64,000 bases of DNA from an uncultured archaeon (GCA_938083505.1 CALKCF010000007.1:46056-110055); one strand, 5' to 3'; shown: positions 1-64,000, counted from the first letter of the stretch. Notes: generated by a model not told the origin, from the sequence alone. Numbers and translations are program-made.

Positions 1-197
1 TAATGGTTTCGCTCATGGAGGTTTTAGAGACCCCCATTAAGATGGAGGGGGTAAAGGAAGTTCTTATAAAGGAATTTGAAACGGAATTCGGCATGAATTT
101 AAGCTATTTCCCGTCAGATCTTTGGAAAACCATCTCAGAATCTGTTGATTTATTACAAAAAGTAAAATGCAAAAATGCTTATAAGCTAAGCTTTTAA
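1..197 (+). CDS. 3' end of a gene truncated by the window edge; possibly a lipoate-ligase/octanoyltransferase C-terminus
   Basis: Open frame to TAA at 197; SLxxxLxxxxxxExVKxxLxxxFxxxF resembles LipB/LplA C-termini, but the fragment is short. Confidence 0.3.
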   Translation, partial: MVSLMEVLETPIKMEGVKEVLIKEFETEFGMNLSYFPSDLWKTISESVDLLQKVKCKNAYKLSF

Positions 198-225
198 ATA
201 TAAATACAATACTATTTAAATAAAC

Positions 226-813
226 ATGGAGAGTTGTGTAATGCCAAAGGGGCCTGAGCCAACTATAAAAATAGAAAATGTCGTAGCCAGTGTGACCCTT
301 TTCCAGAGACTCGACCTATCTCAGATACAGAGGAGCTTCCCGGATGTTGAGTACAAGCCGGCACAGTTCCCAGGCCTTGTCTTCAGACTTCAGAAGCCGA
401 AGACGGCCACGCTGATCTTCAGCAGCGGCAAGATGGTCTGCACTGGGGCTGAGAGCGAGGAGGAGTCTATCAAGGCAGTTAAGACAGTCGTCAAACTCCT
501 GAAAAAGGAGGGCTTCCTGATTAAGGAGGAGCCGCAAATAGAGATACAGAACATAGTGGCGAGCGTTGACCTCCATGGCAGGATAGACTTGGAAAGGGCT
601 GCAGCGGAGTTGGAAAATGTCATGTACGAGCCTGAGCAGTTCCCAGGCCTAATCTACAGAATGGAGCAACCCAAAGTCGTCATACTTATGTTCGCGAGCG
701 GCAAGCTCGTCTGCACTGGCGCTAAGTATGAGCGGGAGGTCTACGAGGCGGTACAAAAGTTGAAGGGAATACTGGAAGATAAAAATCTGCTGATATATAA
801 CACAACGTCATGA
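226..813 (+). CDS. tbp: TATA-box-binding protein
   Basis: Two repeats NVVAS..Y.P.QFPGL..R...PK...LIF.SGK.VCTGA. Confidence 0.98.
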
Positions 814-1836
814 CGTACGCTTTCCTTTTAGCAGAATTTCGATGAACCTTTTTGTTACGTCTTCTGCGGTCGCTCTACCGCCTAAATCAGGTGTCAGGCT
901 CTTCGGGTCCTGCAGTAAGCAGAGCACAGTGTCCTCCAGGTCTCTTGCCGCTTTTAGCATGACCGTGTTGTTCTTTTTCTTGCCAAGCCACTCGAGCATC
1001 ATCTTTGACGCCATAATTTGAGCTATAGGGTTTGCGTATAGTGGGTTGATGTCCGGCGCCGTTCCGTGAACCGGCTCGAACAGGCCGAACTCGTCTCCTA
1101 TATTGGCCGAGTAGGCTAGGCCCAAGCTACCAACTATGCCCGCAGCCTCGTCGCTCAGTATATCGCCGAACATATTCGTCGTGAGTATGACATCGAACTT
1201 CTGTGGATTACTCACGAGCTGGTACGCCGCATTATCGACGAGCACCTCCTCTATAGTTACGTAGGGATAAGATTTAGCGACCTCGAACGTTGCCCTTCTT
1301 AAAAGCTCAAAACTTTTCAGCACGTTTACCTTGTGGACGACCGTCACCCTTTTCTTCCTGGCTTCTGCTATCTGAAACGCAACATTAGCTATCCTCAAGC
1401 ACGCCTTCTTAGTAAGCACCATAAGGGCAACCGCATACTCCTCGCCGACGTCCTCAAGGCCTTTATACAAGTCTTCTGTGTTCTCCCTGACGATCACTAA
1501 ATCCACATCACTCCACTTGGAGCTCACTCCAGGAAACGTCCTGAAGGGTCTTATATTGGCATAAAGGTCCAGCTTCTGCCTTAGGAAGACTATTACGTCC
1601 TTCGCCGACTCGCCGACAGGCCCCTTTAAGCATGCGTCTGAAGACCTTATCTTGTCGAACGAGTCCTTCGGTAGCGGCTCGCCGAAATCCTTCTTTGCAG
1701 AATCGCCGGCTGGTGCCTCCACGAAGCTCAAATTGAAACCATAAGCCTCAGAAATGACCTCCAATACTTTTTTTGCAGACCTGACGACGACAGGGCCTAT
1801 GCCGTCGCCCGGTATTACGCTTATGAGGTTTGCCAT
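808..1836 (-). CDS. leuB: 3-isopropylmalate dehydrogenase (isocitrate/isopropylmalate dehydrogenase family)
   Basis: [35 protein letters not shown] motifs; divergent from leuA. Confidence 0.88.
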
Positions 1837-1858
1837 ATTCTAGCCCACTTTTCTGTGA

Positions 1859-1872
1859 ATATTTAAGCGTTG
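1859..1872 (-). promoter_or_regulatory. BRE/TATA promoter of leuB (near-leaderless)
   Basis: Minus strand AACGC-TTAAATAT about 25-30 nt before the ATG at 1836. Confidence 0.6.
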
Positions 1873-1881
1873 AAATCTGGC

Positions 1882-1897
1882 ATCATGGGACCATGAT
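1882..1897. repeat. Perfect palindrome ATCATGG-GA-CCATGAT, operator-like
   Basis: 7-bp inverted arms with a 2-nt spacer just upstream of the leuB promoter. Confidence 0.55.
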
Positions 1898-1927
1898 CGC
1901 AGCATCTGTACTTTTCCGGCAAACTGT

Positions 1928-1977
1928 GAATTAGTTCAGTATTCGCGGAAAAATTTTCCAGCATGCTGAACTAATTC
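1928..1977. repeat. 50-nt inverted repeat/hairpin between the leuB and leuA promoters
   Basis: GAATTAGTTCAGTAT / ATGCTGAACTAATTC outer arms plus inner GGAAA/TTTCC. Confidence 0.8.
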
Positions 1978-1980
1978 TCG

Positions 1981-1996
1981 AGAAACGCTTATATAT
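1981..1996 (+). promoter_or_regulatory. BRE/TATA promoter of leuA
   Basis: AGAAACGC-TTATATAT, about 155 nt upstream of the leuA ATG, implying a long 5' leader. Confidence 0.7.
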
Positions 1997-2009
1997 CGTT
2001 TGCCAACAA

Positions 2010-2149
2010 AGATGTGTAAGTTCGATAGGTGAGCAAAGTGAACCAACTCGAATAAATTTGGCAAAACTTTTCGAGCTAACATCTAACAAAACCTTTCAAA
2101 AATCCTGTTCTGTCGATGTTGTTGCACTTCTTCTCTGAGGTGCTGTCCA
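2010..2149 (+). promoter_or_regulatory. Structured leuA 5' leader with uORF MNQLE* (2038-2055)
   Basis: SD AGGTGA 2027-2032, GTG AAC CAA CTC GAA TAA; alternative TCGA pairings; hairpin GCACTTC/GAGGTGC over the leuA SD. Confidence 0.5.
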
Positions 2150-3676
2150 ATGGCTTGGAGGAAAATACTATCTGAGGGGTATAACATTCCCGAGAGAGTT
2201 AGTATATTCGACACGACCCTAAGAGATGGTGAGCAGACGCCTGGCGTCGCCCTGACGCCGGAGGATAAGGTCGAGATAGCTATACAGCTCGACAAGCTCG
2301 GCGTCGACATCATAGAAGCAGGCTTTCCGATAACCTCGAAGGGTGAACAGAAGGCCGTATCGGACATATGTAAGCTCGGCCTCTCGGCCAAAATATGCGC
2401 ACTTGCAAGGTGCGAGAAGAACGACATAGATGCGGCGGTCGATGCTGGCGTCGATTGGGTCCACGTGTTCCTGGCAACCTCCGACATACACCTAAAGCAC
2501 AAGCTTAGGATGACAAGGGAGCAAGCCCTCACGAAGATAGCAGAAGCTGTTGAGTATGCTAAATCAAGAGGGGTGATTGTTCATTACTCGGCCGAAGATG
2601 CGACAAGGACAGAACATGACTTTCTGATGAAAGCGTTAAAAGTAGCAGTCGATGCTGGAGCGGACAGTGTAGACATACCAGACACCGTTGGCTTTGGGAT
2701 ACCCGCGGCAATTCGTAGAATAGTGTCCTCTGCGAAGTTTGTTACAGGAAAGCCAGTAGCAGTTCACTGTCATGACGACATGGGGTTGGCAGTAGCAAAC
2801 TCGCTTTCAGCCGTCGAAGCAGGTGCGGAGATAATCCATGCGACGATTAACGGAATAGGTGAGAGGGCTGGCAATGCAAGCTTAGAGGAGATAGTCGTAG
2901 CACTAAACATGCTTTACGGTGTGAAGACTAACATAAACCTACAAGAGATATACAAGACGTCTAGGCTTGTTGCAAAGCTTACTGGTGTTTGGATTCCTAA
3001 GAACAAGGCAATAGTCGGCGAGAACGCTTTTGCGCACGAGAGCGGTATACACGTGCACGGTATACTCGGCTCTCCTGAAACTTACGAACCAATAGCACCA
3101 GAACTTGTCGGAAGGAGAAGGAAGATAGTTGCCGGAAAGCACTCAGGCATACACAGCATAGATTTCCTGCTTAAAGAGCGCGGTCTTGAGATGGACAAGG
3201 TGAAGGCTAGAGAAGTTCTGGAAAGGGTCAAAGCCCTCGGGGATATGGGCATGAGGGTTTCGGACGCCAAACTTAAGGAGATAGCTGAAGAAATTGTAGG
3301 CGAGTCAAGAGATTCTCGGACAATATTCCTGAAGGAGTTCAGCGTCGTATCGAATACGAATTGTGCGACGGCGCGCATATCTTTGAAAATAGGCGACGAA
3401 GTCATCACGGCTGAGTCTTTAGACCACAGCCCGGTTGCCGCATCCCTCTCAGCCCTTCTGAACGCTGTATCGAGAAAGATGAACATCAAGTTGATTGACT
3501 TTAGAATCGATGCAACATCTTACTCACCAGATTTGAAATGTGAGGCAGAAGTAGTTTTGAGTGTCAACAACTCACAGGAGTATGTTGGCGAGGCGGTCGG
3601 GCACGACCCGGCTTTTGTCACAGTAAACGCCATAATAACGGGCATCGAGAAGGCTGTGCAGTCCTCTCGGTCATAG
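2150..3676 (+). CDS. leuA: 2-isopropylmalate synthase (LeuA/CimA family)
   Basis: [38 protein letters not shown]; C-terminal regulatory domain. Confidence 0.88.
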
Positions 3677-3700
3677 GTGGAGTAACATGAAAGTTATCAC

Positions 3701-3716
3701 GAAACGTTTTTATAAT
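3701..3716 (+). promoter_or_regulatory. BRE/TATA promoter of ilvB-ilvN-ilvC
   Basis: GAAACG-TTTTTATAAT, about 155 nt upstream of the ilvB ATG; same BRE as leuA. Confidence 0.7.
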
Positions 3717-3740
3717 GCGGAAGTTTTTCCCTTCACTTTG

Positions 3741-3870
3741 AGATGTGAGGGTGATAATAATGCGCCAAATTATCTAGCAATTTTAGATAAGCCCTCACCT
3801 AGTATCTACCCTCTAGTATCGTGCTGTTCTCTTCTTTATCTGGAAATCCATTTGTATGCGGTGAAGGCAT
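3741..3870 (+). promoter_or_regulatory. Structured ilvB 5' leader with uORF MRQII* (3760-3777)
   Basis: SD GAGGGTGAT, ATG CGC CAA ATT ATC TAG; stems GTGAGGG/CCCTCAC and TTATCTA/TAGATAA. Confidence 0.55.
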
Positions 3871-5616
3871 ATGGTAAGGGCAGCTGATGCTCTGGTCAAG
3901 GCCATGGAATCAAAGGGTGTGGAGGTCATCTTCGGTATACCCGGTGGTTCTAATTTAACGTTTTACGACGCGCTGTATGACAGTAACATAAGAACCATAC
4001 TGATGAGGCATGAACAGCAGGCAGTGCATGCGGCAGAGGGTTATGCAAGGGTTAAGGGAAGGCCTGGGATAGCCTTAGCGACATCAGGTCCAGGTGCAAC
4101 GAACCTAGTGACCGGAATAGTTAACGCGATGATGGACAGTCAGCCTGTTATAGCGATAACTGGTCAGGTAACGCGCGACGTGCTCGGAACAGATGCCTTC
4201 CAAGAAACGGACATAACAGGCATACTTTTGCCCGTCACAAAATATACTGTAACTGTCAAAGACCCATCTAAGCTTGCCCAGACGTTCATAGACGCATGGT
4301 ACATCGCCACAACCGGCAGGCCTGGTCCTGTTCTCATCGACGTTCCAAGGGACGTGTTCCAAGCAGAGGTCGAGCCTCAGTGGAAGAACGAGCCAAGTCT
4401 AGCGAAGTATGTGCTAGACTCTCAGATAAGCCATGTCCATGAACCGGACCCGGAGCTCATAGTGAGGGCTGCCGAGATATTGACGAACGCCGAGAAACCC
4501 GTGATAATAGCTGGCGGAGGTGTGATAATAAGTAACGCTTCCGAGGAACTCGTCAAGCTGGCCGAGTACCTTATGGCTCCTGTCGTGGTTACAACACCTG
4601 GTCTGGGTTCCATACCTTCTGACCACCCGCTCATGCTGGGCGTCATTGGTATGCATGGCAGAATTGAGGCAAACCTTGCCGTGATAGAGTCGGACACGAT
4701 TCTGGCAGTCGGTATAAGGTTCTCCGATAGGTCTGTTGGAAGGTTTGATGAGCTTCAAAGAGATAGAAAGATAATCCACATAGATATAGATGCTAGCGAG
4801 ATCAGCAAGAATGTTACACCAACCGTAGGCATAGTCGGCGATGCCAAGAGGACTTTGGCCGAAATTTATGCCTGCGTAACTTCAAGGATTGCAAGAAAAG
4901 ACGCGAGACCATTCGTTCAAAGGCTCAAAGCGATAGGTGAGAGGTTTGATGAGTTCATGAACAACCATGGCGAACTGAGTAGGATAACTCCTTGGCGTGC
5001 GCTTAAGGTGATAAGAGAGGAGTTACCACGGAATGCAATAGTAGCGACGGGTGTCGGGCAACACCAGATGTGGGTCCAGCTTTACTTCAAGGTTTTCGAG
5101 CCAAGAACGCTTCTGACGAGTTGCGGCCTCGGAACTATGGGCTTCGGCCTACCTGCTGCCATCGGCGCGAAAATTGCAGCACCAGACAGGGCCGTAGCCT
5201 GCATCGATGGCGACGGTAGTTTCATCATGACGTGCCAGAGCTTGATACCGATAGCCCAGTACGACATACCCATTATATGCATAATATTCAACAATAGGGT
5301 CCTAGGTATGATAAGGCAGTGGCAGGACTTCTTCTACCAAAAAAGGTACAAGGATGAGAGTCTCAATATATATCTAAAGAAATACGTCAGTAAAAGCGTT
5401 GATTATGTGAAGCTCGCAGAATCCATGGGTGTAGAGGGAGCTTTAGCAGAGTCGCTGGACGATTTAAGGATGTTAATTAGGAGGGCTGTAAGAGCAGGAC
5501 AAGCGCTGGTCATAGACTTGCCGATAGACAAGGATGAGAGAGTACTGCCAATGGTACCTCCTGGCAAGTGGCTCAGTCAGATGATAGTGCCCCAGGGGTT
5601 CGATATCTATGGTTAA
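3871..5616 (+). CDS. ilvB: Acetolactate synthase large subunit
   Basis: FGIPGG, RHEQ, TSGPGATN, GQHQMW, GDGSF..N TPP motif. Confidence 0.95.
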   Translation: MVRAADALVKAMESKGVEVIFGIPGGSNLTFYDALYDSNIRTILMRHEQQAVHAAEGYARVKGRPGIALATSGPGATNLVTGIVNAMMDSQPVIAITGQVTRDVLGTDAFQETDITGILLPVTKYTVTVKDPSKLAQTFIDAWYIATTGRPGPVLIDVPRDVFQAEVEPQWKNEPSLAKYVLDSQISHVHEPDPELIVRAAEILTNAEKPVIIAGGGVIISNASEELVKLAEYLMAPVVVTTPGLGSIPSDHPLMLGVIGMHGRIEANLAVIESDTILAVGIRFSDRSVGRFDELQRDRKIIHIDIDASEISKNVTPTVGIVGDAKRTLAEIYACVTSRIARKDARPFVQRLKAIGERFDEFMNNHGELSRITPWRALKVIREELPRNAIVATGVGQHQMWVQLYFKVFEPRTLLTSCGLGTMGFGLPAAIGAKIAAPDRAVACIDGDGSFIMTCQSLIPIAQYDIPIICIIFNNRVLGMIRQWQDFFYQKRYKDESLNIYLKKYVSKSVDYVKLAESMGVEGALAESLDDLRMLIRRAVRAGQALVIDLPIDKDERVLPMVPPGKWLSQMIVPQGFDIYG

Positions 5617-5878
5617 GCATACGTTCACCGCATTGATAGAGGACTCACTGGAGGCACTCCTCAAAGTATTCTTGACTACGAAGCAAGCTCAGGCGAAGCT
5701 TATCCGTGTGGAAGTTGACGATTCTGGTATAGATAACGTCAAGCTCTTAACTATGACGGTGTCGGTAAAACCTGAAAGGGCGGAGTGGCTCAAGAGAAAG
5801 TTATTTAACCTACCTGTGGTGCTGAAGGTAGATTACACAATATCGGATACGGGTCTGATGAAAAGTATGGATGCATAG
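5609..5878 (+). CDS. ilvN: ACT-domain acetolactate synthase small subunit (divergent)
   Basis: 89 aa ACT-like fold ending [11 protein letters not shown]; overlaps the ilvB stop. Confidence 0.65.
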
Positions 5879-5892
5879 GTGGTGAGAGGCAG

Positions 5893-6873
5893 ATGGTAAA
5901 AATATACTACGAGAGCGACATAAGCCTCGAGCCGCTGCTTGGTAAGAAGGTAGCAGTCATAGGTTACGGGAGCCAAGGAAGGGCCCAAGCACTCAACATG
6001 AGGGACTCTGGAATAGACGTCATTGTTGGTGTTAGAGAAGGAGGAAAATCTTGGAGTGTGGTGAAAGAAGACGGTCTTGAGCCGCTTCCTGTAGAGAAGG
6101 CAGCGAAGGAAGGAGACGTAATCCACATGCTAATACCGGATGTGATGCAGCCTGAGGTTTACAAGAAATTCATAGAACCAAACCTGAAAGCTGGAAAGGT
6201 CTTGGGCTTCTCGCATGGCTACAACATACACTTTAGGCAGATCATACCACCAAGTTACGTGGACGTCGTGCTCGTCGCTCCTAAGGCACCAGGTCCGAGA
6301 ATGCGTGAGCTCTACCTTGAAGGCAAGGGCGTCCCGGCACTTTTCGCGGTGAAACAGGATTATTCTGGAAACGCAAGGATGATAGCTTTGGCTATGGCTA
6401 AGGCGTTAGGTTGCGCCAGGGCTGGCGTCCTTGAGACGACATTTAAGGAGGAGACGGAAACTGACCTACTGGGAGAGCAAGCGGTTTTGGTTGGCGGTCT
6501 CATTGAGCTCATAAAGAAGGGATATGAGGTACTGGTCGAGGCAGGATACCAGCCAGAGCTTGCATACTTCGAAGTATGCAACGAGATGAAGCTAATAGTC
6601 GACTTAATATATAAAGGAGGCTTGGTCGGAATGCTGAAGGCAGTCTCCGATACCGCAAAGTTCGGCGGCCTACTTGTGGGCTCCCAGATAATCGACGAGC
6701 GTGTAAAGGAGAATATGAGGGAGGCTCTCAGGAGAATTCAAGACGGCTCCTTCGCGAGACTTTGGAGCGAAGACCCGAGGAGTAAGCTAATACTCGAGAA
6801 GAAGATGGAGGAAATAAGGAACCATCCAATAGAGAAAGTGGGCGAGGCCGTTAGGAAGTTGGCCCAAATATAG
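5893..6873 (+). CDS. ilvC: Ketol-acid reductoisomerase
   Basis: [31 protein letters not shown]. Confidence 0.97.
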
Positions 6874-7644
6874 TCAGCCTTGGAATAAGATCGGAAGGAG
6901 TTTGTAGTACACTGCCAGGCCGAACAGGAGCAGAGACATTAACAAGACCACATAGTCCTTAGCACTCATTTTAAGTTCTCTTAATGAAGTTCTTTTCTTC
7001 GCAGCACCAAAGCACTTAACTTCCATCGCCTCCGCCAACTCGTATGCCCTTCTGAGAGCGTTCGCGAGGAGCGGTACGAGTATCGGTATAAGCTTCTTAG
7101 CTCTCTCTAAAGGCCCGCCCCTGTCCAGCTCGACGCCGCGTGCCCTCTGCGCATCCATGATGTCTTTGAGCTCTTGGGCTATTATCGGCGTAAACCTTAT
7201 CGCCGATATGAAGGCGAATGTGTATGGGTAGGGGACACGCCAGCTTGTAAGCGTTAGCCCTATCTCTTCCGGTGTCGTGGTCAAGAAGAATATTGAGAAC
7301 GATGAAAGGAACAGCACAAGCCTGTACGCTAGCGTTGCTGAATAGTAAAGCGTCTCTTGCAATGTCGCATGGGTATCAGTCGAGATGAAGAATATAGCAT
7401 TTAAACCAAAGACAAGGGCAGCCAGGGGCATCGAGCCCCTTATCGTCTTAAGCCAGCGTCGCACTATCTTAGCAATGTAAGCCATAACCGCCTGTACTGT
7501 TATGAGAATCGTCAGCATCCATACCTCTGCATACATCACGACTATGATGAGCATTATCGTGGAAACGAGAAGTTTCACCCTTGGATCGAGCTTGTGTATC
7601 GCTGTATCGCCAGCGTAGAACTTAAGCCCCTCTAGTATGCTCAA
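6874..7644 (-). CDS. ecfT: ECF transporter transmembrane component T
   Basis: HKLDPRVK, AQRARG, AEAMEVK motifs. Confidence 0.9.
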   Translation of the reverse strand: MSILEGLKFYAGDTAIHKLDPRVKLLVSTIMLIIVVMYAEVWMLTILITVQAVMAYIAKIVRRWLKTIRGSMPLAALVFGLNAIFFISTDTHATLQETLYYSATLAYRLVLFLSSFSIFFLTTTPEEIGLTLTSWRVPYPYTFAFISAIRFTPIIAQELKDIMDAQRARGVELDRGGPLERAKKLIPILVPLLANALRRAYELAEAMEVKCFGAAKKRTSLRELKMSAKDYVVLLMSLLLFGLAVYYKLLPILFQG

Positions 7645-8458
7645 GCCTCCTCAACCCATCCACTATGCTCCTTATAGCATCCTCGACCGAGATTACCTTA
7701 GTATTAAAGCCAAGGTCTGCCAACCTAGACACCGTTGCGGCCACCTGGGGCATGAGTATCGAGCAGCTGCTAAGCAGCTCACCATCTGTCAATATCGCCT
7801 CAGCCCTACCGTCCGCCACTATCCTTCCTCTTGACATCAGGATGACCCTCGGTCTAAGTTCAGCGACAAACTCTACGTCATGTGTTGAAATTATGACTGA
7901 CCTTCCCTGTAGATTCAGCTGCTTTATCATTTCCTTTAGCTTCTCCTTCTGCGCATTGTCCTGGCCGACTGTCGGTTCGTCCATTGCTATGACCTGTGGA
8001 TTCCATGCCAAGATTATCGCAAGGGCTAGCCTCTTCTTCTCACCACCGCTCAGTAGAAAGGGAGACCTCTTCCGGTATTTCTCCAGCTCCATGAACTTAA
8101 GGGCCCAGTCTACCCTTCTCTGCACAACCTCCTCACTGAAGCCCAAATTCCTTAAAGAGAAAGCAACCTCCTCCTCAACCGTCGGAAGAAAGAACATATC
8201 GTCGGTGTTTTGGAACATTATGCCGACGATCCTGGACAGTTGTGCCACGCTAAGCGTCCTAGTGTCCTTTCCGTTTACGTAGACGCTACCGGTGGTTGGT
8301 TTTAGAAGACCGTTTAAGTGCTTTATGAACGTAGTCTTGCCAGCACCGTTCTCGCCCATCAGCGCCACTAGCTCACCTCTTCCGATCTCGACACTGATAC
8401 CGTTTAACGCCTTTACACCAGTGGGATAAACGTAGGTCACGTTATCGAACCTTATCAT
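7622..8458 (-). CDS. ecfA2: ECF transporter ATPase
   Basis: GENGAGKT, LSGGEKKR, MDEPT, STHD. Confidence 0.9.
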   Translation of the reverse strand: MIRFDNVTYVYPTGVKALNGISVEIGRGELVALMGENGAGKTTFIKHLNGLLKPTTGSVYVNGKDTRTLSVAQLSRIVGIMFQNTDDMFFLPTVEEEVAFSLRNLGFSEEVVQRRVDWALKFMELEKYRKRSPFLLSGGEKKRLALAIILAWNPQVIAMDEPTVGQDNAQKEKLKEMIKQLNLQGRSVIISTHDVEFVAELRPRVILMSRGRIVADGRAEAILTDGELLSSCSILMPQVAATVSRLADLGFNTKVISVEDAIRSIVDGLRRLEHTRGA

Positions 8459-9296
8459 GGACGAATCCTCTTATACCCCGCTCGAACTCTTCGGGGCTTA
8501 GCGGCACATCGTTAAACACTTTTAAATGTTTGTTCACACCCTTAGCCATGCTTACGACCTTCGGGACAGGTACACCGTAGGGCATAACCTCTTCCGAGGC
8601 GAAAATTTCCCTCGGATCCCCGTCCATGATTATACTTCCTTTCTGCATGACGATTACCCTGTCTACCTTGTCGGCCAACAGCTCAACTCTGTGCTCAGCC
8701 ACTATGACCGTGGTCCCTAGCTCTTTCTTTATCTTAAAAATTGTATCGATTATCGACTTTGCGGATACGGGGTCCAAGGATGACGTCGGCTCGTCAAGTA
8801 CCATGAGCCTGGGCATCAACGCGAGTATCGAGGCGATAGCAACCTTCTGTTGCTGACCTCCTGACAGCTCGAAAGGTGACCTCTTACTCAGGTCCTCTAT
8901 CCCAACTGCCTTGAGAGCAAAATCCACTCTGCGCCTGATCTCATCTCTTGGTATGCCCAAATTCTCGAGCGCAAAGGCGACGTCGTTCTCAACAGTCAAC
9001 GAGAATAGCTGATTCTCTGGATTTTGGAATACCATGCCAACGTGTTGGGAGAGTACATAGGTTGGTGTTTTGGAAACGTCCATACCGGCAACTATTACCC
9101 TTCCGTCAATCTTGCCAGCATAAAAATGCGGTATGAGACCATTTAGACATCTGCAAAGCGTTGACTTTCCACAGCCGCTAGGTCCGAGGAGGAGGACAAA
9201 CTCTCCATCTTCGATACTTAGATCTATGTTACTGAGGGCGGGAATATCAGAACCACTGTAGGTAAATGTCAGCCCCTCGACCTTTACTATCTCCAT
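8442..9296 (-). CDS. ecfA1: ECF transporter ATPase
   Basis: GPSGCGKST, FQNPENQ, LSGGQQQK, LDEPT. Confidence 0.9.
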   Translation of the reverse strand: MEIVKVEGLTFTYSGSDIPALSNIDLSIEDGEFVLLLGPSGCGKSTLCRCLNGLIPHFYAGKIDGRVIVAGMDVSKTPTYVLSQHVGMVFQNPENQLFSLTVENDVAFALENLGIPRDEIRRRVDFALKAVGIEDLSKRSPFELSGGQQQKVAIASILALMPRLMVLDEPTSSLDPVSAKSIIDTIFKIKKELGTTVIVAEHRVELLADKVDRVIVMQKGSIIMDGDPREIFASEEVMPYGVPVPKVVSMAKGVNKHLKVFNDVPLSPEEFERGIRGFVHDKVR

Positions 9297-9302
9297 CTTC
9301 TG

Positions 9303-10316
9303 TTACACTCGGCTCAACTTATCACTGAGCAAACCTTCTAATAAGCTCAAGCACAGCTTAATGGCCTCTTCTGGTGTTGATTTACAATATACCCTTGCGG
9401 CTGTAGCATGACCTCCGCCATGTCCTCCTAGCCTTGCACCAACTACCTGCGCCACATCCTTTCCTAGGTTTATGTTAGTTCTGGCAAAGAAATCTTGCTG
9501 AGACCTCATTGACACCGCAACACCGTCCTTATACTCGCCAGCCACTATTGATATATGACAACCAAGCGATAGGAGAGCCCTAGCGACAGACGTCTGGAAT
9601 GAGCTTACTTGTGATGTTGCTATTAACCACTCGCCAGACCTGTATAGGTTCATTCTAGTAGCTCCCTTCAGACGTGCTATCCTTTCTGAAATATCTATCG
9701 GAACCTCTACCGCTTGTATGCTCTTGGAAGGATTGACGCCCAACTTTATGAGCTCGCAAACTTTACTCATAGTCTCCAAATTTGCAAGCGACAATCTTGC
9801 AGTATCGTAGTATATTCCGAGGAATAGCGCCTCAGCCTCTATCAAGTCAAGCTTTATATTCATAAGCTGGAAAACGTCCATTATGAGTTCGCAAAGTGCG
9901 CGGTAATCCTCGGAAAGGAATGCCAAAAAACCTTGTGGATACCCGCCTTGCGGAGGTGCGTGATGGTCTATGATGTATACTTTACCGCGAGCTTTCATAA
10001 CGTCTTCGATGTATTCGCCTACTTGTTCGAATGAACCGACATCTACTAATATTATGATGTCGACATCACCTATGGGCCCGCTTCTTATTTCGAGCTCGAG
10101 ATAATCCACCATGGCCTTTACTTGTGCTGAAGTCTCATCTGGTATGTGCACGTATACTGCGGTGCAACCTACGACCTCTTCAAGGACCCTCTTAAGAACG
10201 TAGGCGGCACCGACAGCGTCAGCGTCACCACCGACATGTGTTACTATGGCTACAGTTTTACCACTAATTGAGCTAAGGAAGTCGCTAACGTCCTTGGCGA
10301 GTATCCTGTCTTTCAT
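9303..10316 (-). CDS. DHH-family phosphoesterase with DHHA1 domain
   Basis: THxxxDAD, LVD, IDHH, GGGHATAA. Confidence 0.9.
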   Translation of the reverse strand: MKDRILAKDVSDFLSSISGKTVAIVTHVGGDADAVGAAYVLKRVLEEVVGCTAVYVHIPDETSAQVKAMVDYLELEIRSGPIGDVDIIILVDVGSFEQVGEYIEDVMKARGKVYIIDHHAPPQGGYPQGFLAFLSEDYRALCELIMDVFQLMNIKLDLIEAEALFLGIYYDTARLSLANLETMSKVCELIKLGVNPSKSIQAVEVPIDISERIARLKGATRMNLYRSGEWLIATSQVSSFQTSVARALLSLGCHISIVAGEYKDGVAVSMRSQQDFFARTNINLGKDVAQVVGARLGGHGGGHATAARVYCKSTPEEAIKLCLSLLEGLLSDKLSRV

Positions 10317-10672
10317 GACGAAGTCTGCTGGCCAGACATGATTCTTTGTATGTCCTTCTGTACAGATTCTATCTGCGTCCTCATCTTGGCATCCTGCTTC
10401 TCCAAGATTTTAAGCCTCGTCTCCGTCAGCTCCTTTTTTTCCTTTAGCTCAACAATAAGCTTGTCTTTGTTCACTTTTACGAGTATCGGGCCTGCAGCCT
10501 TATACACGACTACATTCTCGTCAGTCTTCTCAAGCTCCTCGAGTGCATTGGTTATTTCAGCAAGCTCCACTTCAAGCCTCTGTCTCTCCGCTAATAGGGC
10601 ATTCAGCGTCTGCTGGAGCTGCTGTAGTCTGAGCAATTGCTGCTGAATACTTGGCGGTATCTCTTTCGACAA
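10313..10672 (-). CDS. pfdB: Prefoldin beta subunit
   Basis: Coiled-coil with VYKAAGPILVK hairpin; conserved superoperon position. Confidence 0.95.
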   Translation of the reverse strand: MSKEIPPSIQQQLLRLQQLQQTLNALLAERQRLEVELAEITNALEELEKTDENVVVYKAAGPILVKVNKDKLIVELKEKKELTETRLKILEKQDAKMRTQIESVQKDIQRIMSGQQTSS

Positions 10673-10742
10673 CCTACCACCCCCACAATAACTTCTAATG
10701 ACCCCGAAATTCTTTTTAAAGCCTCCCTATAAACGTGTTCTA

Positions 10743-11000
10743 TCAGGCCTTACCAGACGCCAGCTCGTAGACTTGCAAGACAGCATCTATCCAACGTAAA
10801 AAGGAGTTAATGCTGGCCCTCATGGCCGTTAGGTCGTTAGCACTCACCTTCAGGTTAAGGGCACAACCTGAGGCCTCTACACCCACTGTTACCCTTTTCG
10901 ACGAAATAGTCTCGGTCTCAATTTTTAGTGCCCGCGCGATAACCTCCGATGTTCTACCTTTCATCGGTATGGATATGCTGACCTTTACATACCTTTCCAT
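10743..11000 (-). CDS. pcc1: KEOPS complex subunit Pcc1
   Basis: AxDLTAMRASINSFLRW motif; likely start ATG at 11000. Confidence 0.88.
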   Translation of the reverse strand: MERYVKVSISIPMKGRTSEVIARALKIETETISSKRVTVGVEASGCALNLKVSANDLTAMRASINSFLRWIDAVLQVYELASGKA

Positions 11001-11005
11001 TCCCG

Positions 11006-11233
11006 TTACTTCTTTGAAACGTATGGTGTGTACGCACCACCCGCGAAAGTGTAACCACACTTTCTACAGCCCCATACGCCAATGAACTTCCGCCTGACAG
11101 CCACCACACCACACTTCGGACACTCATACGTTGCCTTTTGCTGCTGTTCTATTTCCAATAACCTTTTCCTCAGAGTCGCACCGTATCTTGCGCCGAACCG
11201 ATTGACAGAGTTCCCGACTTTCTTACCCAACAC
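11006..11233 (-). CDS. rpl37ae: 50S ribosomal protein L37ae
   Basis: RFGARYG, CPKC...GVWGCRKC, AGGAY. Confidence 0.97.
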   Translation of the reverse strand: MLGKKVGNSVNRFGARYGATLRKRLLEIEQQQKATYECPKCGVVAVRRKFIGVWGCRKCGYTFAGGAYTPYVSKK

Positions 11234-12053
11234 CCACGACCTCCTTAAATTGCGCCCTAATCTTGCTTATCTGTTCTTCTGCGATATTTATTATACTTTC
11301 CATCAACAAAAACGGTATATGTCCTGGAGAGTTCTTCTGTACCGCGACGACGTTGGATGCGCTATCCATACATATCACGATTGATGTATCTAATGAGTTC
11401 TCCTCGGCCAGACAGGGATCTACCAGCAGCTTGTCCTTGATTATGCCTATCGTTAAGGAAAGAGGCACATCCCTGATGGGCACTTTTATGTACTCACCTT
11501 CAACCCTTTCAACTTTCTCGTTGACGAGTGAATAATTAGGTAATGTACAAGTCGCCAGAGCAGCCATTGCAGAGATAACAGATGGGTCGAAATAGTTGCC
11601 ATCATAGTCCAGCACATATATATCTATGTAGAGGACGTAGACCGTCCTTCCTGGAACGATGCAGAGCTTCTCGAGGTCTATCGCCTTTCCTTCACGTATG
11701 CACCTATCCACAACTCTCGCCAGCTCTATGCCCCTCTCATCAGGTGGGCCCGGCTCGAAGCTTTTAGACGCAAGCGGTAGTAGCTCAGCATTGACGGAGA
11801 ATACGCCCTCGTTGGGTCTATCGCCGTACGGTGTACCGAGCTCGACCTTTATCCCCGTAAGTATCCTCGTGCTTCCCATAGAAACTAGAGCTGAGCCGTT
11901 TGCCTTCTCCACGACGTTCGTTTGTATCGTTATCTTCCTGAACTCGTATGGTGACCTCTCATCTATCCTCTTTCCTTGCTGAAGTAGCTTGTACACCCTT
12001 TCACTCATTATCTTTATGGTAAACGACCTCTCCTTAAGAGGAAGGAATGACAT
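11223..12053 (-). CDS. rrp42: Exosome complex subunit Rrp42
   Basis: FEPGPPDE, ELARVVDR, LDYDGN. Confidence 0.96.
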   Translation of the reverse strand: MSFLPLKERSFTIKIMSERVYKLLQQGKRIDERSPYEFRKITIQTNVVEKANGSALVSMGSTRILTGIKVELGTPYGDRPNEGVFSVNAELLPLASKSFEPGPPDERGIELARVVDRCIREGKAIDLEKLCIVPGRTVYVLYIDIYVLDYDGNYFDPSVISAMAALATCTLPNYSLVNEKVERVEGEYIKVPIRDVPLSLTIGIIKDKLLVDPCLAEENSLDTSIVICMDSASNVVAVQKNSPGHIPFLLMESIINIAEEQISKIRAQFKEVVGVG

Positions 12054-12056
12054 AAT

Positions 12057-12791
12057 CTAAACCTCCGTCGTGCTTGCTCCATATTTCCTTCTAATAGCTT
12101 CGCGTTGAGCTTGGTAAATCTTCTGAATGCCTGCCTGGGCTAACTCAAGTCCCTGTTTAAACTCATCTTTCGTCATCTTTCCGTTTAGTTGAAGTAATAC
12201 GATGGTGTTTGAGCTAGGTGTCATGCCAACTGGCATATCAGCCTCCCCATACTTATCCTCTATATCCGATGGGTCTAGGATGATCGTCCCGTCTACCTTA
12301 CCGACAGCCACCGCAGCTATAAGCTCCCTCATCGGTATGCCTGCATCTGCCAAGGCGAGCGATGCAGCCGTAAGTCCGGCAGTCCTTGTGCCACCATCAG
12401 CCTGTACAACTTCCACGAACACATCTATGGCGGACCTTGGGAACTCCTCAAGGAACACAACAGACTCGAGTGCTTCTCTTATGACCTTAGAAAGTTCTAC
12501 TTCCCTTCTCGTCATACCAAGAATTTTTCTCTCATCCGTACTAAAGGAAGTCATGTGATACCTACAATTAAGTATCGCCCTATCTGGTATTGCGAGGTGC
12601 TTCGGATGCGCCTCCTTCGGTCCGTACACTGCCGCGTACACTTTCGTCTTGCCCAGCTCCACGTATGCAGAGCCATCGCTTTTCTCCAGAATACCAACCT
12701 CTATCTTCAGGGATCTTAAATCTGTCGGACCCCTTCCGTCCAACCTTCTGCCGTTTTCGTCGATGAGTTTAGGTTTTGTCGTTTGTGTCAT
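12057..12791 (-). CDS. rrp41: Exosome complex exonuclease Rrp41
   Basis: GRRLDGR, DGSAY, QADGGTR, EADMP; start placed at ATG 12791. Confidence 0.96.
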
Positions 12792-13467
12792 ATGCGACTT
12801 CACCACCAACTAATCTGCTTACATATGCCATGACCTTATCGGTCAAACCTTGGGAGTGCGTCTCCCTTTCTATAAGCCTTATCGCGGACGCTGCGGCAAA
12901 CTCACTTGTAGGTGAGGGGCCGTTCACTATCACGAAACCATTTGTGCCGACCATTATACTACATCCAGTGATCTTCTTAATCATGTTTATCATGGAACCC
13001 TTCTTCCCTATCAGCCTGGGTACCTTCGTCGGGGTAATAGTTAAGAGCACCCCTTCGGTTATCTTCTTAAATTGTTCATTTAACTCCAGTAAAACTCCTT
13101 TAAGTCCACTGCTTGCCACCCTTGCATAAATCACGTCCCCGATTTTTAGGTTAAGCGATAAAAGCTCCTTTGCGTTCTTAACTTTAAGCAGCGCCGTTAC
13201 GTAGCTCCCAAGCTCAACCTCCACACCTATCGGTTTTATGTCCGATACTATGCCGATGACCATGTCGCCAGCCATTGGTCTATACGGTCCCTTTAACATT
13301 ATGACCTCTACTTTTCCGTCCCTTATTGTTGCTATCCCAACTGTGGATGCGAAAACTTTTCCATTCGTTACGTACGTCCCTTCACCAGCCCTCCTGCTAT
13401 CGTCGGACAGGAGCTGTCCCGGTAGCACGATTTCCCTCTCGTTGAAATAAATAGGCACATGCATCAC
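12769..13467 (-). CDS. rrp4: Exosome RNA-binding subunit Rrp4
   Basis: S1 plus KH domains, [17 protein letters not shown]. Confidence 0.93.
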
Positions 13468-14163
13468 CTACTCAATGGGCCTTGCCTCTGCCCTTCCCGA
13501 GCAGAGTTTGTTTAGCTTTTCTATCAAGTCTGCTTGAAGACCAACCAGTATTTCGACCTCACCAACCCAGCTACCGTCACTTTTATACTCTTCCTTTAAG
13601 ATCTTTCCGACGTTCTTTAAAAGACCGTACGCTTTACCTACAAACTCGCCCGGCACTCTGACGTACATTCTCATCATGCCCATCTTCATCGGAAGTATTG
13701 TGCTTAGTTTCTCTATAACTTTCGTTGCTTGCTCTTTTGCATCAACAAATGGGTCTATTGATACGCCCGCTTGCTCCATAGCCAACTCGATCCTTTGTGG
13801 AGGGTGGGGCAGTCTTGTCCTCGGATCGACCACGTTCTTGGATATGAACTCTATTATTTGTCTCCTCTTTTCATCTATCAATCTATGCCTCTGCTCGGAC
13901 GTTATCTGTAGGGTCCCCTCGCTGAGTATCTTGGCAGCTATGGCCAGTTTGTCCTTTGTCTTAAAAACCTTTAACAGTTGCTCTTCCGATGCCCTTATAC
14001 CCTTCTTCGCGTCGGTGTATATTTCTTCGTATATAAGGACCTTCAAAATGGGTATCTTTTCCCCCATCTTGTATTTGAGTGCACTATCTGGGTCCACGAG
14101 TATTTCGAACGTTTCACCGCGCACTAATCTTGCGATGGTGTATGACTCTTTTTGTTTCGTCAT
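13468..14163 (-). CDS. sdo1: Ribosome maturation factor SBDS/Sdo1
   Basis: FEILVDPD, DPRTRLPHPPQRIE. Confidence 0.96.
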   Translation of the reverse strand: MTKQKESYTIARLVRGETFEILVDPDSALKYKMGEKIPILKVLIYEEIYTDAKKGIRASEEQLLKVFKTKDKLAIAAKILSEGTLQITSEQRHRLIDEKRRQIIEFISKNVVDPRTRLPHPPQRIELAMEQAGVSIDPFVDAKEQATKVIEKLSTILPMKMGMMRMYVRVPGEFVGKAYGLLKNVGKILKEEYKSDGSWVGEVEILVGLQADLIEKLNKLCSGRAEARPIE

Positions 14164-14176
14164 TCTAAAAACCCGG

Positions 14177-14926
14177 TTACTTCAAACCATGAGGTTTGTA
14201 CTTTTCCATCATCTCTTTGACGTACTTCTCAAGCTCCGATAACGGCATGGGCGTGTATTTCCTCGTAGAGGTGGGTATCGTAACGAGCCTGATAGTCCAC
14301 CCCTCATCTATCTTTTCGGCTTGAATTATCAGGGACGCGACGGCCAGTCTTATGGCCTCCTCCAGAGTTATGTCGTTTCTGTAGTTCGCCTCTAAGAACT
14401 CCTTTACTTTATCAGCACCCCTTCCTATGGACCACGAAAAGTACTCCAGAACTAGCCCGCTCGGCTCTGTGTAAAATACATGCGGGCCAGTTTTGTCAAC
14501 ACCGCCGATTAGCAGAGCGGCACCGAACGGTCTCACACCTGCGTGTTGTGTATACATCTGCATTATGTCCCCGATCCTCTTTCCGATAGCCTCTACCGTC
14601 GCCGCATCGTCGTACGATAGTCTTATTATCTGGGCGTATATTCTTGCGTTATCTACCAGAACTCTTGCGTCGGAATTTAGACCCGCGGCCGCTGCTCCTA
14701 TGTGTTCGTCAATCTGGAAGAGCTTCCATGAGTACTCTGGATTCTGGAGCTTTGTATGCATCCTTTCCTCAACCGCTAACACAACACCTTCATTTGATGT
14801 TATGGCGACAACAGTAGATCCAGACCTTACAGTCTCGAGGGCATATTCTACCTGGTACAACCTTCCCTGCGGCGAGAAGACGGTAATTGCCCTGTCATAA
14901 GCCCCTGCTATACCTAACGCTGTCAT
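14177..14926 (-). CDS. psmA: Proteasome alpha subunit
   Basis: YDRAITVFSPQGRLYQVEYA, RPFG. Confidence 0.98.
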   Translation of the reverse strand: MTALGIAGAYDRAITVFSPQGRLYQVEYALETVRSGSTVVAITSNEGVVLAVEERMHTKLQNPEYSWKLFQIDEHIGAAAAGLNSDARVLVDNARIYAQIIRLSYDDAATVEAIGKRIGDIMQMYTQHAGVRPFGAALLIGGVDKTGPHVFYTEPSGLVLEYFSWSIGRGADKVKEFLEANYRNDITLEEAIRLAVASLIIQAEKIDEGWTIRLVTIPTSTRKYTPMPLSELEKYVKEMMEKYKPHGLK

Positions 14927-15059
14927 TCTTATCCCTATCCCCTAACTTCTAAAAATTGGCATTAATTAAATATATCTTTAAATTTAATATTGTATTAAAT
15001 TTTAAATTAAACTAACCAACTACGGGCCGGCCACGCTATATGGCGCGGAGATATCGACA

Positions 15060-15716
15060 TTAATCTTCTTTATTTAGTATTTTTACTTCGCATTTTGCCA
15101 GCTTTTTGAACTGTTTAGCATCCTTTTCTGAACCAACTATCGCGCCGTAGTGCATGGGTATGGCAAGCCTCGGCATCATGGTATTCGCAACAGAGGCAGC
15201 CTCCTCTGCTGTCATAACATACGTTCCGCTTACCGGAACTAGAAGAACATCCACCTTTAATTCCTTCATCTCCGGAATGAAGTCCGAGTCGCCTGTATGG
15301 TATATGTTTATGCCTTTTATTTTCACTATGTAGCCGACACCGCCTGCGTCCTTTGGATGGAACGGCCTTCCAGGTTCTCTGAACTTTGTAGTGTTATATG
15401 CAGGCACCACCTTTATCTTTACACCGTCAACTTCGACCTCGTCTCCGGGCTTCACATACTTTATCTCCTTGGCCTTCACCCTTCCCAACTGGTTTGCACA
15501 AGACCTCGCAGCCATTATAACGCATTTTTCAGAGGATATCTTGTTTATGTCGTCAACACTAAGATGGTCAAAATGTTCATGCGTTATTAATATGATGTCT
15601 GCCATCTCTTCCCCCTTTATCTTGTAAGGATCTATGTAAATGGTTTTGTCATCCTTTAACCTGAATGCATCATGACCAAGCCAACTTATCTTAATACCTT
15701 CAAACTCTATTGGCAC
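15060..15716 (-). CDS. Metallo-beta-lactamase-fold hydrolase
   Basis: WLGH, THEHFDH, YHTGD, PMHYG. Confidence 0.9.
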   Translation of the reverse strand: MPIEFEGIKISWLGHDAFRLKDDKTIYIDPYKIKGEEMADIILITHEHFDHLSVDDINKISSEKCVIMAARSCANQLGRVKAKEIKYVKPGDEVEVDGVKIKVVPAYNTTKFREPGRPFHPKDAGGVGYIVKIKGINIYHTGDSDFIPEMKELKVDVLLVPVSGTYVMTAEEAASVANTMMPRLAIPMHYGAIVGSEKDAKQFKKLAKCEVKILNKED

Positions 15717-15884
15717 ACTGTACCAACCTCAAGTTTACTCTGAAGTTCATACTTAAAAAAGTTATGCCATGTGGCTTTCCCGCAACTCTTATACCTGCAC
15801 ACATCAACCTATATCAATCCTGTTAAACTTCAAACTGATTATGATTATACGCTCATATCTTTCTAAAAGGAAATCTAATGCTCT

Positions 15885-16097
15885 TTAGCCCTCGCCTAAA
15901 CCTTTCCTCTTATACCGTTCTTTACCTAGGCTGAAGATTAAGCCCACACCACCGGCTACGATAAGTGAAGAATAAACTAAAGAAAGTATGATAATTTCAT
16001 ACCACTGAATATTTTGTAAGAACACGAGCAAGGTCGGCAACCCTATGGCGCCGATGACTATCGCGAAGATATATAGAAGCAATAACTTTTTCAGCAT
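15885..16097 (-). CDS. Small two-TM membrane protein
   Basis: Two hydrophobic segments, basic C-tail. Confidence 0.6.
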   Translation of the reverse strand: MLKKLLLLYIFAIVIGAIGLPTLLVFLQNIQWYEIIILSLVYSSLIVAGGVGLIFSLGKERYKRKGLGEG

Positions 16098-16145
16098 GAT
16101 GCGCGTTGGAAGATGATACCCTATAAACTTTTACTAAAAACTGCT

Positions 16146-16814
16146 CTAAAACCTTAGGTTTAGTCTTCTTTTTTCCTGACCGTAACCCCTTATATATGCT
16201 TCCCTAAGCCTCTTCACCTCATCAATATCAAGGGGCTTTGCATAGCCTAAAGAGCTTGCAAGAATGAACGTTCTAGCCTCATCCTCCACCAACAAAGCGG
16301 TTTGAAATGCGTCCTCTAAAGAATCGCCGACAGCGATCACACCATGGTTTCTCAACAGGACAGCCTTTCCTTCGCCCAAATTCTTGACAACCTCCTCTGC
16401 AAACTCTTGTGTGCCGGACATAACGTAACGTGTAACGGGCACTTTATGACCTACGGCAGATGCAAACTCAGATGTCAGCACTGGTATCTCCTGTCCAGTA
16501 ACGGCTAATGCAGTTGCATAATGCGAGTGCGTATGTATGATTGCATTTACATCCTCTCTTACTTTGTAAATCAGGCTGTGCACGGGTACTTCCGAGGAAG
16601 GTCTCCACTTTCCCCTAATGATATTGCCTTGTAGGTCCATCAGAATTATGTCGCTCGGCTTAAGGGCCGACTTGTCGAAGCCACTTGGTGTCATGAGCAC
16701 CATATTCTTACCAAGCCTTGCGCTTATGTTACCCCAAGTACCGGATAAGAGCTTATAATCAAAAGCCCTTTTTCCTACGGCCACTATCTTCCTCCTAAGC
16801 TCTTGCTCTGACAT
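16146..16814 (-). CDS. Class II aldolase/adducin family (L-fuculose-phosphate aldolase-like)
   Basis: GNIS, TPSG, PSSE..H, HTHS, NHG. Confidence 0.9.
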   Translation of the reverse strand: MSEQELRRKIVAVGKRAFDYKLLSGTWGNISARLGKNMVLMTPSGFDKSALKPSDIILMDLQGNIIRGKWRPSSEVPVHSLIYKVREDVNAIIHTHSHYATALAVTGQEIPVLTSEFASAVGHKVPVTRYVMSGTQEFAEEVVKNLGEGKAVLLRNHGVIAVGDSLEDAFQTALLVEDEARTFILASSLGYAKPLDIDEVKRLREAYIRGYGQEKRRLNLRF

Positions 16815-16938
16815 TCTCGCGAATGTTTACTATTTTTAATGTGGACGTAATAAACATTCTCTTACATAAATCAGTATACAGGGGTCTTTTAAGGTTTAAT
16901 GAGGTTCTCAAGACTTAAAAATTGAGGAAGTAAGTGGC

Positions 16939-17131
16939 TTAATCCATCCTTTCCATCTCTTCTGAGATACGTCTCGATAGCCACTCGTTCATGAATTGGC
17001 TGAAAGCTCGGAGGTCTTCTGCGCTCTTCAAACATCTTTTGGACTAGCCTTCGGTGTAGCCCCTCAAGGTACTCAGCGATCTGAAGGCCCACAGTTATTG
17101 TCATCTTAACCTTAGCCGGAGGCATATTCAT
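16939..17131 (-). pseudogene. Small ribbon-helix-helix-like protein, frameshifted
   Basis: KVKMTITV..IAEYL; removing one T near 17004 gives PPSFSQFMNEWLSRRISEEMERMD*. Confidence 0.45.
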
Positions 17132-18093
17132 CAGATGCTTATCCTTGCTATGGCTTTTGAACGTAGTATGTCCATACCTATCCGTCCACTTGCCATGATG
17201 CCGTAGACTTCGTCCTTCATAGTCTCGTAACTGCTTATCGTTAAGTCACGTCTGATGAGTAGCACACCGGCTGCCTTCCTATCTATGACTAATGCTTTGT
17301 TATCTGGAACCGAGCTGCTGTTATCAACTATTAGCTCCAGTCCTAAGAAGTTGCCTAGCACACCCCTCTGCTTATCGATAGTCTCGCCGAAGTAAAAGCT
17401 ATGTATGAACTTGTCATCCTTCCAAAGGTCGGCCTCCCTGGACGTGCTGACCAGTAAGCAATCTGGGTGGAACATCTCCTTCAATACAGCCTTCCTCGCG
17501 TTTACAACGTCCTCGTAACTAAGCCTTCCAGAATTGATAGTCGCTATCTCCGAGTCTCCGGCGAGCTCATCTTCTGGTATCTGTGTGAACATGCTTATGA
17601 CCTCCTCTGTCTCCAGCAGACCGACGGTCCTGCCCAGCTCCGCAGCTCATCTTTCTAACACAACCCATAGTGCATCTTTAAGGAACTTCATCGTCCATTC
17701 TGCCGCTGCCCTTGTCTCTAAGTCAGCTTTAACGTCTTGAACGTCATACCTCTCACCGGTGATCCATACTTGGGCCAGCTCTGCACTTTTGTACGTCCTA
17801 GCCTTCTTCACCTTCAGAAACCTTATGACAGGGTCCGAGGTTCTTATGACCTGAACAAAATGTCTGGCTATCAGGTTGGGCTGAGCCGCCTCGACCACAA
17901 CATCGTGCATCCTCGCTACAGCTTCGAGTATGCTACTCGTTATAGACTCGTAACCGGATGGGAAAAGCTCTGATATACGGGTAAATACGGGGTTTATCGA
18001 GAACTTTGGTAACACTTCGTTGATTTCGTCCCTAATCTTCGGATCGCTGTATAGGGCATCAAACTTTTTTGGTATAACATCCTGCCAGCCCAT
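17131..18093 (-). pseudogene. HK97-like major capsid protein with one in-frame TGA (17647-17649)
   Basis: Two ORFs in one frame: VLER*AAELGRTVGLLETEEV; C-terminal GNFLGLELIVD...GIMASGRIG...RSKAIARI capsid pattern. Confidence 0.75.
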
Positions 18094-18094
18094 A

Positions 18095-18524
18095 TCATTT
18101 CACCACGAGGATTCTACCAACATCTCCAGGAGCTGCGAAGTTATCAAGAGTTATGCCAAGCCTCCTTGCATAGTATATAGTGTATGCATCACTCCCACTT
18201 TCATCTACATTCTGGTCCGTTAGTGGAGGTACGCGTCGTGAAGCGTCCGCACCGTACACCGCCTGGTTTATGCTTATGGCTGCGACAGCCACGACCTTCA
18301 CGATACCAAATACGCATGCTGGTACATAATCACCTTCATAGGTATTCTCCAATGCTATTCCTATACAATTCGTCGAAGCTGTAGCTAGTACTATGGTATC
18401 TTGACCTACTAGGTATACGAGGGTCTCCTTTGGTTATTGTTGCAGTGGCCTTGAAGCTTAACACAACACCCTCATCCCTTGGAGAAATTAAGTCCCTAAC
18501 GTTTAAATCAGGCCACGTATCCAT
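18095..18524 (-). pseudogene. Capsid decoration/cement protein (DUF2190-like), +1 frameshift near 18419
   Basis: Reconstructed SFKATATITKGDP/VYLVGQDTIVLATASTNCIGIALEN..GDYV..VFGIVKV; lies directly before the capsid gene. Confidence 0.65.
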
Positions 18525-18618
18525 TTCCGCTCAAAATAATTTGTACAAATACTTTCCTAAAAATTAGGACATAAATTACGGAACGTAAAAATAATTGTCA
18601 CGTTTTTCACAGACAAAG

Positions 18619-18842
18619 CTAACCCAGACGTTCAGTAACTTCTCTACCTTCTCGGTAAGCTCGTAAACTTTTGCACCAGCCCTTGCTTACCTATAAGTCA
18701 TCATACCTTCGCTTACTGCGTAATCTAGTATACGCTTAAGTCTTTGATAATTAATGCCCAAAAATCGTCCAATTCTGTAAGGTGTCACACCGCCAGCGTT
18801 CGCCAACTCAAGTATTTTTACAAACTACTCTAACTCTCTCAT
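18619..18842 (-). pseudogene. Winged-helix transcriptional regulator (not in ORF track)
   Basis: MRELE*FVKILELANAGGVTPYRIGRFLGINYQRLKRILDYAVSEGMMTYR*ARAGAKVYELTEK/GREVTERLG*; two stops plus one frameshift. Confidence 0.65.
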
Positions 18843-18956
18843 GCCAAATAATTTTCACAAAACTTAGTCATAAATTTTTTACATATATATTCGTTCCATT
18901 TTCATGATATTTTTAGAATGGAATTTTTATCCACGTTAAAATTAACATTTTTTGAA

Positions 18957-20185
18957 ATGTTCCTAGGAAGATTAATCGGAAAGGTATGTATCAGACCAAT
19001 AACAGAATCTGTACAGAATCCAACAATTTACGCAATGTCCGGAACAGTTGGATATCCAATCGTTTCATTTAAGCGATACGTAGATTACTATCTGAGCGAC
19101 CCGCTAATCATGAGTGCAGCAGATTACATAGAGCAGGCAGTCGCAGGCATGGGTGGTTACACGACAGCTGATCTTAACTTTGCGAAGTACAGCGTTGATG
19201 AATTCAATGCAAAAATAAACCTTGACGAGCTCCATCTAAAAATAGCTAAGTGGAAGACGCTATGCGGCAACTTCTTCTTGAAAAAGGTTTACGATGACTA
19301 CCGACGCTGAGACAGTTAGAGACCCTGCTGCTCGCACGGCCGATACTATCGAGCTAAGTGGTAAGGGCTTCACATTTACCAACACCGCACCCTTTGCCGG
19401 TACCATGAGTTCCACGTTCACAGACGTCCTAGATGGAACGATTTTGTGGTACAACCGCTTGCATAGAGGTCAACAGACCAGGCTCTCATCCAGAATCATC
19501 GTCCATTATAGGTGGAACGTGGTTGACGAGCATACTTTCAGCACGAGTTGGCTTACGTCGATGCTCACGAAGGGCGTAGAATTTGTGATAAAGGGCAAGG
19601 TCAGGAAGTGTGAGCCGTTCGTTAAACTGAAAGAGAAGCTTGACGATGCTTTAATGAAACTTGCTATAAAGGTGATACCGCGGCACGTTTACGTGTTTCC
19701 AGCGATGCCCCTCAACTTCCTGAAAGAGGCCCAATCATAGTTAGAGAAACTTGAACCAGAACAGAACTTCTTAACAAACAGCAAAGAGTTTAAGGTAAGG
19801 GAGGTGGGCGTCTCTTCTAGGGCGGTCTTAGAGTTCTTCTGGAAAAATATATTTGACCAATTCATAATGGGAACGCAGACGCATCATGTAAAGCTATTCA
19901 CAACTCCTGAATTTACAGAGGCTTCTGCGAAAGTAGCTGATGCGGCGATGGAAAGGAAGCTCGTGGGGATTAGGAGGTCCATCAAGCGGTAACTAAGCGC
20001 GAGATATTCGACGAAACTGGGGCCTAAAAGAAGGGCCGAAGATAGATATAGAACACCTCATAAAGTTTGCCAAGCTTCTAACACATGGTGTATAAGTCGT
20101 CAGACTTGATGAGTTATGGAAAATGCTGAAGAAGTTCGGATTCATGCTAACCGAAGAGCCTAAGAAAGAGGAGGCAGTGAAGTAG
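18957..20185 (+). pseudogene. Phage portal protein, multiply disrupted
   Basis: DPLIMSAAD..VAGMG..DEFNAKINLD..LCGNFFL; IVHYRWN; FTEASA fragments in shifting frames. Confidence 0.65.
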
Positions 20186-20186
20186 A

Positions 20187-21008
20187 ATGTCATGGGGAGG
20201 AAACTGAAGAATACATAAGGAGCGGTCATAGAAACACGGAAGAGTTTGAAGAAGGAACCTTCAGGACTGTAGACGTAGACCCAGAGCTGGGAATAAAGGC
20301 CATAATTGCCAAGCCAAAGGGAAAGGACAGTATGGAAGTCCAGAATTACCTCTTCTCGAAATCTAAGGGTTGGACGCTCGAGAAAGCCGAGGAGCAAATT
20401 GATAAGCATGTCGCTAGTGCCGAGTCGTTCAAATGGACCCTTAACGCATTCAAGGTTTACAAGGATTTAACAGAGTCAAAGGGTGCTAAGGTCTGGAAGG
20501 TCAGAGCGCTACATGTCGAAAAGACTAAGAATGGTACGCTTTTACCGAGGAGGAGCTGAGGCTGGCGGCTAGGAGCCTTGCTATGAGACCTGTGAATATA
20601 AACTACTCGAAGATGCTACACTTTCCAGAGAATTTTGTGATTACTGCCGATTATGAGAACGGTGTTGTCGAAGCGCTTATCTGGATATCGGACCCGAACG
20701 CGAATCGAATGATAGAATTAGGCGAGAATAAGCGGGGCAAGCGTGGAGTGGGTAGCAATGAACGCATTACCTGTCAATGACATAAAGCCAAGAGGTCTTG
20801 TTTTACAGGTTTGGCACTACTCACAAAAAATGTAGAACCAGGCGACCCGCTCGCAAGGATAATTAGGGAAGAATATGTTAAAGCAACCAAGGTTGGTTAT
20901 GAGTGCTTGCTAAAGAGCCCTGTTGCTAGGGCTATCCTGTCGAAATATGGATGTCCTAAATTGACAACGCTTTGTAGAAGAATTTCACAAAACATGGTCA
21001 AATATTAA
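20187..21008 (+). pseudogene. Prohead (capsid maturation) protease with N-terminal WEETEEYIRSGH domain, multiply disrupted
   Basis: Reconstructed MSW/EETEEYIRSGH..FRT..GIKA..WTLEKA; KNGT..EEL..AARSL..PVNIN; SVEW; FTGLALL..PGDP. Confidence 0.6.
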
Positions 21009-21016
21009 AAGGTTGA

Positions 21017-21134
21017 TAGCCCGGGCCGGATTCGAACCGGCGTCCGCGGGGCTCTCCTCCATCGATAAGATCCAGAGCCCGCGATCCTTAGCCCAGTATC
21101 TGACCGAGTGTTTTGGCCGCTAGACGACCGGGCT
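21017..21134 (-). tRNA. tRNA-Gln(CTG) with two introns (21088-21112 in D-loop; 21052-21071 at 37/38)
   Basis: AGCCCGG/CCGGGCT acceptor stem, GGTTCGAATCC T-arm, anticodon CTG at 21073-21075; removing 25+20 nt leaves a 73-nt cloverleaf; BHB-type junctions. Confidence 0.93.
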
Positions 21135-21174
21135 ATCAAAATAGAAATTTTCCTCGTCCTATTTCAGTTTTCCG

Positions 21175-21792
21175 TCACACCGTCTTCTTAAATATCGGTA
21201 ATATACCAAGATGAACGACATCGTCCCGCTTAATGCCCTCCAAGAGTATCGCCACCTTCTTCTCAACAATTCCGCCGACCTTTATAACAATCTCTTCCAT
21301 GGCATTTAGAGTCTGACCAGTGCTAACTATATCATCTATTATGCCAACCCTCTTCCTAGCAATCCTTTCTTTGTATCTTCCGTCTATACAAAGAATCAAC
21401 TCCTTATTGGACGTGATGGGTTTGTAAGACACGAATACTGGGTCATGCATGAATTGTTTAATCTCTTTCCTGCAAACCACGTAAAAGCTGTGGTTTAACA
21501 TGTTTGCCAGTTCATGAACGAGCGCTATGCCTTTGCTCTCGGACGTCATGAGAACATCGCACGTTAATAGATGTTTATAAAGCTCTTTAGCACAATGGTT
21601 TATGAATTCTTTATCGCCTAAGCTGTCAAAGTATGCAATCCAGGTGTCTGGAGATACTTGGACAAGGGGTAACCTTCTCTTGAACCCTTTTATCTCTAGC
21701 TCGTAGTATTCTTGCCCTTCATATTTCAACATATACGCCAATTCTTCCACCAGTTGTTTCTGAGGAATGTATGTGTATAATAAATTTTTCAA
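21175..21792 (-). CDS. Type I phosphoribosyltransferase (adenine/purine PRT-like)
   Basis: ESKGI, IIDDIVSTGQT PRPP loop. Confidence 0.85.
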   Translation of the reverse strand: MKNLLYTYIPQKQLVEELAYMLKYEGQEYYELEIKGFKRRLPLVQVSPDTWIAYFDSLGDKEFINHCAKELYKHLLTCDVLMTSESKGIALVHELANMLNHSFYVVCRKEIKQFMHDPVFVSYKPITSNKELILCIDGRYKERIARKRVGIIDDIVSTGQTLNAMEEIVIKVGGIVEKKVAILLEGIKRDDVVHLGILPIFKKTV

Positions 21793-21930
21793 GTAGGTCC
21801 CCGCCGCACACGATTTTCATACAGATAATCAAAATGGGTAAACAGATTCCTCTATTGAGTACGTAAACGTGATGTAAGAATTATTTGTCTGTCTATGTAA
21901 ACCTAACGGTTATAGCTCTGAATCAAAGCT

Positions 21931-23130
21931 GTGTGCCCCTTGATGGGAAATTATTCAGCGATCTTAAGCACAGATATACCTGACTCTTGGAAGTACGCAG
22001 GCGACGGCTGGGGCTCGAGCCTTCATAAGATATGTTCCAGAACCGGCTCGTTCCCTCCTGCCCTTGCCCACTATTTTGTAAAAAGGTACTCTAAATACGG
22101 TGACACAGTCCTTGACCCATTCTCCGGAAAGGGAACGGTACCACTCGAGGCATGCCTGAACGGAAGAATAGGTATAGGCAATGACCTGGCACCAGAAGCA
22201 TACGTTATAACGAGAGCAAAGGTGAATCCAGTTACTTTGGATGATGTAAAGGAATGGATATATAAGACAAGGGAAAAATGGAACCCAGAAAGCTACGACG
22301 TTGACGAAGTAAGCAATGATGTTCGCATATTTTTCAGCAAATATACACTAAAGCAGATATTAGCAATAAGGGACATGTTGATGGATGACGACTCAGACCT
22401 TGTAAACTTTATAAAGGCACTCATGTGCGGAATACTCCACGGCCCCACTAGGATGCATCTAAGCATACCGTGCTCCCACGCCTTTTCGATGTCCCCAAAA
22501 TATATACGGCGTTTTGTTAAAAAGAATGGCTTAAAGAAGCCCAAGAGGGATGTGCTAAAATGTCTACTTACAAAGGCTGAGAGGGTTCTAGCGGATGGTC
22601 TGCCGAGGGTTAGGGGCATAGCGACGTTAGAGGATGCTAGGAGGCTACCGCTTGAGGATGAGAGTGTCAACCTGATAGTTACGTCACCGCCCTACTTTAA
22701 CATGCAGACTTATGCTTGGGACAACTGGCTGAGGTTGTGGTTTTTGGGATACGACTATTTAGAGGTGAAGAGTAAGTTATTCCAGTCAGAATCGAAGCAG
22801 AAGTTTAAAGCTTTTATGTTCGAATCCTTGAGGGAAATGTTTAGGGTATTAAAGGATAACTCAGCCTGCTTCGTAGTTGTTGGTGACGTGAAGCTGAACG
22901 GCCACTACATCAATATGGCAGATATGATAGCGCCGATAGCAGAAAGCATAGGCTTTACGGTTGCTAGGCTGATTTCAGACTCCATACCGAAGTCGAACAA
23001 GCACCTCATGTACATAAAAGTGGATGAAGGTGTTAGCCAGGAGAGAATACTTGAACTTCATAAAGGTAATCCCGTACTGAACAACGAGCCTGTTGCTTGG
23101 GCCAAGGTGCCCGCGGAGGTTTTTGTATGA
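21931..23130 (+). CDS. Amino (probably N4-cytosine) DNA methyltransferase
   Basis: DPFSGKGT (motif I) then TSPPY (motif IV); start may be ATG 21943. Confidence 0.85.
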   Translation: MCPLMGNYSAILSTDIPDSWKYAGDGWGSSLHKICSRTGSFPPALAHYFVKRYSKYGDTVLDPFSGKGTVPLEACLNGRIGIGNDLAPEAYVITRAKVNPVTLDDVKEWIYKTREKWNPESYDVDEVSNDVRIFFSKYTLKQILAIRDMLMDDDSDLVNFIKALMCGILHGPTRMHLSIPCSHAFSMSPKYIRRFVKKNGLKKPKRDVLKCLLTKAERVLADGLPRVRGIATLEDARRLPLEDESVNLIVTSPPYFNMQTYAWDNWLRLWFLGYDYLEVKSKLFQSESKQKFKAFMFESLREMFRVLKDNSACFVVVGDVKLNGHYINMADMIAPIAESIGFTVARLISDSIPKSNKHLMYIKVDEGVSQERILELHKGNPVLNNEPVAWAKVPAEVFV

Positions 23131-24224
23131 TTCTGGAAACGCATGGGGATGTTTGCAGGCTGGGTTACATGAGGCTCATAGCATGTCTAGCTGAGGATGA
23201 CACACCAAAGAGCTTCGATTTCTTGGCATCCATACTTTACGACTTCGTGCACAGAATCGGGCCGCCGCAACTTCCAATAAAACCCGTAGGCATAATAACT
23301 AGGCCTGTAAACGCAAGGAATTACGTCTCAGTTGCTGCGGAGATGAACATACTGAATAGGAAAACTCAAACTTTAGGAGATGTTGGCAAGCTTTACGTGA
23401 GACTCGACTCAGCCGCTAAGTTTCTTGCTGAAAACAGACAAATTACGCATGAAGAACTTTTGACACTAAATTCAGTTGAGAAAGTGTTGTTGTTCGTTAC
23501 TTTAATCTTTGCAGACTTTCCGTTTTTATTGAATGTTATAATTTGGGCTTTAGAGCGTGAAGAGTTCACGAGAATGGAGGCGATGAACCACATGATGGAG
23601 GAGCTCTACCCTTCTGCTCTGAAGAACATTCTAACAAAGGTTGATGCGAGGAAGAGGAGCCTGATAGAGAAGGATATAACTGAAGCGGAAAACTTCAGGA
23701 CGAATAGGCTAAGCCTAAAGAATAAGAACGAATGGATAAAGAGCAGCCAGTACGCTAAATATAGACACATAGCCCCACCCAGATTGGAATGGCTTGTAGA
23801 TCTTGGGATTCTCAAAAGAGCTGGTAGGGGTAAGTATTCCGCAGATGAAGCATTCGTTAAATGTAAAGAGATGTTTGAGGGTTACTCTAAAGGTCCCATG
23901 AAGAGAATTGAGGAAGATATCATAAACGACATCGCACCGCTCTTGATTCCCGGCTTGGTGAAAGCTAGTAGGCTTGATGTGGCGAACATGATAATCGAGG
24001 CCTACAGGAGGTTTGCAGGTAGGGATAATGCTGTAAGTCTTACCATGCTAGAAAGGCTTTGCGTTTTCCTTTTATTAGAAAGGAAACTACTCTCAGCACC
24101 AAGTATGGTTCATGATGTATTCAACAACTTAGCCGTCAGATTTCCGGATAAGATGTTCGTACAAAAGGGGAAAACGGGCGGCGTAGAGGTTGTCATGATG
24201 AACATATCACCATCTGACCTATAA
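23127..24224 (+). CDS. Hypothetical helical protein translationally coupled to the methyltransferase
   Basis: ATGA overlap at 23127-23130; RLEWLVDLGILKRAGRGKY resembles a winged-helix end. Confidence 0.7.
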   Translation: MILETHGDVCRLGYMRLIACLAEDDTPKSFDFLASILYDFVHRIGPPQLPIKPVGIITRPVNARNYVSVAAEMNILNRKTQTLGDVGKLYVRLDSAAKFLAENRQITHEELLTLNSVEKVLLFVTLIFADFPFLLNVIIWALEREEFTRMEAMNHMMEELYPSALKNILTKVDARKRSLIEKDITEAENFRTNRLSLKNKNEWIKSSQYAKYRHIAPPRLEWLVDLGILKRAGRGKYSADEAFVKCKEMFEGYSKGPMKRIEEDIINDIAPLLIPGLVKASRLDVANMIIEAYRRFAGRDNAVSLTMLERLCVFLLLERKLLSAPSMVHDVFNNLAVRFPDKMFVQKGKTGGVEVVMMNISPSDL

Positions 24225-24326
24225 CACTGATGTTTTAGTGAGGGGTTAGAAGTAAATCCAAGACACGAAAAAGACTTATAACACTTAGCGATACACCTAC
24301 GTTCCGATCTGGAGGGATGCGCGGAT

Positions 24327-25538
24327 TTGGATTTCGATTTTTCTGAGGAACAGGAACTCTTTAGAAAATCCCTCAGGGAATATTGTCAAAAGAACTTGGC
24401 CCCAAGAGTTTTGGAGATAGAAGAGGACGGTAGGATACCCAATGATATAATCGAAGGTTTGGCAAACATAGGGGTACTTGTAATGACTGCATCATTAGAA
24501 AAAGGCGGTGCAGGTGCGGATGCCGTGACTGCAGGCATAGCAGGCGAGGAGATAGGTAGGGCTGACATATCCTGCGCCACGGCTGTCTTCTACCTAGTTC
24601 CAGCAGCATGGGGCTACATATTCGATAAGTATGGAGATCCCGAACTTTCGAAGAAAGTCCTTTCAAAAGTTGCAAAAGGTAAGGCATTCATCGGAATAGC
24701 GACCACCGAGCCAGCAGCAGGTTCGGATCTTGCCAACATAAGGATGACCGCCGTAAAGAAGGGTAGCACGTACATTCTCAATGGTGAGAAGCTGTACACA
24801 TCTGGTGTGAGAGAGGTGATGGAATTCCTGCCCGAAGGTGGTGGCTTCCTCACTTTGGCAAAGACGGACCCGTCTAAAGGAACAAGGGGCATGTCGCTGT
24901 TCTACGTACCGCTAAAGGAAGTTTCCGGAGAAGTTAGCATTACTTACCTCAAAGAGATGGGGAGGAAGGGTATATCGACCGGTGGTTTTTCATTAAAAGA
25001 TGTAGAGATTCCCGAGGAGAATATGATAGGGTCGGAGAACAGAGGGTTCTACATCTGCATGGAGGGCTTTGACTTTGCTAGGTCAATAATCTCAGTAGTC
25101 TGCTGCGGTGTAGCCATGTCAGCCCTTGAGATGGTGATGGACTACATAAAGCAAAGGGACGTATTCGGCAACCCGTTGGCTAAATATGAAGGTGTACAGT
25201 TTAAGCTGGCGGAAAATTATGCAAAGCTGGACGCCGTGAGACTTTTGGGATACAAAGCATTATGGATGTTCGACAAGGAGCAGAAGGAGGGGAAGTTCAC
25301 GAGGTTTGAGGTTACTAGGGTGGCGGCGGAGGCCAAGATGTTAGCACCGTGGGTAGCGTTCGAGGCGATAAACGACGCCATGCAGTGGTACGGGGCATAT
25401 GGTTACATGGCCGAGTGCCCACTTCAGATAGCATTAAGGGGTATAAGGTCGTACATGTGGGCCGAGGGGGCGACTGAGATAATGAAGATAATAGTGGCAA
25501 GGGAGCTGCTTGGCAGAGAGTACACAGCCTACAGGTAA
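24327..25538 (+). CDS. Acyl-CoA dehydrogenase
   Basis: TEPAAGSD, LNGEK, R..FG, YGAYGY, EGATEI. Confidence 0.95.
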   Translation: MDFDFSEEQELFRKSLREYCQKNLAPRVLEIEEDGRIPNDIIEGLANIGVLVMTASLEKGGAGADAVTAGIAGEEIGRADISCATAVFYLVPAAWGYIFDKYGDPELSKKVLSKVAKGKAFIGIATTEPAAGSDLANIRMTAVKKGSTYILNGEKLYTSGVREVMEFLPEGGGFLTLAKTDPSKGTRGMSLFYVPLKEVSGEVSITYLKEMGRKGISTGGFSLKDVEIPEENMIGSENRGFYICMEGFDFARSIISVVCCGVAMSALEMVMDYIKQRDVFGNPLAKYEGVQFKLAENYAKLDAVRLLGYKALWMFDKEQKEGKFTRFEVTRVAAEAKMLAPWVAFEAINDAMQWYGAYGYMAECPLQIALRGIRSYMWAEGATEIMKIIVARELLGREYTAYR

Positions 25539-25553
25539 AGTTAAGGATAAGGG

Positions 25554-26216
25554 TTGGATAAGGAAACTTTTGTTAGCATCATTAAATTATTATCTGAGCA
25601 CTATTGTGTTCAGTCTCCTGGACATCTAAATGTGCCGGACCCATTCAAGGTACTCATAGGTACAATACTTTCACAAAGGACCCGTGATAAGGTGACGGAC
25701 TTAGCCTTCAGCAGGTTCTTCTCGAAGTATAAGAATGTCGAGGAAGTTGCAAAAGCACCGCTTAATGATATAATACGTTTGATAAAACCCGTGGGTTTTT
25801 ACAGACAGAAGGCTAAGAGGATAAAGAAGGTTACAAAAATAATACTTGAACGCTACGGCGGACGAGTGCCAAGAAATAGAGAGCTCCTCATCGAACTTCC
25901 GGGCGTAGGTTACAAGACGGCCGATATCGTGTTATCACTCGCCTACAACGAGCCGGTCGTGGCAGTAGATACGCATGTTGAGACAATCTCCAAGAGGCTT
26001 GGAATAGCTAGGTGGAACGCAAAGTACGAAGAGGTAAGAAAGAGTATAGAGAGCGTCACACCACCGCATCTAAGAAGGATCGTAAACGGTGTGCTGGTTA
26101 AGTTTGGAAAGGAAATCTGTAAGAAACCGAGGCCGAAGTGCGAACTCTGTCCTATAAAAGTTCATTGCGAATGGTATAAAAGTAGGCACCCACTAACTAA
26201 CCTCAAAACTGCATAA
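25554..26216 (+). CDS. nth: Endonuclease III
   Basis: LSQRT, LPGVGYKTA HhH, VDTH, CX6CX2CX5C. Confidence 0.95.
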   Translation: MDKETFVSIIKLLSEHYCVQSPGHLNVPDPFKVLIGTILSQRTRDKVTDLAFSRFFSKYKNVEEVAKAPLNDIIRLIKPVGFYRQKAKRIKKVTKIILERYGGRVPRNRELLIELPGVGYKTADIVLSLAYNEPVVAVDTHVETISKRLGIARWNAKYEEVRKSIESVTPPHLRRIVNGVLVKFGKEICKKPRPKCELCPIKVHCEWYKSRHPLTNLKTA

Positions 26217-26295
26217 ATTGCATGGATATTCAAGATATTAACATAATTTGCCATCAAAGATATGTTTTAAGCTAACACGTTCTTTAGTCTATAAA

Positions 26296-27309
26296 ATGAT
26301 GAGACGGCTAAACATACTGATAATTGCAGTAGCCATTCTCGTAGCACTCACAATTGGAATTTTCTCTTTTTACATACCTAAGGAAGAGACTAAATATAGC
26401 ATCAAGATAGGCAACGTACCAGCAATAACATACGCACCGACTTACATAGCGATTAGTCTCTTCATGGACGATGTAGGTATAAATGCAACTTACGTAGCGT
26501 TCCCGAGCGGAACGAAGGCAAGAGAGGCTCTCATAACTGGCGAGATAGACTTTGCCTCACTATCAACAGTACATGTGCCTATAGCTAGACTTAAGGACAG
26601 GCCGTTGAAGATAATAATGTCGTTACACTCTCGGGAGATATTTTCATTAATGGTCAGGTCGGAGCTGAAGGGTGTTGTCAAAGAGGTTAAAGACTTGAAA
26701 GGTTTAAAGTTAGGCTTCTCAGCACCGGGCGCTGGAAGTTGGGCATTTGCCGTTTACCTATTAAGAAAAGCCGGACTCGAGCCCGGAAAGGACGTGGAAA
26801 TGGTAGCCGTCGGAGAACTTTCAACAATGTACTCGGCTCTAAAGGTCGGTAAGGTTGATGCGGTCGTAGCATGGGACCCGTTGACGACACAGTTGATGGA
26901 AACTGGTGAGGCTTACGCGCTAATCGATCTTTATGACGCAAAACAACACACGGAGTTATTAGGTGAAGAAGCGATGTCTCAAGTATTGGTTACTAGGGAG
27001 GACATGATATCCAAGAACCCTGAACTGGTCGAGAGGGTCGTTAAGGCCCATAAGATGGCGTTAGAGTTCATAAAAAAAGAAGATGCTAAGAAGGTGGCTG
27101 AAGTTCTTCAGCCATACTTCAAAGGTATGGACATAGCACTTCTTGAGAAGGTTGTGAACAGGATAAAGGAAGTCATACCCGAAGATGGTAGCTTAAGCGA
27201 GTCGGCCTATTATGCTGATATCATGCCGTTAATCGAGACCGGCGTTCTTGAGAGGAGCGTAAGCTTTGAGGAAGCCGTAGATTGGAGGTTCGTCGGTAGG
27301 AGACCGTAA
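26296..27309 (+). CDS. ABC transporter substrate-binding protein, NitT/TauT family
   Basis: N-terminal anchor, DLKGLK, GKVDA; start moved to ATG 26296. Confidence 0.88.
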   Translation: MMRRLNILIIAVAILVALTIGIFSFYIPKEETKYSIKIGNVPAITYAPTYIAISLFMDDVGINATYVAFPSGTKAREALITGEIDFASLSTVHVPIARLKDRPLKIIMSLHSREIFSLMVRSELKGVVKEVKDLKGLKLGFSAPGAGSWAFAVYLLRKAGLEPGKDVEMVAVGELSTMYSALKVGKVDAVVAWDPLTTQLMETGEAYALIDLYDAKQHTELLGEEAMSQVLVTREDMISKNPELVERVVKAHKMALEFIKKEDAKKVAEVLQPYFKGMDIALLEKVVNRIKEVIPEDGSLSESAYYADIMPLIETGVLERSVSFEEAVDWRFVGRRP

Positions 27310-27311
27310 TT

Positions 27312-28067
27312 ATGAATGCAGAATGCGTATCGATCGAAGGGCTGAGTGTGTCTTATTTATCATCGACGGGAAGGATTGAGGCGCTCCGTGACATATCGTT
27401 TAAAGTATACGATGGTGAACTTATCACGATAGTTGGCCCTAGCGGCTGTGGAAAGACAACGCTACTTAACGCCATTGCGGGTCTGCTAAATTTTCGAAAC
27501 GATGTGCTGATTAGCGGAAAGATATTCGTTAAGAACGCTAAGAGTATAGGGTATGTTTTTCAGAGAGATGCACTCCTTCCTTGGAGGACGGTTATCGAGA
27601 ATGTCGCGTTAGGTCTCGAGGTCAGGAACTTTCTAAAGAAAAAAAGAAAGGAGATAGCGCTAGACCTCTTAAAGATGATCGGGCTTGAGGATTACGGGAA
27701 TAAGTATCCACACGAACTTTCTGTGGGCATGAGACAAAGGGTTGCGCTGGCGAGGGCGATTGCCTATGACCCAGAGCTCATACTTATGGATGAACCACTC
27801 GGCTCACTCGATGCTCAAACTAGGATGACCCTTCAGGATGAAATACTGGCGATACATAAGAAGACGCGCAAGACTATGTTGATGGTTACGCATGATATAG
27901 CTGAAGCCATAATATTGGGCGACAGGATCCTTGTTATGAGCGGTAGGCCAGGTACTGTGAAGTCAGAGTATATTGTTAAATTACCAAAACCCAGGTCTGC
28001 ATTCAGTTCTAGACTCGACCCAGAGTTTAGTAGACTTTATGGACTCATATTAGATGATCTAAAATGA
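27312..28067 (+). CDS. ABC transporter ATPase, NitT/TauT family
   Basis: GPSGCGKT, LLPWRT, LMDEP, VTHD. Confidence 0.92.
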   Translation: MNAECVSIEGLSVSYLSSTGRIEALRDISFKVYDGELITIVGPSGCGKTTLLNAIAGLLNFRNDVLISGKIFVKNAKSIGYVFQRDALLPWRTVIENVALGLEVRNFLKKKRKEIALDLLKMIGLEDYGNKYPHELSVGMRQRVALARAIAYDPELILMDEPLGSLDAQTRMTLQDEILAIHKKTRKTMLMVTHDIAEAIILGDRILVMSGRPGTVKSEYIVKLPKPRSAFSSRLDPEFSRLYGLILDDLK

Positions 28068-28117
28068 AGATATGCAAATGAGTCAATCTGATCGCCTTGC
28101 CACGGAAGGCATGCATT

Positions 28118-28909
28118 ATGAAGCACTCGAAAAATAATTGGAAGTTTCACATAATACGTTTAATACTTCTGATAGCATTCTTACTCCTTTGGGAAGCTTT
28201 AACCGGCGGACTGCACCCATCTTTTTCACTATTTGACCCGTTTTATTCAAGCAGCCCGAGTCGTATTGGGTATGAGCTTTACATACTCTTCTTCCGAGAG
28301 AGCCTACTCAAGGATATGTTCATAACGCTTGGAGAGGCTTTTGCAGGCCTTGCCCTAGGTATGGTAAGCGGTGTTGTTTTAGGTCTGGTATTCGCTTACT
28401 CAAAGCTAATCTCTTTGCTGTTTGAACCGTTAATGTCGGCGCTGAACTCCATTCCAAGGCCAGCCCTTGCACCGCTCGTCATCTTCTGGTTTGGCATCGG
28501 AATCTTCTCTAAGATATTCTTGGCATGGTCACTCACGTTCTTCGTGATATTCTACAACACCTACCTCGGCATAAAATCCATAGACCCGGATATACTGAAC
28601 GTTATGAGGGTCATGAACGCTAGTAAGCTTCAGACTATACGGATGGTTATCTTACCATCTGTGATGTCGTGGATATTTGCAGGTCTAAGGCTAAGCGTAT
28701 CTTACGCTCTCATAGGTGCGATAATAGGAGAATTCGTCGGCGCAACTGCAGGCATTGGGTATCAACTCATATACGCCGAGGGGCTTTTGATGAGCGATAG
28801 ACTCTATGCATTGGTTTTGGTAATTGCCGTCATAGGTGCTTCACTCGCGGAAATCGCCAAGAGAATAGAAAGCAAACTCTTAAGATGGAAAACAGAAATT
28901 ATTCTTTAA
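28118..28909 (+). CDS. ABC transporter permease, NitT/TauT family
   Basis: PRPALAPL..WFGIG, GAIIGEF..GIG. Confidence 0.9.
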   Translation: MKHSKNNWKFHIIRLILLIAFLLLWEALTGGLHPSFSLFDPFYSSSPSRIGYELYILFFRESLLKDMFITLGEAFAGLALGMVSGVVLGLVFAYSKLISLLFEPLMSALNSIPRPALAPLVIFWFGIGIFSKIFLAWSLTFFVIFYNTYLGIKSIDPDILNVMRVMNASKLQTIRMVILPSVMSWIFAGLRLSVSYALIGAIIGEFVGATAGIGYQLIYAEGLLMSDRLYALVLVIAVIGASLAEIAKRIESKLLRWKTEIIL

Positions 28910-29763
28910 ACTATTGGTTTAACTTCTAAGCTAATGTCTATTGACCTAGCGGAGTGCGTAATCTCACCTATTGAGATTATGTCAACACCAGTTGTCGCGT
29001 AATCAACAACGTTCTCTTCAGTAATTCCACCCGAGGCTTCGAGTAACACCCTTTCCCTTAACCCAGTTGCCTCCAGCATTCTGACTACTTCTTTAATCTC
29101 TGGCGGCTCCATATTGTCAAGCATGATTATGTCGGCCCCTGCCCTTGCAGCCTCGAGTGCATCCCTTACGCTAGAGACCTCAACCTCAACTTTTACGGCA
29201 AAACTTGCGAGCTTTTTTGCCATCTCGACCGCTAGCCTAACGTCACCAATGACAGCTATGTGGTTATCCTTTATTAACACCATACTTGATAAATCATACC
29301 TATGAGTATCACCACCACCTACCTTTACAGCCTTCTTCTCGAAAAACCGTAAGCCTGGCAACGTCTTTCTCGTAGCTGCAACCCTTACCCTTGGGTTTAC
29401 TTGACGCACCTTCTCGACAACCCTTCGTGTATGCGTCGCCACACCGCACATATGTGCAATTAGGTTCAAGAGTACCCTTTCAATCGACAGCACTTTCCTT
29501 ATACTACCCATGAGCTCTAGTAGGGCCTCGCCCTTTTCAAAAGACTCCCCATCCTTTTTGATGAACTTAACATCGAGGCCCACCAGCTCGGCCAACCCCT
29601 TTGCTTCGTCACAACCGCACATCATACCCGACTCTTTTGTCACCACGGTCCCTTTACCTATCACATCCTCTGGAATTAACAAATCGCTTGTTATATCGCC
29701 CCAACCTAAATCCTCCTCGAGGAATCTAAGCAACTGTCCCCTTAAACTCATCATTGAGCTCAC
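28906..29763 (-). CDS. nadC: Quinolinate phosphoribosyltransferase
   Basis: ATRKTLPG, HR..LS..LIKDNH, EVEV, MLDN, EASGGI. Confidence 0.96.
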   Translation of the reverse strand: MSSMMSLRGQLLRFLEEDLGWGDITSDLLIPEDVIGKGTVVTKESGMMCGCDEAKGLAELVGLDVKFIKKDGESFEKGEALLELMGSIRKVLSIERVLLNLIAHMCGVATHTRRVVEKVRQVNPRVRVAATRKTLPGLRFFEKKAVKVGGGDTHRYDLSSMVLIKDNHIAVIGDVRLAVEMAKKLASFAVKVEVEVSSVRDALEAARAGADIIMLDNMEPPEIKEVVRMLEATGLRERVLLEASGGITEENVVDYATTGVDIISIGEITHSARSIDISLEVKPIV

Positions 29764-29820
29764 CTATCCCGTATGCCGTTAAACGAGAAAATAATTAAAA
29801 ATTAAGCCTTTGTAGGTCCA

Positions 29821-31389
29821 TCAACCCTTGTTGCTTACTCCCCTGACGTAAAAATCTTGACTCAGCTTTCTACCCGTGCGCCTCTCCCACTCAGGGATGG
29901 ATATGCCGTAATTCGCTTGTATGCTATCTCTGTATATCTCTGGCAATACGTTGAATGCGCAGAACGGAATGATGCGCCCGTCTGGCACGAGGTAATGAAT
30001 GCTACACCTCTTAACCCTCTCTATGTCATAGTTATACTTGTCTTGGAAGTGCATCATACCAATGAAGAGGCTTTTCTTATGCCACTCACCAACACTTTCG
30101 TAATCGTGCTTTACAAGTATCTCGAAGAGAACTCTAGAGATGTTCAGCCCAGCAGGCTTTTTGCTCTCATTTATGAAGCTTTTTATCTTCATGAGCATGC
30201 TGAGTCCTACTATATACTTGCTCTTCCCTTGCCTTATCTCCTCTGCCTTCTCAGAGATATAGTTGAGCAAACCTTCAACATCAACGAAGTCCGTTATTGG
30301 TATAAGCTTATCTCCGTCTTTAAAAACGTACGTTCCAGCACCACAAACAAAGTGTGGCGTCAACTCATATTTTGGCTTGAGTGTTAAGGCTTCTATGAAG
30401 TGCGTTACCGGTGTGCATGTAGGAACCGTGAACCAAGCATCGGCTGGTATCTGCCCATACGTTTGCTCCTCTATGAGACGGATACAATCGGGTATTGTTA
30501 TCCTGTACTTTTCCCTGTGTTTTTTTGGCATCAAACCAGTCAAAGAAACCGGCTGAAAGTTCACCGACCTGACTATATCGGCATTATTAAAACCGAACCT
30601 GATGATATCTCCTAGCTCATGGTCGTTAATAGACTTTATTATTGTAGGTACAAGAACGACGCCGATGTTGAGCTTCCTTGCGTTATCTAAGATTGCTGGT
30701 ATCTCCCAATGATTCTTCAGATTTGTCTCATGCGTTACACCGTCAAAGCTTAAGTAAAGTGTACTCAAACCAGCCTCCTTAACCCTTTTGAAGAACTCGA
30801 AGTCCTTGGCGAGTCTTATACCGTTCGTGTTAAGCTGAACATGGTCGATGCCGTGCTTTTTTATTATACGGACTATCTCCGGGAGATCATCCCTCAAACA
30901 CGGCTCCCCACCGGTCAATTGGACAGAGTTGCCTGCTACCGGCCTCTCCGCCCTAAGGACCCTTATCATTTCTTCTATCTGTTCCAATGTAGGTTCATAA
31001 ACATATCCTACCTTCTCGCTATAAAAGAAGCAGTACCAGCACCTAATGTCGCATCTGTTTGTCACAACAATGTTTGCGAGAGCTGTATGACTCAAATGCA
31101 GGTTACACAAACCACAATCCATTGGACAGATTGGCTCCTTGACTTGAACGTTTGGGTTCTCTATTCCCTTACCATTGTGTGCCCATTTACTAAACCTTCT
31201 GTACATATTCACATCGCCGAAATAGAGCTCCTCAACGTGACCATGTTCCGGACAGGATTTTCTCATTACGACCTTTCCATCAATTTCGACAAGATCTGCT
31301 GGTATTATCGCATTACATGTAGGGCAAATACTCTGAGTAGTGGTAATGACGTTGACGTCCCTATTTAAAGATTTAACTGTTTGAGTCAA
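29821..31389 (-). CDS. tes: Tetraether (GDGT) lipid synthase, radical SAM
   Basis: N-terminal CPTC..CPEHG and C..CGLC..H, CX3CX2C, C-terminal HFVCG, MHFQD, CSIHY, IPFC as in MJ0619 family. Confidence 0.88.
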   Translation of the reverse strand: MTQTVKSLNRDVNVITTTQSICPTCNAIIPADLVEIDGKVVMRKSCPEHGHVEELYFGDVNMYRRFSKWAHNGKGIENPNVQVKEPICPMDCGLCNLHLSHTALANIVVTNRCDIRCWYCFFYSEKVGYVYEPTLEQIEEMIRVLRAERPVAGNSVQLTGGEPCLRDDLPEIVRIIKKHGIDHVQLNTNGIRLAKDFEFFKRVKEAGLSTLYLSFDGVTHETNLKNHWEIPAILDNARKLNIGVVLVPTIIKSINDHELGDIIRFGFNNADIVRSVNFQPVSLTGLMPKKHREKYRITIPDCIRLIEEQTYGQIPADAWFTVPTCTPVTHFIEALTLKPKYELTPHFVCGAGTYVFKDGDKLIPITDFVDVEGLLNYISEKAEEIRQGKSKYIVGLSMLMKIKSFINESKKPAGLNISRVLFEILVKHDYESVGEWHKKSLFIGMMHFQDKYNYDIERVKRCSIHYLVPDGRIIPFCAFNVLPEIYRDSIQANYGISIPEWERRTGRKLSQDFYVRGVSNKG

Positions 31390-31632
31390 GAAATAGCACC
31401 GAACTTATTGCATAAAAACCTCTTGCAATTTTTAAACGTTTCTAACCAAATACATGGATGAGTGGTGTTACTGTTTTCCACACGTATTATTGTTTTAAAG
31501 TAACATTATAACAACATTTACGTTAACTACCCGTCAAAATTCTGCGAGTTAGTGGTTAAAGGCTTCTTATACATCGCAACCTTATCTTTAAATTTTAGAA
31601 CAAACGTCATAAGTTTGAGGGAACACACAGCT

Positions 31633-32316
31633 TTGTCAGAGAAAATAGAGGTAATAGTGCCTGAGGAGGGCGAGGTTTTCGACATAGAACTCGAGGAAGA
31701 CTTACTTGAGGCGAATAGAAGAATAGCTGAAGAAAATAAGCAACTTTTAGAAAAGCACGGCGTAAGGGCAATCGATGTAATGGGCTCGGTCGGTTCGGGG
31801 AAGACGACGCTTATTGAGAAGTTAATAGCTCTACTAAAGGACAAGCATAGAATTGCTGTATTCGGTGGCGATGTTACAACGACAATAGACGCCGAAAGAT
31901 TAAGGAAGTCTGGTGCTAAGACGCTACAGATAAACACCGGCAAAGAATGTCACCTTGATGCCAACCTTGTGAGAAAGGCACTGAACAAAATGGACCTGAA
32001 TAACATTGACGTGCTTTTTATAGAAAATGTCGGAAATCTGATATGTCCAGCTGAATTCCCACTCGGAACAGACAGCAGGGTGGTCGTCATAAGCGTGACT
32101 GAGGGCCCTTACACACCATTGAAGCATCCTTACATATTCATGGAGGCGGATGTTGCTGTTATCAATAAGATAGATTTAGCAGAAGCTATGGGTGTGGACG
32201 TTGATGAGCTGGAGGCTAAGATAAGAAAAGTTTCTCCAGACATCGTGGTCGTTAAGACGAGTTGCAAAACCGGTGAAGGTATAGAAAAAGTGGCCAAAGC
32301 GCTAGGTCTGTTGTAG
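31633..32316 (+). CDS. hypB: Hydrogenase nickel incorporation GTPase
   Basis: GSGKT, TGKECHLDA, ENVGNLICPA, NKID; TTG start at 31633 follows an SD-like GAGGGA. Confidence 0.95.
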   Translation: MSEKIEVIVPEEGEVFDIELEEDLLEANRRIAEENKQLLEKHGVRAIDVMGSVGSGKTTLIEKLIALLKDKHRIAVFGGDVTTTIDAERLRKSGAKTLQINTGKECHLDANLVRKALNKMDLNNIDVLFIENVGNLICPAEFPLGTDSRVVVISVTEGPYTPLKHPYIFMEADVAVINKIDLAEAMGVDVDELEAKIRKVSPDIVVVKTSCKTGEGIEKVAKALGLL

Positions 32317-32318
32317 AA

Positions 32319-32690
32319 ATGCACGAGTTCTCCATAATGTCGCAGCTTGTGGAGAGAGTGGTTGAGGAAGCCAGAAAAAGAAATGCAAAGAGGGTTATAG
32401 AGGTTGAGCTATACGTTGGCCAACTATCCTTCCTTAATTCAGAACAGATGCGCTTTGCATACAGTGTGCTTTCCAAGGGTACGATCCTAGAAAATTCTCA
32501 TTTAATCATTAACATAATAGATGCTCGCGTTAAGTGTGAAGTCTGTGGGTTTGATGGTAAGCCAGACTACATCGATGATGCCTCTTATCACGTTTCAGCA
32601 CCCCTCTTCTTATGTCCTGTATGCGGTAGCCCTGTAGAGGTTCTAGAGGGGAGGGGTTGCATTATAAGAAGGGTGAAACTCGAGATTTAG
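32319..32690 (+). CDS. hypA: Hydrogenase nickel metallochaperone
   Basis: MHE start, CEVC and CPVC. Confidence 0.96.
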   Translation: MHEFSIMSQLVERVVEEARKRNAKRVIEVELYVGQLSFLNSEQMRFAYSVLSKGTILENSHLIINIIDARVKCEVCGFDGKPDYIDDASYHVSAPLFLCPVCGSPVEVLEGRGCIIRRVKLEI

Positions 32691-32737
32691 GTATTATGAG
32701 TAGAGTTTATTAGTTAGAGCAGCGCAATTTTATAAAA

Positions 32738-32953
32738 ATGTGTTTGGCAGTACCTGCAAAGGTTGTAGAAAAAGTCGGCAATGTAGCTAAGGTAGATTTT
32801 GGCGATAATACACTTAGAGAGGTAGACGTGTCGCTCGTAGACGTTTCCGTAGGACAATACGTGCTTGTTCACGCAGGCTATGCCATACAGGTGCTTGACG
32901 AAGATGAGGCGCTCAAGACGATAGAGCTATTGTCAGAGATACTTAGCGAATAG
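32738..32953 (+). CDS. hypC: Hydrogenase maturation chaperone
   Basis: MCLAVP, YVLVHAGYA. Confidence 0.97.
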   Translation: MCLAVPAKVVEKVGNVAKVDFGDNTLREVDVSLVDVSVGQYVLVHAGYAIQVLDEDEALKTIELLSEILSE

Positions 32954-32977
32954 TGGTTACGTCATTGGTGACGTTAT

Positions 32978-34063
32978 TTGAGTTTTTTGAAGGAACTCAG
33001 GAATAGGGAGTTAGCATATGCGCTTGTGCGCAAAATTAAGGAGGTCTTCCCAAAGAAACCGATTAAGATATGTCATGTATGCGGCACGCACGAATGGACA
33101 ATAGTCCATTATGGTTTACGTTCACTTCTTCCAGATAATATAGAGCTTATTGCCGGGCCTGGTTGTCCTGTATGCATAACCCCTGCGTTGGACATAGACC
33201 AAGCCGCCGAGCTAGCACTCGAGGGCAAGACTGTTACAGTATTCGGGGACGTGTCAAGATCAGTTGGCGTCAAATACTCCTTAGAGGCTGTGAGGTCAGA
33301 AGGTGGTAACGTGAAGATCGTTTATAGCATACTCGACGCTCTAAAGATAGCTAAATCGGACAAAAGCAAGGAGGTCGTATTCTTCGCAGTAGGGTTCGAG
33401 ACTACTGCTCCACTCACCGCATTGCACATACTTCGGACACCACCAAAAAACTTCTCGATACTCAGCTCGCATAGATACGTGCCACCCGCAGTCATCACCC
33501 TTTACTCCCGTGGTAAGCTGGAAATGGATGGTGTAATAGCGCCAGGTCATGCCACGACGATAAGCGGCTTGAAGACTTACGAGCCCTTAGCTAAAGAGCA
33601 CGGCATTCCCGTCGTTGCCTCCGGTTTCGAGCCTGTGGACGTTCTAATGTCCATAATCATGTTAGTTAAGCAGATATCAGAAGGCAAGGCAGAAGTACTG
33701 AACCAGTATTCAAGGTCTGTTACATGGGAAGGCAATGTTAAGGCGATGCAGACGATTAACCGCGTCTTTGAACTAACTGACGCTCATTGGAGGGGCATAG
33801 GTACGATAGAGCACACGGGCTTCGTCTTGAGGAAGGAGTTTAAGGATTACGATGCAAGATACAAGTACGGCCTGAAGAACGTGAACTATGCCAGCGAGAT
33901 GCATCCAGGATGCAGGTGCGCTGAGATTATGCTTGGAAAGATTAAACCTACGCAGTGCCCACTTTACATGAAAGTATGTAAGCCAAGTAAGCCCGTCGGG
34001 CCGTGTATGGTCTCAATCGAAGGCACGTGTAGAATTTGGGCAACTCATATTGCATTCTCATAA
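32978..34063 (+). CDS. hypD: Hydrogenase maturation protein
   Basis: CGTH, GPGCPVC, GFETT, PGH, GPCMVS.EGTC. Confidence 0.97.
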   Translation: MSFLKELRNRELAYALVRKIKEVFPKKPIKICHVCGTHEWTIVHYGLRSLLPDNIELIAGPGCPVCITPALDIDQAAELALEGKTVTVFGDVSRSVGVKYSLEAVRSEGGNVKIVYSILDALKIAKSDKSKEVVFFAVGFETTAPLTALHILRTPPKNFSILSSHRYVPPAVITLYSRGKLEMDGVIAPGHATTISGLKTYEPLAKEHGIPVVASGFEPVDVLMSIIMLVKQISEGKAEVLNQYSRSVTWEGNVKAMQTINRVFELTDAHWRGIGTIEHTGFVLRKEFKDYDARYKYGLKNVNYASEMHPGCRCAEIMLGKIKPTQCPLYMKVCKPSKPVGPCMVSIEGTCRIWATHIAFS

Positions 34064-34105
34064 CGCATTGAAAAGTTATATACAAAAGTTATTAGACTAT
34101 AATTT

Positions 34106-35221
34106 ATGAATACACGACAAGAATCGCCAGATTACGTAAGAATAAGCCTTGCCGCAGCCATGACCTTAGGGTTGGTGAATGGTACGTTCTTCAGGGGTGC
34201 AACCCTTTATTGCGTTAACCTCCTCTTAACGTACAGTGATGGGTGTATAGGAAGGTGCGCATACTGTGGGCTTTCTAGAAGCAGGGCTTTAGAGAAAGAC
34301 TGGACTGACTACAGCTTCATACGCGTTAATTGGCCGATGGTTAGCTTAGATGAGGTCATTGAAAGGATGGATTCATGTCCGCATGTTGAAAGGGTTTGCA
34401 TCTCGATGGTGACGAATCGCAGGGCACCTAAGGACTGTCTAACTGTCGTCAAGAGATTGCGTGAAAAAACGGACTCGATATCCTGCCTGATAACGCCGAC
34501 AATAATAGACCGTAACTGGCTTGAAGAAATGAAGAGGGCAGGAGCCGATAAGATAGGTATAGCGATAGATGCTGCGACACCAGAGCTTTTCGATAAGCTC
34601 AGGGGTAGATGGGTTGGAGGGCCTCACCGCTGGGAGAAATACTGGAATACAGTCAAAGAGGCTGTAGAAGTATTCGGTAGGTATAATGTCGGTATTCACT
34701 TGATAGTTGGCCTTGGTGAGACAGAAGAGGAGATGGTCAAGTGCATACAAGCAGCTTACGATATTGGCGCATTAACACATCTCTTTTCATTCTTCCCGGA
34801 GGATGGGTCAGTTATGGAAAGGCACCCCCAACCTCCAATCGGACAATATAGGCGCATACAACTTGCCCGTTACTTGATCAATAAGGGTCTAGCGGTCGTT
34901 GACGGCATGCGTTTTGACAGCTCTGGAAGATTGATAGATTTCGGCTTAGAAAAAGATGTGCTCGATGAGGTGATAGAGAGCGGACTTCCGTTTATGACGT
35001 CAGGATGTGCTAGCAAGAAAAGGGATAATGCGTGCAATAGACCCTTCTCGGACTATACACCATACCACGCCCTAATCGGTGAGATGCGCAATTATCCCTT
35101 CGTACCAACAAAGGATGACATTAAACTGATAAGAAGACAGCTACAGGATTATTCAAACATTCCAGTCAAAGTATGGGTGGAAGGGCTAGAAAGTCTATTA
35201 GGTTGTATTGAACATATTTAG
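34106..35221 (+). CDS. lipS2: Radical SAM lipoyl synthase component LipS2
   Basis: CIGRCAYC plus C-terminal TSGC..CNRP, matching the LipS2 TxGC..C(N/D)RP motif. Confidence 0.8.
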   Translation: MNTRQESPDYVRISLAAAMTLGLVNGTFFRGATLYCVNLLLTYSDGCIGRCAYCGLSRSRALEKDWTDYSFIRVNWPMVSLDEVIERMDSCPHVERVCISMVTNRRAPKDCLTVVKRLREKTDSISCLITPTIIDRNWLEEMKRAGADKIGIAIDAATPELFDKLRGRWVGGPHRWEKYWNTVKEAVEVFGRYNVGIHLIVGLGETEEEMVKCIQAAYDIGALTHLFSFFPEDGSVMERHPQPPIGQYRRIQLARYLINKGLAVVDGMRFDSSGRLIDFGLEKDVLDEVIESGLPFMTSGCASKKRDNACNRPFSDYTPYHALIGEMRNYPFVPTKDDIKLIRRQLQDYSNIPVKVWVEGLESLLGCIEHI

Positions 35222-35250
35222 GTTAGGCGAATAACATCACTGGTGGTTGA

Positions 35251-36243
35251 ATGGATCAGTGCTTTGGCCTAAAATTTGACGAGCTTAAACCATTGATAGA
35301 AAAAGCGTGGACGATGACGCGTACAAACTTCCCAGAAGAGGTCCATTTCTACTTTCCGGACATGGTGTACATTGAAACATCGTTCTATAGACCCACAAAT
35401 GTTTTTCGCTTCCCTGGAATATCGATAACTGGCACAGTCTGCAGATTACAATGTGATCATTGTAAGGGTGCGCTCTTGAAGAGTATGCTTCATGTAACCA
35501 CACCCGATGCCTTATTTGATGTATGCTTTAGGGTAAAAGAGGCCGGTGGTGTTGGTTGCCTTGTGACTGGCGGTAGCCTTGAAGATGGAAGCGTTCCAAT
35601 AAAGAAATTCATACCTGTGTTAAAGAGGATAAAAGATGAGCTAGGACTTCATGTAGTAGTACACACAGGCTTGGTTGACGAGGAACTTGCTGAAGGTCTG
35701 GCTTATGCTGAAATTGATGCTGTTATGATAGATATAGTAGGCTCTGATGAAACTATAAATGGTGTGCTGAAGTTAAATAAAACAGTTGCAGACTACGAAA
35801 GGTCTTTGAAAAATCTGAAGAAATATGATGTACCTATGGTGCCGCATATAGTTGCTGGCATACATTACGGTCAGATTCTGGGCGAGAAGAAAGCCGTAGA
35901 GATCGTTTCTAAATATAGACCAGAGGCTCTTGTGATAGTTGCTTTGATGCCTCTTGCCAACACACCTATGGAAAACGTCTCCCCTCTTAGCCCGATAGAT
36001 GTCATACGTGTAATTCTTTTTGCTAGGTTTTTAATGCCAAATATTCCTATAACATTAGGCTGCGCCAGGCCAAGAGGTGCGTTAAGGTCTGCGACAGATG
36101 TTTTGGCATTAAAGGCTGGAGTTAACGCCATCGCCTATCCTAGCGAAGAAGCTTACAAGTTTGCAAGAAGACTAGGTCTGAACGTCGTCGTCCATGAGAG
36201 TTGTTGCTCATTGATCTATCGGAATATTGCTTTGAAGGTGTAG
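35251..36243 (+). CDS. lipS1: Radical SAM lipoyl synthase component LipS1
   Basis: SITG..CRLQCDHC, LGCARP and terminal CC, matching the LipS1 GC(M/A)R and CC motifs. Confidence 0.82.
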   Translation: MDQCFGLKFDELKPLIEKAWTMTRTNFPEEVHFYFPDMVYIETSFYRPTNVFRFPGISITGTVCRLQCDHCKGALLKSMLHVTTPDALFDVCFRVKEAGGVGCLVTGGSLEDGSVPIKKFIPVLKRIKDELGLHVVVHTGLVDEELAEGLAYAEIDAVMIDIVGSDETINGVLKLNKTVADYERSLKNLKKYDVPMVPHIVAGIHYGQILGEKKAVEIVSKYRPEALVIVALMPLANTPMENVSPLSPIDVIRVILFARFLMPNIPITLGCARPRGALRSATDVLALKAGVNAIAYPSEEAYKFARRLGLNVVVHESCCSLIYRNIALKV

Positions 36244-36247
36244 TGCA

Positions 36248-37828
36248 TTGCGTCAGTGGAGGCTTATTGATACGGGTCTTAGACCTGCATCTGAGAATAT
36301 GACACTTGATGATGTGATATTGGAATGTAAAGCAAGGAACTTGGTGCCAGATACTGTAAGATTTCTGAGGTTCAGTCCACCAGCGGCCCTCGTTGGGTAT
36401 CACCAAGACGTCTATCAAGAGGTCCGATTGGAGTATGCTAAAGAGAACGGAATAGATGTTAACAGGAGGCTAACAGGAGGTGGTGCTATATACTTTGATA
36501 GCTCTACTATTGGATGGGAGGTGATAGCATCAAAGCGATCACTATGCACGAACTACTCCTTAGAATGGATCTTCAAGACGGTGTGCGAGTGTGTCGTAAA
36601 TGCCCTAAAAGAGTTTGGTTTAGACGCTTGCTTCCGACCTAGGAACGACATAGAGATAAATGGCAGGAAGATATCGGGTACGGGTGGTGTTGAGAGAGGG
36701 GATGCTTTTCTCTTCCAAGGTACACTTCTTGTAGACTTTGATGTCGAGACCATGATAAAGGTTCTAAAGATTCCGATAATAAAACTCAAGGGTAAGGAGC
36801 TCGAATCAGTGAAGAGGAGGGTAACCTGCCTTAAGTGGGAGTTAGGTTATACGCCAGATTATGAGGAGATCAGGAACGCATTAATCAAAGGTTTCAAAGA
36901 AGTTCTTAACATAGAACTCAAATTTGGTGACCTTACTGATTATGAGTTAGAACTTTTTGAAAAAAGTTTACCATGGTTTAGTTCTGAAGAATGGGTGTTC
37001 ATGGATAGACGTTCACCAAAAGGTTCTACTATAGTGCATGCGGTTGATAAGAAGCCAGGTGGTGTCATTCGTGTATCATTGAATGTAGATAAGGATACAA
37101 ACGTTATAAAAAGTGTGCTAATAACAGGTGATTTTTTTATATTCCCACAAAGAGCAATCATGGATCTGGAGGCTGCTCTTAAGTTCATCCCGGCAGATGC
37201 TGATAAGATAAGGGAAATAATTCACAGGGTATTTGAGGAAAAACAGGTTAGGACGCTCAGCTTAACTGAAGGTGACTTCGTGGAGCTTATACTCGAGGCC
37301 TTAGAGAAAACTGAGCTTGAATCTTACGGCATAGATGCTGATGAAATTAACAATATATATCCAATAACAAATGATGTCAAGTCAACATTGAAGAACGGTT
37401 TTGATTATATGCTGTTACCATACTGCTCTAAAATGGTGTCATGTATGTATAGAAAAATTGATGGGTGTATAAAATGTGGTGAGTGTACAGTTGGTGAGGC
37501 ATACCGTTTAGCAGAAGAATTTGGTCTAAAGCCCATAACAATTCATAACTTTGAACACCTAATAGAGGTTTTGAAGGTGATGAAGGTTAAAGGTGCAAGG
37601 GGCTTTATTGGGTGCTGTTGTGAAGCATTCTATGTAAAACATCGTGACGAGATGAGAGAGGTGGGTGTGCCAGGGATAATAATAGATATCGAGGACAAAA
37701 CTTGCTATGACTTGGGAAAGGCAGAAGAGGCATATAGGGGCAACTTCGAGGCCCAGACTAGACTGAATCTGCCCCTCATCAAGAAGATCTTGGTAGCATC
37801 CTTAAAAATGGGTGGTAAAAATGCATAA
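36248..37828 (+). CDS. Lipoate:protein ligase (catalytic plus accessory domain) with C-terminal Cys-rich DUF116-like domain
   Basis: RRLTGGGAIY, NDI, KISGTG, QGTL; ITGDFF accessory domain; PYC..C..C..CG.C..GCCC tail. Confidence 0.88.
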   Translation: MRQWRLIDTGLRPASENMTLDDVILECKARNLVPDTVRFLRFSPPAALVGYHQDVYQEVRLEYAKENGIDVNRRLTGGGAIYFDSSTIGWEVIASKRSLCTNYSLEWIFKTVCECVVNALKEFGLDACFRPRNDIEINGRKISGTGGVERGDAFLFQGTLLVDFDVETMIKVLKIPIIKLKGKELESVKRRVTCLKWELGYTPDYEEIRNALIKGFKEVLNIELKFGDLTDYELELFEKSLPWFSSEEWVFMDRRSPKGSTIVHAVDKKPGGVIRVSLNVDKDTNVIKSVLITGDFFIFPQRAIMDLEAALKFIPADADKIREIIHRVFEEKQVRTLSLTEGDFVELILEALEKTELESYGIDADEINNIYPITNDVKSTLKNGFDYMLLPYCSKMVSCMYRKIDGCIKCGECTVGEAYRLAEEFGLKPITIHNFEHLIEVLKVMKVKGARGFIGCCCEAFYVKHRDEMREVGVPGIIIDIEDKTCYDLGKAEEAYRGNFEAQTRLNLPLIKKILVASLKMGGKNA

Positions 37829-38891
37829 GTTTGACGTGATAGTGGTTGGTGGTGGCCCTGCAGGTACTGCGTGTGCGATCAGATGTGCTAAAATGGGATT
37901 CAGGACAATGTTATTGGAAAAATCAACAAGTTACAGAAAGAAATTCTGCGGCGGCGTCACACCAACCGTAACAAGAAATTTGATAGAATTCGAGCTAGGG
38001 TTGAGAATACCTCAATCGGTGCTGTCTGTCCCAGAAAGTTTAGGACTTTTCTACGTACCTCCCAGTGGGAAGTGCAACGGTGGTACAATGAAGAATTATA
38101 AATTACTTAATTTGCGTAGGGTTGACTTTGACGAATGGTTAAGGGAAGAGGTTAAGACACATAACGTCGACCTTTTATACCGTGCAGAATTTCTCGAGTT
38201 GAAGTTAGGAAAGGATAACCTGTTAAAGGTGAATGTGAATGGTAGTCTGGAGGTCTTTGAAGCTACTTATGTGGTTGGTGCTGACGGGGCTATTTCAAAA
38301 GTTCGTTCTTGCCTGTTTCCAAACTATAGGTCTAAAATACTCACTGTTGTACAAGAAGTTTGGGAGGGGGAAGGAGACTTTAAAGATAATTTTTACATAA
38401 TTCTTAACAGCAAAATCGTGCCAACTTATGGTTACGTAATTCCTAAAGACGGAAAAATTCTTGTAGGTTTTGGCTTTGAAAGTGGAAGGATTAACTTGCA
38501 GCTTTGTATGACCAAACTTTTGAGTTTACTAAAAGATGAGTTTTCGTTCAAACCTGTGGAGATGAGTGCAAGAGAAATCGCACCCGTACCGTTCGCTATT
38601 TCACCTATAGGTCTCGAGAATGTCGTACTCGTTGGAGATGCCTGTGGGTTATGTAACCCCTTCTCAGGAGAAGGTATAAGATTTGCGATCGAGAGTGGTG
38701 TGGCCGCTGCGGAATCTATTAAGATATCACAAGAAGAGAACGCAAAGTTGACATCGGTTTATGAATCAAAAATAGATGGGTTAAGGGATTTTTTGCTCAG
38801 AATGTATGCATTCGTAAACGAGCTTGATGATGAAAAGAGAGAGGATTTCGTCAGGAAGGAACTGTCACGCCTTAACGTATTCGGTATATAA
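37821..38891 (+). CDS. FAD-dependent oxidoreductase of the geranylgeranyl reductase family; LipT-like by context
   Basis: GGGPAG, CGG, GADG, VGDACG..NPFSGEGI; overlaps the ligase stop. Confidence 0.75.
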   Translation: MHKFDVIVVGGGPAGTACAIRCAKMGFRTMLLEKSTSYRKKFCGGVTPTVTRNLIEFELGLRIPQSVLSVPESLGLFYVPPSGKCNGGTMKNYKLLNLRRVDFDEWLREEVKTHNVDLLYRAEFLELKLGKDNLLKVNVNGSLEVFEATYVVGADGAISKVRSCLFPNYRSKILTVVQEVWEGEGDFKDNFYIILNSKIVPTYGYVIPKDGKILVGFGFESGRINLQLCMTKLLSLLKDEFSFKPVEMSAREIAPVPFAISPIGLENVVLVGDACGLCNPFSGEGIRFAIESGVAAAESIKISQEENAKLTSVYESKIDGLRDFLLRMYAFVNELDDEKREDFVRKELSRLNVFGI

Positions 38892-38892
38892 C

Positions 38893-39939
38893 TCAGCAAA
38901 TCCTCGGAACCGGGTCACCGATCGGTGGGGGTAGGAGCCTCCTACCCCCTATTACCGTCTCAAGTACAACATGTTCGTACTTATCGGTGGCCTCACCTAT
39001 TATCTCGGCATCCTTACCTTCTGGCGTCTCGCGTATGGCTTCTAATACTGCCTCGGCCATTTGAGGCACCACAGCGATTATAACTTTTCCTTCGTTTCCT
39101 ACCTCAAGCGGATCTATGCCCAGCATCTCGCAAGCAGCTCTAACACCTTCCCTTATCGGTATTTTCTCTTCTTTTATGTAAATTCCGACTCCTGACTTTT
39201 GAGACCATTCATTAAGAGCATTTGATAGGCCGCCCCTTGTCGGGTCCTTCATAGCAACAATTCCGCCAACCTCTAAAGCCCTCTTTATCATTTTGTTAAG
39301 GGGTGCGACGTCAGACTTTACGAGAGTATCGAACCCGTAACCCTCCCTCGAGGAAAGTACGGCTATGCCGTGATCGCCGATAGTCCCAGAAACTATTATC
39401 TTGTCACCCGGCCTGACGTTAGAATCAAGTAACCATCTTGTCTCTATGTTCCTGTAACGCTTAACGACACTAAGATTGTGGTCTAATGCTGCCTGCCTCC
39501 TTCCGATACCGGACGAGTTTATGATGAATTTGTCTAAAGCACCCCTTTCCACAACTTTTGTGTCGCCGGTTGCTACAAATACGTCGGCTTCTATGCAAGT
39601 CTGTCTTATGCTTAAAATTATGCTCTCAAAATCTGACAGCGAAAACCCCTCCTCTAAAACAAAACCCATCGCGAGCGCAACGGGCTCTGCCCCCAGCACA
39701 GATATGTCGTTTACTGTTCCTGAGACCGCCAACCTCCCTATATCGCCGCCTGGAAAGAATAACGGCTTAACAGTATAAGAATCTGACTTTATTACAGTAT
39801 CATTCACAACGGCGGCATCGTCCAGCGCCTCTAAGGGTACTTCAGCATTCCCCCATGCAAGGTTCTTGATTATGAAGTCCTTAATCAGAGACTGCATCAC
39901 GACGCCCCCTGCACCATGAGCCATCGTTATCCTATCCAA
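38893..39939 (-). CDS. hypE: Hydrogenase maturation carbamoyl dehydratase
   Basis: HGAGG, GTVND, TGDTKV, DPTRGG, C-terminal PRIC. Confidence 0.97.
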   Translation of the reverse strand: MDRITMAHGAGGVVMQSLIKDFIIKNLAWGNAEVPLEALDDAAVVNDTVIKSDSYTVKPLFFPGGDIGRLAVSGTVNDISVLGAEPVALAMGFVLEEGFSLSDFESIILSIRQTCIEADVFVATGDTKVVERGALDKFIINSSGIGRRQAALDHNLSVVKRYRNIETRWLLDSNVRPGDKIIVSGTIGDHGIAVLSSREGYGFDTLVKSDVAPLNKMIKRALEVGGIVAMKDPTRGGLSNALNEWSQKSGVGIYIKEEKIPIREGVRAACEMLGIDPLEVGNEGKVIIAVVPQMAEAVLEAIRETPEGKDAEIIGEATDKYEHVVLETVIGGRRLLPPPIGDPVPRIC

Positions 39940-40086
39940 AGGGCATCAACCTCCCTGTGTTAACATAAACAACACTACTATTTTATTTCATACATAGGCA
40001 AGGTCGAAATCTTTAAAGCACCCTCTTGCTACCTAGTTTTATTTTATTTTGTATATACGAGCATAATACGGAATGCGTCAATTAAA

Positions 40087-41147
40087 ATGCGCCCACATCT
40101 CCGTAAGGTCATAAAGCTGGTAGGTCTGCCCTAGCCGTGACGTTGCCCAAAGAGTGGGTATCCTTAATCAAGCTAAAAGAGGGCGATTATGTCATCATAG
40201 AGGATACCGAAGAAAGCCGCGTCAAAATAAAGAAAGCTGATAGTGAATTTGGGATTCCACCTACTGTCTGTGTCATTAATGCGGATGTTTGCACATCGCA
40301 AAATATGCTGCGGAGGATCATAATCGGCGCATACTTGGTTGGTCACAAAATCATTTGGGTACAGACGGAGAGTGGTTTCAAACCTAACGACATCGAAGGA
40401 ATAAGAGCTCTGACAGAGATTCTTGTAGGACTTCACGTAACGGATCAGACTGATAACATAATCATACTCCAGAGTCTTGCTGACCCTTCTAGACCAATGA
40501 TCGATAGCTCTATCCGTAGACTCTACTTAATATCTTCTAGCATGTACGAGGTGGCGCTTGGCATCCTTTTAGGCGAGGAGGATCCAAAACGTCTTGAAGA
40601 CATCAAGGCGCTTGAGATAGAGTGTGACAAAATTTATTGGCTTGTAACAAGACAACTACTTTTATCGGTCAATGATAGGGCTTTAGCAGAGGAGCTAGGC
40701 ATAAGGTCTAACCTTTGGCTTTTAGGAAATAGGACAGTTATTAGGATGTTAAAAAGTATAGTTGCAGATAGTGAGTGTATATCTAGATATGTTGAAAACT
40801 TACTGAAGCTTGGCTATAAACTCGACGCGGAGACCGCACGTTGGTTTACCAACATACGTGAGGAGATCAGAAAGTTATCGAATATGGCAATTGATTCTCT
40901 TATTACGAGAGACTTGATGGGTGGCAATAATGCTGTTGAATCTGCGAACAAGCTTGCGAAACTTCTTGAGGCAGCGGAGATGGTGGCTCCAAAAAAATAT
41001 AATGTTAACGTCTGCCCATCAATATCAGGCATAGTCAGGTCTTTAAGAAATATCGTTCTAAACTATAGATACGTAGGGGAGGTTGCAATTAACAGGTCAG
41101 TTGAAGAATCTGGTGAATACATGAATATAGACACCGGTGATTTTTAG
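40087..41147 (+). CDS. AbrB-PhoU family regulator with a 1-nt frameshift near 40120
   Basis: ATG 40087 MRPHLRKVIKL/GRSALAVTLPKEW matches the paralogue at 45.4 kb only if one G is added. Confidence 0.75.
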
Positions 41148-41198
41148 GAGAAAACTTAGAGCATCATATTTAAATAGAGTATAAAAACATAAAACCGT

Positions 41199-41654
41199 AT
41201 GAATAATGAGGCCAACATAAACTCCTTAATTTTTAACGTAAAGTTACAATGGGACCATTCCACAGGTGTTGAGGCCTTTACTAAAAGGGGCATAATTTAT
41301 CTAGATATGCCTAAGGAGTTTGGTGGTCTGGGAAGACATCCTTGCCCAGATGAAGTGTTTCTTTCTGCTTTGGGAGGGTGCATGATAACTACGTTAATTT
41401 ACTTCCAGCGACGAATGGGTGCAAAGATAGAAGGCATAGAAGTTAATGTTGATGGAGAGATCAAGCTGGATAATGGAGGATACAGAATCACTAATATAAA
41501 AATTAAGTTAAGGGTTCTAGTAGAAGAACCAGAACTTGAAAAGGCTGCAAGATGCGCAAAGTTAGCTATAAAGTATTGCCATTTAACTAGGTCTATAGAA
41601 CCAGCTATTGCTGTAACTACGGAGTACGAGATCGTTAGTCCAAATCATTCCTGA
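41199..41654 (+). CDS. OsmC/Ohr family protein
   Basis: DMP..FGG.G..P.P.E.FLSALGGC...KYC. Confidence 0.9.
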   Translation: MNNEANINSLIFNVKLQWDHSTGVEAFTKRGIIYLDMPKEFGGLGRHPCPDEVFLSALGGCMITTLIYFQRRMGAKIEGIEVNVDGEIKLDNGGYRITNIKIKLRVLVEEPELEKAARCAKLAIKYCHLTRSIEPAIAVTTEYEIVSPNHS

Positions 41655-41739
41655 AACACAAGCTAATTATTTTTAAAGAATTTTAAAAAATAAGTTAATG
41701 TTTATTTGTAATTAGGTTTGATAAAAAAATGTGGTAGTT

Positions 41740-42168
41740 ATGGTGAAGTTGTTTGACAAGTACGAGTTTCCAGAAGGTTTGTACTACTCTAAGGACCATC
41801 TCTGGTTAAAAATTGAGGGTGATGTTGTAAGAGTTGGCGTTACAGACCTAGCACAACAAGCGGCTGGTCCGATAGTGTATGTAAGACTCGTACCAAAGGG
41901 TAAGGTTGTGGAGGCGGGTAAGCCTTTAGGGACTATGGAAACCGGGAAATGGGTTGGACCTTTGAAGTCTCCCGTATCCGGAACGATAGTTGAGGTTAAT
42001 GAAGCCCTTAAATCTCAGCCTAAACTTTTGAATGAAGACCCGTACGGAAAGGGGTGGTTAGCAGTTATAAAACCCTCAAAACTTGAGGAAGAACTGAAGG
42101 GGTTATTCTCGAAAGTTGAAGATATGATTCCATGGTTACAGGAGGAGTTACCGAAACTTATCAAATAA
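41740..42168 (+). CDS. Lipoyl-carrier protein (GcvH/LbpA-like) with intact lipoyl-lysine
   Basis: LYYSKDHLW, VGVTD, METGKWVGPLKSPVSG, NEDPYG.GW. Confidence 0.92.
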   Translation: MVKLFDKYEFPEGLYYSKDHLWLKIEGDVVRVGVTDLAQQAAGPIVYVRLVPKGKVVEAGKPLGTMETGKWVGPLKSPVSGTIVEVNEALKSQPKLLNEDPYGKGWLAVIKPSKLEEELKGLFSKVEDMIPWLQEELPKLIK

Positions 42169-42207
42169 CCAACTTGGTTGCTAATTGTTTAAAATAAAAC
42201 TTTTTTG

Positions 42208-43377
42208 CTATATTAAACTCAGTTGTTCCGCTATCAGCTGTGATATGTCAATAACGCGCTTACCGTCTTGCATTGTGGTGGCTGTTTGAGTGAATGTTTG
42301 AACGCATGCAGGACATGCCGAGACAATAATATCAGCATTCGTGGATGTTAATATTTCATATCTTCTTTGGGCGAGATTATCGGCCAAGTATGGATTGACT
42401 AACTTCAGGAGACCTCCAGAACCACAACATATTGATTCCCTACCAAAATACTTAGGCTCTATGAATGTATCTGTAATACTTTGTAAAACCATTCTAGGCT
42501 CTTGAATGATGCCGGATATTCTTCCGAGCTCACATGGATCATGATAGGTTAATTTTACGTCTGCCTTAGGAACTGCAAGCTTTCCAGAAGTTATGTATGA
42601 GTTGAGAAGTTGAGTTGAATGTAGTACTTCGAATCCAGGTTTTTTACCCAAGAGTTTCGGATATTCATGCTTAAGCGCAATGTAACAGCCTGGGCAACCT
42701 GTCACAACTTTCTTTGCACCAATAGACTCTATCATCTCAACATTATGGAGTGCAAAGGTTCTGGCCTCTTTAATACCACCGGAGAGAACGAGTGGATGGC
42801 CACAACACCATTCGTCCTTTAACAACGTCCAATCTTCATTCATAGAATTTAAAATCGACGAAAACGCCTGCGCAATTGACTGAACCCTACCGGAGAACGA
42901 TGTTATACAGCCAACAAAGTAAACGACTTCTGCCGAATCCTTAAAATTTACGTCAGCACTGGTGTAAGTAACCCAATCCGTCCTTGATACATTGTCCATC
43001 ATGTAGATGTTCTTTGATTGTTGTATTATTTCAGATAATTTGATAACGCCCTGAGGCACTAACCTATGTTCATATAATATCTCCCTAATTTTTAACCATA
43101 TTTCTAAAACATCGATCTCTGTATGACAAACTTCTTTGCATAATCCACACAATGTACAGTTAAAAATCCTCGTAGACAATGGTTTTCCAAGTTTACGTAG
43201 CTTTTGTTCATCTAGTTTACCACCATTTCCTAAAAATTCTTTAAGAGCGAATATTTTGCCCCTTGGCGATGCCGACTCCCATCCCAAAAAGTAATAAGTA
43301 GGGCACTTCTTCACACAATAACCGCACTGAGCACATGCGAAGACATTCTCTAAATGCAATTTTGGTAAGATGAACAT
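42208..43377 (-). CDS. HdrD/GlcF-like Fe-S protein (2x[4Fe-4S] plus two CCG domains)
   Basis: CAQCGYC..CP, CTLCGLC; FVGC, CCG, CPGC, HDPC, CCG, CPAC. Confidence 0.9.
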   Translation of the reverse strand: MFILPKLHLENVFACAQCGYCVKKCPTYYFLGWESASPRGKIFALKEFLGNGGKLDEQKLRKLGKPLSTRIFNCTLCGLCKEVCHTEIDVLEIWLKIREILYEHRLVPQGVIKLSEIIQQSKNIYMMDNVSRTDWVTYTSADVNFKDSAEVVYFVGCITSFSGRVQSIAQAFSSILNSMNEDWTLLKDEWCCGHPLVLSGGIKEARTFALHNVEMIESIGAKKVVTGCPGCYIALKHEYPKLLGKKPGFEVLHSTQLLNSYITSGKLAVPKADVKLTYHDPCELGRISGIIQEPRMVLQSITDTFIEPKYFGRESICCGSGGLLKLVNPYLADNLAQRRYEILTSTNADIIVSACPACVQTFTQTATTMQDGKRVIDISQLIAEQLSLI

Positions 43378-43378
43378 C

Positions 43379-44806
43379 TTACATCACTCTTCTTAAAAAC
43401 CACATACCATCCATGAACATGCTATACAGCTTCCCAGGGAGGGGGAAACCCAACCTGAGTCTAACCTCTATCATTTTGCCCGGGTTTAGCACGTTCCATG
43501 GATCTAGCATGCGTTTAATTCTTTTAAGTTCGCGCTTTTTCTCCGGTTCTGCTCTCTCCATAAATTGGAAGTTCCATAATCCATAACCGTAAGGTTTACC
43601 TCCAGCCTTTATGGCAGCATCAAGTACTTTTTTTGTTATTGCCGCACTCATAAGATATCTGAGAGATTTTCTTTCATCACAAAGGAATAGCTGGAACATT
43701 AGAGCTTTGTATCTCGATATAAACATGACCTCAACTTCTACATCTAAATGTGCTTGGTTACCCAGCTGCCAACAGTATTTCACCATGTCCAATATTTTAT
43801 GTGTTGGTATTATGAACTCATTGCCTAGGATACTTGGTCCCCACTTCTTAATCTTCAGCGTATAAAATCTTTCTTCCCATTCACGTCTTGCCTCATCTTC
43901 TGGAACAAGATATCCCCGATATCGGTTTACTATGTTGTCCAATGTAAGGTACTGCTTATAAACCTCATACCTATTACCATCAACGCATCCAAAGAAATAC
44001 GTGTCAGACTCAACGTAATCCTTTGTCCTGACAAATCCGAAGGCTTTTAGGACAAGGGAATGCGGACTTGTTAGTCTCAGGACTTCTTGAGCTGACATCA
44101 AAGCGTTGGCAAAATTGCTGAAGTTCGCCATAAACGGCACCTCCACATCGCTTTTCGGAATTAGCTTCAAAGTTAAATCAGCAAATATGCATAAGATCCC
44201 TTCAGATCCGAAAAGTTGTGATAGGTTAGGGTTGCTTTTGTCATCAACCACAACGATCCTTCCAGACGGAAGGACTACGGTTGCTTTGACAACGTTCTTG
44301 AGGAATGGACCGTACTTAAGAGAACCATAACCTATCCCACCAGTTGCCGCCCAGCCACCAACGGTTGAGCTTAACGCACTTGAAGGGTATGTTGGTAGCT
44401 TCCAACGCGTCTCTCGCAGAAAATGCATGATGTCTTCCCATACGGCTCCACATTCAACGGTCAGTAACCCATTTTTTTCGTCGAAATGAACGATCCTGTT
44501 AAGCCCCGTCAAGTCTAAAATTATGCCACCCTTTACAGGTATTGTGCCCCCGAATCCCCATGTAGCGCCACCCCGAGGTATAACGGGGATCCTGTATTCA
44601 TTTGCTAATCTCATAATTTCTGCTATATGTTCTGTAGTCTTCGGTCGTACTATTGCGACAGGTGTTGTGTCAAAGAGTGGCTTTACAAATTTGGGTAAAA
44701 CTGCCAAGTCGTGAGAATAAACTAGCTTTTCAAGTAGATCTACAGATACGTATTCTTGTCCTAACTTGTTAATAACTTCGTTCAAAAAATCACTAGAAGT
44801 GCTCAT
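43379..44806 (-). CDS. FAD-linked oxidoreductase (VAO/GlcD fold)
   Basis: PRGGAT..GG, YPSS..STVGG, GSEG, DP..LNPGK. Confidence 0.88.
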   Translation of the reverse strand: MSTSSDFLNEVINKLGQEYVSVDLLEKLVYSHDLAVLPKFVKPLFDTTPVAIVRPKTTEHIAEIMRLANEYRIPVIPRGGATWGFGGTIPVKGGIILDLTGLNRIVHFDEKNGLLTVECGAVWEDIMHFLRETRWKLPTYPSSALSSTVGGWAATGGIGYGSLKYGPFLKNVVKATVVLPSGRIVVVDDKSNPNLSQLFGSEGILCIFADLTLKLIPKSDVEVPFMANFSNFANALMSAQEVLRLTSPHSLVLKAFGFVRTKDYVESDTYFFGCVDGNRYEVYKQYLTLDNIVNRYRGYLVPEDEARREWEERFYTLKIKKWGPSILGNEFIIPTHKILDMVKYCWQLGNQAHLDVEVEVMFISRYKALMFQLFLCDERKSLRYLMSAAITKKVLDAAIKAGGKPYGYGLWNFQFMERAEPEKKRELKRIKRMLDPWNVLNPGKMIEVRLRLGFPLPGKLYSMFMDGMWFLRRVM

Positions 44807-44819
44807 CACGTCCTCATGC

Positions 44820-45239
44820 CTATTTTGTTAGTTCGTCAAAGTACTTTAGGTCTTCTTCATAATTGATCGGCTTAAGCACGGCGATCCAGCCTTCGCCGTA
44901 GGGGTCCTCATTTATAAGCTCAGGCTTTTCTCTCAGCTTCTCATTGAGCTCAACTATCCAGCCGGATACTGGACTTCTTAATAGCACCACACGCATGCCA
45001 TGTTCAACAGAGCCGAAAGGATGCCCCCTAGTGATTAGACGCCCCTTCGGAAGGGCTCTAACGAATTCTATCGTGCCCACAAAGTCTGCAATGTCCTTTC
45101 TAAGACCAACCCGTACAAGAATCTCAGAGTAATCGGTTACTTGCTCAAGCCTCGCCCACATACCGTGGCTAACCTTCGAGACGAACAACTTTCCTACGAG
45201 CGCGGAAATGGGCATTACCATTTTCTTAAACCACCTCAA
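44820..45239 (-). CDS. GcvH-like protein lacking the lipoyl-lysine
   Basis: HGMW, VRVG, SVEHGMRVVLLRSPVSG (Met at the Lys position), NEDPYGEGW. Confidence 0.85.
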   Translation of the reverse strand: MRWFKKMVMPISALVGKLFVSKVSHGMWARLEQVTDYSEILVRVGLRKDIADFVGTIEFVRALPKGRLITRGHPFGSVEHGMRVVLLRSPVSGWIVELNEKLREKPELINEDPYGEGWIAVLKPINYEEDLKYFDELTK

Positions 45240-45353
45240 AATAGTGCTTAATTACAGTGCTATATCATTCGTAACTTATTGTTTCATATAGCTGACAAAT
45301 ATCACGTATACGCTATATATAAATATCAGGCTTGCCGTTTTCACATAGAGAAT

Positions 45354-46438
45354 TGAATACAGAAAGCAGTCGTTTTTATGGCCGCACACTAAGAAAGGTA
45401 ATAAAGCTTGGTCGATCGGCGTTATGTGTTACTTTACCAAAAGCTTGGGTTGATGCTGTTGGGATAAAGGAGAATGATTATTTAGTTGTAAGACAGAGTG
45501 GTGATTCGTTAGAATTAAGCAAAGTTGAACAAGAGGAGGGTGTTGGACCACCGGTTTGTATAATAAACGTGGATGCATGTGTAGAACCTTATTCTATCAC
45601 TAGAGTTTTGATAGGAGCTTATATAGCTGGTCACGAAACGATCTGGCTACAATCTAAAAGACCATTCACACAGAAACAGATCGAGGAAGTTAACACAATA
45701 ACAAGAAAACTTATTGGAGTTCACGTCGTGGATAGTTCTGAAAATATCATAATTATTCAGAACCTTTCGAACCCCATAAGACCTTCTATGGATAGTTCCA
45801 TCAGGAGGTTCCATAGCCTTGTAGCGCATATGCTTGATAGTGCGGTAAGTATGCTATCAAGCAGCAACCAAGATGCTATTAAGCACATTATGAGTATAAG
45901 TGAAGAATGTGATAGGCTTTACTGGTTAACGGTAAGGCAACTTATAAGGGCAGTCAGCGACCCAAGTGTACGAGAAGCCCTTGGGATAAAGTCAACTCTA
46001 TGGTTGCTTGGCAATAGGCTAGTCTTACTTTTGCTTAAAAGAGCAGTCAATTTATGCGAGTCGATTGCTCTCTCAGTATATGAAATATTTACGAGTGGGT
46101 GTGGCATTGAGAAACGCATCGTAGATTGGTGCATAGATTTTTGCACAACGCTAAAGCATACGTCTCAAGGTGCGATGGACTCTCTCCTATCAAGGGACCT
46201 TTTGCTAGCAAACAAAGTAATATCACAAATCGACGCCTTAGTTAAAGAGAAAATAGAGATTGGTGAAAAGTTGACCAGTAACAGTAAATCGTTCAGACAT
46301 TACCTTTTCCGAATAATACATGCTCTTAAAGAAATTGGTTTATGCTATCGTCAGATTGCAGAAGTGGCAATAAATAGGTCACTAGAGGAATCTGGAAAAT
46401 TTGTTACTATTGAATGCCCACTCAAGGACTTCGACTAA
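45354..46438 (+). CDS. AbrB-PhoU family regulator (paralogue of 40087-41147)
   Basis: RKVIKLGRSALCVTLPKAW, ECDRLYWL..RQL; start uncertain. Confidence 0.82.
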
Positions 46439-46446
46439 AGTTAAAT

Positions 46447-47634
46447 CTATAGCAGGTTGTTCTGCTGAACAATCAGCTGGCTCATGTCTAACACTTTGGG
46501 GCCTTTTTCAATTTTTGGTTCAACGGATGCGAAGGTTTGCACGCATGTCGGACATGCTGAGAGCATATATTCAGAACCCGTGTCCTTCAAAATTCTCAAC
46601 CTTTGAATGGCGAGCTGCTTCGAAAGTTCTGAGTTTAACATTTTTAGCATACCACCAGAGCCATAGCACACACCTTCCATACTATGGCCATATGGTTTAA
46701 CAAACTCTCGTGTTACTTGCCTAATAACGTTCCTAGGTTCTTCGATAACGTCCTTGAGTCTACCCAATTCACAAAGATCATGATACGTAACTCTAGCTTC
46801 TAAAATTGGCATCCTTAATTTATCATCAGCTATATATCTGTTGAGCAGTTCTGTGAAATGGAGCACCTCAAACTCTAACTTATAAACCCGTCACAACGGC
46901 CTTTAGCACTAACGGACGTTAGCTGTTTTATGTTGCGCTTTACTAACTTTATAGCCTTACCAATTCCACTGCTAACTGTGAGAGGATGACCACAACAAGC
47001 CTCATCCTTCAAAAGGGTCCAATCCTCACCCAAACAGTTCAATATCGAAGTTATGACTGCAGGTATGTCTTGCGCTCTACCCTGATAAGACGAGATACAA
47101 CCAACAAAATATACTATGGTAGCACTATCTTTAACTTTGACATCCACTCCTGTGTATAGCGACCAGTTGGTTCTTGCAGAATTATCCACACTAAAAACGT
47201 TCTTCGTCCCGTTAATCATATCATGGAGATTATTTAAGAAGTCAACAGCGCAATGGACGTTGCCAAGAAATCCCCATGAAATATTCTTTCATGGAGGTTA
47301 TAAGCGATGGTGTGTCTATACTGATTGGGCAGAATACGCTACACCTACCGCATAGCGAACAGTTTAGAAATAGAGCATCGGCCAGTTCCCAAACCTCTTC
47401 ATCTGATGGGGACCTTAATCCAAAAAGTTTTGCTTTAAAACTATGGTCTTTACGAACCAGAGATCTAAATCGTCTGATAATTCCGCCACAACTCGTGGGA
47501 AAGCCCAATGGATGTGAATTAGAGTTCAGAGGCCTGTATAGCGAGCACTCTTCTCTACATATCTCGCACCTGACACAACCATCAAGCTCGACAATCTGCT
47601 TAACACTTAACGGTATCCTTTTCGCTTTTGCCAT
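46447..47634 (-). pseudogene. HdrD-like Fe-S/CCG protein in three fragments
   Basis: CVRCEIC/CSLCGRC, FVGC..ACCGHP, YHDLC..VCYG..CPTC pieces in different frames. Confidence 0.85.
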
Positions 47635-47639
47635 ACCTT

Positions 47640-48258
47640 AATTCACGTCTCTCACAGTTTTAGGTACGGAGTTGACCAACATGACCATAGGACCAGCTAA
47701 TGCGTGCCAGAGCCTACCTGAGTAAGGTATAGCGCCCACGAAAACACCGAGGAAAAATCCGGAGGTTGGCCATAGAACGTTATAGAACAATTCAATTTGG
47801 TAGGACTTAGACCTACCATGAGCTGAGCTATGGCGTATGCTATGAACATAAACCTACTTGAATCTGGAAAGCCAAATTTCACAATTGTTGTAGCTTCAGC
47901 CATGTATCTAAAGAAGAACCATATCACGGGCATAAAAAAGGTCAATAGCATCAGTTATTGAATACTCAAAACACATCCTGCTATATCCGCGGCTATATGG
48001 TTCGAAAGTATTAACAAAACGTAAAAAGAAACAAAGAATGCTTTTTCTAATCTTCTCGATCGTTCATATTTGTAGAACCTACGCTTACCAAAGACATTGA
48101 TGATGAATGTCTTAATAACAGCAACTAAAGAACGAGGGTTCATGATCATTAACAGAGCTTTCTTAATTGTTCCAAATATTCCATAATATTCCGATGAGTG
48201 GGGCTATTGTCCCTATCAGAGAAAATATTGAGGCAAAAAAGATTGCGTCTGGTGTCAT
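47640..48258 (-). pseudogene. HdrE/NarI-like membrane subunit, fragmented
   Basis: Hydrophobic fragments from ATG 48258 (MTPDAIFFASIFSLIG..) upstream of the hdrD pseudogene. Confidence 0.5.
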
Positions 48259-48289
48259 GTGCTTCCACCACGAAAGTATGTTTACAGCA

Positions 48290-48668
48290 GAGGAGGTTAT
48301 CAAAAACCCGCAACTGATAAACGAAAACCCTTATGGTAGATGTTGGATGGCCGTCCTGAAACTAAGCAACATTGAAGAACTGGATACGTTACTTTGAAGA
48401 TGAAGTTTACTTCAACTATCAAACCCGTGATGGGACTGCGTAGTATGAGTATCTTTCTTCCGTGCTTTATTGATTCGAACGTGTATCCTTTATTTATACA
48501 TCTACCCTTTAGTAAGACCCTGAAGCTTTCTATTCGTCCTAACGTTTTGATAACAAAATCCTTTAACTCCATCCTTATCACCGACGATGTCAAAGATTGC
48601 TGCTCAACTTTAACACAGAAATATTCATATGTTAATAGCCGCTCCCGAAGTATACCTTTCTCTGACAT
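48290..48668 (-). pseudogene. Second lysine-less GcvH-like gene broken by an internal inversion
   Basis: N-part on minus (..SIKHGRKILILRSPITGLIVEVN); C-part on plus at 48290-48397 (EEVIKNPQLINENPYGRCW). Confidence 0.8.
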
Positions 48669-48812
48669 GCTTGTTCTCCTCAGATATCGCGAGAATGCAG
48701 TAGAGTATAACCTACGTCGTATAAAGACTTAGCATGATATGCTGAGTTATGTATGTGTCAGTTTAACAGGAAGTGCAATATCTTAAAATAAAAACAAAAA
48801 CCTTAGAAAATT

Positions 48813-50030
48813 CTATAATAGGCCGAGTTGTCTAGCAAACAATTCCGCTACGTCTAGGACTTGCATCTTTATACCAATCTTCTTTAACCCATCCATTAGC
48901 GTTATCTTGCAGGCTGGACATGCGGAGGTAAGGATTTCAGCTCCTAGGACTTGAGCTTGTTTCACCCTCTTTTCAGCTATGTTTAACCTTAGCTCGTCGT
49001 TCACAGCTTGGAGAATGCCCCCGCCCCCACAACAGCGCACGTCCCTTTTGTTCTCGGGCATCTCCTTGAAGAAAGATGCTACTGTAGTAATTACACGCCT
49101 CGGCTCGTCTATCACGCCGCTGAGTCTTGCAAGCTCGCATGGGTCGTGGTAAGTTACAATGGCAGACTCTTTTTCTAATCCTTTGAGGGGTATATGTTCC
49201 TTTTTGATGTATAGATCAAGAAATTCCATGAGATGCATAACATCAAACCTTAGAGCCCTGCCTATCAAAAAAGGATACTTTTGCTTAATCATCCTCACAC
49301 ATCCTGGACATGCTGATATCACCAGCCTGGCACCCAAGTTTTCTATTGCCCTAACGTTATGTTCAGCCATATTCCTAGCACCATCTTCATCTCCTATCAT
49401 AAGCAGCGGTGCACCACAGCACCACTCATCCTCACCTAGGAGTGTCCAATTTACTCCTGCATGGTTTAAGATCAGAGATGTTGCGTATGCTATTTCTTGT
49501 GTGACCGCCTTGTATGAAGATGTGCACCCAACAAAATACACAACATCAGAACATTCGTTCATCTTAACGTTCTCAAGACCTAAGTAATCAACCCACATCG
49601 CTCTTGCATCATTCCCCACACCGTAGGTGTTGCAAGTATTAAGTATGAATTTATCAACCTCCTTAAGTACTGACGGGTGTTTGTTAAATCTATAAACAAT
49701 TTTCCTGAATAGTTCCCAAAGCGTATCTGTTTGTATTCCGAACGGACATACGGCCATGCATCTACCACAAAGGGCGCACTCGTAGACGCTTTCAACATAC
49801 TTCTCAATTTCATTTAACTTCTCTATCTTTAATCGAGAGAACGTAAGGAATGGGCTCATGCCGCTCTTTATTATTTTAAGCATAACAGAGGCCCTACCTC
49901 CTGGCATAATCTGTGGTTTTTTCAGAACCTCATAAGTTGGGCAATACTCTGCGCAATGGGCACACTTTGTGCACGTCTCAAGCTGCAACATAATAAATGG
50001 TGACACTTCTTTGAGAATCTCTAACCTCAT
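48813..50030 (-). CDS. HdrD-like Fe-S/CCG disulfide reductase subunit
   Basis: CTKCAHC..CP, CALCGRC..CP, two complete CCG domains. Confidence 0.9.
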   Translation of the reverse strand: MRLEILKEVSPFIMLQLETCTKCAHCAEYCPTYEVLKKPQIMPGGRASVMLKIIKSGMSPFLTFSRLKIEKLNEIEKYVESVYECALCGRCMAVCPFGIQTDTLWELFRKIVYRFNKHPSVLKEVDKFILNTCNTYGVGNDARAMWVDYLGLENVKMNECSDVVYFVGCTSSYKAVTQEIAYATSLILNHAGVNWTLLGEDEWCCGAPLLMIGDEDGARNMAEHNVRAIENLGARLVISACPGCVRMIKQKYPFLIGRALRFDVMHLMEFLDLYIKKEHIPLKGLEKESAIVTYHDPCELARLSGVIDEPRRVITTVASFFKEMPENKRDVRCCGGGGILQAVNDELRLNIAEKRVKQAQVLGAEILTSACPACKITLMDGLKKIGIKMQVLDVAELFARQLGLL

Positions 50031-50794
50031 CTTTTCACACTCCTATAAATTCTACTATGCCTAATGCTATAAAGGATAACGGTAAATGATGATGCTATAA
50101 TATGGAACAACTTACTGAATGGTATGTACATTATCAGAATCTGGGCCGCAATCCCGTGCACGGCAAGCCAAACTAATGATGGTGTTTCCTTAAGTTGCAT
50201 CACTATGCCTGGTGATATTATAAGCATAAAGGGCTCATGAATATAAGGAGATATGCGCATCATGTTTCCAGCGAGAAATATTGTTATTAAAATGACAAGT
50301 GAAAAATAATCGTCAAAACCAGATATGCTTCTCACAGATCTATCAATTATTCTCCTCACTAATAGTAGACTAAAACCTCCGAGCAAGACCCAGCCAAGAT
50401 AGAACGGTAGATCTCTTACCAAAAATTGCTCGGGTGCTAACCATGCAAACCATGATGCTGACCAAACTCCAACGGGCCTCAGATGTCCAAACAGTATCAA
50501 AAATAACGAGATATGCGCTGAAAAAGACACGAGCCAGAGCGCAAAGGATTTGATCTTAGGTTTTATGAAACGACCTTGAAACAATAGCAAATATACAAAC
50601 TCTCCTATTATAAGTCCTATTGATCTAGCAGAAATTGGGGTTTTGGAATGTGTCTCCGTTCTTGTGTAATGGTATGTTGAGAACCACGTGTACAGCTTTA
50701 AAGATATTCCGAATAAAAATACTGCATAAGTAACCCAAGGTAGTGTTCCAAAGGTAAACCCCATCAGCGATGTTAAAGTAGCGTCCAAACCCAC
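50027..50794 (-). CDS. HdrE/NarI/DsrM-like b-type cytochrome membrane subunit
   Basis: About 5 TM helices with four His (SAH, FGH, AVH, PFSKLFH), LLVRR..VR..S..DDY. Confidence 0.85.
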   Translation of the reverse strand: MGLDATLTSLMGFTFGTLPWVTYAVFLFGISLKLYTWFSTYHYTRTETHSKTPISARSIGLIIGEFVYLLLFQGRFIKPKIKSFALWLVSFSAHISLFLILFGHLRPVGVWSASWFAWLAPEQFLVRDLPFYLGWVLLGGFSLLLVRRIIDRSVRSISGFDDYFSLVILITIFLAGNMMRISPYIHEPFMLIISPGIVMQLKETPSLVWLAVHGIAAQILIMYIPFSKLFHIIASSFTVILYSIRHSRIYRSVKR

Positions 50795-50956
50795 CCACCT
50801 ATTATTCGTATAGTCGACCTAACTTAACTCTAGTACACATATATTCTAAACAGAGCAATATAATAGTTTTTTGCTTGTATGGACTAGATACATTTGCGTT
50901 TATGTCAAGATGAAGGTTAAGTGCGTTATCTATGAATAATGATCAAGTGTTAAAAA

Positions 50957-51427
50957 TTAAAGCCCGCATTCTTTTTCAATGATCTTAACACATTTTGGTA
51001 CAGCAGCTTTCACACTCTCGCTTAACCCCTCTTGGTAGCAGCCCGGTTTTTGAATAGTTATCCCAAAAATCACTACTTCGTCCGGAAAAGATTCTCTATC
51101 AATAGCTTTAACGAGCTCGAGAGATGTTGCGAGGTCCATATCGTGAAAACCGATGAATCTTTTAGGTGTTGCTTTTAAGTCTTCAAGTGTCAATCTTAGG
51201 ATTTTTCCAGGGGCAGTATCTTCTTCAACTAAAGCGTCTATAATTATTGCTTTCTTATAACCAAGCATAGACTCTGCCACAGTTAAACCTCCAACGCATA
51301 GTTCTATGATGTCAACAAAGTCACCTAACCACCTCTTTAACTCGGATGCGACAATTAAGCCTACGGCATCATCGCCAAGTATCGGATTACCAAGTCCTAT
51401 TATGACTATCTCTCGCCTTCCCTTCAA
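50957..51427 (-). CDS. Hydrogenase maturation protease
   Basis: GLGNPILGDDAVG, IIDA, H. Confidence 0.93.
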   Translation of the reverse strand: MKGRREIVIIGLGNPILGDDAVGLIVASELKRWLGDFVDIIELCVGGLTVAESMLGYKKAIIIDALVEEDTAPGKILRLTLEDLKATPKRFIGFHDMDLATSLELVKAIDRESFPDEVVIFGITIQKPGCYQEGLSESVKAAVPKCVKIIEKECGL

Positions 51428-52884
51428 GGACGCTTTATCTCAGCTACGAGCCTTCCATTCGTATCATATATGCGTACATCAAGTGGTATTTGACCTGGCA
51501 ATGCGTGCGTTCCACAAGCCAAACATGGATCGTAGGCTCTAAATGCCATCTCTATCATGTTAAGTAAACCGTCGCTTATCTTACCGTAACTTATGAGCTG
51601 TTGTGCAGCCTTCTTCACAGACATACATATACCTGCGTTGTTGTGGGTCGTTGCAACTATTAGGTTAACGTTGGTTAATATGCCGTCTTGGTCGGTCTTG
51701 TAATGGTGTATAAGCGTACCCCTTGGTGCCTCAACGACACCGACCCCCTCGCTTGGGGTGTCTGTTAGAGGAACCCTGAAGTCCTTTCCGGTTATGTCAG
51801 GGTCTCTGCTTAACTCAAGCACCCTTTCAGCGGCATTAAGTATCTCTATAACCCTCGCCCAATGGTATCCAAGCGTCGCATGAGCTGGCTTACCCAGGGT
51901 TTCTTTGAAGTTTTCGTAGGCTTCTTGTGCAAGTGGTGTTGCAAATCCATCAGCTACATTAAGTCTACCAAGAGGTCCTACTCTATACACACCGGACGCT
52001 TCGCCGTCAACTATTCCTTTCCAACCCAAATTCTTTAAGTATGGGAACTTAAGATAGGTCCATGGTTCTACATGCTCGCCTATATAATTGAGATAGTCTT
52101 TTGGATGGAATTCTGCGTAGATTCTTCCCTTAGGATCTACAATCCTGATCTTTCCGTCATAATAGTTTACTAGACCCTTTCCGTCAACCAAGCCCATATA
52201 GTAGGTCGCATGCTTATACACGTCGCCCATAATTAGGTCAAGGTACTTCTGGTTCTTAAGAACGGCATCCTCGAGTATCTTTAGTGTAAATTGGCCGAAT
52301 TCCACGAGTTTTTTCGCTCCTTCTTCTATTTCTTTTCTGTCATCTTCTGTCAAAAGTTTAGAGACACCACCCGGAACGGCGCAATTCGGTATTATTGCCC
52401 TACCGGCAAGTTTTTCCAAAAGCCTCGTGGCAATCATCCTGGCATTTATTACCTTCTTTCCAGTCTCTAGACCAATCTTTCCAATAAGACCAAGAATGTT
52501 CCTTTCAGCCCTGGGTGCATCAGGTCCAACAACGAAGTCCGGTGCAGAAAGTGTATAGAATACTGCTGAGTGGTCATGTATGTAAAATATATTGTAGGCC
52601 ATTTCCCGTATCTTCTTAGCGGTCTCTGGCAAATTAGCACCGTAAACAGCATCCACTGCCTTCGCTGATGCCATATGGTGTGCCCACGGGCAGACACCGC
52701 AGATCCTTGGTGTTATTATTGGCATCTCTTCCACGGGCCTTCCTATGCAGAACCTTTCGAAGCCTCTGAACTCGACTACTTGGTAATAGGCATCCTTAAC
52801 ATTGCCGACCTCGTCCAAAAATATTGAAATCTTTCCGTGCCCTTCAAGCCTAGTTATAGGTTGAATCGTTACAACCTTCTTCAT
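51424..52884 (-). CDS. mvhA: Group 3c [NiFe]-hydrogenase large subunit
   Basis: TRLEGH, RICGVCPWAH, EAPRG, DPCLACGTH plus cleavable tail. Confidence 0.95.
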   Translation of the reverse strand: MKKVVTIQPITRLEGHGKISIFLDEVGNVKDAYYQVVEFRGFERFCIGRPVEEMPIITPRICGVCPWAHHMASAKAVDAVYGANLPETAKKIREMAYNIFYIHDHSAVFYTLSAPDFVVGPDAPRAERNILGLIGKIGLETGKKVINARMIATRLLEKLAGRAIIPNCAVPGGVSKLLTEDDRKEIEEGAKKLVEFGQFTLKILEDAVLKNQKYLDLIMGDVYKHATYYMGLVDGKGLVNYYDGKIRIVDPKGRIYAEFHPKDYLNYIGEHVEPWTYLKFPYLKNLGWKGIVDGEASGVYRVGPLGRLNVADGFATPLAQEAYENFKETLGKPAHATLGYHWARVIEILNAAERVLELSRDPDITGKDFRVPLTDTPSEGVGVVEAPRGTLIHHYKTDQDGILTNVNLIVATTHNNAGICMSVKKAAQQLISYGKISDGLLNMIEMAFRAYDPCLACGTHALPGQIPLDVRIYDTNGRLVAEIKRP

Positions 52885-53858
52885 TCTCTAACACCCCATA
52901 CCCTGCGCAGTATTGATCTTGGTAAACTATATCTGTAAAAGATTCCTAACGGGTCCTTTATCTGTAATATGATTTTTCTGATCTCTTCATCACTCATGCC
53001 TGTTTCAACCTCTAGCCCTATCACAGAAGACAGGGCGGATAACATCCTAGCACCTTGGTCTTGGGACTCTGGTGTCGGTCCCATGCAACCCCTACAAGGA
53101 ACGTTCACTGTTAGACATACGGCATCACAACCACCTCTAGTCGCAGGACCCATACAGATTATACCCTGCTCAAGGAGGCATTTCTCTGGATCTGGGATGG
53201 ACTGGTGATAACGCTTTATTTCTGTTATCCTTTTCTCCTCACGGATATGTTTACACTCATCACAGACAGACTTCATCGAACCGAACACTGTCCCTTTTGG
53301 TGGGAGCTTTCCAGAAAGTGCAGCAGTTAATACTTCATCCACCAACTTAAGGGGTGGTGGGCAACCTGGTAGGTAATAATCTACATCAACCACTTGATTA
53401 AGCGACTTAACGGTCTCAAGAAGTTCCGGTATCGTTAGCTCTTCACCATCAAGCCTTGTCAGCTTACAGGGTACCGTTCCCTGCTGATTAATGGTGCTTA
53501 AACTCTTTACGTATGCTTTTTGAAGAAGACCATCTTTTGAGGCGAAATTTGCAAGTCCGGGTATACCACCAAAACAAGCACAAGCTCCAAACGCTATGAG
53601 GTTTTTTGCCTTTCTCCTTGCAAGTTTGGCCATCTCTTTCGTCTCGTCATTGTTCACGGCTCCCTCAAAGAGTACAATGTCTATAGAGCCATCTGGTAAC
53701 CTCTCTAAGTCCTCTAACTTTAGGTCAACAGCAGTTGGCCAATAAGCTACCTCCACAGACATTAAGACTTCGATAATTTTCTCACCCAAGTCTAAGAGCG
53801 AATAATCACAACCAGCACAGTTTGCCCCAGGTATTATGGCCAGCTTTGGCTTGTTCAA
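52881..53858 (-). CDS. mvhG: [NiFe]-hydrogenase small subunit
   Basis: CAGC, GACA, PGCPP, CDEC, C.GP..CRGC. Confidence 0.93.
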   Translation of the reverse strand: MNKPKLAIIPGANCAGCDYSLLDLGEKIIEVLMSVEVAYWPTAVDLKLEDLERLPDGSIDIVLFEGAVNNDETKEMAKLARRKAKNLIAFGACACFGGIPGLANFASKDGLLQKAYVKSLSTINQQGTVPCKLTRLDGEELTIPELLETVKSLNQVVDVDYYLPGCPPPLKLVDEVLTAALSGKLPPKGTVFGSMKSVCDECKHIREEKRITEIKRYHQSIPDPEKCLLEQGIICMGPATRGGCDAVCLTVNVPCRGCMGPTPESQDQGARMLSALSSVIGLEVETGMSDEEIRKIILQIKDPLGIFYRYSLPRSILRRVWGVRE

Positions 53859-54295
53859 ACTACTTCTACCTCCTCCTTTAGTTTTTCTGCAATACGGTTT
53901 GGCCCTAACTTCTTTATCTGCTCGACAAATTCTTTCGCAATGTTAGCAAACCTTTCTCCTTCTGGTGCGGAAATCCATTCTAGCCTCACCCTACCTTTCT
54001 CAATACCAAATTGTTCAAGCAACTTATCCAGCAACAACATCCTTTTTCTGGTTTTATAATTTCCGGATATGTAATGACAATCGCCGGGGTGACAACCAGT
54101 CACGAGGACGCCGTCAGCACCGTTCGCGAGAGCCTCTAGTATATATACTGGATTAATCCTACCGGAGCACATCACCCTTATTACTTTGAGGTTGTGGGGA
54201 TACTGTACCCGACTTGTTCCGGCTAAGTCAATTCCAGCATAAGAACACCAGTTACATGCAAAAACCACTATATTTGGTTCAAAATTCTCTACCAT
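53855..54295 (-). CDS. mvhD: Hydrogenase [2Fe-2S] subunit
   Basis: CNWCSY, MCSGR, GCHPGDCHY. Confidence 0.96.
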   Translation of the reverse strand: MVENFEPNIVVFACNWCSYAGIDLAGTSRVQYPHNLKVIRVMCSGRINPVYILEALANGADGVLVTGCHPGDCHYISGNYKTRKRMLLLDKLLEQFGIEKGRVRLEWISAPEGERFANIAKEFVEQIKKLGPNRIAEKLKEEVEVV

Positions 54296-54300
54296 TTTAA

Positions 54301-56280
54301 TCACCTCGTAAGTGCCCTTACCATCGCTAAAATCTGATCATCACTGAACCCGAGCTGTTGGGCGGCTCCGGATGGACATGCGGCCGCACATACTCCACAA
54401 CCTTTGCACTTGCTTATATCAACACTTGCAACTTGCTTTCCATCCTCTTTCTTAACCAAAGATATAGCATCGAAAGCACACAAGGGTTGACATATGCCAC
54501 AACCGCTGCACAAGTCTTCATTAATCGAGGCCACGTAAGGTACGGTTTCTACATAACCCTTTGACATCAGCGCTATGGCTGAAGACGCTGCAGCACCTGC
54601 CTGAGCCACAGTATCGGGTATGTCCTTTGGTCCTTGCACCGCACCGGCTAGGAATACTCCATCAACAGATGTCTCTGTAGGTCTAAGCTTTGGATGCAAC
54701 TCTAACGCAAAACCATCTGGACCTATCGAACATTTTAGCAGTTTAGCCAATTCTTTGAATGTCGTGTGGGGGACTACACCAGTCTCAAGGACAACTAGGT
54801 CTGGCCTGAGTGTTACGACCCTATTTGTGTTTGCATCGAATACATCAAAATAGAGGCTTCCATCAGCGTCTTGCAGTATCTCCATCGGGCTACCTCTTAT
54901 AAACTTAACATTTTCATAATTCCTAATTCTTTCGTAGAACTCTTCGTAACCTTTCCCGAAGGTCCTAATGTCCCTATAACATATGTAGACTTCCGCATCC
55001 GGTATGTAACTTACTATATAGTAAGCATGTTTTATTCCTGCTACACATCCAAACCTGCAACAGTATCTAAGGTGTTTTTCATCCCTTGAACCAACACAAA
55101 GAATTATCGCAACCTTCTTCGGCTCCTTTCCATCACTTGGTCTTACTATGTGACCTTTCGTTGGTCCTGAAGCCGAGACTAACCTTTCTAATTCTAATCC
55201 AGTAATCACGTCTTTATACTTACGGTAACCATATTCCGGCATGGTCTTTGCGACATCGTATAAACTATAGCCGGTGGCTAAAATTATCACACCAACTTCC
55301 AGTTCCACTTCTTCTGGTTTCTGGTTAAAATCTATAGCTTTAGTGGGACAGAACCTCTCGCAGGCTCTACACGTCCCCTTCTGGAAATACATACAGTGTT
55401 CAGGGTCAATTACAGGAATAAGCGGTACGGCCTGTGGAAATTCAAAGTATATTGCCTTTCTTTTCCCAAGCCCCAACTCGAACTCGCTCGGTGCAGTCCA
55501 TGGACATTTTGTGACACATACGCCACAACCAGTGCATTTTGTCGCATCCACGTATCTTGGTTTCTTCAATAATTTAACCTTAAAGTTCCCAACAGAACCA
55601 CTGATGTCCACAACATCTGTATAGGTGCGAAGTATGATGTTTGGGTGTCTGCTTACTTCCACCATCAAAGGTGTTAGTATACATTGGGAGCAGTCGAGCG
55701 TTGGAAAAGTCTTATCCAATCTTGCCATGTTCCCTCCTATGCTAGGTCTCGTCTCGACCAGGTGAACTTGGAAACCAGCATTTGCTATGTCAAGTGAGGC
55801 CCTAATACCGGCTATTCCACCGCCTATAACAAGTGCTTTTGGTATTACCTTTACTTTCTCCACATTCAGCGGTTTTAAAAGCCTAGCTTTGGCGATTGCT
55901 GCATTAACTAGTTTAATGGCCTTATCTGTTGCTGCATCTTTTTCCTTTTCGTGAACCCAAGAACAGTGTTCCCTTATATTAGCCATCTCAAAAAGGTAGG
56001 GATTAAGACCGCCCTCTTCAACAGCTTTTTGGAAAGTTGGTTCATGCATTCTTGGTGAGCAAGCAGCTACGACGACCCTGTTGAGGTGGCGCTGTTTTAT
56101 GTCTTCGATTATCATATTCTGACCTGGCTGAGAGCACATGAATTGATACTCCTTTGCAACCACGACGTTCGGCACTTTTGATACCTCTTCAATAACTTTA
56201 TTTATGTCAACTACAGATGCTATGTTTAGACCACAGTGGCATACATAAACACCTATCCTGATTTCTTCACTTTCAACCAT
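54301..56280 (-). CDS. hdrA: Heterodisulfide reductase flavoprotein subunit A
   Basis: CHCG.NI, CSPRMHE, NIREHC, GGGIAG, LDKTFPTLDCSQC, HPKLRP, ferredoxin motifs. Confidence 0.97.
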   Translation of the reverse strand: MVESEEIRIGVYVCHCGLNIASVVDINKVIEEVSKVPNVVVAKEYQFMCSQPGQNMIIEDIKQRHLNRVVVAACSPRMHEPTFQKAVEEGGLNPYLFEMANIREHCSWVHEKEKDAATDKAIKLVNAAIAKARLLKPLNVEKVKVIPKALVIGGGIAGIRASLDIANAGFQVHLVETRPSIGGNMARLDKTFPTLDCSQCILTPLMVEVSRHPNIILRTYTDVVDISGSVGNFKVKLLKKPRYVDATKCTGCGVCVTKCPWTAPSEFELGLGKRKAIYFEFPQAVPLIPVIDPEHCMYFQKGTCRACERFCPTKAIDFNQKPEEVELEVGVIILATGYSLYDVAKTMPEYGYRKYKDVITGLELERLVSASGPTKGHIVRPSDGKEPKKVAIILCVGSRDEKHLRYCCRFGCVAGIKHAYYIVSYIPDAEVYICYRDIRTFGKGYEEFYERIRNYENVKFIRGSPMEILQDADGSLYFDVFDANTNRVVTLRPDLVVLETGVVPHTTFKELAKLLKCSIGPDGFALELHPKLRPTETSVDGVFLAGAVQGPKDIPDTVAQAGAAASSAIALMSKGYVETVPYVASINEDLCSGCGICQPLCAFDAISLVKKEDGKQVASVDISKCKGCGVCAAACPSGAAQQLGFSDDQILAMVRALTR

Positions 56281-57155
56281 TAGACCTTCACCTCCTCGAG
56301 TAAAACTTCAACCGGACTCATGTTTAGATTTATTCCTAGTTCCTTTTTATCTAAACCTAAAGCAAGACCTAATAATTGCGTATAGTAAAGTGCCGGAATC
56401 GAAATACTCTGGTCACCGGTTATCGTCTTAGCAGCATCTTGCTTTCCATCAAACATATCTATACAATATGGACATAGACTGGTTATTGCTCTTGAGCCCA
56501 CAGCCAATGTCCTTTTTATCCTCGTTGCCACAACTCTTATTGCCGCCTCCGGCGAGTAGGGAAGAATAGCTGCTCCGCAACATTCATATTTTTCAGGATA
56601 ATCTCTTGCCTTAAGACCTATGGCCTCTATTAATCTATCTAATTTTAGCGGACCGTTTCTTGTCTCTGGCCTCGGGAACTCTGTCGGTCTAACCAGATGA
56701 CAGCCGGGATGAGAGGAAACCGGCATTTCCGGCAACTTTCTCTTTATCGCGGATGCTATCTTCTCGACGCCTATCCTATCATGTAAAACTTCTACCGGAT
56801 GATAAACTGTTGCTCTGCCTGTGTACTCTAATCCCTCATCTTTAAGAAGCTCGTTCACAGCACTCATAAGAGGCGGATTCAACTTTAGCATGTATATCGT
56901 TTCCGTTAAGTTTAAATGACAACCGTTACATGGTGCAATAATATCTAAACCTTGCGACTCAGCCAACGCCATAATCCTTGCACAAGCATAATACGGATAA
57001 AACTTACTTATGCCCTTCATTGGAACTCCACAACAGTTCATATCTTTAGGATACTCTAATTCTACACCTAACAATGGTAACGTAGCCCTTAGAGACAACT
57101 CGTAACCATACTGCTTCGTTGCGGTAGTACAACCTAAATAAAGCAAAAATTTCAT
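56280..57155 (-). CDS. hdrB: Heterodisulfide reductase subunit B
   Basis: LGC, CCG, CNGC, HPGCH, CCG, CPYC. Confidence 0.93.
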   Translation of the reverse strand: MKFLLYLGCTTATKQYGYELSLRATLPLLGVELEYPKDMNCCGVPMKGISKFYPYYACARIMALAESQGLDIIAPCNGCHLNLTETIYMLKLNPPLMSAVNELLKDEGLEYTGRATVYHPVEVLHDRIGVEKIASAIKRKLPEMPVSSHPGCHLVRPTEFPRPETRNGPLKLDRLIEAIGLKARDYPEKYECCGAAILPYSPEAAIRVVATRIKRTLAVGSRAITSLCPYCIDMFDGKQDAAKTITGDQSISIPALYYTQLLGLALGLDKKELGINLNMSPVEVLLEEVKV

Positions 57156-57676
57156 TAAACAATCCCCTTTAGCTTTTCAAAACCTACTAATAAGACGTGT
57201 TGCTTGAATTTCTCAATATCTTTCGGTTTTGGCATCTCAGGTAAGCCCAGCTCTGTCCTAGAAACTTCTTCAAAATCCTTAGACATTATATACATGGGTT
57301 TCTGAATGTGGCCGAGCTCTAGTATGGATTTTGCCATTTCTACAAAGGATTTTGGAGGCGCTCTTCCCCTTACGATAGCCTCATTCCTGAGTGCCATTAC
57401 TACTTCAAACGGTGAGAGTCTTTGAGGGCAATATTCCGCACACTTTAAGCATGCCGAGCATGCCCATATCACGTCACTATTTATAAGCTCGTCAGAGTAG
57501 CCTGCCTTCACCAAGGCTACTATCTCGTGAGGTCTATACTTGTCAACGACCTTTGCAGCCGTGCATCCGCTGGAACACTTCATGCATTGATAGCATAATT
57601 GTGGCCTAAGCTCCTTTACTGTATCTTCCAAGGAGAATTTGAACGTAAGAATCAGCCTCCTACTCAAAATAAACAT
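57155..57676 (-). CDS. hdrC: Heterodisulfide reductase subunit C
   Basis: CYQCMKCSSGC, WACSACLKCAEYCPQ. Confidence 0.93.
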   Translation of the reverse strand: MFILSRRLILTFKFSLEDTVKELRPQLCYQCMKCSSGCTAAKVVDKYRPHEIVALVKAGYSDELINSDVIWACSACLKCAEYCPQRLSPFEVVMALRNEAIVRGRAPPKSFVEMAKSILELGHIQKPMYIMSKDFEEVSRTELGLPEMPKPKDIEKFKQHVLLVGFEKLKGIV

Positions 57677-57837
57677 AACTTCTTAAATTTAAATTTCAAG
57701 TATATTTATAATAAGCTTTATTAAAAAACTAATAATGTAAATACTTTAATTATCAAAAAAAGCTCTGGTCTGGTATTGATTAACATCGTTAGGTAGGTAT
57801 ATATTTATTAGATTGATGTTGAAGATGGGTGTAGTTG

Positions 57838-60129
57838 ATGAAAAATATTAGAGCAGAAATCAGGGTTTCGGGCATAGTCCAAGGAGTAGGCTTTAGACCG
57901 TTCGTTTATAGAATCGCTGTTAATAGGGGGCTTAAAGGATTCGTCCAGAACCTAAAGGACGCGTCGGTTAGGATAATCGTAGAAGGACCTGAATCAGACA
58001 TAAAGTCATTCTTAGAAGCTCTGGTTAAGGAGAAACCACCTTTAGCTCGTATAACCAAGAGTGACGTGAGCTACTTAGAGTCAAATAATGAGTTCGTGGA
58101 GTTTAAGATACTAGAGAGCTCAAAGCAAAGTTTAGTCGCAGGCTCTGTGATACCGGCAGATGTGGCAATATGCGACGATTGTGTTAGAGAGCTCCTAGAT
58201 CCTGTTGATAGACGATTCGGCTACTTCTTTATAACATGTACAAATTGTGGACCAAGATTCACTATAATATTGGACACACCATACGACAGGCAAAATACAT
58301 CCATGAGAGATTTTCCGATGTGTGAAGTGTGTATTTCTGAATATGAGGATCCCTTAAACAGGAGGTTTCATGCACAAACGATTGCGTGTTCCAAATGCGG
58401 TCCAAAAGTTTATCTAACAACCAATGATGGGGAGTTAGTTACATGTAAAGAACCGATAAAGGAAGCCGCTAAGCTTATTGACGAAGGATACATAGTAGCA
58501 ATAAAGGGGAACGGTGGCTTTCATGTGGCAACAGCAACGACAATCTCAGAGCCCATAATAAGGCTTAGGAAGGCTAAGCATAGACGACAGAAACCTTTTG
58601 CAATAATGGCTAAAGATTTGAAGACCATAAGATCTTTTGCTATTGTTAGTGAGCAAGAGGAAGAACTGCTCACGTCCCTAGCGCGCCCTATCGTTTTATT
58701 ACGCAAAAGCGAGGACTACTATCTATCTAAAGAGATAGCACCAGGTCTCCATAACATAGGCGTAATGCTACCATATACAGGCTTGCATCTTCTATTGCTA
58801 CTTAATAGTAAGGAGCCAGCGTACGTGATGACAAGCGCAAACCCGTCAGGTGAGCCGATAGTTATACAAAATCAAGAAGCCTATGTAAGAATCAAAAGGG
58901 ACGTTGACTACATGCTCCTTCATGATCGGGAAATTGTTAACAGATGCGATGATTCCGTTGTAAGGGTTGTTGACGGCTCTATAAGCTTTATACGCCGTTC
59001 AAGGGGTTATGCGCCAGAACCAATTATTTTATCATATGAATATAACAAAAATATCTTTGCTTTAGGAGGTGAACTTAACGTTACTGCTTGTATCCTTATG
59101 GGCGATAAGGCGTTCTTAACGCAACATATTGGTGACATAGAATGTGTAGAAACTTATGAGTTTTTGAAGTCGGCAATTCACCACCTTGCTAAGCTTACCA
59201 GAGCGCAGCCAGAAGTGATAGCTCACGATCTACATCCAAGTTTTCATACAACCAGACTCGCAGAGGAACTAGCTGAAAAGTTTAAGATACCAGCGTTACC
59301 TGTCCAGCATCACCACGCGCACGTTGCCTCAGTAATGGCAGAATACGGATTAGAAGAAGTTATAGGAATAGCGTGCGACGGGTTCGGTTATGGTAGCGAT
59401 GGCTTAGCGTGGGGTGGTGAAGTTCTTTTATGCGATGATAACGGTTATCGTCGTATGGGACATCTGGAGAATCATCCAATGCCAGGTGGTGATCTTGCGA
59501 CAAAGTATCCAATAAGGATGGCCGCGGGAATACTATTTGGGTCAAATTTATGTGAGGAATGGTTATTTTTGAATGCTGATAAACTTCCAAGAGGAAGATA
59601 CGAAGCAGAATTAATATTAAAACAGCTCAAGAATGGAAAAAATATAAAGACTTCGAGCGTTGGTAGGATTTTGGATAGTGTTGCAGCCATATTAGGTATA
59701 TGTTACGAGAGAACCTACGAAGGTGAACCTCCCATGAAGCTCGAGTCCGCAGCAATAGGTGGCTCGGACATCTTGAGGCTTAAACCAGAAATAAAAGGCA
59801 GGGTCTTGAACACAAAATGCTTGGTAGAATCAATTGCGGAAATAGCGATAAAAGGATTGGATCCAAAGAAGGTAAGAGACCTTGCTTTCTCAGCCCAGAA
59901 TTATCTGGCAGTAGGCTTAGCTGAGCTTGCATTGGAAATAGCAATCAGTGAAGGTGTGAAGAACATTGCTTTCACGGGTGGTGTGGCATACAACGAACAA
60001 ATAATGGCGACGGTACGGCGAATTGTTGAGGTTAGAGGTTTTAGGTTCTATACAAATACGAGGGCTCCACCCGGTGATGGTGGGCTCTCGCTCGGTCAAG
60101 CAGCAATCGCAGCTAAATTGAGCAATTAG
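57838..60129 (+). CDS. hypF: Hydrogenase maturation carbamoyltransferase
   Basis: VQGVGFRPF acylphosphatase domain, zinc fingers, QHHHAH, GDGGLSLGQ. Confidence 0.97.
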   Translation: MKNIRAEIRVSGIVQGVGFRPFVYRIAVNRGLKGFVQNLKDASVRIIVEGPESDIKSFLEALVKEKPPLARITKSDVSYLESNNEFVEFKILESSKQSLVAGSVIPADVAICDDCVRELLDPVDRRFGYFFITCTNCGPRFTIILDTPYDRQNTSMRDFPMCEVCISEYEDPLNRRFHAQTIACSKCGPKVYLTTNDGELVTCKEPIKEAAKLIDEGYIVAIKGNGGFHVATATTISEPIIRLRKAKHRRQKPFAIMAKDLKTIRSFAIVSEQEEELLTSLARPIVLLRKSEDYYLSKEIAPGLHNIGVMLPYTGLHLLLLLNSKEPAYVMTSANPSGEPIVIQNQEAYVRIKRDVDYMLLHDREIVNRCDDSVVRVVDGSISFIRRSRGYAPEPIILSYEYNKNIFALGGELNVTACILMGDKAFLTQHIGDIECVETYEFLKSAIHHLAKLTRAQPEVIAHDLHPSFHTTRLAEELAEKFKIPALPVQHHHAHVASVMAEYGLEEVIGIACDGFGYGSDGLAWGGEVLLCDDNGYRRMGHLENHPMPGGDLATKYPIRMAAGILFGSNLCEEWLFLNADKLPRGRYEAELILKQLKNGKNIKTSSVGRILDSVAAILGICYERTYEGEPPMKLESAAIGGSDILRLKPEIKGRVLNTKCLVESIAEIAIKGLDPKKVRDLAFSAQNYLAVGLAELALEIAISEGVKNIAFTGGVAYNEQIMATVRRIVEVRGFRFYTNTRAPPGDGGLSLGQAAIAAKLSN

Positions 60130-60268
60130 TGCTATAATTTTTTAATGTTAGGTTATTTTATAGACTCTAGATAATAAATAGCGTTATAAACGTTATAGAG
60201 TATCTCGAAGGGTTATTCAATAACTGAGAAGCAGATATAAGGCACCGCTGATTTAAATCTATGAACAT

Positions 60269-61066
60269 ATGGTCTGGTCTGAAAAGACGGACAACACTAT
60301 AACCGTCAGTGAAAGAGTTAAAAAGGCCATGCAAAACCTAGGTCTTACTGATTACGAGGTTAGGGCATATCTTCCACTTATCCAAATAGGTCCATTGACC
60401 GCTAGCGAGTTGAGCAGCATAGCTGAAATACCTTATTCAAAGATTTATGAGGTATTAGGAAGCCTGGAGGAGAAAGGATGGATCGAGGTAGAGGGCGGAA
60501 GGCCTGCAAGATATCACGCAAAATCTCCAATTACAGCTGTCGAGACTATGAAATTAAAGCTTGAGGAAAAAATCCAACAAAATAGCAATATAATAATATC
60601 CGAACTTATGCCAATATTTGAGAATAGGTGGGCCAAGGAAAAGCCAGACATCTGGATATTAAGAGGGGAGCAGAATATTTTAGCTAAGCTGAAAGAGCTT
60701 ATCACTAATTGCGAGCGGGAACTTTTATTGGCAACACCAACTCTTTCTAAAGAGCTTTTACATATGTTGTTACCGTTTTTTATAACAATCAAGGGGAAGA
60801 ATGGTAGAGTACAAATAATGCTCACGTCAGATATTGAACAACAAACGTTGAAGAAGTTAGCCGAAGTTGCAGAAGTCAGGGTCAGAGAACATATGTTTGG
60901 CTGCGGTGCGATTCGTGATTTGAAGGAGGTTATGATAATGTTTGTAGCAGAAAACGGAAAGAGACCAGCTATAGCTATATGGTCAGAGCATGCGAGTTTA
61001 GCAAAGTTTGCCAGGGACTACTTTGACTACCTTTGGAACAGCGCATATCCTATAAAAAAAGTTTAA
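60269..61066 (+). CDS. TrmB family transcriptional regulator
   Basis: LGLT.YE...Y, IPYSKIYEVL.SL..KG HTH. Confidence 0.92.
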   Translation: MVWSEKTDNTITVSERVKKAMQNLGLTDYEVRAYLPLIQIGPLTASELSSIAEIPYSKIYEVLGSLEEKGWIEVEGGRPARYHAKSPITAVETMKLKLEEKIQQNSNIIISELMPIFENRWAKEKPDIWILRGEQNILAKLKELITNCERELLLATPTLSKELLHMLLPFFITIKGKNGRVQIMLTSDIEQQTLKKLAEVAEVRVREHMFGCGAIRDLKEVMIMFVAENGKRPAIAIWSEHASLAKFARDYFDYLWNSAYPIKKV

Positions 61067-61093
61067 AGTCACCATTAAATAAATTCGAATCGT

Positions 61094-63904
61094 ATGCGGA
61101 CCACATACCACCCAAATAGAAAGTCACTCTCAAGAAGATGGGCAATTAGGATAATGGCGGCGATAATAATCTTATTAATGTTTTTTATAATCGGCAGTCA
61201 GACAGTCAACATATTCCTAAATTTCATAGAGTTCGGCGAACTTTTCATAAGACCCTTTTACTATGCGTTGATTGGTGGTCTAACACTTTCGGCAATAGCT
61301 TTTTTTAGAGTCGATTTTAAGAATAGAAGGTCGCTCATTTTTTGGTTCCTCAAGTTATTCGTAACTGTTGTTAGAAGTCCTGGTATAATCCATATTGATC
61401 TAATGGATTTTTCAAACTTTAAGATGAGTGTGCGTAATTTTGTAGTTTGGCAGATAACGAAAACAATATTGGGAATGGTATTTTTCACAAACACACTCTT
61501 CGGTATGTCAGTGTTATCTATGCTGAATGGGTGGGACCCAGGGTTGGGTGAGATTTGGAGGATATTCCTCTTACCGTTCATCACACCACCCATTAACGAG
61601 TCTTTCGCCCAAACTATGGTAATGCCGACACTTCCAGCATTGTTGCTTATCGTACCCCTAATACTCAACGCGCTAGGGGTTAGGATTGTCGTTTTAGTAG
61701 GCCTCACACAGTTAATTAAGAGCATTACTACGTCATTCATAAAGTATTTAGAGGAAGGTAAACTCATAATACCTATTGCTACAATAGAAGCGTTAATAGC
61801 TGTTGGACTCTTTTGGACTGCTTTTAATTCGTTCTTTACGACGTACATAGATTATAACACGAAAGTAACCCTCATAGCAACGATAACTGTTGCGACGTTA
61901 TTTGCGGTTTACGCATATATTGACTCTCGTAAATTAAGCAGTCTGGGAAACATTTATGTGAGAATCGGTGCTATAGTACTTGTCGCCTTACTAGCGGGCT
62001 CTATTATCGCCATACAAAATAGCATAGCGGATGCGAGAAAAGTAGAGTGGTTGGGCCCTTATGTCGTCCAAGAAATATCTGTAAATCGCTATTTTGCAGA
62101 ACTTGATAAGATTAAGGAATTACCGTATAATTTTTCTATAAAAGAGGTACGTCAAGAAGTAATACCTCTGTATGTTGAAAAAAATAAAAACCTATTATCA
62201 AAGATTAGGTTATGGGATTGGGATGCGGCATTCACAAAGCTTAAGCCGGAGATAGGCCTTATACCATATGTTGATTTTGAAGATTCTGACATAATAAGGT
62301 TCAACGGTACACTTTACTGGAGCGCATCTATGAAACCTATACTACCAGCGTTCGTGAGACCTGAAGATCGTTGGTTCAACGAACACATGGTTTATACACA
62401 TGTACCAAACGGTTTCCTTTTACTGAATGCACATAACGGAACAATTGAAGATTCTAGCAAATTTTTTAAACAGCGTAGAGTCTATTACGGGGAAGGTGGG
62501 TTACTTTCAACTACATGGTCAGCTTATGTGGTTGGTGAAGAAGTAAGTAAAGAGGTTGGCGGAAACTTCTATTCAGGAAAAGGCGGTGTAGATACTCATC
62601 CACCGTTGAGCTGGTTATTTGATGTAACGTTCATGTTATCATATCCCGACAAAATAGTTCACATAATGAGGTACAAAGACGTATATGATCGAATGAAACT
62701 TCTATTCCCTTACTTCTCGTATGAGTGGGAGAATCAACGAATTGATATGTTTCCAGTAACGGATGGTGAAAGGACCTATTGGTTAATGCCACTCATCTTT
62801 AGGATAGCTGCTGAGAATGTGCCATGGAGTAAGGGCGCGTTCTTTACACGCTTTGTTGGTTACTCGTTGATAGATGTCTACGATGGGACAGTACAACTTA
62901 TAGTAATAGGTGATGATTTCTTCAGCGAGCTGTTCAAAAACCTTTATGCCGAATATGTTAGCGCAGAAATACCTGTTTGGTTATATAAACAAACCAGGTA
63001 TCCTGTTGAGTTATTTGAATGGAGGATTGGTATGTACAACAAGTATCATGTCAGGAATCCTGCTACATTTATAGGTGCAAGGGAGTTTTTCGAAATCCCT
63101 GAAGGGGTCGAAACGTACTTCGTATACGCACAACCGCCTGGTTTCGAGGACATCGAGTTCATTGGCATACTTTCTTTACAACTTAAAGGCGCTTTAGGAA
63201 GGAATCTCGCAGGTTATGCTATTGTAAGAAATGACTATCCCCATCTTGGTGAAGTAATCGTCTATAAAGTCCCCTTAGAGTCCGCAGTTAAGCTTTTAGG
63301 TCCAACGGCAGCACTTGAAGCCTTAAAAAGGGACCCGGTCTTTAAGCAGATGGAGACCCTGCTTAGAAATCCAAGGATAGGTGACGTTATATTATACCAA
63401 ATCGGTGAATACCCAGTTTACTTTATTCCAGTATATACGGCACCGGCAGAGGGTGTCGTAACAACGATTGGTACTGTAGCAGTTGTAGGTGCCACTTTTA
63501 CCGGTGAATACTACGTGGGCCTTGGATCTACGCCTGAGAGCGCATTCAGGACGTTCATTTCAAAGTTGGCAGGGTTAGAGACGTTACCTCCTGAGATTAC
63601 GGGGAGAGAACAAAGAATTTCCGACGTTAAGGAGTTTATTTCGACACTATTCGAGCACGCAAACGTCACAGTGAGGAGGCCCGAAAAGATAAACGCACAT
63701 TTGGTTTTCCTCGAAGGTAAGGTAAGTGTAAAGTCGCTCGAAGATTATAAAAAAGTGGAAGAGCTAGTTCAGATGTTTATAAAAAGATGGGTAGAAAAGA
63801 GGGTTTTAGAGTGGTTAGAGGATAATGTTATTAACTACGGTGTTATTATAATAGAAAATGGGATAATAGAATTGCATTATGTATCCGTCGTTTTAGAAGA
63901 GTAG
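61094..63904 (+). CDS. UPF0182 family membrane protein
   Basis: N-terminal TM bundle, IRLWD, W.N.H..YTH, YYGE, YP..LF. Confidence 0.85.
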   Translation: MRTTYHPNRKSLSRRWAIRIMAAIIILLMFFIIGSQTVNIFLNFIEFGELFIRPFYYALIGGLTLSAIAFFRVDFKNRRSLIFWFLKLFVTVVRSPGIIHIDLMDFSNFKMSVRNFVVWQITKTILGMVFFTNTLFGMSVLSMLNGWDPGLGEIWRIFLLPFITPPINESFAQTMVMPTLPALLLIVPLILNALGVRIVVLVGLTQLIKSITTSFIKYLEEGKLIIPIATIEALIAVGLFWTAFNSFFTTYIDYNTKVTLIATITVATLFAVYAYIDSRKLSSLGNIYVRIGAIVLVALLAGSIIAIQNSIADARKVEWLGPYVVQEISVNRYFAELDKIKELPYNFSIKEVRQEVIPLYVEKNKNLLSKIRLWDWDAAFTKLKPEIGLIPYVDFEDSDIIRFNGTLYWSASMKPILPAFVRPEDRWFNEHMVYTHVPNGFLLLNAHNGTIEDSSKFFKQRRVYYGEGGLLSTTWSAYVVGEEVSKEVGGNFYSGKGGVDTHPPLSWLFDVTFMLSYPDKIVHIMRYKDVYDRMKLLFPYFSYEWENQRIDMFPVTDGERTYWLMPLIFRIAAENVPWSKGAFFTRFVGYSLIDVYDGTVQLIVIGDDFFSELFKNLYAEYVSAEIPVWLYKQTRYPVELFEWRIGMYNKYHVRNPATFIGAREFFEIPEGVETYFVYAQPPGFEDIEFIGILSLQLKGALGRNLAGYAIVRNDYPHLGEVIVYKVPLESAVKLLGPTAALEALKRDPVFKQMETLLRNPRIGDVILYQIGEYPVYFIPVYTAPAEGVVTTIGTVAVVGATFTGEYYVGLGSTPESAFRTFISKLAGLETLPPEITGREQRISDVKEFISTLFEHANVTVRRPEKINAHLVFLEGKVSVKSLEDYKKVEELVQMFIKRWVEKRVLEWLEDNVINYGVIIIENGIIELHYVSVVLEE

Positions 63905-63916
63905 TCGGTGTAAAGT

Positions 63917-64000
63917 ATGCAGACCAGCAAGAATCACAAAGTTCAGGAGTTTAGGCCCTTGATGGTAGTGCTTTTGACAGTGCTTATGATTGTAGTTATC
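63917..64000 (+). CDS. 5' end of a membrane or secreted protein, truncated by the window edge
   Basis: GGTG SD, ATG 63917, MQTSKNHKVQEFRPLMVVLLTVLMIVVI. Confidence 0.5.
   Translation, partial: MQTSKNHKVQEFRPLMVVLLTVLMIVVI

Follow-up and report, generated by a model that had tools for sequence, protein, structure and literature searches.

A putative lipoyl carrier encoded beside canonical-type Hdr modules in a Caldarchaeales genome

The hydrogenosomes of Trichomonas vaginalis possess an incomplete glycine-cleavage system, which has been described as a peroxide-reducing route running from NADH through Lpd and a lipoyl H protein to OsmC. The sHdr-LbpA system of sulfur oxidation is known from Hyphomicrobium denitrificans, Thioalkalivibrio, Aquificae and Sulfolobales, and the available text of PMC6067878 describes LbpA as essential to the sHdr system. 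For the Culexarchaeia, the available text of Kohtz 2022 (PMC9723716) speculates that the GcvH encoded in a hydrogenase-Hdr cluster might be the carrier of the disulfide. The locus described here encodes GcvH1, which appears to be an LbpA-like, Lys-Trp (KW)-type GcvH paralogue with its own LipS1/LipS2-ligase-LipT assembly line, and which may be a dedicated lipoamide carrier serving as the dithiol/disulfide partner of canonical-type Hdr modules (probability about 0.5). This pairing of carrier and Hdr is repeated across many related lineages and could reveal an Hdr substrate outside methanogens.

Gene content of the island

The window, i.e. the whole stretch of 64,000 nucleotides analysed (CALKCF010000007.1:46056-110055), belongs to a Terraquivivens-like Caldarchaeales genome of 1.15 Mb and 98.5% completeness, in which the island spans window positions 31552–60129. 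The source of the island-bearing archaeon is a hot spring. All items listed in a preliminary description of this DNA were recovered in place by ORF mapping and by Pfam and NCBIfam searches.

The [NiFe]-hydrogenase maturation genes hypB (31552–32316, +), hypA (32319–32690, +), hypC (32738–32953, +) and hypD (32978–34063, +), all identified by Pfam, open a single co-directional run (gaps of at most 47 bp in the ORF map), which is preserved in congeners G057, G059 and G060. The run continues with lipS2 (34106–35221, +; 225.6 bits, below the cut-off of 270) and lipS1 (35251–36243, +; 235.5 bits, above the cut-off of 230), a radical-SAM lipoyl synthase pair according to Pfam and NCBIfam, followed by a lipoate-protein ligase-DUF116 fusion (36248–37828, +; TIGR00545, 177 bits, below the cut-off of 280) and a LipT-like FAD protein of the geranylgeranyl-reductase family (37812–38891, +; 152.7 bits, cut-off 158.8). 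The ligase contains the LplA catalytic and C-terminal domains and then the Cys-rich DUF116, with a Cys cluster in the tail. The remaining maturation genes are hypE (38893–39939, −; Pfam; TIGR02124, 386.5 bits) and hypF (57835–60129, +; TIGR00143, 862.6 bits).

Regulator 1 (40137–41147, +), with an AbrB/SpoVT-type N-terminal domain, lies 5' of the genes for an OsmC-family thiol peroxidase (41199–41654, +; Pfam) and GcvH1 (41731–42168, +), which are on the same strand and 76 nt apart. OsmC contains four cysteines, the pair at 61 and 127 among them. Regulator 2 (45332–46438, +), containing AbrB and PhoU domains, is divergent from gcvH2 and shares 36–40% identity with orthologues of regulator 1, which bears out the earlier view of the two as paralogues.

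The genes hdrC, hdrB and hdrA (54301–57676, −), mvhD, mvhG and mvhA (51424–54304, −) and the maturation protease gene (50957–51427, −) follow one another in that order, with neighbours overlapping or abutting throughout (50957–57676). MvhA retains both Ni-Fe Cys pairs, and in HdrB each of the 10 CCG cysteines is unchanged across 12/12 sequences. The set consists of a single long HdrA with MvhD and not shdrC1B1AHC2B2, in agreement with the claim that it is not of the sHdr type.

Cassette a comprises gcvH2 (44820–45239, −), where the lipoyl Lys is replaced by Met, as its first gene, a GlcD-like FAD oxidase/dehydrogenase (43379–44809, −) and HdrD_a (42208–43377, −; 2 Fer4 and 2 CCG motifs); the counterparts of the latter two form a single fused 903-aa protein in L026. 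HdrD_b (48813–50030, −) adjoins an HdrE-like, NarI-like membrane subunit of the cytochrome-b type (50027–50794, −). Two full five-Cys CCG motifs are present in each of HdrB, HdrD_a and HdrD_b, and with their motifs intact the island enzymes look functional.

Cassette c (46376–48770, −) had been called a decayed third hdrD cassette, and the decay is real here, while three congeners keep the cassette intact. It consists of HdrD_c broken into three ORFs (46447–47634, −) and remnants (47697–48668) of a gene for a 281-aa membrane protein and of the third GcvH-like gene, gcvH3. Compared with the intact copy of G059, it has a 111-bp inverted piece (48290–48400), lacks stretches of 149 bp and 199 bp, and shows 59 gap positions. 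Of the two Lys-less carriers proposed earlier, GcvH2 is intact, and GcvH3 is truly decayed here but intact in those three congeners.

The carrier and its neighbours within and beyond the genus

GcvH1 has the lipoyl Lys and no cysteines, and its Lys73 and Trp74 are unchanged in 22/22 aligned carriers. It misses the NCBIfam gcvH equivalog cut-off (111.7 vs 115.85), which the canonical GcvH of G059 clears. A maximum-likelihood tree built from 83 GcvH-like proteins places canonical GcvH in one clade (39 rows, 100/100 support) and all 36 Lys-Trp/Tyr rows, including GcvH1, outside it; GcvH1 is, judged from its sequence, a member of a distinct subfamily and differs from ordinary H proteins.

A canonical lipA-lpd-lipB operon (contig C7:43225–46252) lies mostly upstream of the window, with the 3' end of lipB, its last gene, at window positions 1–197 (+). 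LipA (TIGR00510, 368 bits, cut-off 310.25), Lpd (TIGR01350, 515.6 bits, passing the equivalog cut-off of 408.8) and LipB (TIGR00214, 176.9 bits, cut-off 83.55) all score above their cut-offs, and the genome therefore has an E3 and a second lipoylation route just outside the window. The statement that no E3 is encoded in the window is literally true, but lpd ends only 559 bases before its start. Canonical GcvH is present in all 6/6 congeners, and its place coincides with a contig break in this assembly; it probably sits in that gap, so that GcvH1 is not safely the sole lipoyl protein.

The reported absence of other lipoate users and Hdr substrates holds largely across the genus: GcvP (0/7 genomes), GcvT (0/6), McrA (0/7) and DsrC (0/7) were not found, while E2 is missing from this genome but occurs in 1/5 congeners. 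CoM-S-S-CoB is unlikely as substrate, since McrA is missing in 7/7 genus genomes.

Of the 7 genus genomes, 5 have all three of the island HdrA, the ligase-DUF116 fusion and GcvH1, and 2 have none of them, but this is weak evidence, as they form one contiguous block. In genus g4, which belongs to the same family, Mvh-HdrA is present at 53–54% identity, but a KW carrier and such a ligase are missing. Outside the genus, 60 contexts picked by similarity to GcvH1 were fetched (related genomes among them are not independent), and Hdr-type matches were defined by tblastn (E of 1e-6 or better, at least 100 aa). Of the 31 KW/KY-type genes (20 families), 22 have an Hdr-type gene within 10 kb, 21 within 5 kb and 15 within 1 kb, compared with 4, 3 and 0 of the 34 canonical-type genes (20 families); at 5 kb, 13/20 KW/KY families and 3/20 canonical families are Hdr-positive. 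The other 9/31 KW-type contexts have no Hdr match within 10 kb, and two of these (L027, L028) have an AhpC/TSA-like gene after the carrier. A dedicated ligase or LipS gene is found within 5 kb of 14/31 KW carriers. On metagenome contigs, 12 of 27 KW-type loci have an Hdr-type neighbour (9/14 among loci of at least 4.4 kb), as against 4/55 canonical-type rows, two of which are second genes on KW loci.

Two lineages show abutting runs, gcvH-hdrC-hdrB-hdrA-mvhD-mvhG-mvhA-lplA-glcD in L056 and gcvH-hdrCBA-mvhDGA in L052. OsmC and the carrier adjoin hdrCBA-mvhDGA-protease in L070, HdrD-GlcD-carrier adjoins hdrCBA-mvhDGA in L074, and in L036 the carrier, LipS1, LipS2, ligase-DUF116 fusion and LipT are clustered amid two HdrBC pairs, two HdrA-MvhD pairs and GlcD-HdrD. 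McrA and DsrC were each found in 0/5 of these genomes. The linkage is thus conserved far beyond the genus, in genome contexts and metagenome contigs alike, and from synteny the tie between the lipoyl carrier and canonical-type Hdr modules is well supported.

As a general feature of Mvh-Hdr, the association is weak: a GcvH-like gene lies within 10 kb at 2/20 other MvhA loci fetched (57–61% identity), with no GcvH-like neighbour at the remaining 18, and at the one of the two that was read (L164) the gene is Lys-less. The Lys-less GcvH-like genes beside Hdr, where no lipoate action is possible, are GcvH2, GcvH3 and the f15 case, and a structural or regulatory role may account for part of the linkage between GcvH and Hdr.

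Proposed working and alternative roles

If GcvH1 is the Hdr partner, it would be lipoylated and would dock on HdrB or HdrD, the direction of electron flow being likewise a prediction. At HdrB within MvhADG-HdrABC, the non-cubane Fe-S (CCG) sites would reduce or oxidise the carrier's swinging lipoyl-lysine, a step which would connect H2 and ferredoxin with the lipoyl/dihydrolipoyl couple. HdrD proteins would handle the same carrier at their own CCG sites, with GlcD-HdrD_a tying it to a D-2-hydroxyacid/2-oxoacid couple and HdrE-HdrD_b to the membrane. Dihydrolipoyl-GcvH1 might also be the donor to the adjacent OsmC peroxidase, and Lpd might exchange electrons between GcvH1 and NAD(H). Without the lipoyl Lys, GcvH2 and GcvH3 would be unable to carry lipoate, and each is probably a partner of its HdrD cassette in a structural or regulatory capacity.

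The earlier proposal that protein-bound lipoamide replaces the heterodisulfide is partly supported, by the missing lipoate users and Hdr substrates and by the linkage, and weakened on other points. HdrDE, suggested as the re-oxidising limb, is dispensable, as congener G057 retains the lip genes, OsmC, GcvH1, GcvH2 and Mvh-Hdr but lacks HdrDE, GlcD-HdrD_a and cassette c. Lipoamide has a potential of about −290 mV, much lower than the value of about −140 mV for CoM-S-S-CoB, so that bifurcation from H2 would be driven far less strongly.

GcvH1 could instead belong to an antioxidant module only (NADH to Lpd to lipoyl-GcvH1 to OsmC to ROOH), its place among hydrogenase/Hdr genes reflecting shared regulation or island history. 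OsmC upstream of GcvH1 with a bona fide Lpd would be a simpler and sufficient known role, in line with the co-directional osmC-gcvH1 pair behind regulator 1, the retained OsmC cysteines, the above-cut-off Lpd, the missing P and T proteins, a second lineage with OsmC adjoining the carrier (L070) and the AhpC/TSA-like genes of L027 and L028. In H. denitrificans, a GcvH-like protein probably donates to OsmC according to the available text of bioRxiv 10.64898/2026.10.01.755906, which cites Nyvltova 2016 and Cussiol 2010. However, OsmC lies within 10 kb of only 1/31 KW-type carriers outside the genus (Hdr-type genes, 22/31), lpd is 41 kb away together with lipA and lipB, its probable partner being the canonical GcvH of the congeners, and neither the gcvH opening the hdrCBA-mvhDGA runs of L052 and L056 nor the lip genes within the hyp run are explained, which makes this role on its own rather unlikely.

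Sulfur handling in the manner of sHdr-LbpA, in which the carrier presents or accepts sulfane sulfur and is not a pure electron shuttle (e.g. H2-driven sulfur/polysulfide reduction via dihydrolipoamide, or sHdr-like oxidation), is improbable. The closest characterised system is indeed LbpA and LipS1/S2-ligase-LipT with an Hdr-like complex (available text of PMC6067878 and PMC10332631), and this genome has TusA (4 matches) and DsrE-like (2 matches) genes, while in the island-less congeners G058 and G061 TusA-DsrE lies about 7 kb from another Mvh-HdrA locus, which suggests that thiol/sulfur carriers are interchangeable partners. But TusA, DsrE and rhodanese genes were not found on the island or its contig, the Hdr is of the single long-HdrA type, and GcvH1 is cysteine-free, as opposed to the two conserved cysteines of most LbpA in the available text of PMC6067878.

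It is very improbable that GcvH1 is a remnant or surplus H protein or a lipoyl-relay hub merely co-located on a mosaic island: the island is variable (G057 minus three modules, cassette c decaying, 2/7 congeners island-free) and most other Mvh-Hdr loci have no GcvH-like gene (18/20), but the family-level contrast in adjacency between KW and canonical types, the same adjacency on metagenome contigs, the invariant Lys-Trp, the nearby ligase or LipS genes and the failure to find an E2 or P/T protein here as relay acceptor all argue against it.

Comparison with known systems

Like sHdr-LbpA, the island encodes a GcvH-like lipoate-binding protein beside an Hdr-type complex and a dedicated LipS1/LipS2, lipoate-protein ligase and LipT set, with a canonical LipB/LipA route in the same genome. 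Unlike it, the island has a single hdrCBA, whose HdrA is of the methanogen type and 659 aa long, ahead of mvhDGA and the maturation protease, adds GlcD-HdrD and HdrE-HdrD modules, has no sulfur transferase genes in the cluster and no cysteines in the carrier, and fuses the ligase to DUF116; the host has a small genome, in a family described in one paper from an anaerobic fermenter and not a sulfur oxidiser.

The OsmC-H-L arrangement of the Trichomonas hydrogenosome, like that of lipoyl-dependent Ohr/OsmC peroxidases, is matched in that OsmC adjoins a lipoylatable H-type protein and that Lpd is present while P and T are missing. The differences are that the island carrier is of the KW subfamily with its own LipS1/S2 pathway, lies amid Hdr/hydrogenase genes distant from lpd, and has homologues that rarely adjoin OsmC.

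With the Ehe hydrogenase-HdrBC-HdrA2B2C2 cluster of the Culexarchaeia, as far as the available text of PMC9723716 describes it, the island shares a non-methanogenic Thermoproteota host and a GcvH within a hydrogenase/Hdr cluster. The hydrogenase there is membrane-bound, of group 4, with SdhA and CdhA, whereas Mvh here is cytoplasmic, of group 3c, and that text makes no mention of lipoate assembly genes, of a carrier subfamily or of a count across lineages.

The subunit set and gene order are identical to those of methanogen MvhADG-HdrABC (5ODC), with HdrB alignable over its full length (5odc_B, E 6e-48), its ten CCG cysteines conserved and the Ni-Fe ligands of MvhA present, whereas the lipoyl carrier and assembly genes sharing the island, and the carrier gene starting the hdr-mvh run in two other lineages, set it apart.

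The pairing of a flavoprotein with an HdrD-like Fe-S/CCG subunit is shared with thiol:fumarate reductase TfrAB and with D-2-hydroxyacid dehydrogenases of the GlcDEF/LctD type. TfrB is the top NCBIfam match of HdrD_a and HdrD_b, with scores far under the family cut-offs, and the best solved relative of the GlcD-like flavoprotein is LctD (7qh2_C, E 1e-28). Unlike in those enzymes, a GcvH-like gene heads the cassette; its product lacks the Lys in this genome but is lipoylatable in L026, L074 and family f29.

Gene content of the island

The island extends from hypB (31552) to hypF (60129) of the window, and every gene listed in the preliminary description is borne out by Pfam and NCBIfam. The host genome (1.154 Mb, 10 contigs, 98.5% complete; window on contig C7, 46056–110055) has its closest named relatives among the Candidatus Terraquivivens MAGs of the Caldarchaeales, the ligase genes being 78–87% identical. 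Eight genes (hypB, hypA, hypC, hypD, lipS2, lipS1, ligase and lipT) follow one another on the same strand, no gap exceeding 47 bp, while those of the series hdrC-B-A-mvhD-G-A-protease overlap or abut. MvhA contains the motifs RxCGxC and DPCxxC (Ni-Fe Cys pairs), followed by a 29-residue tail for the maturation protease, and HdrB, HdrD_a (encoded with GlcD) and HdrD_b (encoded with HdrE) contain two complete five-Cys CCG motifs apiece. The ten cysteines of HdrB are unchanged in 12/12 homologues, and the whole protein can be aligned with 5odc_B, its methanogen counterpart (E 6e-48). By these sequence checks, the island enzymes look intact. The flanking genes are unrelated, encoding a quinolinate phosphoribosyltransferase, a radical-SAM protein with an HMPTM zinc ribbon, a TrmB regulator and a UPF0182 protein. 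The radical-SAM gene (29821–31389, minus strand; zinc ribbon at the N-terminus) is divergent from hypB, and no linkage of it to the island is found in any other locus examined.

The ligase is fused to DUF116 (36248–37828), a Cys-rich domain, about nine cysteines falling within the C-terminal 135 residues. A distant family has this fusion too (L036, 11619–13169; 54% identity over 517 aa), and in the congener G060 the gene lies in two frames (split).

Two Lys-less carriers had also been described, of which GcvH2 is an intact gene with Lys replaced by Met, whereas the other GcvH-like gene, GcvH3, lies within a broken cassette that comprises GcvH3, a 281-aa membrane-protein gene and HdrD_c. The decay reported for this third hdrD cassette is evident: the cassette is intact in G056, G059 and G060, and the copy in the window carries an inverted piece of 111 bp, has lost two stretches and shows many indels. 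The 281-aa multi-helix membrane protein encoded between GcvH3 and HdrD_c (L010, 9843–10688, in G059; remnants at 47697–48290 of the window) matches nothing in Pfam or NCBIfam and could represent a new kind of membrane anchor for an HdrD.

A carrier subfamily and its linkage to Hdr modules

GcvH1 (41731–42168) and its best homologues have the lipoyl lysine followed by Trp or, more rarely, Tyr (KW/KY type), whereas canonical GcvH has ESVKA; the lysine is unchanged in 22/22 KW-type carriers. A tree of 83 GcvH-like sequences built with IQ-TREE places the canonical rows (37 with Lys and 2 Lys-less) in one clade with 100/100 support, outside which fall all 36 KW/KY rows, GcvH1 included, and 8 Lys-less Terraquivivens rows. 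GcvH1 also differs from canonical GcvH in failing the NCBIfam equivalog TIGR00527 (cut-off 115.85), with 111.7 bits, as does the carrier of locus L056 with 76 bits, while the canonical GcvH of G059 is above the cut-off (155.2 bits). Many genomes encode one carrier of each type. The subfamily could be searched for by a simple marker, a Lys-Trp pair in the lipoylation hairpin of a protein that falls outside the canonical GcvH clade. In two genomes (L027 in G040 and L028 in G039), a canonical-clade GcvH with Lys replaced by Asp is encoded 4–6 kb upstream of the KW carrier.

GcvH1 was searched against 401 genomes of the phylum, and 60 contexts outside the genus were fetched and scanned by tblastn with the island proteins; own-genus and Lys-less rows are excluded from the linkage counts. 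Among 31 KW/KY genes from 20 families, an Hdr-type gene lies within 10 kb of 22, within 5 kb of 21 and within 1 kb of 15, against 4, 3 and 0, respectively, of 34 canonical genes from 20 families; the choice of contexts was guided by resemblance to GcvH1, and related genomes do not count as independent. Counted by family at 5 kb, 13/20 are positive for KW/KY carriers and 3/20 for canonical ones. Metagenome contigs, scanned by carrier alignment, give the same picture: KW-type genes are found on 27 loci, 12 of which have an Hdr-type neighbour (9/14 among loci of at least 4.4 kb), against 4/55 canonical rows, two of those four being second genes on KW loci. The linkage of carrier and Hdr, on whose conservation the earlier proposal had been staked, is thus conserved, and this cross-lineage synteny is the main new support for their pairing.

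The arrangements are diverse. One locus has the abutting genes gcvH-hdrC-hdrB-hdrA-mvhD-mvhG-mvhA-lplA-glcD (L056) and another gcvH-hdrCBA-mvhDGA (L052); carrier and OsmC adjoin hdrCBA-mvhDGA-protease in L070, and HdrD-GlcD-carrier adjoins hdrCBA-mvhDGA in L074. L026 encodes an HdrA-MvhD fusion, HdrD, the carrier and a 903-aa GlcD-HdrD fusion, while in L036 the carrier, LipS1, LipS2, the ligase-DUF116 fusion and LipT lie amid two HdrBC pairs, two HdrA-MvhD pairs and GlcD-HdrD. McrA and DsrC are each found in 0/5 of five genomes from this set. At L026, L031, L036, L056, L070 and L074, where full-length HdrA (650–665 aa aligned) and MvhD are present, the KW carriers can hardly be plain LbpA of the sulfur-oxidizing sHdr system; the KY-type rows of families f2 and f51 (L067, L075) could be sHdr-like.

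Viewed from the hydrogenase, the association is narrow. Outside the genus, 59 MvhA matches reach 55% identity or more, and a GcvH-like gene lies within 10 kb in 2/20 of the loci fetched, which argues against the lipoyl carrier as a general partner of Mvh-Hdr across the phylum. In one of the two, L164, the sequence was read and the GcvH-like protein is Lys-less. There (G358, family f15; 3574–5262), a GcvH-like gene with Lys replaced by Met is divergent from a gene resembling regulator 2 (AbrB/PhoU-type, 28–29% identity), and the pair adjoins hdrBC-mvhD-hdrA-mvhAG, mirroring the GcvH2/regulator-2 pair of the window; L167 (G323) gives the same two tblastn matches. A hydrogenase-lipoyl link bypassing Hdr may exist in L066 (G217, 7786–14770) and in a metagenome contig (L093), where LipS2, LipS1, a canonical-motif GcvH, an Lpd-like flavoprotein disulfide reductase, MvhG and MvhA are encoded in a row without HdrBC. 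Three further genomes of family f33 (G353, G229 and G328) have GcvH and MvhA matches within 10 kb on the same contig.

Closer to the host, genus g4 of the same family has Mvh-HdrA without a KW carrier and without a ligase of this type. Two island-less congeners contain a different Mvh-HdrA locus (G058:C22:47589–60991; G061:C7 / C27), with HdrA 47–49% and MvhA 58% identical; in G058 this locus has TusA and DsrE genes at a distance of about 7 kb, a hint that a second Mvh-Hdr type could use a different thiol or sulfur carrier. Another congener, G057, keeps the lip genes, regulator 1, OsmC, GcvH1, GcvH2, regulator 2 and Mvh-Hdr while being devoid of GlcD-HdrD_a, cassette c and HdrE-HdrD_b, so that the invariant core couples the carrier to Mvh-HdrABC and not to the membrane module. 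Its OsmC gene may be frameshifted, the match (L013, 9967–10408) consisting of two overlapping tblastn segments of 53% and 43% identity.

Lipoate users and a candidate role for the carrier

Employment of the carrier by glycine cleavage or an oxoacid dehydrogenase, named at the outset as fatal to an Hdr-linked role, finds no counterpart in this genome: GDC-P is detected in 0/7 genus genomes (vs 33/76 genomes of the order), GCV_T in 0/6, and the E2 catalytic domain is absent from the host genome, with 1/5 congeners positive. Of the known Hdr substrates, McrA and DsrC are likewise each represented in 0/7 genus genomes. The preliminary description had also reported no E3, which holds within the window, but Lpd (E3) is encoded just upstream in a canonical lipA-lpd-lipB operon (C7:43225–46252; L159) whose last 197 bases are window positions 1–197. 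LipA, Lpd and LipB are all above their NCBIfam equivalog cut-offs, so the genome possesses E3 and two lipoylation routes, and the presence of these three proteins weakens the argument from the absence of known lipoate users. Beside this operon, no P, T or E2 protein is found in the host genome.

Matches to GCV_H and Biotin_lipoyl are confined to the island in the host assembly, but it is unsafe to regard GcvH1 as the sole lipoylatable protein, as canonical GcvH is present in 6/6 congeners. In G059 the canonical gcvH lies 5.2 kb beyond the point matching the start of contig C7, and about 15 kb of that genome (L009, 1–15367) has no counterpart in the host assembly at the DNA or protein level. 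This segment, made up of housekeeping genes and encoding canonical GcvH, a pyrF/pyrE-type fusion, two ADP-forming acetyl-CoA synthetase-type proteins, TldD and prephenate dehydrogenase, ends exactly at the start of C7; canonical gcvH is therefore likely missing through an assembly gap.

In the favoured mechanism, the CCG sites of HdrB and HdrD would act on lipoyl-GcvH1 as a dithiol/disulfide bound to protein; a complex prediction of HdrB with GcvH1 (score 0.00, run without controls) weighs on neither side. The potentials are about -290 mV for lipoamide, -414 mV for H2, -450 to -500 mV for ferredoxin, -320 mV for NAD and -140 mV for CoM-S-S-CoB, by which bifurcation or confurcation via lipoamide appears feasible with little driving force, and the route would energetically resemble NADH/ferredoxin-dependent hydrogenases. 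Among solved structures the GlcD-like protein is closest to LctD, a lactate dehydrogenase subunit (7qh2_C, 1e-28), and the family that the HdrD proteins match best, at scores well short of the cut-off, is TfrB of thiol:fumarate reductase. From these similarities, a reasonable guess is reduction of a 2-oxoacid at the expense of a dihydrolipoyl group, or the opposite reaction.

OsmC, encoded 76 nt upstream of gcvH1, would most simply draw on the reduced carrier for peroxide removal. Its adjacency is rare, occurring with 1/31 homologous KW/KY carriers. In a sister family of the same order, an AhpC/TSA-Redoxin family protein (L027, 10435–11064; G040) is encoded directly after a KW-type carrier. 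If the carrier feeds OsmC alone, the island adds one more, modest example to a known antioxidant arrangement, peroxide removal by transfer from lipoyl carrier to OsmC (bioRxiv 10.64898/2026.10.01.755906, citing Nyvltova 2016 and Cussiol 2010).

On the boldest reading, to which we assign a probability of roughly 15%, the physiological disulfide of canonical HdrABC-MvhADG and of HdrD modules, long sought, would in a set of non-methanogenic Thermoproteota be a dedicated lipoyl protein. With Lpd, the complex would be the [NiFe] counterpart of NADH- and ferredoxin-confurcating hydrogenases (NADH + reduced ferredoxin <-> 2 H2 via dihydrolipoyl-GcvH), while GlcD-HdrD, HdrE-HdrD and OsmC would plug 2-hydroxyacid/2-oxoacid, membrane-carrier and peroxide couples into the same protein-bound thiol pool. 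What HdrABC-MvhADG and the many HdrD-like proteins reduce without CoM-S-S-CoB or DsrC is a question of long standing in anaerobic bioenergetics, for which the island and its relatives offer a concrete, testable candidate in the form of a lipoylated, GcvH-like protein served by dedicated assembly enzymes. If true, the LbpA-Hdr partnership would extend from aerobic sulfur oxidizers to canonical electron-bifurcating Hdr in anaerobic archaea, and protein-bound lipoamide would be a general redox shuttle.

Comparison with known systems

The glycine cleavage system, which has P and T alongside H and L, differs from this genus in the two components that are absent here. A lipoyl-dependent OsmC/Ohr peroxidase is matched by the host in sequence, as it encodes an OsmC with a Cys pair (which we take to be catalytic), a lipoylatable H-type protein and Lpd, without P or T. 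The HdrDE/DsrMK-type membrane thiol:quinone modules are matched by an HdrD-like protein (2 Fer4 + 2 CCG) with a NarI-like putative cytochrome b subunit, while their substrate protein DsrC is not found in the genus. The methanogen MvhADG-HdrABC is resembled in HdrB (two CCG motifs, ten Cys), HdrC (two Fe-S motifs), a long HdrA with FAD and ferredoxin domains, and a group 3c [NiFe] MvhA and MvhG with MvhD (VhuA 427 bits, VhuG 228 bits, FlpD E 1.6e-57; all NCBIfam scores below equivalog cut-offs). All features of methanogen Mvh-Hdr are thus matched at the sequence level and Mcr is missing, the host probably differing, as judged by McrA (0/7 genus genomes), in the use of CoM-S-S-CoB.

The closest known system is sHdr-LbpA, with which the island has in common the carrier type (GcvH-like with a conserved lipoyl-lysine) and the assembly genes (adjacent lipS1, lipS2, lipoate-protein ligase and lipT). 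Three defining sHdr features are lacking. In place of shdrC1B1A-hyp-C2B2 with a short HdrA, the island has single hdrC and hdrB and a 659-aa hdrA followed by mvhDGA, in agreement with the preliminary description. sHdr-LbpA has clustered sulfur transferases, whereas the island has no TusA or DsrE on the cluster or its contig, the TusA and DsrE-like genes of the host being on contigs C1, C2 and C3. According to PMC6067878, LbpA mostly has two conserved cysteines, N-terminal and C-terminal, which are absent in some archaeal LbpA; GcvH1, with zero cysteines, is devoid of both.

In the literature examined, GcvH as a disulfide carrier for Hdr is floated by Kohtz 2022 only. These genes may be listed in the supplements to Tanabe 2023, Hua 2018 and Buessecker 2022. 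Among the matches listed in a literature search, none joins 'MvhADG' to a lipo- term, and the searched text of Buessecker 2022 (PMC9246946) has no occurrence of Hdr, Mvh or lipo-. One passage of Kohtz 2022 speculates that the GcvH of a Culexarchaeia hydrogenase-Hdr cluster may carry the disulfide; to this precedent the cross-lineage synteny of carrier and Hdr adds the main new support.
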